Assembly: GCA_963704755.1 (NCBI GenBank)
Contig: OY969938.1
Span: 1,170,001-1,202,000, forward strand
Length of the DNA stretch: 32,000 nucleotides
Direction of reading: 5' to 3'
DNA from: an uncultured Chloroflexia bacterium
Lineage (GTDB): Bacteria > Chloroflexota > Anaerolineae > Anaerolineales > Anaerolineaceae
Made by a program: the position numbers and the translations under genes. Of this stretch, positions 1 to 32,000 are shown piece by piece. Each line of letters opens with the position of its first letter. The first letter of the stretch is position 1. The notes below the pieces were generated by a model, which was given only the letters and a program-made list of their open reading frames with translations, ran no database searches and had not been told where the DNA came from.

Positions 1-345
1 GGCCGCAATGCCGCCGATCAGCAGCCAGGGCGCGACCACTCCGCGATAGTAGAAGAACCAGGCCACGTAATAGCCCAGCAAGAACAGCCCCGCCAAACCA
101 AGGAAAAGGCCATTTCCGCGTTGGCCGCCCTTGCGCAGGATCAAGATCAAGACCGCCACGGTCAGGATCCCAAAGGTCCCTTCGACGATGTTCATCAGCG
201 GGTAGGGCGAACTGTTTTTCGTCAAAACATTATTGGCCGGCGGCGCGACCATCCAGATGATATTGGGCAGTAACTGCAAGGCGTACAACCCAAGCCCAAC
301 CAGAGAAAACCCCAACACGTAGTTTTTCACTCTTCCCACCCTCAT
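1..345 (-). CDS. Integral membrane protein of unknown function (3' end runs off the window start)
   Basis: Absent from the ORF track because it is open at the window edge. My reverse-strand translation from ATG 345 (alternative GTG 330 preceded by GAGGGTGG) reads MRVGRVKNYVLGFSLVGLGLYALQLLPNIIWMV...LLIGGIAA. It has several hydrophobic helices and no stop down to base 1. Confidence 0.55.
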   Translation of the reverse strand, partial: MRVGRVKNYVLGFSLVGLGLYALQLLPNIIWMVAPPANNVLTKNSSPYPLMNIVEGTFGILTVAVLILILRKGGQRGNGLFLGLAGLFLLGYYVAWFFYYRGVVAPWLLIGGIAA

Positions 346-501
346 ATATTAAAGTTACATTCGTTCAGGAAAATGCCTATTCGACCGGACCTGAAATTAC
401 CCTAAATATACGGGAATAAATGGATTCTGTTGCACCCTTTTAGCCGAAAGTTAGGTAACACAAAACCACAAAGAAAAGATTCTAATAATTTCCGTACCTT
501 A

Positions 502-1128
502 TCAATTCTGGTTAGCTTTTAGCCAATTCTGCATGTAAGCAATATATTCGGGTGCTGGCATATCGTTTAGATCTTCGTCTGTAAAGCCATGTGCTTTTCT
601 ACCATCATAAAAGTCAGATGTAAAATCTGTGAAACGGTACCAGATTTGGGTCGGACTATCAATAGCTTTTGAATGATCGATTTCTACCATCCAATTGCGT
701 ATGCACCTGACTACATCTTCCGGTTCGTCATTGTGGCATTTAACATCTACACCAGATAAATCGGAAATCGCTTTTTGAAAGTCATAGCGCTGACGCTCTA
801 ATATCAGCATTTTCTTCTCAATTTTATTGAACCGGGAGTATCCGTAATCGATCCCCAATTCAAAGGGCATATTCATACGAAAGAATTCACCCACCGTTGA
901 AGAGCTACATCGCGAAAGGTCATGGATGGAATAATCAGTCACCTGTATTAATTTGCATATTTTATCGATACGGTTATCTGCTGAATTCAAATACTCAGAG
1001 GCTATTCGTGGAGAAAACCCTAAATAACAGAGCGTAAAAAGTAAAGGACGTAATAGCCCTTTATATTCCTCATCGAAAGGGCAATTAATAAATACCTGGT
1101 TTTCTTGCTTTTCCCCCTTATTTAGCAA
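502..1128 (-). CDS. Hypothetical protein; N-terminal half resembles TIR-like / nucleoside 2-deoxyribosyltransferase-like Rossmannoid domains (inferred)
   Basis: 208-aa ORF in an AT-rich island. It has a TTG start 5 nt after the stop of the upstream DUF2188 gene. Motif order is VFINCPF (strand 1), then ICKLIQVTDYSIHDLS, then NMPFELGIDYG (acidic residue in an ELG context). This is typical of TIR-like/deoxyribosyltransferase-like folds. Assignment is from memory of the fold pattern, not a search. Confidence 0.7.
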   Translation of the reverse strand: MLNKGEKQENQVFINCPFDEEYKGLLRPLLFTLCYLGFSPRIASEYLNSADNRIDKICKLIQVTDYSIHDLSRCSSSTVGEFFRMNMPFELGIDYGYSRFNKIEKKMLILERQRYDFQKAISDLSGVDVKCHNDEPEDVVRCIRNWMVEIDHSKAIDSPTQIWYRFTDFTSDFYDGRKAHGFTDEDLNDMPAPEYIAYMQNWLKANQN

Positions 1129-1133
1129 CTAAA

Positions 1134-1367
1134 TCACCGTTGATCTTGAGGAGGGAATGGATCGTTCCCGTAAGAATTTTTACTTTGGATGGTTCCGTCC
1201 CGTTTGTGAATAACCAGTTCCGATTTTTGATTGATACTCACCTGCCGTGCCCAAGCCTCGGCTTCGGTTTTGGTCTCAAAATGTTTCGAAGCCCGGTCAG
1301 AGCCGCCCTTGCGAACATTCCAACCGCCGTTTGGCGCAGGTACTACGTGTTGCGTGGTTTTCTTCAT
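1134..1367 (-). CDS. DUF2188 family small protein
   Basis: 77-aa ORF. The string HVVPAPNGGWNVRKGGSDRASKHFETKTEAEAWARQVSINQKSELVIHKRDGTIQSKNSYGNDPFPP matches the DUF2188 pattern over its full length (GW.V...g..ras..f.tk.eA...a...a.n...eLviH..dG.i....sYg.DP.P). Confidence 0.85.
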   Translation of the reverse strand: MKKTTQHVVPAPNGGWNVRKGGSDRASKHFETKTEAEAWARQVSINQKSELVIHKRDGTIQSKNSYGNDPFPPQDQR

Positions 1368-1373
1368 AAGTTA

Positions 1374-1403
1374 ATTATACTTTAACTTTGTTAACGATAT
1401 CAA
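1374..1403 (-). promoter_or_regulatory. Candidate sigma70-type promoter for the DUF2188/TIR-like operon; would give a leaderless or near-leaderless mRNA
   Basis: Reverse strand reads TTGATA-18 nt-TATAAT-taactt-ATG. The -10 hexamer ends 6 nt before the DUF2188 ATG, and there is no Shine-Dalgarno sequence. Confidence 0.3.
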
Positions 1404-1612
1404 GTCCTTAAACAGGTCAATCACATCAGAATTTATGTCCAATCGTAAGGGATAGAAGAATGCAATTTTTCAAGAAGTGCCTTTTTTGTCGTTGTGTTTT
1501 TTGGACCCATCGCTTGTGGTCCTCTAAACACAGGCCACCAGGATTGCATGAGCAGGTGAGCGATCTCCCGACTGGCCAGAAATACTGCATTGGTAGCCAT
1601 ATGCACCTTTTT

Positions 1613-1724
1613 GTCATTGCGAGGGAGGTCGTAGGCCGACCGTGGCAATCTCAGGGCTGGCCATTACGGGAGTCTGGGTGTGTTGAGATTGCTTCGTCGA
1701 CAAAATACGCCTCCTCGCAATGAC
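1613..1724. repeat. Long imperfect hairpin of the GTCATTGCGAGG...CCTCGCAATGAC type
   Basis: The outer arms gtcattgcgagggagg (1613-1628) and cctcctcgcaatgac (1710-1724) are complementary. The inner arms gcaatctca (1645-1653) and tgagattgc (1684-1692) are also complementary. Shadow ORFs read ..VIARE..QSQ.. / ..EIASS..SSQ* and ..LPRNDKK.., peptides typical of this widespread non-coding repeat. Confidence 0.6.
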
Positions 1725-1756
1725 ATTATTGTGGAGGCCTTCTAAAAAAAATTAAA

Positions 1757-1866
1757 GTAACTGCTCAACTTTCCCGGAGAAACAGGGAATTATTGTTGTT
1801 TTTCGCGTGCTGCGCACGTGAAAAACAACAATAATTCCCTTCCCCGTAAACTGGCTTGAACAGTAC
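1757..1866. repeat. Family-1 palindromic element, copy A
   Basis: 25-bp arms at 1785-1809 and 1815-1839 (gggaattattgttgtttttcgcgtg / cacgtgaaaaacaacaataattccc, one G-T pair). Outer motifs are gtaactgctcaac (1757) and ttgaacagtac (1856-1866). Confidence 0.8.
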
Positions 1867-2034
1867 CAAAAAATTTCTTATATCCCTGCTGATTGGACAC
1901 AATTTATGATGCGATTACCCCGATTAAGGAGTTCCTGAATTTGCGGACGTATAATAGGATCATTCGGGTGTCCATCTCAAACGAGAATCAAGCTTTCTCA
2001 CATACAAAATCTCGATTAACTTTAAATCTACCCC

Positions 2035-4029
2035 ATGAAGCCATCCCGCCTCACGCTCTTCCTGATCGCCCTGCTCTGGCCGGTGATCGTCCTGGTCCTG
2101 TACTATTCCACCAACAAGCCGGTGACGCCGGACCTGGCGCTGCACCTGGCCCAAATGATCGGACACATCCTGGCCGCTGCCCTGCTGGTGATCCTGGCCG
2201 GCGGGCTTGGATACAGCCTGGCCCGCCTGGAGGGGCTGCACCCGCTGGCCCGCCTGGCACTGCAGGCCGCCCTGGGGTTGGGTTTGCTGGCCATCGGCGT
2301 CTTGATCGTCGGCTCTACCCTTGGGCTGGCCGCCTGGATCCTGTGGGGCGTACTGCTCCTGGCCGGTATCTTGCTGCGCAAGGCCTGCCTGGGCTGGCTG
2401 CGCCAGTTCGCCGGCCTGAATGAGGTTTGGGCCGCCGGCAGCCGCTTCGAGCGGACGGTCGCGGTTCTGCTGGCACTGATGTTCGCCGCCACTCTGGCCG
2501 TCGCGTTGGCGCCGCCGGTCAAGTACGACGCGCTGATGTATCACCTGACCCTGCCCCAGGCTTACCTGGCCCAGGGCAAGATCAGCTACCTGCCCTGGAT
2601 CGTCATGAGCGGCCATCCGCAGACGGCCGAGATGTTGTACACCTGGGCCATAGGCCTGGGCGGGCTCGAAACGGCGCCCGTATTAGGCTGGTTTTTCTGC
2701 CTGCTGGCCAGCCTGGGGTTGCTGGGCTATTTATTTCAGCGCATCTCCATCCGGGCCGCCTGGGTGGGATTGGGGGCCTTGCTGGCCGGCTATACCCTGG
2801 CCGTATCCACTGCCTGGGGCTACGTGGACTGGCTGGGGCTGTACTTTGGCCTGGGCTGCCTGGTCAGCCTGGACCGCTGGCGGGCCGAAAACCGCCAGTC
2901 CGACCTGCTGCTGGCCGGCGCCTTCGCCGGCATGGCCATGGGCACCAAATACACCTCGGCCGTGCTTATCCTGGTAGCCGGGGTAGCCCTCACCTGGCAC
3001 GTCTGGAAAAAGAAAGCCGCCTGGTGGCCGGCCATGCTCCAGTTTGGCGCGGCCGCGCTGGTCCTGGTCCTGCCCTGGCTGGTCAAGAACGCCCTCACTA
3101 CCGGCAACCCGTTTTACCCATTCTTCTTTCCGGCCGGCGCCATGGATGCGCTGCGCATCTCGATCTATCAAGGCGCTCCGCCGGCCGGCAACTGGTGGGA
3201 TTTTTTCTTACTGCCTTTGCGGGCCACCATGCTCGGGGTGGACGGCGGCGCAACCTACAGCGTCTCGATCGGGCCGTTGCTGCTCGGCCTGGGCGCGCTG
3301 GCCTGGATGGGCGCCCGCGAGCGCGACGAGCGCCAGAAAACCGCCCTGCAAAACGCGGCCCTGATCGGCCTGAGCGGGCTGGCGATCTGGGCGGTCGGCA
3401 ACCGCTTTTCGGGTTACCTGATCCAGACCCGTATGTATTTTTCGCTGTTCCCGGCCTTCGTCACCCTGGCCGCCTTTGGCTACGCGGCCGCCTCGCGGAT
3501 CACCTTTTCCGGGGTGCGGCTTGGCCGGATCTTGAACGCCGTTGTAATTCTGGTTCTGGGCTTGAACAGTTTGGCAGTGGTGCTGAATACCGTTAAAATG
3601 GGATCAGCCCCGGCCGCGTTGGGCTTCACCAGCCAGGAGGATTACCTGGCCGACAACCTGGGCTGGTACCAGCCGGCGGTCCAGGCCATTAACAACCTGT
3701 CCGAGCCGGACCGGGTGCTGCTGATCTACGAGCCGCGCAGCCTGTACTGCCTGCCGCGCTGCGCGCCGGACGAAATCCTGGACCGCTGGGTACGCGATTA
3801 CACCCAATATCAGGATTTTGCGTCCATCCGGGAGGCCTGGATCCAGCAGGGATTCACCCACATCCTGGTAAATCGCAGCGGGATCGAGTTTTTAAAGACG
3901 GCCGGCGATCCGCATCACCCGCTGGCCGCGTTGCAGGCCCTGGACCAGTTCCTGGCTCAACTGCCCGCACCGCAGAAGTTCGGAGATGCGTACGAACTGT
4001 ATCCTCTGGCAAAGGGAATAACTTCCTGA
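2035..4029 (+). CDS. Polytopic membrane protein, putative GT-C-fold glycosyltransferase (ArnT/PMT-like)
   Basis: 664-aa ORF with more than 12 hydrophobic segments. An early loop motif (KYDALMYHLTLPQAYL) and a soluble C-terminal domain of about 150 aa recall GT39/GT83-like enzymes. GC-rich codon usage produces shadow ORFs in other frames. Confidence 0.65.
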   Translation: MKPSRLTLFLIALLWPVIVLVLYYSTNKPVTPDLALHLAQMIGHILAAALLVILAGGLGYSLARLEGLHPLARLALQAALGLGLLAIGVLIVGSTLGLAAWILWGVLLLAGILLRKACLGWLRQFAGLNEVWAAGSRFERTVAVLLALMFAATLAVALAPPVKYDALMYHLTLPQAYLAQGKISYLPWIVMSGHPQTAEMLYTWAIGLGGLETAPVLGWFFCLLASLGLLGYLFQRISIRAAWVGLGALLAGYTLAVSTAWGYVDWLGLYFGLGCLVSLDRWRAENRQSDLLLAGAFAGMAMGTKYTSAVLILVAGVALTWHVWKKKAAWWPAMLQFGAAALVLVLPWLVKNALTTGNPFYPFFFPAGAMDALRISIYQGAPPAGNWWDFFLLPLRATMLGVDGGATYSVSIGPLLLGLGALAWMGARERDERQKTALQNAALIGLSGLAIWAVGNRFSGYLIQTRMYFSLFPAFVTLAAFGYAAASRITFSGVRLGRILNAVVILVLGLNSLAVVLNTVKMGSAPAALGFTSQEDYLADNLGWYQPAVQAINNLSEPDRVLLIYEPRSLYCLPRCAPDEILDRWVRDYTQYQDFASIREAWIQQGFTHILVNRSGIEFLKTAGDPHHPLAALQALDQFLAQLPAPQKFGDAYELYPLAKGITS

Positions 4030-4042
4030 GAAAAATCGAAAC

Positions 4043-4146
4043 CATTCAGCTATTTCAAAAGAAAGAGGTGTTTTTTTATTTTTCGCGTGCTTCGCACGCG
4101 AAAAATAAAAAAACACCTCCAACCTCCGAATAAACCTGAGTAATAG
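4043..4146. repeat. Family-1 palindromic element, copy B
   Basis: Perfect 26-bp arms at 4065-4090 (gaggtgtttttttatttttcgcgtgc) and 4094-4119, with loop ttc. Right flank is ccgaataaacctgagtaatagc. There is no U-tract on either side. Confidence 0.85.
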
Positions 4147-4174
4147 CAAAAATCTTATTGTGGAGAGGAAAACC

Positions 4175-6709
4175 ATGGCGCTATCCAAAGACGGCTCATT
4201 TTACCTGGGCAAACTATTCGATACCTCATCGAAGAAATTGCTTGACCAACCCGTACTTTACGATCCGGCCGACTTGACCACTCACGCGGTCGTTACCGGC
4301 ATGACCGGCTCGGGCAAGACCGGGCTGTGCATCGGGCTGCTGGAAGAGACCGCCCTGGAAGGCATTCCGGCTATCGCCATCGATCCCAAGGGCGACCTGA
4401 CCAACCTGCTGCTGCACTTCCCCGCCCTGCTGCCGGCGGACTTCCAGCCCTGGATCGACCCCGAATCCGCCCGGCGCGAGGGCAAAAGGCTGGAGGTGCT
4501 GGCCGGTGAGACTGCTGAAACATGGAAGAATGGCCTGGCGGATTGGGGGCTGGGCAGCCAGCAGCTCCAGGAACTGAAAGATTTGGTCGAGTTCGGCCTG
4601 TACACCCCCGGCTCGACCAGCGGCACGGCCGTCAATATCCTCTCCTCCTTCAGCTCACCGGAGCTGTCCTGGGAGGACAACAGCGAGATCCTGCGCGAGA
4701 AAATTACGACCATCGTCAGTGCGCTGCTGGGGCTGGTCGGCCTGACCGATGTCGATCCGCTGCGCTCGCGCGAGCACATCCTGCTGTCCAATATCATCGA
4801 AAACGCCTGGAGCAAAAGCCAATCGCTGGACCTGACCGAACTGATCCTGCAAACCCAAAACCCGCCTTTCGAGCGTCTGGGCGCCTTCCCGGTAGACAAT
4901 TTCTTTCCGGAAAAGGACCGTTTTTCGCTGGCCATCCTGCTCAACAATTTCCTGGCCGCGCCTTCCTTCCAGATCTGGCGCGAAGGCCAGCCGCTCGACG
5001 TGGGCGCCTTGCTGTACACGCCCGAGGGCAAGCCCCGCCACAGCATTTTCTACCTGGCCCACCTGAGCGAGAGCGAGCGTATGTTCTTCGTCACCCTGCT
5101 GTTCGCCTCGATCGAATCCTGGATGCGCACCCAGCGCGGCACCGGCGGACTGCGCGCCCTGGTCTACATGGATGAGATCCTGGGTTACCTGCCCCCCACC
5201 GCCAACCCACCTTCCCGCCCGATCCTGCTTCGTTTGCTCAAACAGGCCCGTGCTTTCGGGGTTGGATTCCTGTTGGCCACCCAAAACCCGGTGGATGTGG
5301 ATTACAAGGGCCTCTCCAACGCCGGCACCTGGATCATAGGCCGTTTGCAGACCGACCAGGACAAGCAGCGCCTGCTGGACGGGCTCGAATCGGCCGGCGG
5401 GGACCTGGACCGCAAGTCGGCCGACCAGTTGATCTCCGGCCTGGGCAAGCGCACTTTCCTGCTGCACAACGTCCATGCCAAAGCGCCCCAGGTCTTTCAG
5501 ACCCGCTGGGCGCTCAACTATCTGGCCGGCCCGTTGACCCGCTCGCAGATTCCCCAGCTCATGGCCCTGGCCGGCGTACAGGCCGCACAAACCGCGCAGG
5601 CTGCATCTTCGACACCTCAAAGCAAGCCTGCTTCCGCCCAGGCTGCCGCACCGGCTGGGCCGGCCGCAGCGGTGGCCAGCCCTTCCGCCGGCGCAGAAAC
5701 GCTCTCCCAGACCCGCCCGGGCTTGCCGGCCGGGATCAATGAATATTTTCTGCCCAACGACCTGCCCTTTGGGCAGGCCCTGCAGGAAGCCAAAATTTCG
5801 TCCAGTGCGACCGTTGCTCAGCAGGGCATAATCTACCGCCCGGCCTTGCTGGCCCAGGCGGACGTGCATTACCTGGCGCGCAAGTACAACCTGGATTTCG
5901 ACCGTCATTTCGCCAGCCTGCCCATAGAAGCCCGCGGCAGGCAGGTTGCCTGGGAAGATTTCCCTGCCTCAGCTTACGCCCCCGACCAATTGAGCGCCGC
6001 ACCTGTCCCCGGCTCGAGCTATGCGCCTCTACCCGGCTGGCTCAGCGACGGCCGCCAGGTCAACGCCTGGCAGCAGGATTTCACCGATTGGGTCTATCGC
6101 TCCAGCGCAATCCACCTCAAGGTCAACGAAAAGCTCAATTTGGCGGCCGGGCCAGAAACGAACAGCGGTGAATTCCATGAAATGTGCTCTACGGCTGCCA
6201 AAAAGGCCATGAAAGAAGAAACGGACAAAGTCGATGCTGCCTACAAGAAGAAACTGGCTGCCCTGGAACAAAAGGTCAAACGCCAGGAGCGCGAAGTGGA
6301 CAGCCAGAAAGATGAGGTGTCTCAACGCCGCCTGGAAGAAGCCGGCGCGGGCGGCGAACTGATCTTAGGTCTTCTCGGTGGCCGGAAACGCACTGTATCT
6401 AAAACCTTGAGCAAGCATCGTATGGCTTCGCAAGCCAAGGAAGATCTGGCAGAGGAGAAGGTCGAGTTGGAAGGCTTGCAAAAGCAGCAAAAGGATCTGC
6501 AAGCCGAATACCAGCAGGCTTTGCAGGAGGTTCAGCAGCGCTGGGCCGACGTGGCCAGTGAGGTCAGCGAAGTGCCGCTGACCCCATACAAGAAGGATAT
6601 CTATGTCAACGCCTTCGGCGTCGCCTGGCTGCCCTATTACCGCCTGACGGTCGATTCGCAGGAGCGTGAGATCCCGGCCCACAAGGCCGCCGGCGAATCA
6701 GGCAAGTAA
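4175..6709 (+). CDS. HerA/FtsK-superfamily P-loop NTPase (DUF87/DUF853-like) with low-complexity linker and C-terminal coiled coil
   Basis: Walker A is VVTGMTGSGKTGL. The segment IAIDPKGDLTNLL is as in YjgR/HerA-like ATPases. Walker B is LVYMDEILGY, followed by LLATQNPVDVDYKGLSNAGTWIIGRLQTDQDK. An Ala/Pro/Gln-rich linker and heptad-like KKKLAALEQKVKRQEREV...LQKQQKDLQAEYQQALQEVQQRW follow. The ORF track starts at GTG 4160; ATG 4175 lies 6 nt after GGAGAGG and is preferred. Confidence 0.8.
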   Translation: MALSKDGSFYLGKLFDTSSKKLLDQPVLYDPADLTTHAVVTGMTGSGKTGLCIGLLEETALEGIPAIAIDPKGDLTNLLLHFPALLPADFQPWIDPESARREGKRLEVLAGETAETWKNGLADWGLGSQQLQELKDLVEFGLYTPGSTSGTAVNILSSFSSPELSWEDNSEILREKITTIVSALLGLVGLTDVDPLRSREHILLSNIIENAWSKSQSLDLTELILQTQNPPFERLGAFPVDNFFPEKDRFSLAILLNNFLAAPSFQIWREGQPLDVGALLYTPEGKPRHSIFYLAHLSESERMFFVTLLFASIESWMRTQRGTGGLRALVYMDEILGYLPPTANPPSRPILLRLLKQARAFGVGFLLATQNPVDVDYKGLSNAGTWIIGRLQTDQDKQRLLDGLESAGGDLDRKSADQLISGLGKRTFLLHNVHAKAPQVFQTRWALNYLAGPLTRSQIPQLMALAGVQAAQTAQAASSTPQSKPASAQAAAPAGPAAAVASPSAGAETLSQTRPGLPAGINEYFLPNDLPFGQALQEAKISSSATVAQQGIIYRPALLAQADVHYLARKYNLDFDRHFASLPIEARGRQVAWEDFPASAYAPDQLSAAPVPGSSYAPLPGWLSDGRQVNAWQQDFTDWVYRSSAIHLKVNEKLNLAAGPETNSGEFHEMCSTAAKKAMKEETDKVDAAYKKKLAALEQKVKRQEREVDSQKDEVSQRRLEEAGAGGELILGLLGGRKRTVSKTLSKHRMASQAKEDLAEEKVELEGLQKQQKDLQAEYQQALQEVQQRWADVASEVSEVPLTPYKKDIYVNAFGVAWLPYYRLTVDSQEREIPAHKAAGESGK

Positions 6710-6776
6710 CCCGGTATTCTATGCCGGGTGCCTCGTGAGCTTGTGCCTTCCGTAGATAAATCTGCACCTACATATA

Positions 6777-6815
6777 CACGAAGTCCCACGAAGGTGGGGC
6801 TTCGTGCTTTTGTTG
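6777..6815 (+). terminator. Rho-independent terminator downstream of the ATPase gene
   Basis: 13-bp stem cacgaagtcccac / gtggggcttcgtg (one G-U pair), GAAG loop, then cttttgttg. Confidence 0.65.
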
Positions 6816-6872
6816 CGGTGATTTCAATCGCCAACGCCATAAGCCATAAATAGAATCGCAGGAATCGCAGGA

Positions 6873-6902
6873 TTGGCAAACTCCCCGCGCTCAAGGTATA
6901 AT
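6873..6902 (+). promoter_or_regulatory. Candidate lipA promoter
   Basis: TTGGCA-18 nt-TATAAT ends 18 nt before the lipA ATG, which is preceded by AAGAGG. A tandem 9-bp repeat gaatcgcag x2 (6853-6870) abuts the -35 hexamer. Confidence 0.4.
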
Positions 6903-6920
6903 CGCCCTTAAGAGGTTCCC

Positions 6921-7856
6921 ATGACTGTTAACATTACCCGTGATAGAGTGAATCCTGAACTTATCGATACCAGGCCGTTACGCCGTCCGGAATACATTAA
7001 GGTCCGCGCACCCAGCGGCGAGACCTACGAGAAGCTGCACCAATTGATGCGCAGCAAATCGCTGCATACCGTGTGTGAAGAGGCCGGCTGCCCCAATATG
7101 GGCGAATGCTGGGGTGCCGGGACCGCCACTTTCCTGATGATGGGCGACATTTGCACCCGCACCTGCGGGTTCTGCGATATCAAACATGGCCGCCCGGAAG
7201 TATTGGACTGGCTGGAGCCGGAACGAGTTGCCCAGGCGGTCAAGGCGATGAACCTGAAGCACGCCGTGATCACCTCGGTCAACCGCGACGACCGCAAAGA
7301 TGGCGGCGCGCCGATCATCGCAATGGTCATCCGCCGCATCCGCGAGCTGCTGCCCGGCTGCTCGGTCGAGGTGCTCATCCCCGATTTCAAAGGCAGCCCC
7401 GAAGCCTTACGTATCGTCATGGATGCCAGGCCGGAGATCCTCAACCACAATGTCGAGACGGTTCCGCGGCTCTTCAAGACGGTCCAACCACAGGACCATT
7501 ACGATTGGGCCAAAGCTACCCTCAGCAACGCCCACCGCATGGACCCCGAAGTGCTGACCAAATCCGGGATTATGGTCGGGCTAGGCGAAGAGATCGACGA
7601 GGTCAAACAGGTGATGGACGACCTGCGCGAGTGGGGCGTTCAAATTTTGACCATCGGCCAGTATTTGCAGCCCAGCCGTAAACACCTGCCCATCGCGCGC
7701 TATTACACGCCAGAAGAATTTGCCGAGCTAAAAGAGTACGGGCAGAACATCGGCTTCCAATGGGTCGAAAGCGGCCCCCTGGTTCGCTCCTCTTACCACG
7801 CAGCTGAACAGGTCCGCGTGCTAAGTGCGGTCCATCACAAACTCTACGGCAATTAA
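6921..7856 (+). CDS. lipA: Lipoyl synthase
   Basis: The auxiliary cluster motif [12 protein letters not shown] and the radical-SAM cluster [10 protein letters not shown] are present, with full-length collinearity to LipA (311 aa). Confidence 0.95.
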
Positions 7857-7887
7857 CCGTAAACTGATCAAGCTCATACAAAAGAGT

Positions 7888-7969
7888 CCCCGAAATTGAA
7901 GTGTTTGCGCGGGTGATACTTGAGCAAAGTCTTTAATTTCGGATTTCGTTCCAGATAAGCCTCAGTTAC
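7888..7969. repeat. Family-1 element, degenerate copy K
   Basis: The arms ccgaaattgaagtgtttgcgcg and tgagcaaagtctttaatttcgg are imperfectly complementary. The right flank ends in aagcctcagttac. Confidence 0.55.
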
Positions 7970-7987
7970 GTCATAATAATAAAAATT

Positions 7988-8012
7988 TAGCCTCCCTCTA
8001 ATCCAGGGAGGC
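7988..8012 (+). terminator. Hairpin terminator candidate after lipA
   Basis: 9-bp stem agcctccct / agggaggct. It is preceded by an A-rich tract and followed by ttcatttg. Confidence 0.45.
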
Positions 8013-8046
8013 TTTCATTTGTTACATTTCGAACTAAAAGATATCG

Positions 8047-8158
8047 GTAACCTTTCAGGCTCCTGTTAAGAAGTTCCCGAATTTGAGGTGCGTGCGGGGG
8101 CTCCGCCCCCGCACGCACCTCAAATTCGGGTTTCTTCCCCCTTAGGCTGAGCAGTTAT
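8047..8158. repeat. Family-1 palindromic element, copy F
   Basis: Perfect 25-bp arms at 8076-8100 (cccgaatttgaggtgcgtgcggggg) and 8106-8130. The outer arms gtaacctttcaggctcctgttaagaagtt and tttcttcccccttaggctgagcagttat are partly complementary. Confidence 0.85.
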
Positions 8159-8210
8159 CAATATAGAAAATTTTTCACGAGCAAAGCCCGCGAAAAATTT
8201 TCTATATTGA
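8158..8210. repeat. Family-1-related palindrome, copy J, abutting the kimA stop codon
   Basis: Perfect 19-bp arms tcaatatagaaaatttttc (8158-8176) and gaaaaattttctatattga (8192-8210). The apex has the ttttcNcg...cgcgaaaaa signature seen in copies A-D. Confidence 0.8.
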
Positions 8211-8215
8211 TCAAT

Positions 8216-10129
8216 TTAAATCTTCGAACCGATGTGGAACGGCACTTCGATGATCACGATATCGTGGTAATTCTTCAGCATGCTGCGCAGGTGATACGCC
8301 GTCTGATTGTGTAAAACCTGGGCAACCGGGTTCTCCGCCACGAACTCTGGGATCACCACGGTGGTGAGCTGTTGGGGAAATTCCTCGCTATTGACCTTGA
8401 TCACATAATCGACAATGGGGGTGACCACATCGCGGTAGTCATAATCGACGCATACCAGTGAGACTCCGCAGGTTACGTTGCTGAAACGCTCCCAGCGCTC
8501 GTGGACGCGTTGTTTCATCTCATCCGAGGTGACAATCACCAGGGCGCGTACGTCGTTCGAGAGGCGTTTGGCATACTGCAAGGCTAACAAAGAACCACGG
8601 TGCACGTCACCGATCGGCACGATAACCACATTGGCCACCCCGGCCAGCGTCTCGGGTTTGAGGCCCTGGGTGCTCAACGCATTCGCAACCCGGTCGTAGT
8701 GGCCGTGGATCGAGCGGAACAAGATCACCTGCAAAGGGATAATCACTGCCACGATCCAGGCGCCTTCGACAAATTTGGTGGTCAACAAAATGATAAACAC
8801 CAGCAGCGTCGCAGCCGCTCCTACAAAATTGATGACCCGCTTGACCCGAGCGCCCTTCTCGTAATGGACAGTCGTGACCGAAGTGCGGATCGACTCGCCC
8901 GGTTTGAGGTGGATGATGCGCCCCATCAACCGGACCATGCCGGATTGCGATAGGAAGAAGCACAACATGACCCCCAACGCATACAGCGGGAGCATGGCGA
9001 TTTCATCTGCCCCGAACAGGATGATCAAAGAAGACGCCAGCACGGTCAGCAAAGCGATACCACCGCTGTACACCAGCCGGTCACCGCGTACATCCAGCCA
9101 GCGTGGCAGGAAATTATCTTCAGCCAACAAGGAGGCCAGCCTGGGGAAGCCCTGGTAACCGGTATTGGCAGCCAGGAACAGGATGGTAGCGGTAAAGAAC
9201 TGTACCCAGTAATACAGGAAGCCCCTGCCCGCAATGCTGCGGGTCATTTGCGAAAGGATGCTCTCTTCCTCGGCCGGGATGAGGTGCATATGAGTCGAGA
9301 GGAAGGTGATGCCGGTAAACAATGTCATCGCAATGACGCCCATGGCGATCATGGTCTTGATCGCATTGACCGATTCGGGCGGTTTGAAGGCTTTTACCCC
9401 GTTCGAGATCGCTTCGATCCCGGTCAACGCCGTACAGCCGCCGGCAAAGGCCCGCAATAGCAGCCAGATGTAAGCAAAACCGGTCACAGAAAATTTCGGC
9501 GCGACCACCTCTGTAACCACCGGCAAATGCGCCACACCAAACAGGCCCACTGCCCGGGCCAGGCCAAAGACCACGATGGCGAACACCCCAATAACAAACG
9601 CGTAGGTCGGTATGGCGAAAATCGTCCCACTTTCCCGGATCCCACGCAGGTTAATCCAGGTGACCAGTAAAACTACCAGAAGGGCAATTTCGACCCGGTA
9701 GGTATACAGTTCGGGGAATGCAGAAGTCACAGCCCGGACACCGGCCGCGATCGATACGGATACGGTTAATACGTAATCTACCAGCAAAGCCGCGGCCGCC
9801 ATCAAAGAAGGCACTTCACCCAGATTGTCCTTAGCAACGGTATAAGCCCCACCCCCATCCGGGTAATGCAAGATCGTCTGGATGTAGCTGGAGATAACCA
9901 TCAGAACCAACGCGGCCACGCACAACCCGAGAGGAAGCGTCATTCCCAGGGCCCCGCTCCCCAACAACACCAGCACCGTCATAATCGCTTCGGTAGCGTA
10001 TGCGTTGCTGGAGATTGGATCGGACGCGAAAATGGCTAGCGCACGAAGGTTATCGAGACGTTCTTGAATATCACTACTGTTAGGAAAAGGTTCACCAATA
10101 AGGACACGTTTTAGGTCGTTTGTATTCAT
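8216..10129 (-). CDS. kimA: KimA-type K+/H+ symporter (APC superfamily, with cytoplasmic C-terminal domain)
   Basis: 637 aa. N-terminus is LKRVLIGEPF...LRALAIFASDPISSNAYATEAI. The blocks GGGAYTVAKDNLGE..LLVDYVLTVSVSIAAG..VTSAFP, LLRAFAGGCTALTGIEAISNG, ANTGYQGFPRL, VRGDRLVYS and C-terminal VIVPIGDVH...LHNQTAY are collinear with my recollection of B. subtilis KimA (YdaO). Confidence 0.85.
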   Translation of the reverse strand: MNTNDLKRVLIGEPFPNSSDIQERLDNLRALAIFASDPISSNAYATEAIMTVLVLLGSGALGMTLPLGLCVAALVLMVISSYIQTILHYPDGGGAYTVAKDNLGEVPSLMAAAALLVDYVLTVSVSIAAGVRAVTSAFPELYTYRVEIALLVVLLVTWINLRGIRESGTIFAIPTYAFVIGVFAIVVFGLARAVGLFGVAHLPVVTEVVAPKFSVTGFAYIWLLLRAFAGGCTALTGIEAISNGVKAFKPPESVNAIKTMIAMGVIAMTLFTGITFLSTHMHLIPAEEESILSQMTRSIAGRGFLYYWVQFFTATILFLAANTGYQGFPRLASLLAEDNFLPRWLDVRGDRLVYSGGIALLTVLASSLIILFGADEIAMLPLYALGVMLCFFLSQSGMVRLMGRIIHLKPGESIRTSVTTVHYEKGARVKRVINFVGAAATLLVFIILLTTKFVEGAWIVAVIIPLQVILFRSIHGHYDRVANALSTQGLKPETLAGVANVVIVPIGDVHRGSLLALQYAKRLSNDVRALVIVTSDEMKQRVHERWERFSNVTCGVSLVCVDYDYRDVVTPIVDYVIKVNSEEFPQQLTTVVIPEFVAENPVAQVLHNQTAYHLRSMLKNYHDIVIIEVPFHIGSKI

Positions 10130-10646
10130 CTATTATCCATTTATGCGTTGAATGCCTTCACGAAGAAAACTCCCCGCGTCAAAGGGGATCGCTATTTACA
10201 GGAAAAGATGGACTGGCTTCACCCATAATCAGCGTTCGTACCCGATCTACGGGGTCTTTTCAAGCGTATCATGTATTCATTGGCGGATAAATGATTGTGA
10301 CGACCGGAAATTGAGAAGTTCACGAATAGAAACCGCCAGCCTTTCTTAAAAATGCATGAGAAAATGTACCCGTAAAGAAGTTTCTCGTCAAGTAATTTTC
10401 GGTGATTTTAATCCGGATTTAAACTTTACAAATTTACAAATCGCCTGCACCGGTTCCATAAACAGGATTTGCCGATCCACCCTGACCCTCCAACCGCTTT
10501 CAAGCCGGTTGCACTTCTACTGTTTGTTTCCCCTTACCGGGTACTTGCATCTGAAAGTTTGCGGCGAGTTGTACAAACCATTACAATTTCGTTACAATTT
10601 TTTATTTTCGCTAGATACCTCTTGCATAATAGCGGCGATTATGTAT

Positions 10647-10690
10647 AATAGTCACTGTCAATCGCCCGGGTGCCCCCCTCACCCTGGCGA
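10647..10690 (+). terminator. Strong hairpin plus T-tract (plus-strand polarity); may also serve the converging carH-like operon
   Basis: The arms gtcaatcgcc (10647-10656) and ggcgattgac (10676-10685) pair, extended by gggtg/caccc. TTTTAT follows on the plus strand and an A-tract precedes it on the minus-strand reading. Confidence 0.5.
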
Positions 10691-10709
10691 TTGACTTTTA
10701 TCGGTAGTT

Positions 10710-11657
10710 TTACAGTGGGGATAGTTCGCGAACACGAACCAACGCCGCGGAGATCGTTTCACCCAGAAATTCACCCCCTGTGCGAGCGCGCAATGCCGGC
10801 TGATCGTCGAATGCCTGGCCGCCAAAGCCAAAAACGGGGACATTGCTCAACCGGCTCAACAAGCCCTGCATTCGGGCTAATTTTTCGGCCGGTTCCGGCA
10901 GAGTGGCCGTGAGCACGATCATATCCGGGTTTTCCAACCGTGCATATTCGATCAAATCTTCCAGGGGAATGTCCGGGCCCAGGTATTCCACCTGATAACC
11001 CTGGCTGCGTAAAAGAACGGCGAACATCAGCGCGCCGATCTCGTGATGATCTTCGGGGCCTGTCCCAACCAGGATCCGGGGGGCTCCCCGTTCTCCCGGA
11101 TAAGTCTGCAGCAGCCCGGCTAATTTTCCGCGCAGGTAGGTGCTGGCAAAATGTTCGGTCGCCACGCCTACTTCACCATGGTACCAGGCATCCCCGATTT
11201 GATGCAAACAAGGGGTAAAAATTTCCACAAGGGCTGTCTCCAAATCAAAGGCCGCCAGAATCCCCTGAAAGAGCGCATCGGCACCGCGTTCGTCCCGGCT
11301 GACGAGCGCTTTATACATTCTTTGAACAAATGGGGCCACTGTAAGGCTGCCCTTCACCGCCTGTCCGCCGGGAGCACTGCGGACCAAATCTGGCCAGTCC
11401 CCCGACCCGGTCTTCTTTCGCAGCTCAGCCACGGCTGAACTGATCGATACGCCTTCCTCGGTGCGCTTTTTCAGCCAGCGCAGGATGGCGATATCTTTTT
11501 CAGAATATAGGCGGTAGCGATTACTGGATCGGTGCGGTTGGACCACCTGATAACGCGCCTCCCAGGCGCGCACCGTAACCGGTAATAGACCGGTTTGAGC
11601 GGCTACCGTTTTGATGGTGTAGATTGGCTCATCCGAAAATACCGAACTCGAAGCCAT
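10710..11657 (-). CDS. MerR-family regulator with B12-binding domain (CarH/LitR-type light-responsive repressor)
   Basis: N-terminal MerR HTH is YTIKTVAAQTGLLPVTVRAWEARY. The W-x9-EH motif is present (WYHGEVGVATEH). The cobalamin-binding DxHxxG motif (EDHHEIG), then TATL, then GFGG follow. Confidence 0.85.
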   Translation of the reverse strand: MASSSVFSDEPIYTIKTVAAQTGLLPVTVRAWEARYQVVQPHRSSNRYRLYSEKDIAILRWLKKRTEEGVSISSAVAELRKKTGSGDWPDLVRSAPGGQAVKGSLTVAPFVQRMYKALVSRDERGADALFQGILAAFDLETALVEIFTPCLHQIGDAWYHGEVGVATEHFASTYLRGKLAGLLQTYPGERGAPRILVGTGPEDHHEIGALMFAVLLRSQGYQVEYLGPDIPLEDLIEYARLENPDMIVLTATLPEPAEKLARMQGLLSRLSNVPVFGFGGQAFDDQPALRARTGGEFLGETISAALVRVRELSPL

Positions 11658-11659
11658 AC

Positions 11660-12751
11660 CTACAGTCCTTTTACAACCTCACCAATGACCGCCAGGGCCT
11701 GCCCAACCAGATCCAGATTTGCCTGGGTTCCCATATGGCCCAGGCGGAAAATCTTTCCGGCCAGGGGCCCATACGAGCCGCCCACGACCAATCCCTTGGC
11801 CCGGAAGCGGGCATCCAGCTCTGGCCAACCGATCCCATCCGGAACGTAAACTGCGCTGACGGTTGGAGAGGAGATTGCCCCGGCCGCCGGAAACAGCTTC
11901 AACCCCAGTTTTTCCAGGCCATTACGGCAGTATTGGGCTGCTTCCCGGTGGCGTTGGAATACCTTAGGCAGGCCCTCATCCAATAATAGTTGCGAGCCGC
12001 GGTTCAAGGCCGCCAATCCATGCCAGTCAGGCGTGTAGGGGAAATAAAAGTCACGTTGAGCGGTCCGGAAAGGCTTGAGCGCATCGTAACCCTGATAATT
12101 GACCTGCGCGATAATCTCCCAGGCTGCCTCGCTGACGGTCAGGAAAGCCGCCAGGGGCGGCGCCGACAAAGCCTTCTGCGATCCACCCAAACATAAATCG
12201 ATATTCCATTCGTCGGTCAGGACCGGAGTTCCGCCGGCGCTGGCGACCGCATCCACATACAACAAAGGCACCCCGTATTGGGTCTTCAACCGGCCGAGCT
12301 GTTCCAGCGGGTTGAGCGTCCCCGAAGGGGTTTCACAGTGGACCACGGTGATCATCTTGGGTTTAAATTCGGCAATCTTCTGTTCGATCGCCGCCCAATC
12401 TGCCAGGGTCTGGTCGTACGGTAAACCGTAAGTTTCCACCTGCGCCCCAATCGCGGCCGCCATATCGCCCATCCCGAAGCCAAAAACGCCGGTCGCAAGG
12501 GCAAGCACCCGGTCACCGGGTTGGATGGTGCTTTTCAAGGCGGACCACAAGGCAACCATGCCCTCCCCGGTCTGGATTACCATCGTATGGCGGGTTGCGT
12601 AGATTTTCTTGAGATTCTCTTCTGTACGGTTATAAAGATCGAGGTAATCCTTTTCCAGGTCTCCCGAACCATAGTCCACCTGCATGGCCTCCAGCACTTG
12701 CTGGGGCACATGCACCGGGCCCGGTACCATTGGGATTGGATATGTTTGCAT
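11660..12751 (-). CDS. Class V PLP-dependent aminotransferase (alanine-glyoxylate / serine-pyruvate type)
   Basis: 363 aa. It has the N-terminal MVPGPVHVP motif and a PLP-lysine context GGSQKALSAPP. The stop lies 2 nt before the start of the downstream regulator. Confidence 0.8.
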   Translation of the reverse strand: MQTYPIPMVPGPVHVPQQVLEAMQVDYGSGDLEKDYLDLYNRTEENLKKIYATRHTMVIQTGEGMVALWSALKSTIQPGDRVLALATGVFGFGMGDMAAAIGAQVETYGLPYDQTLADWAAIEQKIAEFKPKMITVVHCETPSGTLNPLEQLGRLKTQYGVPLLYVDAVASAGGTPVLTDEWNIDLCLGGSQKALSAPPLAAFLTVSEAAWEIIAQVNYQGYDALKPFRTAQRDFYFPYTPDWHGLAALNRGSQLLLDEGLPKVFQRHREAAQYCRNGLEKLGLKLFPAAGAISSPTVSAVYVPDGIGWPELDARFRAKGLVVGGSYGPLAGKIFRLGHMGTQANLDLVGQALAVIGEVVKGL

Positions 12752-12947
12752 GGCCAGACCTTTCCGGTAATTGCTCTGTTATTTGCTAAAATTCTGCCCT
12801 TCCGGTATGGTTGAGCAATTACGATCGATATTTTATAGCGGTATTATCCCACGATTTTCAGGCATAAACAGCGCTCATAACTCAAATACCGCCCGCCCAA
12901 GGGGGTTATAATAACCCTGGAAACAGCATAACCCAATCGGTAAGGCT

Positions 12948-13000
12948 CCGCATTTGAGGTGTTTGCGCTGACTAAGTCAGCGCAAACACCTCAAATGCGG
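12948..13000. repeat. Family-1 palindromic element, copy G
   Basis: Perfect 25-bp arms ccgcatttgaggtgtttgcgctgac (12948-12972) and 12976-13000, with loop taa. It lies in a divergent promoter region, so it is not a 3'-end terminator. Confidence 0.85.
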
Positions 13001-13106
13001 TAATCCCTTGCCAGGGTCAGCAGGCTGACCGCACTTGCTTTTCTGATCGCCAACACCCATCCAAGAGCGCCTAACTTGTTTTACCTAACCCAATCAGGAG
13101 AATCAA

Positions 13107-14336
13107 ATGAATACCAGCGTTGTCGAACGATTCATTCGTTACATCAAAATCGATACTCAATCTGACCACTACGCCGAAAGCTTTCCCACCACGGCCAGGC
13201 AGTTCGACCTGGCTCATTTACTGGTCGAGGAATTAAAAAAGATCGGCTTGAGCGACGCCGCTGTCGATGAAAATTGCTACGTCATGGCCACCCTACCGGC
13301 TAACGTGGAAGGGGTTTCCCCGATTGGCTTTATCGCCCACATGGATACCAGCCCGGACCTGAGCGGAACCGGTGTGAATCCGCAATTCGTCGATTATGGC
13401 GGAGGGGATATTGTCCTCAATAAGGAAAAAGGCATCGTTCTCTCGCCCAAAGAATTTCCTGACCTTAACCTTTATGCCGGCCAGCGCCTGATTACCACCG
13501 ACGGGAACACCTTGCTGGGGGCAGATGACAAGGCCGGGATAGCCGAGATCATGGCCGCGATGGAATACCTGGTCAGCCACCCCGAGCTCAAACATGGCAC
13601 CATCCGGGTTGGCTTTACCCCGGACGAAGAGGTCGGCCACGGGGCGGATCGCTTCGACGTGAGCAAGTTCAACGCTAAATTTGCCTATACCCTGGATGGC
13701 GGCGAGATTGGCGAGCTGCAATACGAGAACTTCAACGCCGCCTCGGCTAAATTGACCATCCACGGCCGCAACGTCCACCCCGGCTCTTCGAAAGACAAGA
13801 TGATCAACGCCATCCAGATCGGGATCGACCTGCACAACCTGCTGCCGGCGCACCAGCGCCCCGAGCACACCGACCAATACGATGGCTTCTATCACATCAC
13901 TGTCTTCGAAGGCACGGTCGAAGAAGTGGTCATGCGCTACATTATCCGCGAGCACGATCGCGACAAGTTCGAAATCCTGAAGACCGCCCTGGAAAAAGCG
14001 GTTGCTTTTATCAACGAGCGTTACGGCGCCGGTGCGGTCCAGCTCGAGCTGGAAGACAGCTATTACAACATGAAGGAACAGATCCTGCCGGTTTTCGAGG
14101 TGATCGACCTGGCCAAAAAAGCCATGCAGTCCCTGGACATCACCCCCCTGATCCGCCCCATCCGCGGCGGCACTGACGGCAGCCGGCTTTCGTATATGGG
14201 GCTGCCCTGTCCCAACATCTTCACCGGCGGGCACTACGCCCACGGCCGTTTCGAATTCGTCCCGGTCAATTCGTTGGAAAAGGCCGTCGAGGTGATCGTC
14301 AAGATTGCGGAGTTAGCGGGCGAAGCCGGAAAATAA
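13107..14336 (+). CDS. pepT: Peptidase T (tripeptide aminopeptidase, M20B)
   Basis: N-terminus is VERFIRYIKIDTQSD. The M20 metal-binding blocks IAHMDT, GADDKAGIAEIM and TPDEEVG are present. RBS is CAGGAG. Confidence 0.9.
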   Translation: MNTSVVERFIRYIKIDTQSDHYAESFPTTARQFDLAHLLVEELKKIGLSDAAVDENCYVMATLPANVEGVSPIGFIAHMDTSPDLSGTGVNPQFVDYGGGDIVLNKEKGIVLSPKEFPDLNLYAGQRLITTDGNTLLGADDKAGIAEIMAAMEYLVSHPELKHGTIRVGFTPDEEVGHGADRFDVSKFNAKFAYTLDGGEIGELQYENFNAASAKLTIHGRNVHPGSSKDKMINAIQIGIDLHNLLPAHQRPEHTDQYDGFYHITVFEGTVEEVVMRYIIREHDRDKFEILKTALEKAVAFINERYGAGAVQLELEDSYYNMKEQILPVFEVIDLAKKAMQSLDITPLIRPIRGGTDGSRLSYMGLPCPNIFTGGHYAHGRFEFVPVNSLEKAVEVIVKIAELAGEAGK

Positions 14337-14349
14337 TGTCGTCGCCGGT

Positions 14350-14424
14350 GTTGGGTTGTGGGCAAGGCCTGAAAGGCGAAGGCCCGAATTTTGGCCAGTT
14401 CTATGCAGGAGCCCGCAACCCAAC
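14350..14424. repeat. Family-2 hairpin (GTTGGGTTGYGGG ... CCCGCAACCCAAC); possible pepT terminator
   Basis: 14-bp stem at 14350-14363 / 14411-14424 (one G-U pair), followed by ctacatttttctgcttt. It is homologous to the hairpin at 25321-25400. Confidence 0.6.
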
Positions 14425-14466
14425 CTACATTTTTCTGCTTTCCGTGTCCGTACTTAAATTGATCTT

Positions 14467-14583
14467 TTCTTTCTTCTCTGCGCCCTCAGCGTCTCTGCGG
14501 TGATTTTCTTTCTTTTCTGCGTTCTCAGCATCTCTGCAGTGTTATTCTTTCTTCTCCGTGTCCTCCGTGACTCCGGGGTTAAT
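14467..14583. repeat. Three tandem copies of a degenerate 39-bp pyrimidine-rich unit (family 2)
   Basis: The units at 14467-14505, 14506-14544 and 14545-14583 all begin ttctttcttYtc. No ORF spans them: TAA at 14455 is in the only frame-preserving reading and no start codon follows. Confidence 0.8.
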
Positions 14584-14621
14584 AAAACCCAGCGGCCTGG
14601 GATTTTCCTCCAGGCCGCTGG
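14581..14621 (-). terminator. Rho-independent terminator of the sugar ABC operon
   Basis: Perfect 12-bp stem ccagcggcctgg (14589-14600) / ccaggccgctgg (14610-14621). GTTTTATTAA follows on the minus strand, 34 nt downstream of the permease stop. Confidence 0.7.
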
Positions 14622-14654
14622 CTATTAAAGCGATATGGCAAGTAGAGGTGAGGT

Positions 14655-15836
14655 TTAGCCTTTGACCGAGCCGGCCAGCAGCCCACGAACGAAATACCGC
14701 TGCAAGGCAAAGAACACGATCATTGGCAGCGCCATCGAGATGAACGCCGCGGCGGTCAACAACTGCCAGCCGCTTCCCAGGGACGTGACCATGTTGGCAA
14801 TCTGGTAGGTCAGCACCGGGTTCTGCCCGCCCAGGAAGACCAGGGCAACCAGGAAGTCATTCCAAATCCACAGGAACTGGAAGATACCCAGGGATGCCAG
14901 GGCCGGCACCGACAAGGGGATGGCCAGCCGGTAGAAGGCCGTCCAATGCGAAGCCCCATCCAGGTAGGCCGACTCGAACACTTCCCGCGGCAGCCCGCCC
15001 AGGAAGTTACGCATCAGGAAGATCGCGTACGGCAAGCCAAAGCCGGTATGGAATAGCCAGATGCCGACAAAAGTACCGTTCAAGCCGAGTTGGGCATACA
15101 GCTTCGAGATCGGGACCAGGGTCATCTGCAACGGGACGATCTGCAAGCCGACCAGCAGGGCAAACATCGCCTGCCGCCCGCGAAATTCCATCCAGGAAAA
15201 GGCGTAAGCAGCAAAGGCGGCAAAAATGATCGGGATGAAGGTCGCCGGAATCGAGACGATCAAGCTGTTGATGAACGCCCGGCCCATACCGCGTGGGTTG
15301 AGCAGGTCGCTGGAGTTACAGTTCAGATCGACGCTTTGTGTTCCGGCGGCGCAATCGGTCACATAGTTGTTTGTCCCCCGGTAGCCCATGATCGCGTCGA
15401 TATAGTTATTCAGCGTGAACAAAGGCGTCTTGTTGATGCCGGAAATGCGCTTGATGTAGGTTAAAACGTCGGCCGCCTCCTGGGCGCTGGGGACTGAAAT
15501 GGTGCCCATGTGTGGTTGGCCATTGAAATCCTTGTTGAGCACGGCCAGCAAGCTGGAAGAACGCGAGAATTGGGAGACGATGTTCGCATCCGTCAAATCC
15601 GCCGTGGGGATGGCCTTCCCGTCGCTGCCGTGGCAGGATGCACAGGAAGCCTTATATTCCTTCGCGCCCGGATAAGTAAACGCGGTCCACCAGCCGGTTA
15701 AGTTGATCGACTGTAATGGGCGGAAGGAGGTCACCAACAGGCCGATGGTGGGGACCAGCCAGATCACACAGATCCCAATCAGGATGATGTGGGTCGGCAG
15801 TGAGCGAAAGAAACTCTTGATACGATCGCCGTTCAT
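14655..15836 (-). CDS. Carbohydrate ABC transporter permease (MalG-like) carrying an inserted cytochrome c-like domain in the first periplasmic loop
   Basis: The C-terminal 260 aa form a typical MalG/BPD_transp_1 core, with an EAA-like motif ESAYLDGASHWTAFYRLAIP. About 110 extra residues after TM1 contain CASCH, PHMG and the helix EAADVLTYIKRI. The start overlaps the upstream permease stop (ATGA-type coupling). Confidence 0.85.
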   Translation of the reverse strand: MNGDRIKSFFRSLPTHIILIGICVIWLVPTIGLLVTSFRPLQSINLTGWWTAFTYPGAKEYKASCASCHGSDGKAIPTADLTDANIVSQFSRSSSLLAVLNKDFNGQPHMGTISVPSAQEAADVLTYIKRISGINKTPLFTLNNYIDAIMGYRGTNNYVTDCAAGTQSVDLNCNSSDLLNPRGMGRAFINSLIVSIPATFIPIIFAAFAAYAFSWMEFRGRQAMFALLVGLQIVPLQMTLVPISKLYAQLGLNGTFVGIWLFHTGFGLPYAIFLMRNFLGGLPREVFESAYLDGASHWTAFYRLAIPLSVPALASLGIFQFLWIWNDFLVALVFLGGQNPVLTYQIANMVTSLGSGWQLLTAAAFISMALPMIVFFALQRYFVRGLLAGSVKG

Positions 15837-16765
15837 CGGGTCGCCTCCTGCTGCTGGAAGCGGCGAATGTTCACAAACATCACCGGGATAATCAGGACTA
15901 CCAACACCATAGCGATGGCTGTGCCTCGCCCGGTTTGGAAGTTCTTGTACATTTCAAAATACATCCGGTTGGCGATCACGTCGGTACCGTAGTTCCCGCC
16001 GGTCATCACATAGACGATATCGAACACTTTCAGCACATTGATGATCATAGTGGTGATCACTACGGTGATGGTTGGGGCAATCATCGGGACCATAATCTGC
16101 CAGAAGACCGTCCACTCGTTCGCACCATCCACCCGGGCTGCTTCCAGAATTTCGTCCGGGACCCCCTTCAGGGCCGCGGCCAGGATGGTCATACAAAAGC
16201 CGGTCCACATCCACACGCCCACGACGATCAAACAAATCGTATTCACTTGTGGAACTGTCAGCCAGGCAACCGCCTTCCCGCCCAGCCCGGTTATGATTGC
16301 GTTCAGCAAACCAACCTGAACCTGGGTAGTACCGTAGTCGTAGACAAATTTCCAGATCACGCCTGCCCCAACGAAAGAAATGGCCATGGGCAGGAAGATG
16401 ATCGATTTGGCGATAGCCTCGTACTTGACCCGATCAGCGAGGGTAGCGATCAGCAGGCCAATCAAAACTGTCGCGCTAACCATCAGGACAATCCAGATCA
16501 AGTTGTTCAGCAAAGACGTCCGCATGACATCCGACGTCAAGGCGTAACGATAATTCTCGAATATTCCCCAACAGGGTTGGCCGGCCTGGCAAGCCTGGTT
16601 GGCCCAACCCGTGTTATCGACATTGCGAAAACTCAAATAAAGCGTATTCAGCCCCGGATAGACAATGAATACGAACATGACGATCAATGCGGGGGACAGA
16701 TAAAGCCAGGGGGTGAGTGGCTTTTGACGCATAACCCCCGGGACAACTTTCGCACTTGCAGCCAT
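15833..16765 (-). CDS. Carbohydrate ABC transporter permease (MalF/UgpA-like)
   Basis: 310 aa with six hydrophobic segments. The EAA motif is EAARVDGANEWTVFWQIMVP. Confidence 0.85.
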   Translation of the reverse strand: MAASAKVVPGVMRQKPLTPWLYLSPALIVMFVFIVYPGLNTLYLSFRNVDNTGWANQACQAGQPCWGIFENYRYALTSDVMRTSLLNNLIWIVLMVSATVLIGLLIATLADRVKYEAIAKSIIFLPMAISFVGAGVIWKFVYDYGTTQVQVGLLNAIITGLGGKAVAWLTVPQVNTICLIVVGVWMWTGFCMTILAAALKGVPDEILEAARVDGANEWTVFWQIMVPMIAPTITVVITTMIINVLKVFDIVYVMTGGNYGTDVIANRMYFEMYKNFQTGRGTAIAMVLVVLIIPVMFVNIRRFQQQEATR

Positions 16766-16834
16766 ATCGCTCCTCCTTCTAATGAAACACGCCGGGTGTC
16801 AGTTGACACCCGGCGTTGAATTACCAGGAACGTT

Positions 16835-18250
16835 TTACTTGCCTAGACCTGCCATTTGCGCAGCTTCTACATTAGCCAGGTTGGTATCCAGGTCCTGCCC
16901 ATTGACGGTGTTGACAATGGCAGTCCATTCGGCCGAGCTAAAGCCGCCCGGGATGGTGTCGCCCAGATCAGGGGTGAAGCCGGTGGCGTTGGCTAACATC
17001 TCGCCACGTTTTTCCGCACCTGCATCAGGATACGTTCCAACACCGGCCTTGTTGGGGGTCAGGTCAAAGCCTGCCGCTGCCCAGTTCTGGCCGCCCAGGT
17101 CCGAAGACAGGTAAGTAACCAGCGCCTGTACGGCCGGGGTATTGTTGAAAGCCATCATCCAGTCCCAACCACCCTGCAAACCCTGGGCACCCGGAACAGG
17201 GAAGAAGTCGTAGTCGGTGCCGTATTTCAGATCAGGATAGGTGCCGATGATCGTGCCGCTGGCAAAACCAGACTGCTTGACCATCATGGATTGCGGCGGA
17301 TCCGAGAAGACCTGCAGGATCGCGTCGTTGAAGTTAGTGGACAGGGTACCCTGAGCGCCGCCAACAGTGTACTTGGCGTCGGTAGCCCACTTCAGGTAGG
17401 TTTGGTAAGCCTGTTTCACACCGGCATCGTTGTAGGGAGTATCCCCGGTGATGATGCTGTTGACATAATCCGGGCCCTGCTGGACCAGGAGGATATCCTG
17501 GATGAAGTCGGAACCGGTCCAACCAGTCGCATCGCCAGATTCGAAGCCCATGCTCCAGGGCACGTCACCGTTGGAAACCATTTTTTCAACCAGGGTGTTC
17601 AGTTCATCCCAGGTGGTCGGCACGGTGTAACCCTTTTCAGCGAAGACCGCCGGATCGTACCAGATAATGGTCTTGACATCCGCTTTGACGGGCAGGCCCA
17701 GCCATTTGCCATCGATCGTACCATTCTTGACGAATACATCGGGGTAATTGGCAGCAACTGCGCCCAGGGTGTCCATGGGGACCAGTTTATCTTTGTACTG
17801 GATCAGTTGAGCAATATTCCAGAAAGCAACGTCTGGGGGTGTACCGGCCTGAACCTTGGTGTCCAGAACAGCCTGGTCACGGGTTGATTCAGGATTGATG
17901 GTGATACCGCAGGCATCGACGAGCGGTTTGAGGATGGTGTTCAGCTTGGTTTCCTCTTCACCTGACCATTGGTACAGCATGGAGATGGTGTCGCCAGCTT
18001 TTGCACCTTTGCAGTCGATCGCGGCAGTTGACCCGCCGGTTGTGGCTGTGGCTTCCGTCATCGCGGTGGTGGCAGTGGACGCCATCATTTCGGTGGGGGC
18101 CATTGTCGGGGCCATGGTGGGTTCCATTGTGGGAGCCGTTGAGGGTACTTCCGTCGGGGCGGTGGTGGCGGTTGCCGGGCTGCTGCAGGCAGCCAGCGCC
18201 ATCGCGGCGATCATTACGATACTAAATGCGAACCAGAAACGATTTTTCAT
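16835..18250 (-). CDS. Extracellular solute-binding lipoprotein (family 1, sugar ABC)
   Basis: The ORF track extends to 18364. ATG 18250 is preceded by GGAGGAGAAT and begins MKNRFWFAFSIVMIAAMALAAC (lipobox LAAC). A Thr/Ala/Pro-rich linker and an SBP_bac_1-like body follow. Confidence 0.85.
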   Translation of the reverse strand: MKNRFWFAFSIVMIAAMALAACSSPATATTAPTEVPSTAPTMEPTMAPTMAPTEMMASTATTAMTEATATTGGSTAAIDCKGAKAGDTISMLYQWSGEEETKLNTILKPLVDACGITINPESTRDQAVLDTKVQAGTPPDVAFWNIAQLIQYKDKLVPMDTLGAVAANYPDVFVKNGTIDGKWLGLPVKADVKTIIWYDPAVFAEKGYTVPTTWDELNTLVEKMVSNGDVPWSMGFESGDATGWTGSDFIQDILLVQQGPDYVNSIITGDTPYNDAGVKQAYQTYLKWATDAKYTVGGAQGTLSTNFNDAILQVFSDPPQSMMVKQSGFASGTIIGTYPDLKYGTDYDFFPVPGAQGLQGGWDWMMAFNNTPAVQALVTYLSSDLGGQNWAAAGFDLTPNKAGVGTYPDAGAEKRGEMLANATGFTPDLGDTIPGGFSSAEWTAIVNTVNGQDLDTNLANVEAAQMAGLGK

Positions 18251-18402
18251 ATTCTCCTCCATCCTTACGGATTGATTGACTTTCGATACTGGACTTTGTT
18301 TTCTAACGACCACACCAGAGGCAATTTTGCCGGGTGCAACCAAGAAATCAAATCGATGTTTCACTCACCTCCTTCCAGATGAAATTTCGGCTATGACTTC
18401 AT

Positions 18403-19407
18403 CTATGCAGTTTCGCGTTCGATCAAGGTTAACGGCAGCCGGATGTGTTGGACGGAGCGATTTGGGTTCGCAATCCGCGAAAAGAGCAGTTCCGCGGCTA
18501 CTTTTCCCGATTCGTCCAAAGGCTGCCGGATGGTTGACAATCCCATGTACTCAGCAATATCCAGGTCATCAAAGCCCAAAATCGCCAGGTCTTCCGGCAC
18601 ACGCAGATTTAACTGGCGAGCCGCCTTCAGCACACCGATGGCTTGCAAATCGGTTGCGCAGAATACGGCGGTGGGCCGATTCGGCTCCTTGAGCTTATCC
18701 ACAGCCAGGTAACGGGTAGCGTCCACGTGATAAGGCGTTTCCCAAACCAGGTCATTGCAAATTTCTATCTTATTTTCTCTTAGCACTTCACAAAAACCGG
18801 AAAGGCGTGAACTGATGGGGTTAATCCCATATTTTGGGAAATTTGTTTCACCCACAAAAGCAAATTTCCGGTGGCCCTTCCCCGCCAGGTACCGTCCGGC
18901 AATCCGTCCGCCTTCTTCATCGTCGATCTCGACGCAATTGAACCCGCTGATCGGATATTCGATCAAAACCATCTCCATCTGGTGCTGTCTCATCCGGTCG
19001 GCTATGGCCTGATCGATCCTGACCGAAATGAGAACCAGTCCATCCAGGTTGTGTGTGAGCGGGACCGTTTCGAGATAACGGTTCAACCGCTCGATCGTAT
19101 CAACGGTGAAAATAACCAGCTCGTAATTTGATTCAGATAAGACCGATGAGACCCCGCGCAGGCGCTGCACGAATGAAGGCCCGGTGAACCAGGGAGTAAT
19201 CACACCGACACGCCCGGAGGAGAGCAACGCCCGTGCCCGCGCTTCGGCCTTGGGGATAAACCCCAGTTGGTCGATCGCTTGGAGGACGAGCGTTCGGGTA
19301 GCTTCGTTAACCAATTCCGGTGAATTCAAAACCCGAGAAACTGTCGAAATGCTGACCCCAGCGGTGCGAGCAACGTCATAGATGGTCGGTAGACTTTTTC
19401 TCATCAA
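18403..19407 (-). CDS. LacI-family transcriptional regulator
   Basis: N-terminal HTH is TIYDVARTAGVSISTVSRVLN, followed by a periplasmic-binding-protein-like sugar-sensing core. Confidence 0.9.
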   Translation of the reverse strand: MMRKSLPTIYDVARTAGVSISTVSRVLNSPELVNEATRTLVLQAIDQLGFIPKAEARARALLSSGRVGVITPWFTGPSFVQRLRGVSSVLSESNYELVIFTVDTIERLNRYLETVPLTHNLDGLVLISVRIDQAIADRMRQHQMEMVLIEYPISGFNCVEIDDEEGGRIAGRYLAGKGHRKFAFVGETNFPKYGINPISSRLSGFCEVLRENKIEICNDLVWETPYHVDATRYLAVDKLKEPNRPTAVFCATDLQAIGVLKAARQLNLRVPEDLAILGFDDLDIAEYMGLSTIRQPLDESGKVAAELLFSRIANPNRSVQHIRLPLTLIERETA

Positions 19408-19901
19408 CTGATCTGGTTGGTTAAAGGACTTTAATAAGTAGCGAATTTTCTTGTGAATGCTTTATGAAAATTGTTTCAGAAAGCACTTTCATAATAACAA
19501 TAAATAGAGCGTTTGTCAATTATTAATTTATATTCTTAAGGTTAACAGTCAACGATTCGCAGTCCTGATCCTTGCCATTCTAGTTTCTTCAACCCCCCTT
19601 GCCGAAAATTCAAAAGCCTGGGCCACGAGTCCCGGTCCAAAGATCACCTCTTTCTCGAGAAGGCCCGAATACCTTCTCGACTCGCGACTGCCTTCCTCAA
19701 AAAGAGCAACCCAGTTAGAATACTTCCGTATAATTAAGCAGGTGATTAACGCAAATTCGGGGGGTGCGTTTTGATGTTTCGCTTTTCGCCTAAAAACCGC
19801 AGGAGCGAACGGTAAAATAACCCGGTTCCATCCAGGACATTTGCCAGGCCGGGCTTACAGCTTAAATCCAGCATCCGATACAAACCGGTCAGGAAGTCAG
19901 C

Positions 19902-20676
19902 ATGAACTTTAAATTCAAATTCGATTATTTCTGCACAAAACCTCACCAAGAAATTCGGTGACAAAAACGCTGTCGATGAGGTCAGTTTCCAGGTCTATCC
20001 CGGTGAAATCTTTGGATTTCTCGGGCCGAATGGGGCCGGAAAAACAACCACCATCAAAATGGTAGTCGGTTTACTCAAGCCCACCTCCGGAACAGCCACT
20101 ATCGCCGGCTACGATATCCAGGCCCAATCCATGTTGGCCAAACACTCCAGCGGGTACGTCCCGGACGAGCCCAACCTGTACGCCAAACTAACCGCCCGCG
20201 AACTGCTGCGCTTTGTCGGCGACCTGTACAACCTGCCCGCCGACCAGGCTCAACGCCGCGGCGAGGAACTGCTGCGCCTGTTCGAGTTGACCGAAGCTGC
20301 CGACCAGACTATTGATTCGTACAGCCACGGGATGCAGCAAAAAACTTCCCTGGCGGCCGCGCTTTTGCACGATCCTAAAGCCCTGGTCCTGGACGAACCG
20401 ACCGTCGGCCTGGACCCGCGTTCCGCCCGCCTTATCAAGGACATTCTGCGCCAGATCGCTGACCGGGGTGCGGCCGTGATGCTTTCGACCCACATTTTGG
20501 AAATCGCGGAAAGAATGTGCGACCGTATTGGGATCATCAACAAGGGCAAGCTGATCGCTGTCGGCACGCTGGATGAACTGCGGAAAAGTGGCAATGGTGA
20601 GACCAGTTTGGAGGATATCTTCCTCGAGCTGACGGGTGGTGCCGAATACGCCGAGATTGCCGAGGTCATGAAATGA
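19902..20676 (+). CDS. ABC transporter ATP-binding protein (ABC-2/exporter type); N-terminus apparently interrupted by a +1 frame change
   Basis: Walker A GPNGAGKTTT is encoded upstream of the track's first Met (20059). The ABC signature (SHGMQQK) and Walker B (LVLDEPTVGLD) are present. The ABC frame is open back to 19906 with no ATG/GTG/TTG. An ATG with RBS AGGAAG sits at 19902 in the adjacent frame. Confidence 0.75.
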
Positions 20677-22427
20677 CCGCTCAACCGGCGATTTTTCCAT
20701 CCGGTCAATCGGGTATGTGGAGTTCGGTCTTCCTCTTGCTGCGCCTGCGCGTAAGATTGTGGTTCAATTCGTTCAAAAAGGCCAAACTGCTGCGCAAAAT
20801 CATGACGATCCTGTTTGCGCTGGTCATCCTGGCGTTTGGGATTGGCATGATGGTCGGCAGTTTCTTCTTGCTGAGACTGCTGCAATCGCCCCAAGTAGCC
20901 GGTTATATCGATATCGACCCGATCCTGGCTGCCTTGCCCAGCATCATCCTCACTGCCGGGTTCATCGTTATCCTGGCCACCAACTTCAGTGTATTGCTGC
21001 AGGCGCTCTACCTGAGCCGCGATATGGACTTCTTGATCGCCGCGCCGATCCCCATGCGGGCGGTTTTCCTTTCGAAAATGATCCAGGCCATTCTGCCGAA
21101 TTTTGGGTTGTTTTGCCTGGCCGGTCTCCCAATCCTGTTTGGGCTGGCCGGTTCAAAGGGATACAATGTGCTGTTTTATGTGGTCACGGTCCTCCAAGCC
21201 GCCATGCTGGCCCTGGCCGCCGGCGGATTGGCCAGCATCCTGGTCATGCTGGTCGTCAGAGTCGTCCCGGCCCGCCGGGTAGCTGAAGTGCTCGGGTTTG
21301 TTGGCGCGCTGGTGACCATCACTCTCAGCCAATCCGGAAATTTGATGAACCAGGTCGATTTTAACAAGGCCCAGGTAGCGAATGTCTTTTCGCGTATTAC
21401 CTTCCTCAACCAGCCCTGGTCGCCTCTGGCCTGGATCGGACATGGGCTGGTCGACCTGGGCACAGGCGTGTGGGCCAGCGGACTGGCTTTGACCGTCGCC
21501 ACCCTGGTTTTGTCGACCGGGATCTTCGTGATTTCACTGGTTTCGTCCGAAAAACTGTATTACAGCGGTTGGGCCAGGATGCAGGGTAACTCGCAGAAGC
21601 GCAAGGTCTCGAACGGCGCCAAACGCCACGTAACCGCCTCCGGGCCCGGCGTTCTGGTCATCTTCCCGCGCGCATCGCGGGCCATCATCCGTAAAGATTT
21701 CCTGCTGCTGCGCCGTGATTTACGCAACCTGTCGCATTTTATTTCCCCGTTGATCATCGGGTTTGTGATGCTGCTCTCGACCGGCCGTGGAATTGGCGCC
21801 GCGCAAGACTCGGCCGGTTTTATGCAGCGCCTTCCCCAGGTGGCACAGTATGCCAACATCGGATTGACCTTCTTTGTGAGCTGGATGCTGATGGTCAACC
21901 TGGCCACCAATTCGATTTCACGGGAAGGCAAGAATTACTGGCTGCTGAACGCTGCCCCGCTCAAACCGTCTCATTTAATCGTCGGCAAATTCGTGGTTTC
22001 TTTCCTGCCCGGCCTGGTATTGGCCTGGGCCTTTATCCTCGTTTCTTCCCTCTTAAATCCGCTCCGGGCCAGCGGGCTGGTCTACAGCCTGGCGGTGGTT
22101 ACTTTGCTGATTTTTGGCTTGAACGGATTACTGCTCACCTTTGGTGTTTTTGCCGCCAAACTGGATTGGGAAGATGTGCGTAAGCAGGGCATGCGCGGCG
22201 CCTCCGGCTGCCTGGGTGTGTTGGCCAGTTTTGCCTACGGCATTATCGCCATGGCTTTGTTTTTAGGCCCGCCTGCGCTGTGGTCGCTGTTTCTCCCCAA
22301 TAGTGAGGTCTGGATCGGCCAGGCAATCGGCCTGCTGGTTGGCGCCGTCGCCGTGGCCCTGGTGACCTTCATTCCGTTAGGACAGGCAACCAGGCACGTC
22401 CCCCGCATCGGCGAGCCGGCCAATTGA
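20673..22427 (+). CDS. Large polytopic permease partner of the ABC ATPase (putative ABC exporter family)
   Basis: 584 aa. The start overlaps the ATPase stop (ATGA). The basic N-terminal segment LRLRVRLWFNSFKK is followed by at least 10 hydrophobic helices. Confidence 0.8.
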   Translation: MTAQPAIFPSGQSGMWSSVFLLLRLRVRLWFNSFKKAKLLRKIMTILFALVILAFGIGMMVGSFFLLRLLQSPQVAGYIDIDPILAALPSIILTAGFIVILATNFSVLLQALYLSRDMDFLIAAPIPMRAVFLSKMIQAILPNFGLFCLAGLPILFGLAGSKGYNVLFYVVTVLQAAMLALAAGGLASILVMLVVRVVPARRVAEVLGFVGALVTITLSQSGNLMNQVDFNKAQVANVFSRITFLNQPWSPLAWIGHGLVDLGTGVWASGLALTVATLVLSTGIFVISLVSSEKLYYSGWARMQGNSQKRKVSNGAKRHVTASGPGVLVIFPRASRAIIRKDFLLLRRDLRNLSHFISPLIIGFVMLLSTGRGIGAAQDSAGFMQRLPQVAQYANIGLTFFVSWMLMVNLATNSISREGKNYWLLNAAPLKPSHLIVGKFVVSFLPGLVLAWAFILVSSLLNPLRASGLVYSLAVVTLLIFGLNGLLLTFGVFAAKLDWEDVRKQGMRGASGCLGVLASFAYGIIAMALFLGPPALWSLFLPNSEVWIGQAIGLLVGAVAVALVTFIPLGQATRHVPRIGEPAN

Positions 22428-22490
22428 TTCGCGGAGAGGCCAGGTGAGAGGCGCAGCGGGCAGGCCAATGCCCCGGCAGAAAAAAGCCTT

Positions 22491-23333
22491 CTAAACCTTT
22501 TCGAGCGAGAAGGGCAGCCGTTCGTCCGACTCGACAATTCGCTCCACCTCGGCGCTGTCCCCGGCTTCCGCTGCGGCGGCCAGGCGGTCGATCAAATCCA
22601 TGTCCGCGGCCGGCATTTCGCTGCTGGTGACACCTTCCAGGATACCCCATCCATCCCAGGGCAGCACTTCGACTCGCAGCAGGGATAGGGCATCTCGTAG
22701 TACGTTACCGCGCACGAAGTCCCAGCCCTTATAATCCATAATTCCGAACGTATCCGGAGCGGCCTGGCCTTCACGGCACATTCGCCAGGCCGCTCCCCCG
22801 GTCACAAAAGCGCCGGCGGGCATATCCAGCGGGTCGAACTGGATTTTCAAGGCATTCAGCATCAGCTCGTCCAACTGCGCATCCACCTGCCGCCAGCTCT
22901 GCTGTTCGGCATCCCAGACCTCGACCATCCAGTGATCTTCGTAGTGCCCGGAAATGAAATAGGTGCCAAACCCACAGCGCGCCCGGCAAGGCACACCCCT
23001 GGCCCGCAGAAAAGACGCCATCAGAACCGAAAAATCGCGGCAATTGCACACCAGCCGCTGCTCGGGCGGCCTTGCTTCACTTAGCGGGCGGTCCGAAAGC
23101 TCCAGCAGGCGAGCCAGCTTGCGCTCGGCGGTGTGGATTTGTACTTCAGCCTGCCGGCTCCCATCCAGGTGCAGGCCGTACCGCTCGGCCCAGAAAATGT
23201 GCACCGCCAGCCCTTGCAAAGCCTTGACCAACAGTCCAATCTGCGCTGGCAGTTGATCCACCAGCCCGGCATACTGGCCCAACGAGGTCATTGGGCCGGG
23301 TTGTTTGTAATATTCCAGCCAATCCGAAGTCAT
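22491..23333 (-). CDS. Transglutaminase-like cysteine protease-fold protein
   Basis: Catalytic-triad context: NCRDFSVLMASFLRARGVPCR (Cys), then HYEDHWMVEVWD (His/Asp). Confidence 0.75.
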   Translation of the reverse strand: MTSDWLEYYKQPGPMTSLGQYAGLVDQLPAQIGLLVKALQGLAVHIFWAERYGLHLDGSRQAEVQIHTAERKLARLLELSDRPLSEARPPEQRLVCNCRDFSVLMASFLRARGVPCRARCGFGTYFISGHYEDHWMVEVWDAEQQSWRQVDAQLDELMLNALKIQFDPLDMPAGAFVTGGAAWRMCREGQAAPDTFGIMDYKGWDFVRGNVLRDALSLLRVEVLPWDGWGILEGVTSSEMPAADMDLIDRLAAAAEAGDSAEVERIVESDERLPFSLEKV

Positions 23334-23387
23334 CCTGAATCCTCCCCGGTTTTATTAACGTAGCTTCGTCTATGGTAATCGAATTTA

Positions 23388-23456
23388 AGGGTTTTGCGGT
23401 ATAAAGCAACGCAAAGCCCTCAATTTTGGGAACTTTTTAACAGGAGCCTGATTAGC
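23388..23456. repeat. Family-1 element, short copy L
   Basis: 11-bp stem agggttttgcg / cgcaaagccct (one G-U pair), followed by the conserved tail tcaattttgggaactttttaacaggagcctgattagc. Confidence 0.6.
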
Positions 23457-23475
23457 TTCTGCCCAAAAATTATTT

Positions 23476-23584
23476 GTAACTGCCCGGGCCAGTTCAAGGG
23501 TCAGGGTGTGTTGTTGTTTTTCGCGTGCAAATCACGCGAAAAACAACAACACACCCTGATTTTCCGGGAAAGCTGAGTAGTTAC
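23476..23584. repeat. Family-1 palindromic element, copy C
   Basis: Perfect 26-bp arms at 23502-23527 (cagggtgtgttgttgtttttcgcgtg) and 23533-23558. Left end is gtaactgcccggg. The right end ttttccgggaaagctgagtagttac is the reverse complement of the left end of copy A. Confidence 0.85.
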
Positions 23585-23592
23585 AATTATTT

Positions 23593-23642
23593 GTTACTGC
23601 TCAGGCAAGTGCGAAAGGCGAGGGTGTTTTTATTATTTTTCG
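23593..23642. repeat. Family-1 half-element C' (left end plus left arm only)
   Basis: Sequence is gttactgctcaggcaagtgcgaaaggcgagggtgtttttattatttttcg, with no matching right arm before the next gene's stop at 23657. Confidence 0.6.
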
Positions 23643-23656
23643 AATAGATACCAATC

Positions 23657-24610
23657 TCAGGGTGTGGGATTATCCCAATAGCGGACCTGGTCCACCCGCA
23701 CGGTCAGGTTTTCAGTCTCTCGGGCGCCGATGAACACGCCGAAATAGCCTTGAGAGAACATATTATCGTCCGCTTCTTTGAGCATCTTCCCGTTAGCGTA
23801 AACGATCAGGCGATCACCCACGGCCATCAAACCCATCCGGTTGGTCTGGTTCTGCCCGCTGTTGATCGCGTCGCTCTTCGTCCAGTCGATCAGGTTAATC
23901 ATCTCTCCCTTCGCGCCGATCTCTGCGTTCCAGCGCCGGAGAGAATACTGGCCATCACAGGAAAAGCCAAGCAAATAGCCCCGATCCGCATTCGTGGCGT
24001 CAGGCACGCGCACGAACACGCCGTAACGATCATCGCCGCCGCAGGTAGTGGTCTGGAAGGTAACTTCCAGGTAGAAATTCGTCAGCAAAGGGGTCGTCAA
24101 ACGCCAGCCATCGGTGGTCGTTAGCCCGGTCAGGCTCATCACCCCGTTGCTGAAATCGAGCGAGGTATATTTATCGGTTCCGAGCGGCCAGTTCTTGCCG
24201 TCGTTCATGTCATCAACCCAGGTGGGGTTTCCTAATTGGTTAATCGGATCCCCGGGCGGAGGGGTAAAGGCAATGGTCGCTGTAGGTTGGCCGGTCGCAG
24301 TTGGCGCCGCGGTAGCCGTCTCGGTCGGGGCCACCGTTTCGGTCGGCGTGGGCGGTTGTGCGGTAGCCGCATCTTGGGCAGGTGGCTGAGTAGCCGTATT
24401 GGCCGGGACCACCGTCACCGGGATTGTCGGCAGTTGTTGGGTCGGGTTACTACCCTGAACGGCGATCGTACTGGTCGGCATGGTGGTTAAAATCTGTGCC
24501 ACCTGGGTGGATATCGTCGAATCATCCGGCGTCGGGACCTCGGTATTATTGAAGGCACTACATCCAGCCAGCAACGCTGCGATTAAAAGAAAAGGAAGAA
24601 AACGCTTCAT
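23657..24610 (-). CDS. Secreted lipoprotein with Thr/Pro-rich linker and C-terminal ConA/LamG-like (DUF1080-like) beta-sandwich domain
   Basis: Signal peptide and lipobox MKRFLPFLLIAALLAGC. A low-complexity linker of about 110 aa follows. The C-terminal strand pattern is YLEVTFQ...GVFVRV...GYLLGFSCDGQYSLRRW...FGVFIGA...VDQVRYW. Confidence 0.7.
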   Translation of the reverse strand: MKRFLPFLLIAALLAGCSAFNNTEVPTPDDSTISTQVAQILTTMPTSTIAVQGSNPTQQLPTIPVTVVPANTATQPPAQDAATAQPPTPTETVAPTETATAAPTATGQPTATIAFTPPPGDPINQLGNPTWVDDMNDGKNWPLGTDKYTSLDFSNGVMSLTGLTTTDGWRLTTPLLTNFYLEVTFQTTTCGGDDRYGVFVRVPDATNADRGYLLGFSCDGQYSLRRWNAEIGAKGEMINLIDWTKSDAINSGQNQTNRMGLMAVGDRLIVYANGKMLKEADDNMFSQGYFGVFIGARETENLTVRVDQVRYWDNPTP

Positions 24611-24747
24611 TCTACAACTCCTTTGACGTCCAAATCAAACCGTTTAAGGCGCATAAGGGCTCTAAGGATAGACGAAGTCTTTCCGTTGAAAGTTCCCCCA
24701 CGGCACTCCCCCGAGAAAGCTTCCTCACCCCCAGATATGGTATACGG

Positions 24748-25239
24748 TCAGGCTTTATAGCCAATCATCCGCAGGAAACCCTTGCGCCAGGCAATATCTT
24801 CGTCCGCTTCGATGCCGGCCGGGCTGGACCCGTCCACCACGCCTAAAATCCCGGCACCCTGTTCCGTGCGGGTGACGATCACCTGGGTGGGGTTAGCCGT
24901 CGCGCAGAAAATGCGGCAGACCTCAGGGACATCCCGTACCGTTTTGAGCACATTGATCGGGAAGAATCCCGCCCCCAGAAAGAGGATAAAGCTGTGGCCG
25001 GCCCCAATCGCCAGCGCGTTCTTGCGGGCCAGCTCGGTCATCTCGTCATCCGTGCCGCTCCAGCGCACCAGGCACTTGCCGGAGGCCTCGCAAAACGCCA
25101 GCCCAAAACGAATCCCCGGCACGGCGCCGACCAGCGCCTCGTGGATATCTTCCACGGTTTTGATAAAGTGGGATTGCCCCAGGATGAAGTTAATTTCTTC
25201 CGGTTTTTCAATCTGGACGAGTTCAAGCTCCATAGTCAT
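24748..25239 (-). CDS. Adenosine-specific kinase-like protein (PF04008/DUF355 family)
   Basis: 163 aa. Family-typical blocks are GQSHFIKTVEDIHEALV, FGLAFCEASG, ANP, and GILGVVDG near the C-terminus. Recognised from memory. Confidence 0.65.
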   Translation of the reverse strand: MTMELELVQIEKPEEINFILGQSHFIKTVEDIHEALVGAVPGIRFGLAFCEASGKCLVRWSGTDDEMTELARKNALAIGAGHSFILFLGAGFFPINVLKTVRDVPEVCRIFCATANPTQVIVTRTEQGAGILGVVDGSSPAGIEADEDIAWRKGFLRMIGYKA

Positions 25240-25261
25240 TTCTCCTTGGGCTTAATTGTAC

Positions 25262-25400
25262 ACGGAATAAGGAAGGAAGGGGATGAGGCAACGAGGCAAT
25301 GAGGGAATGAGGAAAGGCGCGGTTGGGTTGCGGACTCGATTGCGGGATAGGTTCATTTAGCGGAGGTTTGATCACGACGGGCCTTGCCCGCAACCCGATC
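25262..25400. repeat. Family-2 composite: purine-rich tract with GAGGCAA/ATGAGG direct repeats plus a GGGTTGCGG/CCGCAACCC hairpin
   Basis: The purine-rich tract runs 25266-25318. The 13-bp stem is at 25321-25333 / 25388-25400. gtacacggaa (25258-25267) is the reverse complement of ttccgtgtac-like sequence at 14439-14453. Confidence 0.65.
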
Positions 25401-25586
25401 TCTTCGGAAATGCCAATATTGAAGATCGAACTCGATGGATGCCCAATGGATGGAATGGCCGGCGCTGGCCCTCACTCCAACCCCACTCCCAGAAACGGGA
25501 GACGGGCTAAGAATGGTGGGCTTCGGGCAAAATCCGGAATACCAACCACATGAATTATTTCCCCGGCGATCTCAATGAGCCCTCCA

Positions 25587-25645
25587 CCCACCCTACATGC
25601 TCCGTTGCCTCATTGCCTTATCCTTTCTTTCCTCTCTTCTCCCCC
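25587..25645. repeat. Family-2 pyrimidine-rich arm, inverted relative to 25266-25318
   Basis: Sequence is cccaccctacat + ccgttgcctcattgcc + tcctttctttcctctcttctcc. It shares the 12-mer CCCA[A/C]CCTACAT with 14419-14430. Confidence 0.6.
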
Positions 25646-25687
25646 TTTTAGAGTATACTTTCCCCATCAATTTACCCGTAAAGGACT

Positions 25688-26422
25688 ATGCACGAATTGG
25701 AAAAGAAATACGACCACCGCGCGTATCGCTATTTTGACTGGGTGATGGCCCTGTTCGTTACCGTTTTGATTACCAGTAATATTGCCTCGTCTGCCAAGAT
25801 TATCGATTGGGGTGTTTCGATTTTCGGAATCCGCCTGGCGTTTGACGGCGGAACGATCCTCTTCCCGATCAGCTACATTTTTGGCGACGTGTTGACCGAA
25901 GTATACGGCTTTCGCAAGGCCCGCCGGGTGATTTGGACCGGTTTCGCCATGCTGACCCTGTCAGCGGTGGTGCTCTGGCTCGTGCGCATCATGCCGGCCG
26001 ATGCGAGCTGGCAAAGTTATGCCGGCCAGGGGGCTTACGACGCCATCCTGGGCGGCATGAGCTCGGGCGGGATCGTGCTGGCCTCGCTGACCGCTTACCT
26101 GGTCGGTGAATTCAGCAATTCGGTCGTGCTGGCCCGCATGAAGGTGGCCACTCGCGGGCGCTTCCTGTGGATGCGCACTATCGGCAGCACCCTGGTCGGT
26201 GAAGGTGTGGACAGCATCATCTTCGTGTTCATCGCTACACTGGCCGGTGTTTTCCCCTGGGAAATCTTCACCTCGCTGGTCCTGACCAACTACATCTTCA
26301 AATGCAGCATCGAAGCGATCATGACCCCGGTCACCTACCGGATCGTCAACGTGCTGAAACGGGTCGAAAACGAAGACTACTACGACACAGACACGAAATT
26401 TACGCCGTTTGCGGTGGAATGA
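25688..26422 (+). CDS. yhhQ: Queuosine-precursor (preQ0/preQ1) transporter, VUT/DUF165 family
   Basis: 244 aa. Characteristic N-terminal blocks are SNIASSAKII, then FDGGTILFPISYIFGDVLTEVYGFRKARRVIW, with six TM segments. Confidence 0.85.
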   Translation: MHELEKKYDHRAYRYFDWVMALFVTVLITSNIASSAKIIDWGVSIFGIRLAFDGGTILFPISYIFGDVLTEVYGFRKARRVIWTGFAMLTLSAVVLWLVRIMPADASWQSYAGQGAYDAILGGMSSGGIVLASLTAYLVGEFSNSVVLARMKVATRGRFLWMRTIGSTLVGEGVDSIIFVFIATLAGVFPWEIFTSLVLTNYIFKCSIEAIMTPVTYRIVNVLKRVENEDYYDTDTKFTPFAVE

Positions 26423-26672
26423 AGAGAGAATAGAGATTGGAGAAAAGAGATTGGAGAAAAGAGAATAGTTCTTTTCTCGTTTGGGCCAGTCTCCTGACCG
26501 GGCCTGTTTATTAAGCCCAAAAAATAGAGAGTAGTTCGTGGTGTGATAATGCAACGAAGGAATGCGAATTTCCCTCGTTGCCTTGTCGACTTAGTGCCTG
26601 GACCTGAATACAGGTTACTAATTTCTACTCTCCAGTCACTTCTCACTTTTTTCTATTCTCTATTCTCTTCCT
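26421..26672. repeat. Family-2 nested palindromic element filling the yhhQ/rsmI convergent gap
   Basis: Outer inverted repeats are gaagagagaatagaga (26421-26436) and ttctattctctattctcttcc (26651-26671). A tandem 14-mer agattggagaaaag x2 lies at 26434-26461. Inner inverted repeats are atagagagtag / ctactctcc. The central hairpin is gcaacgaagg / ccctcgttgc (26551-26581). Confidence 0.7.
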
Positions 26673-27325
26673 TTTATCACCACCACATACTCCCCCCGAA
26701 TAGGCTCAGTTTTGAAGGTCTCGATCAGCTCACTCAGGCTGGCGCGATAGACCGTCTCGAATTTTTTGGTCAGGTCGTTGGCCACGGCGGCCGGGCGGTC
26801 GCCGTAGACGGCCAGGGCATCGGCCAAAAAGGCCTGCAAACGGTGCGGGCTTTCGTAGAAGATCAGGGTATGGGGCGATTCCTGGTCCACGGCAAAGAAG
26901 CGTTGGCGGGTGCCTGATTTGCGCGGCGGGAATCCGCGGAAAGTGAAGCTATGCACCGGCAGGCCGGAGAGGATCAGCGCCATGATCAAGGCGGTTGGGC
27001 CGGGCACGGCCGACATAGGCAGTCCGGCTTGCAGTACGCTGCGCACCAACACGTAGCCGGGGTCCGAGACCGAGGGAGTACCGGCGTCGGTCACCAGCGC
27101 GACGGATTTGCCCTCTTGCAACAAATCCATCACCTTGGGCAGCGCGCGTTCCTCGTTGTCTTCGCGAAACGAGATTTGCGGTTTATGGATATCGAAATTC
27201 TTCAGCAAGAAGCCCGTTTTACGGGTATCCTCGCTGACCACGACGTCTGCGGCTTTCAGCGTCTCCAGGGCGCGTTGTGAAATATCGCCCAGGTTACCAA
27301 TGGGGGTAGAGACCAGATTAAGCAT
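26660..27325 (-). CDS. rsmI: 16S rRNA (cytidine1402-2'-O)-methyltransferase
   Basis: N-terminus is [33 protein letters not shown] tetrapyrrole-methylase-fold body follows and ends [11 protein letters not shown]. Confidence 0.9.
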
Positions 27326-27337
27326 CGGCTTGGTTGG

Positions 27338-28141
27338 CTAATCGATCTTGATGTCGGCCAGGCCTTCGGCCGGGGCCGGATACTTCATATCCAGTTTCTT
27401 CAGCGCATCGACCAGCACATTGGCCACCACCAGGTTGCGGTACCACTTTTTATTCGAGGGGACGACATACCAGGGAGCAACCTCTGTGCTGGTTTTATTC
27501 AAAACGTCCTCGTAGGCAGCCAGGTAATCATCCCACAGCTCGCGTTCTTTCAAATCAGCCGGGTTGAATTTCCACTGCTTGCTGGAATCGTCCAGGCGAG
27601 CCTGCAAGCGTTCCTTTTGCTCTTTTTTATCGATATGCAGGAAAAACTTCAGGATCAGGGTGCCTTCCTCGCTCAACATGCGCTCGAAATGGTTGATCTC
27701 CTCGTAGCGCTTCTTCCAGATCTTCTCCGGCACCAGTCCGTGTACCCGCACGACCAGAACGTCCTCGTAATGGCTGCGGTTGAAAATGACAATTTCCCCT
27801 TTTTGGGGGGTCTGCTTGTGGATCCGCCAGAGAAAGTCGTGGGCTGCCTCTTCCGGCGTAGGCACCTTAAAACTGGCTACACGCACACCCTGTGGGTTGA
27901 CCCCCTCGAAAACATGGCGGATCGTCCCATCCTTCCCGCTGGTATCCATCCCCTGCAAAACGACCAGAATTTTATGCTTGCCTTCGGCATAAAGCAACTC
28001 TTGCAATGTGTCAAGCTGGCTATCCAGCTCTAACAAAGCCTGCTTTCCCTTATCCTTGTCTTTCGTATACTCGCCGGTATCCTCCGGATCGAAATCCTGC
28101 AAGTGTATCTTCTGGTCGGGCTTTACCAGATAACGATTCAT
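27338..28141 (-). CDS. ppk2: Polyphosphate kinase 2 family (polyphosphate:nucleotide phosphotransferase)
   Basis: Walker A-like LQGMDTSGKDGTI. The blocks FLWRIH, IFNRSHYEDVLVVRVH and the lid region are collinear with single-domain PPK2 (267 aa). Confidence 0.9.
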   Translation of the reverse strand: MNRYLVKPDQKIHLQDFDPEDTGEYTKDKDKGKQALLELDSQLDTLQELLYAEGKHKILVVLQGMDTSGKDGTIRHVFEGVNPQGVRVASFKVPTPEEAAHDFLWRIHKQTPQKGEIVIFNRSHYEDVLVVRVHGLVPEKIWKKRYEEINHFERMLSEEGTLILKFFLHIDKKEQKERLQARLDDSSKQWKFNPADLKERELWDDYLAAYEDVLNKTSTEVAPWYVVPSNKKWYRNLVVANVLVDALKKLDMKYPAPAEGLADIKID

Positions 28142-28227
28142 ATTTGTTCCTCCTTCCAGACCATCAGGGCTACACAGTTTTCAACAATTATAGCCGCTTC
28201 TGGAAGGATCTCCTGGCATCCTACAAG

Positions 28228-28306
28228 ATTTGAAGTGAATGCGTGGGCTTCGCCCCCGCATTCACTTCAATTTCGGGAATTTTTTAACAGGAGTCCGGGG
28301 CGCTAC
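28228..28306. repeat. Family-1 palindromic element, copy H
   Basis: Arms are ttgaagtgaatgcg (28230-28243) and cgcattcacttcaa (28257-28270), plus ggg/ccc at the apex. The conserved tail is tttcgggaattttttaacaggagtccgggg. Confidence 0.75.
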
Positions 28307-28324
28307 AAAAATTCTTTACACCTT

Positions 28325-29074
28325 TCACGACCTGGCCACAAAGTTCATCGTCAAAACAGCCTTATCTTCGGTATTCAACATCCCCAGGATAGAAATTGGT
28401 CCTACCCCAAAATCGCTCAAAGAGATTGTCGTGGTCGCCGTGCCGGTGAGGGTATTCCCTTGCAGGCTGGCTGTTACATCGAAAGTGACCTCGCGCGTGG
28501 TCTGGTGAACGGTTAAATTACCGGTCACTGTGAAGTCATAGGATTGGCCATCGACGTAGCTGTCCGGCAGTCCCGTGATCTTGGTCGGATCGAAGACCGC
28601 CATGGGGTATTTCGCCGATTCCAAATAATCATTGCGGATACGCTGGTCGCGCATCCCGCTATCCGACTTGAACTGGCTGATATCTACCTGGATTTCGCCA
28701 ATGGTGCTGGCGGGCGGGTTGGCCATGTTGGCCTGAATTTCGCCGCTGACCTTGCCGGTCGTCCCGACCGCCAGGTTGAAGGCGTTATTCTTGTTGATGA
28801 ACGTCTCCCCCACCTGATACGACACGGTCAACTCATCCGGTACGATTGTAAACACGACCACCCCACCCGCGGTGGTCGCGGCCGGCGTGGCGGCCGAACT
28901 GCCGGCCACCTCCGGGGTCGTGTTGGTTACGCTGGTATGTTCTGGCGCCACAGTGGGCGTCGATCCGGCCGGCGAAGGCGTGTCCACCGCAGGTGTGGCC
29001 CCCGTTGCGGCCGGCGTTGAACAAGCCGCCAGTGCGAAACTGAATATCAATAATGTCGGCAGCAGAAATTTCAT
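28325..29074 (-). CDS. YceI-like lipoprotein (polyisoprenoid-binding beta-barrel family)
   Basis: ATG 29074 is preceded by GGAG; the track's 29089 start is a TTG. The lipobox is MKFLLPTLLIFSFALAAC. A Thr/Pro/Ala linker follows. YceI blocks are SQFKSDSGMRDQRIRNDYLESAKYP and LTVHQTTREVTF. Confidence 0.85.
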   Translation of the reverse strand: MKFLLPTLLIFSFALAACSTPAATGATPAVDTPSPAGSTPTVAPEHTSVTNTTPEVAGSSAATPAATTAGGVVVFTIVPDELTVSYQVGETFINKNNAFNLAVGTTGKVSGEIQANMANPPASTIGEIQVDISQFKSDSGMRDQRIRNDYLESAKYPMAVFDPTKITGLPDSYVDGQSYDFTVTGNLTVHQTTREVTFDVTASLQGNTLTGTATTTISLSDFGVGPISILGMLNTEDKAVLTMNFVARS

Positions 29075-29161
29075 TCTCTGGATCTCCAAATCTTGTTGTA
29101 GGTCGAGACCGGCGAGCCCTGTCTCGAATGGTCGTAAATAATTGATATAGTTTATCCAATA

Positions 29162-29185
29162 ACATTAAATGTTACATTAAATGTG
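29162..29185. promoter_or_regulatory. Tandem 12-bp near-palindromic direct repeat upstream of the yceI-like gene (candidate operator)
   Basis: acattaaatgtt (29162-29173) and acattaaatgtg (29174-29185). Each unit is an ACATT-N-AATGT palindrome, about 90-110 nt upstream of the start. Confidence 0.3.
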
Positions 29186-29296
29186 ACAGCTCAGCTACCG
29201 CAAAAAAAGAGAGGTGTTTTTATTGTTTTTCGCGTTCGAAATCGCGCGAAAAACAATAAAAACACCCCTAATTTCCGAACTAACCAGGGTAGTAAC
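29184..29296. repeat. Family-1 palindromic element, copy D
   Basis: Perfect 22-bp arms ggtgtttttattgtttttcgcg (29213-29234) and 29245-29266. The flanks gacagctcagctaccgcaaaaaaagagagg and ctaatttccgaactaaccagggtagtaac parallel those of copy B. Confidence 0.85.
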
Positions 29297-29334
29297 TATT
29301 AAATATAGCCATCCTGTCCAAATCGTAAACGATC

Positions 29335-29432
29335 AGCCTGACAGGCAAGAATTCCGAATTTGATATTTCTGCGGGAGCTTCGCTCCCGCAGAAATATCAA
29401 ATTCGGAGAAAATTACCCTTAAGGACGAAAAA
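29335..29432. repeat. Family-1 palindromic element, copy I, abutting the recR stop
   Basis: Perfect 25-bp arms ccgaatttgatatttctgcgggagc (29354-29378) and 29382-29406, with loop ttc. The left flank cagcctgacaggcaagaatt parallels the right flank of copy F. Confidence 0.85.
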
Positions 29433-30038
29433 CTACAAATCCTGGCGACCGGCCAGCGCCCGCAGCAGCGTATTTTGATCTGCATATTCCAGGTCTCCCC
29501 CCACAGGCAGACCCCGCGCCAGGCGGGTAATGCGCACCCCAAATGGAGTCAACTGCTGCTGCAAATATAAAGCGGTCGCGTCCCCTTCCATGCTGGGATT
29601 GGTAGCCAGAATCACTTCCTTAACGTTACCAGTTCGTACCCGCTCCACCAGCGGCTTGATTTTCAGGTCGTCTGGCCCAATCCCTTCGATCGGTGAAAGC
29701 ACCCCGTTCAATACGTGGTAGCGCCCAAAAAAGCCGGCCGTGCGCTCCAGGGCCAGCACATCCAGCGGCTCTTCGACAACACATAATACGGCTTCGTCTC
29801 GCTGTGGGTTCGCACAAATCTCGCACAAATTCTGCCCGGCCTGGGTGATATTAAAACACTGCTGGCAGATCCCGGTCGCCGTTTTCAAAGCGTGCAGCGC
29901 ATCGGCCAGCAGTTGCGAGACCTCATCCGGCGCCCGCAGTAAATAGAAAGTCAGCCGGGAGGCCGTTTTGGGGCCAATCCCAGGCAGGCGCTCGAACGCC
30001 AGGGTTAAATTTTGTACGGCTTCAGGCAATACTGCCAT
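29433..30038 (-). CDS. recR: Recombination protein RecR
   Basis: Helix-hairpin-helix LPGIGPKTASRLTFYLL. The zinc-finger Cys set is CQQCFN...CEICAN. A Toprim region VVEEPLDVLALE follows. 201 aa. Confidence 0.95.
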   Translation of the reverse strand: MAVLPEAVQNLTLAFERLPGIGPKTASRLTFYLLRAPDEVSQLLADALHALKTATGICQQCFNITQAGQNLCEICANPQRDEAVLCVVEEPLDVLALERTAGFFGRYHVLNGVLSPIEGIGPDDLKIKPLVERVRTGNVKEVILATNPSMEGDATALYLQQQLTPFGVRITRLARGLPVGGDLEYADQNTLLRALAGRQDL

Positions 30039-30056
30039 ATATGCTCACGCTTCCGG

Positions 30057-30410
30057 CTAAAGGCCCATTCCGGAAAGACCACCGGCTAACGGGCCCATTT
30101 TTTCTTCGGCTAATTTTCGCGATTGATCCAAAGCCATATTGACCCCGCTCAGGATCAGGTCCTGGAGCATTTCGGCGTCCGCATCTTTGAGCATATCCGG
30201 ATCGATCTCGATCCCTTTGCACACTTGCGCGCCGGTCATGGTCACTTTGACTGCCCCGCCACCCACCGATGCTGTGACGGTCGCTACTTCCAACTCAGCC
30301 TGGGCTACTTCCATCTGCTCCTGCAGCTTGCAAATCTGCGACATCATCCCGCTGCCACCGCCCATTCCGCCCGGCATCATGCCACGGTTCATACCTTTAC
30401 CTTTTGCCAT
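30057..30410 (-). CDS. ybaB: YbaB/EbfC nucleoid-associated DNA-binding protein
   Basis: 117 aa. It has a Gly/Met-rich N-terminus, then QEQMEVAQAELE...VTASVGGGAVKVTMTG...IEIDP...DAEMLQDLILSGVNMAL. It holds the canonical position between dnaX and recR. Confidence 0.9.
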   Translation of the reverse strand: MAKGKGMNRGMMPGGMGGGSGMMSQICKLQEQMEVAQAELEVATVTASVGGGAVKVTMTGAQVCKGIEIDPDMLKDADAEMLQDLILSGVNMALDQSRKLAEEKMGPLAGGLSGMGL

Positions 30411-30424
30411 ACTATAAACCTCCT

Positions 30425-32000
30425 TTAATCTTTCTGGACGATCTTGCCGCCCAGGTTCAAAGCCGCGTTCACCATACCATCCGCATCCACGCCCAGGTCG
30501 GCCGGGTTTGAACTGTTCTTAGCCCCAACGACCACGCACTTGACTGCCACTTCTTTTCCCAAAACCTGGGAAATCGCGGATCGAGCTATCTTCAAATTAT
30601 CTTCCTTTTCCATCTTGGCGCTCAATACCTGGCTGGCAAACCCCAGGTGCAGCACTTCTTCGCGCATTGTAATCGATTTGCATGAATTGAGCAGACCTTC
30701 GGTGGTTTTATTTTGCAGTTTAACTGCCGCACGAATCCGATCCCAGTTATCCAGGATGTTTTGCAGGCTCACGCCCCCACCTGGCCTGGGCTCTGCCTGG
30801 GCAGCCGAGTCCGAGTCGGCGTGAGTAACCGGAACCTGGCTTTGTGCTGCGGAAAGGCCGGCTTGTTCTGCCGGCGGGTTGGCCTGCCCGGCTGGCGGAC
30901 TGGCTTGTTCTGTCGCGGCAGCTTTTTCCTGATGGGATTTTTGGACCTGGGGCTCGGGTGGCTGAGTCACCGCTGCTGGCCTGGGCCGGTTTTGAACTAT
31001 CGGCTGCCCGGTGGGAACAACCTCTTGCACCGGGCTGGTCACCGCAACAGCCTGCGGGCCGCGATAATCGACCGCCTGGGCAAAAGCCAGTTCCAGAGGC
31101 AATCCGGGCTGCCAGCCGCTGCGCACCTCACTGGCCGCGCCGTTGAACAACCGCAGGGTCTCCAAAAGATGCGGCATGTCGAACTCCTGGGCGTGTTTAG
31201 CGAGGCGGACTTTCTGTTCGGCAGTCGCCTCGACCAGGTCGGCATTGCCCATGCGGACCAGCAGCAGGTTACGCAGGTAATCCACCACCTGGCGGGCAAA
31301 TTGGCGCGGATCGGATCCGCTGTCGAGTGCAGTATGGATGCATTCCAATCCTGCTGCCGGCTCGCGCCGGATCACCGCCTCGATCAGGTCAACCACCATC
31401 TGACTGGTCGCAGTGCCCAACACCTGCTGAGCCACGGCCAGGTCAACCGCCTTGCCAGTCGAAGTCAACTGGTCGAGGAGAGAAATCGCATCACGCATGC
31501 TGCCGGTGGCCTGGCGGGCGATCAGGGTCAGCGCATCGGGTTCGACCTGCAAGCCTTCCTGCTCGCACAACTTGCCCAGGTAATTGACGATCGTCTGGAC
31601 AGGGATTTTACGGAATTCATGCCGCTGGCAGCGCGAGAGCACCGTCGCAGGTATTTTGTGGATCTCGGTGGTGGCCAGGATAAAAATGGCGTGAGAGGGC
31701 GGCTCTTCCAGGGTCTTCAATAAGGCATTGAAAGCCGCTGTGGAGAGCATGTGGACTTCGTCGATTATATAGACTTTAAATTGGCCCTGGCTGGGGGCAA
31801 AATTGATTTTTTCGCGCAGGTCGCGTACGTCGTCCACGCTGGTGTTGGAGGCCGCATCGATCTCGATCAGGTCCATGAAGCGGTTGTCATTGACGGCCAG
31901 GCAGTGCTCGCACTGATCACATGGGCGATTGGCCGGGTCCGGGTCCAGGCAGTTAACCGCCTTGGCCAACAGCCGGGCAGTTGTGGTCTTACCGGTGCCG
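30425..32000 (-). CDS. dnaX: DNA polymerase III subunit gamma/tau (5' end beyond the window)
   Basis: The reverse strand at the window edge encodes GTGKTTTARLLAKAVNC (Walker A). Then come the Zn module CDQCEHC, Walker B YIIDEVHML, sensor TTEIHKIPATVLSRCQ, and a Pro/Gln/Ala-rich tau-like linker. The frame is open to base 32000. Confidence 0.95.
   Translation of the reverse strand, partial: GTGKTTTARLLAKAVNCLDPDPANRPCDQCEHCLAVNDNRFMDLIEIDAASNTSVDDVRDLREKINFAPSQGQFKVYIIDEVHMLSTAAFNALLKTLEEPPSHAIFILATTEIHKIPATVLSRCQRHEFRKIPVQTIVNYLGKLCEQEGLQVEPDALTLIARQATGSMRDAISLLDQLTSTGKAVDLAVAQQVLGTATSQMVVDLIEAVIRREPAAGLECIHTALDSGSDPRQFARQVVDYLRNLLLVRMGNADLVEATAEQKVRLAKHAQEFDMPHLLETLRLFNGAASEVRSGWQPGLPLELAFAQAVDYRGPQAVAVTSPVQEVVPTGQPIVQNRPRPAAVTQPPEPQVQKSHQEKAAATEQASPPAGQANPPAEQAGLSAAQSQVPVTHADSDSAAQAEPRPGGGVSLQNILDNWDRIRAAVKLQNKTTEGLLNSCKSITMREEVLHLGFASQVLSAKMEKEDNLKIARSAISQVLGKEVAVKCVVVGAKNSSNPADLGVDADGMVNAALNLGGKIVQKD

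Follow-up and report, generated by a model that had tools for sequence, protein, structure and literature searches.

The 32-kb stretch of DNA analyzed here (the window) contains 12 related elements in three subfamilies, all 12 located in intergenic DNA, which makes up ~17% of the window. They are small noncoding MITEs whose ends match those of single-ORF IS66-family (ISBst12-group) insertion sequences, and they are unusual in one respect, a central hairpin of ~26 bp that shows near-perfect pairing despite sequence drift between copies. Their origin is probably to be sought in IS66/ISBst12 elements of the Anaerolineaceae host, with copies mobilized in trans and arms kept paired by template switching, a reading that we hold with fair confidence.

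Anatomy and subfamilies of the elements

The elements measure ~110 bp. A left-type end and a different right-type end, each ~28 nt long, enclose a ~55-nt central palindrome with arms of 26 bp and a loop of 3 nt. At both ends the sequence starts with the terminal inverted repeat of IS66/ISBst12, GTAACTGCTCAGC. Type 1a comprises A, C, and C', type 1b comprises B and D, and type 2 comprises F, G, H, I, K, and L, while J is a hairpin without recognizable ends. An earlier sequence-only reading had described oriented units with two distinguishable ends, and the end alignment bears this out, the left end of A reading as the right end of C in reverse complement. Two motifs that it listed were also recovered, the tail GGGAAYTTYTTAACAGGAG at three places and the apex gc-ttc-gc in B, H, and I. 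The elements are, in order along the window:

A, 1757-1866, minus strand: type 1a MITE; ends GTAACTGCTCAAC and GT-ACTGTTCAAG; hairpin 1784-1840 (27-bp arms, one G-T, loop TGC); no clean target duplication at its flanks
B, 4038-4146, plus strand: type 1b MITE that takes up the space separating two codirectional genes; hairpin 4065-4119 (26-bp arms, perfect, loop TTC); flanking 8-mers GAAAAATC (4030-4037) and CAAAAATC (4147-4154), 7/8 match
K, 7859-7969, plus strand: type 2, full length but decayed; ends GTAAACTGATCAAGC and CCTCAGTTAC; hairpin remnant 7889-7943
F, 8047-8158, plus strand: type 2 MITE, the best preserved of its type; ends GTAACCTTTCAGGC and ATAACTGCTCAGCC (reverse complement); hairpin 8076-8130 (26-bp arms, perfect, loop TCC)
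J, 8157-8211, no strand assigned: solo hairpin (26-bp arms, two mismatches) with the type 1 apex TTTTTCRCG and no recognizable terminal repeats; adjoins F and a permease stop codon
G, 12928-13031, minus strand: type 2, ends decayed; hairpin 12948-13000 (26-bp arms, perfect); probably inside a 5' UTR, judging from a TATAAT-like box (~12905-12915) on one side of it and the ATG at 13107 on the other
L, 23378-23465, minus strand: type 2, decayed; hairpin remnant 23378-23430; left-end tail GGGAACTTTTTAACAGGAGCC at 23428-23448
C, 23476-23584, plus strand: type 1a MITE; ends GTAACTGCCCGGG and GTAACTACTCAGCT (reverse complement); hairpin 23501-23559 (27-bp arms, perfect); target duplication AATTATTT at 23468-23475 and 23585-23592, 8/8
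C', 23593-23642, plus strand: type 1 copy truncated to its left half, GTTACTGCTCAGGC...GAGGGTGTTTTTATTATTTTTCG, starting directly after the target duplication of C
H, 28228-28306, minus strand: type 2, sole end kept left-type (GTAGCGCCCCGGAC...); tail 28275-28293; hairpin 28230-28270 (19-bp arms, one mismatch, loop inverted relative to F)
D, 29183-29296, plus strand: type 1b MITE; ends GTGACAGCTCAGCT and GTTACTACCCTGG (reverse complement); hairpin 29210-29269 (25-bp arms, 22 perfect, one mismatch, 10-nt loop); flanking 8-mers CATTAAAT (29175-29182) and TATTAAAT (29297-29304), 7/8 match
I, 29325-29436, plus strand: type 2; left end GTAAACGATCAGCC; right end decayed and overlapping the recR stop codon; hairpin 29353-29407 (26-bp arms, perfect, loop TTC)

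Nine hairpins with arms of 19 to 27 bp were present where long hairpins had been reported, compared with a longest arm of 13 bp in 30 locally shuffled windows. Predicted hairpin energies ranged from -39 to -73 kcal/mol, and the RNA folds of nine elements, seven of them full length and two partial, had z-scores of -6 to -12. The 12-mer GTAACTGCTCAG occurred eight times in the window with up to two mismatches (1.3 expected), six of these at element ends. A covariance model trained on A, B, C, F, G, H, I, J, and L061_e880 (nine hairpins) picked up both degraded copies, K and L; elements were also present in the relative L061 and were not found in the syntenic loci L062 to L064 (56 kb). The elements are small, noncoding, and AT flanked.

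The previous description of conserved ends with copy-specific stems turned out to be inverted. Stem identity between copies was 73 to 85% versus 64 to 81%, often far lower, for the flanks, i.e., stems are conserved between copies at least as well as ends. Within a subfamily, arms differed at 4 to 10 of 25 positions, so that stem interiors differing "at most positions" was an overstatement. Each of the 12 copies nevertheless has a stem of its own. In most copies one or both terminal repeats are degenerate, which makes their present mobility doubtful.

Termini and target duplications of a probable IS66-type origin

Four complete single-ORF IS66-family insertion sequences were delimited, and both ends of each were aligned to those of the window elements:

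D. wulumuqiensis: terminal repeat GTAACTGCTCAGCA at both ends; target duplication TAAAAATC
B. thuringiensis: terminal repeat GTAACTACTCAGCT; target duplication AATTTATC
Ca. Chlorohelix (Chloroflexota): terminal repeats GTAACAATTCAGCC and GTAACAGTTCAGAC; target duplication TTCAATTT
G. kaustophilus: terminal repeats GTATCTATTCAGCC and GTAACTATTCAGCC; target duplication GACGAGTT

The window termini aligned with both ends of all four and also matched the published repeats of ISDge4, GTGACTACTCAGCA and GTAACTGCTCAGCA, which are accompanied by an 8-bp direct repeat (PMC12898284). The reference transposase used as the query, from G. kaustophilus pHTA426, contains the domains DDE_Tnp_IS66, zf-IS66, and DUF6444. 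Members of the ISBst12 group (e.g., ISDge4 from Deinococcus geothermalis and an IS66-like element on Geobacillus kaustophilus pHTA426) share with the window elements the terminal repeat GTAAC(T/A)NNTCAGC and an 8-bp, often AT-rich target duplication. Clear duplications were kept in only three of the approximately seven full-length window copies (C, 8/8; B and D, 7/8 each). What had been called "MITE-like" can thus be assigned specifically to ISBst12-group terminal inverted repeats with 8-bp target duplications. The insertion sequences measure 1.45 to 1.64 kb, whereas the window elements, of ~110 bp, code for nothing and carry a perfect 55-nt palindrome between their ends, which is not visible in the ISBst12-group ends examined. 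Subterminally, only the Chlorohelix element showed a likeness, a weak one at its right end, and no Anaerolineae insertion sequence with a matching subterminal sequence was found.

These similarities suggest that the ~110-bp MITEs derive from single-ORF insertion sequences of the ISBst12 group. No transposase gene was found in the window, as already noted from the sequence, and the copies would have been mobilized in trans by an ISBst12-group DDE transposase, presumably encoded elsewhere in the genome. They would have landed in AT-rich intergenic 8-bp targets, duplicated upon insertion.

The same termini bear on the possibility that these are REP/REPIN palindromes moved by a RAYT (an IS200/IS605-like Y1 transposase) via single-stranded hairpin DNA, which we regard as very improbable. 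REPs resemble the window elements in abundance, intergenic location, and a hairpin structure kept across copies diverged in sequence, and some right ends here contain GTAG (CTGAGTAGTTAC). However, this GTAG belongs to the IS66-type terminal repeat, ~30 nt away, and neither it nor CGTC occurs beside the hairpin. Unlike REPs, the window elements lack a GTAG/CGTC-tagged 20-to-40-bp unit, are ~110 bp long with two different ends, and carry DDE-family terminal repeats and 8-bp target duplications, and no RAYT or other Y1 transposase is encoded in the window. Of the earlier overall interpretation, the MITE-like part stands, while the REP/RAYT alternative and the contrast between ends and stems do not. 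The structured-RNA family proposed along with them received no positive support either, as the elements occur in both orientations and are strictly Watson-Crick paired, and the suggested Rfam comparison gave no hit.

Mirrored substitutions in the hairpin arms

Covariation was computed on nine aligned hairpins (26 pairs, 234 cells). Of the cells, 95.7% were paired, and 24 of the 26 pairs changed on both sides; neither value was reached in any of 500 shuffles, and slid controls gave 36 to 54% pairing. That pairing rather than sequence is maintained, as first proposed from the letters alone, is therefore backed by strong covariation. Pairwise, nearly all arm differences were compensated (F-I, 6/6; F-G, 6/6; I-G, 9/9; A-B, 7/8). 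G-U pairs occupied only 2 of the 234 cells and eight cells had no standard pair, so the argument from G-U scarcity rests on 10 cells lacking Watson-Crick pairing. The loop flips its orientation relative to the flanks, reading TCC in F and TTC in I but GAA in H, and in a related MAG nine loops read CAGA and three were inverted. Relative to flanking genes, approximately four elements are sense and six antisense. Even where the terminal repeats have decayed (B, G, and I), the arms are still perfect.

Strict Watson-Crick pairing, flipping loops, and the absence of orientation bias together point to homogenization of the arms at the DNA level. Copies would diverge by 15 to 35% after insertion while the two palindrome arms of each stayed matched, and whatever changed in one arm would be copied to the other or erased. 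The likeliest mechanism may be intramolecular template switching during DNA replication (quasipalindrome correction), which would also invert the loop. Template switching is known to homogenize inverted-repeat arms, invert spacers, and yield one-step compensatory changes (Ripley model; Monttinen and Loytynoja 2022, PMC8794818; PMC8604942; PMC5941160). All four outcomes that this model predicts (homogenized arms, one-step compensation, inverted spacers, and palindromes that now and then extend outward) are seen in the window elements, although it is a mutational process rather than an element family, and we infer its action here from the pattern. Strict Watson-Crick pairing would, however, also be expected with selection on the transcripts of both strands or on a DNA cruciform, and template switching alone does not explain the constant arm length (~26 bp, range 25 to 27 bp). 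This length is uniform across subfamilies, though their paired segments differ in sequence.

Alternatively, the host might have co-opted the MITEs, with pairing kept by selection on the transcribed RNA hairpin as an RNase III site, mRNA 3'-end stabilizer, or attenuator, as for Correia, ERIC, and REP. The very strong covariation, the extreme hairpin stability, arms longer than RNase III requires, the location of B, H, D, I, and G within probable operons or a 5' UTR, and pairing that outlasts the decay of the transposon ends would all fit, and effects of MITEs through RNase III and RNase E have precedent (reviewed in PMC10969869). We nevertheless find this explanation unlikely, given the near absence of G-U pairs, the unbiased orientation relative to transcription, and the free inversion of loops. 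Moreover, two-step compensation predicts stems that evolve far more slowly than neutral flanks, and they diverge by 15 to 27% within subfamilies.

The copies could also be too young to have accumulated mismatches, each born from a different perfect-palindrome master with no maintenance in situ. The target duplications remaining in B, C, and D agree with a recent birth, and variation in the terminal repeats might have been inherited from different masters rather than reflect decay. Yet since no stem is shared among the 12 copies, many masters would be needed, and these must themselves differ by mirrored changes, which only pushes the problem one step back. Perfect or near-perfect arms are also found with strongly decayed ends (G and I) or none recognizable (J), and we give this scenario little credence.

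Possible fate as RNA and comparison with other MITEs

GC-clamped hairpins in intergenic DNA bring to mind ordinary Rho-independent or bidirectional terminators, and a loose pattern scan did flag truncated F, B, and C. The polarity is nonetheless reversed on both strands, with the T-run before the GC stem and the A-run after it, so that no U-tract follows the hairpin. Besides, A and G lie in divergent promoter regions or a 5' UTR, the hairpins are embedded in a ~110-bp repeated unit with terminal repeats and target duplications, and the organism has normal short terminators (e.g., 7989-8013, 6777-6806, and 16789-16816). That these are terminators is hardly credible, in agreement with the sequence-only reading. 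If transcribed, the palindrome would form a very stable hairpin and, because no U-tract follows, might serve as a processing site or block 3' exonucleases instead of terminating transcription.

The closest parallels in form are Correia/NEMIS of Neisseria and ERIC/IRU of enterobacteria, likewise dispersed, intergenic elements of ~100 to 150 bp with a long hairpin from end to end, which are cotranscribed with their neighbors, the RNA being a known substrate of RNase III or RNase E (PMC10969869). They show no sequence similarity to the window elements, their parent transposase family is different, and they duplicate TA instead of 8 bp. Unlike in either, the ~26-bp core of the window elements is sharply bounded, strictly Watson-Crick paired, and perfect while the outer part decays.

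Palindromes and copy number

Nine hairpins with arms of 19 to 27 bp were recovered by both an inverted-repeat scan and a separate hairpin scan of the window, whereas the longest arm in 30 locally shuffled versions of it was at most 13 bp. The long palindromes first noticed in the sequence-only reading are therefore real, and the perfect arms claimed for copies B, C, F, G and I were found in all five.

Hairpins of the window (window coordinates)
1784-1840, hairpin
4065-4119, hairpin
8076-8130, hairpin
8157-8211, hairpin
12948-13000, hairpin
23501-23559, hairpin
28230-28270, hairpin
29210-29269, hairpin
29353-29407, hairpin

Self-BLAST and MAFFT comparisons showed that repeated units of ~110 bp enclose the hairpins. 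Altogether, 12 dispersed copies of 50 to 112 bp are found in 32 kb, none with an ORF, which corresponds to the size and copy number of MITEs. A covariance model trained on eight window hairpins plus one of L061 (a syntenic locus of the nearest relative examined, with 78% PPK2 identity) found every hairpin-bearing copy, including the degraded D, K and L. Single-strand folds of seven full-length and two partial elements gave z-scores of -6 to -12, and the termini also pair in the folds of elements with both ends intact. All 12 copies are located within the non-coding ~17% of the window, where they fill ~21% of the intergenic DNA at a density of about one copy per 2.7 kb. The window ORFs are ordinary housekeeping genes and, as noted from the beginning, there is no transposase among them.

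Anatomy and subfamilies

Full-length elements carry distinct left-type and right-type ends of ~28 nt each, in agreement with the two distinguishable ends described initially. A GTAACTGCTCAG-like sequence opens both end types in inverted orientation, and the recurrent tail that had also been reported does exist, corresponding to the left-type end of type 2. In most copies, perfect pairing ends abruptly 25 to 27 bp from the apex, a limit common to types 1 and 2 although their paired segments are of different sequence.

Subfamilies and ends of the window elements
Type 1a: copies A, C and truncated C'; core GAGGTG-T-rich-TTTTTCGCGTGC / loop / reverse complement
Type 1b: copies B and D; core identical in pattern to type 1a
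Type 2: copies F, G, H, I, K and L; core CCGAATTTGAGGTGnnTGCGGGGGC / ttc / reverse complement
J: hairpin only, recognizable ends absent
Left-type (L) end: GTAACTGCYCRRGCCAGTTYAMGGG
Right-type (R) end: GTAACTRCTCARCTTTCCCGGARAAWCAGGG

Relationship to IS66 family insertion sequences

The GTAACTGCTCAGC-like ends of A, C, C', D and F matched those of four delimited insertion sequences in an alignment of element and insertion-sequence ends (alignment A4), as well as the published terminal repeats of ISDge4, an IS66-family element (ISBst12 group) from Deinococcus geothermalis (PMC12898284). The alignment with the delimited insertion sequences spans the first 13 to 14 nt; subterminal similarity is weak, and it is the Chlorohelix element that shows it, at its right end. 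The transposase of the Geobacillus kaustophilus element contains the domains DDE_Tnp_IS66, zf-IS66 and DUF6444; as a tblastn query against plasmids it retrieved 122 records, and three further copies were delimited.

Insertion sequences with matching ends
G. kaustophilus pHTA426, IS66-like single-ORF element (L065, 14107-15741): ends GTATCTATTCAGCC and GTAACTATTCAGCC, duplication GACGAGTT
D. wulumuqiensis, insertion sequence: GTAACTGCTCAGCA at both ends, duplication TAAAAATC
B. thuringiensis, insertion sequence: GTAACTACTCAGCT at both ends, duplication AATTTATC
Candidatus Chlorohelix allophototropha (Chloroflexota), insertion sequence: ends GTAACAATTCAGCC and GTAACAGTTCAGAC, duplication TTCAATTT

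Flanking 8-bp duplications were found around C (AATTATTT, 8/8), B ((G/C)AAAAATC, 7/8) and D ((C/T)ATTAAAT, 7/8), while those of A, F, I and K are decayed or absent. It is very unlikely (estimate, <1e-4) that duplications would appear by chance in three of the four full-length type 1 copies, even with AT-rich flanks. The window elements thus present the hallmarks of the ISBst12 group, i.e., an 8-bp duplication and a GTAAC...TCAGC terminal repeat. Because of these duplications and of the ends shared with insertion sequences, we classify them, on sequence grounds, as palindromic MITEs with IS66/ISBst12-type ends. No IS66-type transposase homologue was detected by tblastn in the window or in the comparison loci L001 to L064. 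Homologues of the Chlorohelix transposase were numerous in metagenomes, the matches being short contigs without taxon labels. Elements C and F gave no BLAST match against plasmids.

The initial proposal had been a MITE/REP-like or structured-RNA family. The MITE part holds by ends, size and duplications, but the other two gained no support. REP/REPIN sequences are imperfect palindromes of 20 to 40 bp with a GTAG or CGTC tag at one end (PMC3733652) and have no target duplication. The window elements, in contrast, are ~110 bp long, without a tag adjoining the hairpin, and have two distinct DDE-type ends and 8-bp duplications; there is also no RAYT (Y1 transposase) gene among the window ORFs. As for a structured RNA, comparison with Rfam gave no matches at gathering thresholds, placing the family outside this database, and relaxed thresholds produced only sub-threshold matches, mostly to miRNA-precursor models, as expected of generic long hairpins. 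Rho-independent terminators were rejected, since a T-run lies 5' and an A-run 3' of the stem on both strands, a reversed polarity that leaves no U-tract after the hairpin. Nor are the copies confined to gene 3' ends, as some are found in divergent gaps and in a putative 5' UTR. Ordinary short terminators are present in the window at 6777-6806, 16789-16816 and, after lipA, 7989-8013. The latter, between lipA/K and F, is canonical and bidirectional (AGCCTCCCT-7nt-AGGGAGGCT, each strand having its T-run), which shows that ordinary terminators are in use in this organism besides the MITE hairpins. Integron attC sites were discarded by inspection, since R''/R' cores and a cassette array are both missing and the neighbors are housekeeping genes. 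A small ORF starting after the SD-like motifs (GAGGTG or AGGAG) was also discarded, as neither a start codon nor an ORF is found downstream of them.

A review of prokaryotic MITEs does not mention IS66 (PMC10969869), and we found no description of IS66/ISBst12-derived MITEs, or of this Anaerolineae family, in the literature searched. In Anaerolinea thermolimosa, many palindromes were reported by a generic REP-finding tool and left uncharacterized (PMC12306157). MITEs are a known kind of element; what the matching termini now identify is the parent insertion-sequence group of the window family. This ties a very dense, unannotated repeat family of an Anaerolineaceae genome to the single-ORF IS66/ISBst12 transposase group.

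Mirrored evolution of the arms

The elements had been described as having conserved ends but copy-specific stems. While the feature itself was confirmed, this contrast needed correcting, as the arms are 73 to 85% identical within a subfamily and the flanks 64 to 81%, often far less. Differences between arms are nearly always mirrored: all were compensated between F and I (6/6), F and G (6/6) and I and G (9/9), and between A and B seven were compensated and one was single-sided. In an alignment of nine hairpins (alignment A3; 26+3+26 nt), 95.7% of the cells were paired, compared to 36 to 54% in slid controls, and both sides change in 24 of the 26 pairs. The covariation score was 0.93 versus 0.24 in shuffles, and none of 500 shuffles reached 0.93. 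We observed zero to one mismatches per 26 bp, when ~5 to 6 would be expected for independent arms at ~20% divergence. This strictly Watson-Crick, mirror-evolving core of ~26 bp is the most interesting property of the family.

Selection may keep the pairing, acting either on the hairpin as a transcript or on a cruciform formed by the DNA. However, four observations favor a DNA-level process over RNA selection. First, G-U was found in only 2 of 234 cells, while 8 cells had no standard pair; so few G-U relative to non-standard cells would point to fresh point mutations, unlike the mismatches that RNA helices tolerate. Second, loops are inverted relative to their flanks, both in the window (TCC in F and TTC in I versus GAA in H; TTC in B where A reads GCA) and in a related family from the Anaerolineales MAG CAZCTC01 (nine CAGA, 3 of 12 inverted). 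Third, elements are oriented both ways with respect to the neighboring genes (about four sense and six antisense). Fourth, the arms of B, G and I are still perfect despite their decayed transposon ends. Template switching in inverted repeats is known to homogenize arms and invert spacers, as well as to extend palindromes and make one-step "compensatory" changes (PMC8794818, PMC8604942, PMC5941160, PMC13100816). Replication template switching within the central palindrome, which would homogenize the arms, is the most likely mechanism given this pattern, in which informative mismatches are few. With dozens of mirrored substitutions, almost no G-U pairs and flipped loops, in elements that lack an obvious strand-specific function, the family provides clean natural data for separating hairpin "compensatory" changes due to selection on structure from those made by one-step template switching.

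A more speculative idea, to which we give little credence, is that the central palindrome is a working part of the transposon. At ~110 bp, the elements fall below the persistence length of DNA. A palindrome with 26-bp arms, extruded as a cruciform or hairpin, could bring the two IS66-type ends close to each other for the transposase to act on, or else snap-back synthesis could rebuild the palindrome in each copy-out round. Either role would explain the perfect, fixed-length core (25 to 27 bp, 3-nt loop and GC clamp) across subfamilies with paired segments of different sequence, and also the similar 26-bp, 3-nt-loop cores of L061 and the soil contigs L077 and L117. If true, it would represent a structure-dependent step undescribed for MITEs of DDE transposases.

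Distribution in relatives and metagenomes

The nearest named homologues of the window PPK2 belong to Bellilinea and Thermanaerothrix (Anaerolineaceae). The syntenic locus L061 contains its own versions of the elements, and the covariance model gave no matches in 56 kb of the syntenic loci L062 to L064 (74 to 76% identity). Relatives share 74 to 78% protein identity with the window, and their intergenic DNA is too diverged to align. The distribution is patchy and lineage specific, as mobile DNA would give.

Elements of L061
880-936, element version
2077-2126, element version
8537-8590, element version
13056-13108, element version
16720-16759, element version

Scanning of genome contigs with the type 1 core pattern retrieved 60 loci, mostly unrelated palindromes of other phyla. 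The motif T5CGCG common to loci such as those of Leptolyngbya (L039) and Ktedonobacteraceae (L024) was rejected as evidence of homology because the pattern itself had selected them. Among these loci, a truly related family was found only in MAG CAZCTC01 (L003, L010 and L034), with fourteen hairpins in 24 kb. Twelve of them have a 4-nt loop, CAGA/TCTG (CGGA in one), and the stems of 15 to 22 bp vary between copies and stay complementary. Twelve hairpins lie within elements whose ~70-nt left flanks, kept in most, start with GTAGCGTCCCGC. The family is a sister of window type 1.

In metagenomes, the type 2 tail gave no matches and the type 1 arm gave 69, mostly one near-identical human-gut repeat together with a few soil and freshwater palindromes. 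The gut repeat (...GCCTCGCAGAGTTCGCGGCCCGCAGGCCGCGAATAAGGTTTGATCCATTTTTCGCGGCGGCGTGTACGTCGCGAAAAATACTTTGCGCGGAGAGAGTGTG...), at least 130 nt long and near-identical between contigs, is present on ~55 contigs among L066 to L134, of which at least 11 are labeled human gut metagenome and the others carry no label. It is a gut-bacterial repeat or mobile element that would fit the type 1 pattern either by chance or by distant relation. Near-perfect palindromes with cores of 24 to 26 bp and a 3-nt loop (GGTGTTTCGGTGAGTTTTTCGCGGGC gtc ...) appeared in the soil metagenomes L077 (3443-3497), L117 (1558-1612) and L118 (1430-1478). The one in L117 extends over ~115 nt, and differences between L077 and L117 are mirrored across both arms. 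Their architecture is like that of the window elements, but the outer sequence is different.

Genomic context

Several copies are probably located inside transcription units, judging from their neighborhoods. B fills the 130 bp that separate two co-directional genes; H, D and I are inside the dnaX-ybaB-recR-yceI-ppk2 cluster, whose counterpart in relatives is compact; and G sits between a TATAAT-like box and a start codon. A palindromic TATAAT-containing motif is found at 12901-12920 (GGGGGTTATAATAACCCTGG), with a version GGGTATAAT(A)ATCCTG in L061 (1034-1050 and 8682-8699), recurring ~20 to 200 nt upstream of start codons in both. This motif is probably the -10 region of the local promoter, which would place G within a 5' UTR. 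G was rejected as a positional orthologue of L061 8537-8590, since G lies downstream of the TATAAT-like box and the L061 copy upstream. If transcribed, perfect duplexes of ~26 bp would be substrates of RNase III or barriers to exonucleases, effects that have been shown for Correia and ERIC elements (PMC10969869). The family is of practical relevance to assembly and gene calling in Chloroflexota genomes and MAGs, as repeats break assemblies and hairpins are present within operons and 5' UTRs.

Elements also cluster end to end, as in F (8047-8158) with J (8157-8211) and in L, C and C' (23378-23642), where C sits exactly on the 8-mer preceding C'. This suggests preferential insertion beside existing copies or into shared AT-rich targets. 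An inverted pair (GTAATTGCTCTG ... TTGAGCAATTAC) similar to the MITE terminal repeats delimits a segment of 56 bp at 12767-12822, which has neither central hairpin nor target duplication. This segment could represent what remains of a MITE, minimal or internally deleted, or else a site bound by a regulator upstream of the aminotransferase gene.

A different hairpin, GTCAATCGCCCGGGTG-7nt-CACCCTGGCGATTGAC, was found at 10657-10695 on the 3' side of a MerR/B12-binding (CarH-like) gene. Unlike the MITEs, it is conserved in sequence at the equivalent position of L061 (6037-6077, near identical), and a similar one appears in L063 (5482-5518), which has no MerR/B12-binding gene among its called genes. 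Its role may be that of a terminator or of an operator. Finally, the gene at 14655-15836 encodes an ABC-transporter permease (BPD_transp_1) with an N-terminal cytochrome c domain (Cytochrome_CBB3), an unusual fusion.

Follow-up and report, generated by a model that had tools for sequence, protein, structure and literature searches.

We found that a sugar ABC permease gene in the window (here, the whole 32-kb stretch of DNA that was analyzed) carries an inserted module in the loop between its first two transmembrane (TM) segments, and that this module is very probably a true extracytoplasmic haem c domain, as judged from profile matches, conservation of the haem-attachment residues and a predicted fold. 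Of the four outcomes that the original prediction named as refuting it, three (no cytochrome c match by profile or fold, a CxxCH not kept in insert-bearing homologues, a cytoplasmic loop) did not occur; the fourth, a lack of haem c attachment machinery, was examined in related genomes, which make c-type cytochromes. Considering also the gene neighborhood and the homology of the loop, we propose that the protein is the MalG/SugB-type subunit of an alpha-glucoside importer with a monohaem cytochrome c domain in its docking loop, and that the haem modulates uptake. To this explanation, taken as a whole, we would give not quite an even chance.

The gene encodes a MalG/SugB-type permease with an enlarged outside loop

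The permease and its membrane features were located as follows:

14655-15836, minus strand: MalG/SugB-type (AglG-like) ABC permease gene, 393 aa, carrying the cytochrome c module (open reading frame; PF00528 at residues 203-385, E 6e-13)
15726-15794, minus strand: TM1, residues ~15-37, a signal-anchor predicted to export the following loop (Kyte-Doolittle maximum 2.81; predicted helix 15-38)
14682-15230, minus strand: TM2-TM6 core, PF00528, residues 203-385 (Pfam, hydropathy, PDB alignment, predicted helices, Foldseek)
14913-14975, minus strand: EAA loop, residues 288-308, ESAYLDGASHWTAFYRLAIPL (ESAYLDG...IPL), the cytoplasmic ATPase contact, which fixes the topology (sequence; between TM4 and TM5)

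The protein is currently annotated as "ABC transporter permease" only. As the original prediction had it, the reading frame is of MalG type and overlong, with ~120 aa more than SugB (274 aa) and ~100 aa more than MalG (296 aa). These two are its closest PDB relatives (SugB, 8ja7_B, E 2e-23; MalG, 2r6g_G, E 5e-14), and the alignment starts only at residue ~185. When a model of the full-length permease was used, Foldseek also ranked SugB and MalG on top and returned transporter matches only, the cytochrome fold being visible only with a separate domain model. Hydropathy places the second hydrophobic segment at residues ~188-212 and gives six TM segments in all. The PF00528 core, the six TM helices and the EAA loop, in which E288 and G294 are invariant among homologues, identify the protein as a CUT1 permease of the MalG/SugB type.

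Because the EAA loop must be cytoplasmic and sits between TM4 and TM5, the TM1-TM2 loop is predicted to lie outside the cell; consistent with this, it is by alignment the homologue of the periplasmic P1 loop of MalG/SugB. The insert had been expected at residues 55-133 (15438-15674) between TM1 and TM2, and it does lie there, between the hydrophobic segments ~15-37 and ~188-212. It had also been called periplasmic: the location outside the cell stood, but we prefer the term extracytoplasmic, the clade being described as single-membraned.

The insert is predicted to be a class I-like cytochrome c domain

Two sub-domains were distinguished in the loop, the first of them with the following elements:

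15435-15677, minus strand: class I cytochrome c-like module, residues ~54-134, a self-contained insert flanked by GWWTAF and FTLNNYIDA (Pfam; boundaries from alignment with insert-less relatives)
15630-15644, minus strand: CASCH haem c attachment motif, C65, C68 and H69, codons TGT GCA TCC TGC CAC (read directly)
15441-15485, minus strand: C-terminal amphipathic helix of the module, residues 118-132, AQEAADVLTYIKRIS (predicted helix; alignment with tandem cytochromes c)
15282-15434, minus strand: second loop sub-domain, residues 135-185, in which C162 and C173 are invariant (conservation; pLDDT 79-87)

Insert-less relatives thus give boundaries that are essentially the same as those first proposed. 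The motif reads C65-A-S-C-H69 where it had been reported, and the terminal helix noted earlier, SAQEAADVLTYIKRIS, is present at residues 117-132, with a helix predicted at 118-132. Its aligned counterpart in tandem cytochrome c proteins is the L-S-x-D-D-I-x-A-V-x-A-Y-L-K helix; these proteins are the nearest relatives of the module outside permeases. CASCH is the sole CxxCH across the six frames of the window (~64,000 codons), while ~5e-4 would be expected by chance per 393-aa protein of this composition, which excludes a chance origin of the motif.

Both cytochrome profiles exceeded their gathering scores, PF13442 with 28.6 bits in the whole protein (cut-off 27) and 32.8 bits in the isolated segment of residues 50-140, and PF00034 with 22.1 bits (cut-off 21.3) and 27.0 bits, respectively, each match spanning nearly the entire profile. 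Among PDB sequences, the second-best match of the module was TtX183A (8q1v, E 4e-4), with the similarity confined to the haem-motif region. The AlphaFold model of the domain was confident (pLDDT ~95 over residues 60-130), and all 50 Foldseek PDB matches listed for it were c-type cytochromes or cytochrome-containing complexes, among them KustC0563, cytochromes c6, ACIII ActE of Roseiflexus/Chloroflexus, the NirS c domain, OmcF and TtX183A. Foldseek probabilities were mostly 0.6-0.98 (lowest 0.23), with TM-scores of ~0.5-0.63 for the small monohaem targets (target-normalised values 0.56-0.63). The corresponding E-values (0.04-1) are weak because the domain model is apo, and they are not decisive alone.

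Some 50 of the extra residues (135-185) have to be set apart from the cytochrome module, as they form the second sub-domain. This sub-domain is common to the cytochrome-less relatives of 316-341 aa, and its two invariant cysteines probably form a C162-C173 disulfide.

An invariant histidine is the probable sixth haem ligand

Two adjacent residues were considered as the distal ligand of the iron:

15510-15512, minus strand: His109, codon CAC, likely distal (sixth) haem ligand (conservation)
15507-15509, minus strand: Met110, at the canonical Met-ligand position, not conserved (aligned with the G-x-M-P Met of tandem cytochrome c proteins)

CxxCH is retained wherever the insert was found: in 120/120 close homologues, in 80/80 species-level genomes (the best 80 of 218) and in 182/182 distinct modules. 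Its two middle residues vary; both Cys and the His are found in 120/120, 72/72 and 182/182 sequences. His109 is just as constant (120/120, 72/72, 137/137 and 182/182 sequences), including 17 modules without Met. Position 110 is occupied by Met in 78 and Leu in 41 of 120 sequences, by Met in 54 and Leu in 17 of 72, and by Met in 84, Leu in 44 and other residues in 9 of 137; in 17 of the 182 distinct modules there is no Met at all between CxxCH and the last helix. A Met at +6 is found in 19/45 Leu110 forms, as against 3/126, so that the Leu110 forms partly co-vary with it, and Met may be a ligand in part of the family.

The PHMG context of the original prediction (P108, H109, M110, G111) is indeed present at the canonical Met position, but its reading of Met110 as candidate sixth ligand is not borne out as a general feature. 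As a general ligand we rejected Met110, which is homologous in position to the canonical Met yet is Met in only about two-thirds of sequences, with 17/182 modules being Met-free. Since Met110 is variable and His109 invariant, the sixth ligand is more probably His109, giving a predicted bis-His (His69/His109) ligation of the iron; the haem would therefore probably have a low potential. Lacking the conserved Met ligand of class I, the module is likely an atypical (His/His) class I-like cytochrome. Its best fold matches include 4h0k, the M58H variant of cytochrome c6.

The module is present or absent as a unit and is under purifying selection

In sister permeases that are 61-71% identical outside the insert, the module is missing exactly and the operon type is unchanged. 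All loops of 80-99 residues contained CxxCH (137/137) and none of those of 10-39 residues did (0/112); across the family the module is all-or-none, without decayed intermediates. Because near-identical transporters run in the same operon type without it, the module is probably accessory and unnecessary for translocation itself.

Module dN/dS was 0.06-0.21 in pairs with finite dS, dS being saturated in several pairs, including the module of the window versus that of locus L006; at the level of sequence, these values indicate purifying selection. Evolution is 2-5 times faster at the surface of the module than in the membrane core, and the haem ligands are fixed. A neighbor-joining tree of the membrane core has the cytochrome-bearing form as ancestral and the insert-less forms as nested losses, a reading that is tentative because the tree is midpoint-rooted, distance-based and without support values. 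Loss in nested clades shows dispensability alone. The GC content of the insert (0.576) does not differ from that of the rest of the gene (0.577), and therefore gives no sign of recent foreign origin.

Operon context suggests an alpha-glucoside importer

Upstream of the permease gene, on the same strand, we found the following genes:

15833-16765, minus strand: partner permease (AglF/MalF/SugA-type), 310 aa, its stop sharing 4 nt with the start of the gene that follows (PF00528, E 1.5e-17)
16835-18364, minus strand: substrate-binding lipoprotein, a divergent sugar-binding protein (SBP) with lipobox LAAC and a Pro/Thr-rich tether (AcbH and NagB2 in the PDB, E ~1e-11; weak NCBIfam sugar-SBP matches)
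18403-19407, minus strand: LacI-family repressor, head of the operon (PF00356 and PF13377)

No Pfam SBP match was found for the lipoprotein. The second permease and the extracytoplasmic SBP lie directly upstream, and this order is kept in 54-57 of 71 related loci: the partner permease is at position -1 in 57 of them, the SBP family occurs in 59 (at -2 in 54) and the LacI family in 42 (at -3 in 35). A sigma-70-like promoter candidate at 19491-19519 is a hint only, as shuffled sequence gave at least as many promoter and terminator matches.

Genes downstream of the conserved LacI-SBP-permease-permease block point to the substrate. TreS (TIGR02456, 821 bits) follows it in 46/71 loci and a GH63/MGH1-like hydrolase is found in 26/71; the other conserved downstream genes include GH13 and, in a cytochrome-less sister operon, GH65 together with a HAD-family hydrolase. 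The operon of the window itself contains no glycosidase gene. From these conserved neighbors only, we infer that the importer takes up an alpha-glucoside (a trehalose/maltose-type sugar) or a related compatible solute. The automatic names of homologues include "alpha-glucoside transport system permease".

No MalK-type ATPase gene was present in the operon or in the 32-kb window, where the ABC ATPase at 20059-20676 pairs with an unrelated ABC_tran_2 gene. A MalK-like ATPase family was found in 5 related loci, adjoining the operon in some. A shared ATPase encoded elsewhere is common for this transporter class.

Related carrier genomes make c-type cytochromes

Relatives of the permease are encoded in 218 species-level genomes. 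The best 80 of these are all Chloroflexota and, where classified, mostly Anaerolineae, an abundant and poorly understood group of soils, sediments and digesters; cultured carriers among the best 80 are Pelolinea submarina, Thermanaerothrix daxensis and T. solaris. Descriptions of the host clade give it a single membrane (no outer membrane) together with ACIII, haem-copper oxidase, NirS and NrfA; of these, the fusion carrier T. daxensis has ACIII, NirS and NrfA.

Cytochrome c maturation genes were not found within the 32-kb window. In a Pelolinea MAG (locus L040) a CcmF-type haem lyase adjoins the operon, in another MAG (locus L003) the permease operon is adjoined by a caa3 oxidase operon (COX2-cytochrome c), and multihaem cytochromes are nearby at loci L027 and L044. 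We rejected these adjacencies as a functional link: each occurs in only one or two of ~80 loci, and they therefore show only that these genomes make c-type cytochromes.

Possible roles of the haem

The explanation that we propose would work as follows. TM1 would export the loop, and the cytochrome c maturation system of the cell would then attach haem covalently. The haem would report on redox conditions outside the cell or on a small ligand (O2, NO or CO), and a conformational change at the docking loop would tune the docking of the binding protein, hence uptake. The site of the insertion is suggestive in this respect, as it is the loop homologous to MalG P1, the loop that contacts MalE; P1 cross-links to MalE across the whole transport cycle (PMC6906923). 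That the module senses or regulates is a possibility that we put forward tentatively, at something like one chance among three. Its most specific form, an importer that itself contains a switch for extracellular redox state or gases, in which a bis-His haem c gates SBP docking and couples the uptake of trehalose/maltose-type sugars to external redox in these facultatively anaerobic filamentous bacteria, appears about as likely or slightly less so. In the data covered here, neither a signalling partner, nor a conserved oxidoreductase, nor a differential operon content was found that would point to sensing over another role.

The same insertion site could be read structurally. The module might be a docking platform, that is, a rigid, cofactor-stabilised protrusion that recruits or orients the lipid-anchored SBP, with no redox or ligand signalling. 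MalF offers a precedent for a folded docking domain in an outside loop (the Ig-like P2), and a surface that changes so much faster (2-5 times) than the membrane core, around fixed haem ligands, would suit such a platform. However, sister transporters do without the module in the same kind of operon, with SBPs and partner permeases of similar length, and the keeping of a covalent haem in more than 200 species is hard to explain by pure scaffolding. We consider this role unlikely.

A third possibility is that the permease is a mere tether and that the haem serves respiration or extracellular electron transfer, not sugar transport. A cell with only one membrane has to tether its small cytochromes c, and descriptions of the clade mention, besides the single membrane, the respiratory complexes named above; the proximity of the operon to a caa3 oxidase operon in one MAG and of multihaem cytochromes to two loci, as well as the kinship of the module to tandem cytochrome c proteins, agree with a membrane-anchored electron carrier. 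Yet the canonical Met is unconserved and missing in 17 modules, which is unusual for oxidase donors, the module is tied to a single insertion point in a single transporter family, the neighborhoods of the 71 loci hold no conserved redox partner, and the caa3, CcmF and multihaem adjacencies are rare, as described. We regard an electron carrier as quite unlikely.

It is highly improbable that the haem takes part in substrate redox chemistry, exchanging electrons with an extracytoplasmic sugar oxidoreductase (for example of the glucoside 3-dehydrogenase type) so that an oxidised sugar is made or imported. This idea draws on a lipoprotein with a 3-keto-disaccharide hydrolase/DUF1080 domain (27.6 bits; cut-off 26.8) encoded 8 kb away at 23657-24610 and syntenic in L006, and on the match to 8q1v, a cytochrome domain on a carbohydrate-active redox protein. 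But a dehydrogenase or oxidase is conserved beside the operon in none of the 71 loci, where the partners are TreS and glycoside hydrolases; in the window, unrelated genes on the opposite strand separate the DUF1080 gene from the operon; and the similarity to X183 is limited to the haem-motif region. The lead from this gene to a glucoside 3-dehydrogenase was dropped, as the gene is outside the operon and is kept only in the syntenic close relative L006, with no dehydrogenase conserved nearby.

Finally, a non-functional relic or chance motif, in which CxxCH is fortuitous or haem binding was lost, is barely conceivable: full-protein Pfam scores are barely above their cut-offs and the precomputed annotation of several close homologues shows no cytochrome, but the single motif against ~5e-4 expected, the confident fold prediction, a dN/dS well below 1, the lack of decayed intermediates and the constancy of both Cys, of the motif His and of the distal His throughout 182 distinct modules speak against it, the conservation of these residues also contradicting the "structural relic" offered in the original prediction.

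Comparison with known systems

The permease shares with MalG (E. coli MalFGK2-E) and SugB (the mycobacterial LpqY-SugABC trehalose importer) the six-TM PF00528 core, the EAA loop, a second permease and a sugar-binding lipoprotein. It differs in its TM1-TM2 loop, of ~150 residues versus ~25-50, which holds the predicted cytochrome c domain and the Cys-Cys sub-domain, and in the ATPase gene missing from the operon. The module-bearing loop is not covered by the alignment with any PDB ABC importer permease that was matched by sequence or by Foldseek. The P2 domain of MalF in the maltose transporter is likewise an extra folded domain in an outside loop at the SBP docking surface, but it belongs to another subunit and another loop, has another fold and is cofactor-free.

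With small class I cytochromes (c6, KustC0563, ActE, OmcF) the module has in common its size, an N-terminal helix followed by CxxCH, the C-terminal amphipathic helix, and the profile and fold matches. In contrast to them, its Met is unconserved and probably replaced by the adjacent invariant His, and it is flanked on either side by a TM helix of a transporter, whereas those cytochromes are free or single-anchored.

Outside domains with covalent haem c are found in Geobacter GSU0582/GSU0935, PAS-type chemoreceptor sensors, and in an NO-binding c-haem Cache domain described recently, and are thought to sense redox or gases (PMC3460858, PMC8396549, PMC12889525). The resemblance lies in a covalent haem c, predicted in our case, in the outside domain of an integral membrane protein, and by this analogy the module may most plausibly work like these sensors. 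They have a PAS/Cache fold and a chemotaxis or kinase output, whereas the module has a predicted class I cytochrome c fold in a transporter host without a signalling domain. Like the predicted domain, the X183 domains of Cellvibrio japonicus and Teredinibacter turnerae are small class I cytochromes c that are fused to carbohydrate-metabolism proteins and lie outside the cell, but they are part of large extracellular redox proteins with no transporter context. They are His/Met ligated (PMC10916295), and polysaccharide monooxygenases are possible electron acceptors of a related X183 domain (PMC8981238).

We found no published account of a cytochrome c/ABC permease fusion in the literature searched, the coverage of which is incomplete. 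The known regulation of ABC importers acts from the cytoplasmic side, for example by EIIAglc on MalK, by trans-inhibition domains and by transcription. To our knowledge, no ABC importer has a redox cofactor in its membrane subunit.

In conclusion, the natural presence/absence pair formed by permeases with and without the module is a ready-made experiment, in which a swap or deletion of ~80 residues tests the effect of the haem on the transporter. If the haem modulates transport, this would be a new coupling of nutrient uptake to redox or oxygen state; should the module instead carry electrons from its anchored position, it would show in what way bacteria with a single membrane keep cytochromes tethered.

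A cytochrome c-like domain in an extracytoplasmic loop of a sugar permease

The features of the gene discussed here are the following.

14655-15836, minus strand: cytochrome-permease ORF, 393 aa
15630-15644, minus strand: CASCH motif (C65-A-S-C-H69), read directly as TGT GCA TCC TGC CAC
15282-15434, minus strand: second loop sub-domain of about 50 residues, downstream of the module, with invariant C162 (codon 15351-15353) and C173 (codon 15318-15320)

The ABC importer membrane domain (Pfam PF00528) covers residues 203-385, and hydropathy gives six membrane segments (~15-37, 188-212, 225-245, 257-277, 308-335 and 360-383), with the extra residues falling between TM1 and TM2, as originally predicted. 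Among proteins of solved structure, SugB from the trehalose importer of mycobacteria (E 2e-23) and MalG (E 5e-14) come closest, with alignments that start only at residue ~185; a full-length AlphaFold model (pLDDT 74, 81-88 in the loop) matched SugB and MalG chains. The EAA loop (ESAYLDG...IPL, residues 288-308) lies between TM4 and TM5, and in this class of transporter it touches the cytoplasmic ATPase. Six TM helices with the EAA loop in this position place the TM1-TM2 loop, the homologue of the MalG periplasmic loop P1, outside the cell. The proposed location outside the membrane is thus confirmed, but not the term "periplasmic": the host clade is reported to have no outer membrane (PMC4653793), so that "extracytoplasmic" is preferable.

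The CASCH motif, PHMG (residues 108-111) and the helix segment SAQEAADVLTYIKRIS (117-132) are all present as first described. No C-x-x-C-H other than CASCH occurs in any of the six frames across the 32-kb window, and chance would give ~5e-4 such motifs for a protein of this length and composition, so that a chance origin is excluded. When the whole protein was scored, residues 57-130 matched both cytochrome c families proposed for it above the Pfam cut-offs, PF13442 with 28.6 bits (cut-off 27) and PF00034 with 22.1 bits (cut-off 21.3); the module segment by itself reached 32.8 and 27.0 bits. A separate model of residues 41-190 was confident (pLDDT ~95 across residues 60-130), and its PDB matches were exclusively c-type cytochromes: KustC0563, cytochromes c6 (the M58H variant among them), the NirS c domain, OmcF, TtX183A and ActE, the monohaem subunit of alternative complex III (ACIII) from Roseiflexus and Chloroflexus. 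Match probabilities were mostly 0.6-0.98 (lowest 0.23), with weak E-values of only 0.04-1 and TM-scores of ~0.5-0.63 against small targets.

Thousands of relatives came from a homologue search over 5.8 billion proteins. We analysed the best 120, which share 71-100% identity, are nearly all 389-398 aa long, come from Chloroflexota/Anaerolineales metagenome genomes and are named "alpha-glucoside transport system permease" or "ABC transporter permease subunit", nothing else. All 120 carry a single CxxCH, its middle two residues occurring in 15 variants. Scanning one genome per species, we found a relative of the loop in 218 genomes; the best 80, all Chloroflexota and, where classified, mostly class Anaerolineae, kept CxxCH and the P-H motif in 80/80; cultured organisms among them are Pelolinea submarina MO-CFX1, Thermanaerothrix daxensis GNS-1 and T. 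solaris. Loop positions C65, C68, H69, H109, C162 and C173 show no variation. Among the cytochrome-bearing forms, purifying selection acts on the module (dN/dS 0.06-0.21, pairs with finite dS); its dN exceeds the membrane-core value by a factor of 2-5, as one would anticipate for a soluble domain that is exposed. Profile scores, fold matches and conservation pattern combine to support a class I cytochrome c-like domain strongly.

Haem c capability of related genomes

Thermanaerothrix daxensis encodes ACIII, NirS and NrfA (PMC4653793). Haem-related genes also lie near the operon in individual loci of related genomes.

Locus L040, 2025-4067: CcmF-type haem lyase gene (PF01578, PF16327), directly upstream of the operon in a Pelolinea MAG
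Locus L003, 9356-14428: caa3-type oxidase operon with a COX2-cytochrome c fusion, adjoining the operon in another MAG
Loci L027, 3-599, and L044, 2425-2958: small multihaem cytochromes (5-6 haems) near the operon

None of these adjacencies is seen in more than two of ~80 loci, and such neighbours show the haem c capability of genomes bearing the family, not a functional link.

The sixth haem ligand

Met110 of the PHMG motif had been proposed as sixth ligand, and it does align with the canonical G-x-M-P methionine of the nearest non-permease relatives; its conservation, however, does not follow. Position 110 is Met, Leu or another residue in 78, 41 and 1 of the 120 close homologues, in 54, 17 and 1 of the window protein plus 71 species-level genomes (72), and in 84, 44 and 9 of 137 insert-bearing loops. 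A Met six residues further on occurs in 19/45 Leu110 forms versus 3/126, and in 17 of 182 distinct modules the stretch from CxxCH to the C-terminal helix contains no methionine. All 182 have His109, which, given this variation, is the sole universally available distal ligand. Bis-His ligation with His109 as distal ligand is therefore the somewhat likelier arrangement judging from the alignments, the potential would probably be low, and Met may serve as ligand in part of the permease family.

The non-permease relatives (~30% identity; P0124, P0127, P0132, P0135 and P0139 from the homologue search) are proteins of 600-1455 aa built from 6-18 tandem monohaem cytochrome c domains with Ala/Pro-rich linkers, every domain having the G-x-M-P methionine.

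Presence and absence of the module

A search seeded with a cytochrome-less relative recovered a large sister group whose permeases are 316-341 aa long and belong to the same taxa; aligned with the window protein, they show 61-71% identity. Their entire difference is a clean gap between G-W-W-T-A-F and F-T-L-N-N-Y-I-D-A, at window residues ~54-134. The insert is all-or-none: among all collected sequences, loops have either 80-99 residues with CxxCH (n=137) or 10-39 residues without it (n=112), with no intermediate loops or decayed motifs. Cytochrome-less genes stand in the same LacI-SBP-permease-permease operon (SBP, substrate-binding protein), followed by GH13 or GH65 enzymes, and the module is dispensable for this transporter type as such. 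In a membrane-core distance tree, which carries no support values, cytochrome-bearing forms are basal and insert-less forms nested inside, which suggests that the module was lost in the latter rather than gained in the others.

The Cys sub-domain is common to the cytochrome-less relatives and lengthens even those by ~40 aa relative to SugB; C162 and C173 probably form a disulfide outside. The partner permease has a Cys pair in its own first outside loop (QACQAGQPCWG).

Operon and putative substrate

15833-16765, minus strand: partner permease, upstream; its stop codon and the following start share 4 nt
16835-18364, minus strand: divergent sugar-binding lipoprotein with lipobox LAAC and a long Pro/Thr/Ala-rich tether
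18403-19407, minus strand: LacI-family repressor, the operon's upstream end

The binding protein matches no Pfam SBP family and gives weak NCBIfam/PDB sugar-binder matches of GlcS type, AcbH and NagB2 (~1e-11); translation probably begins ~37 codons downstream of the GTG listed as its start, with MKNRFW the likelier site. No ATPase gene is present in the window's operon. The gene order is kept in 71 related loci (LacI in 35 at position, SBP in 54, permease in 57, then the cytochrome-permease), followed by TreS, maltose alpha-D-glucosyltransferase (TIGR02456, 821 bits, cut-off 678), in 46/71 and by a GH63/MGH1-like hydrolase in 26/71. Together with SugB as best structural relative, these neighbours point to a trehalose/maltose-type alpha-glucoside or related glucosyl compatible solute as putative substrate, an assignment that stays tentative because the window's own operon has no glycosidase gene.

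Between the binding-protein and permease genes lies a minus-strand hairpin (16789-16816, 12-bp stem, 9 G-C pairs) that may set their expression ratio, and the LacI gene is preceded by a sigma-70-type promoter close to consensus (11/12, 19491-19519); overall, hits were no more numerous than in shuffled sequence.

The remainder of the window holds unrelated housekeeping genes. On the minus strand, 10710-11657 encodes a protein joining a MerR-type HTH to two B12-binding domains, a layout we take to be that of CarH-like light- and B12-dependent regulators, and adjoins a class V aminotransferase gene. On the plus strand, an 849-aa ORF (4160-6709) has marginal, below-cut-off matches to the N-terminus of the HerA/DUF87 ATPase and no other annotation. 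At 20059-22427 (plus), an ABC ATPase ORF shares 4 nt with the gene for a 584-aa ABC_tran_2 membrane protein; these two genes have no connection with the sugar importer and are conserved in L006, the closest relative, and the true ATPase start is probably upstream of 20059, since the match begins at profile position 31.

Possible roles of the module

The module lies outside the membrane, with conserved and selected haem-binding residues, in a loop homologous to MalG P1, which cross-links to the binding protein during the entire transport cycle (PMC6906923). We propose that TM1 would act as a signal-anchor exporting the loop, which could thereby acquire haem covalently; with His/His ligation, the module would respond to redox state or a small ligand by tuning binding-protein docking or TM1-TM2 movement. 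Such a sensing or regulatory role is possible, if tentative. Functionally, the nearest precedents are c-type haem sensor domains in chemoreceptors of Geobacter and an NO-binding Cache domain with haem c that was described recently; both differ from the module in fold and output.

A purely structural docking platform in this loop is less likely, and a tethered electron carrier with the permease as its anchor slightly less likely again. Service as redox partner for sugar oxidation is very improbable, as it has no conserved partner, and a relic is the least credible reading and is contradicted. A lipoprotein at 23657-24610 (minus) with a 3-keto-disaccharide hydrolase/DUF1080 domain (27.6 bits, cut-off 26.8), syntenic in L006, was considered as a link to sugar oxidation and dropped.

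The domain combination already shows in precomputed Pfam annotations; we found no description of a cytochrome c/ABC permease fusion in the searchable literature, and the TM1-TM2 loop lay outside the alignment of every PDB ABC importer permease matched by sequence or fold. We rate the finding as an unprecedented, widely conserved combination of a transporter and a cofactor domain that are each known, and the natural pair of permeases with and without the module makes its function directly testable.
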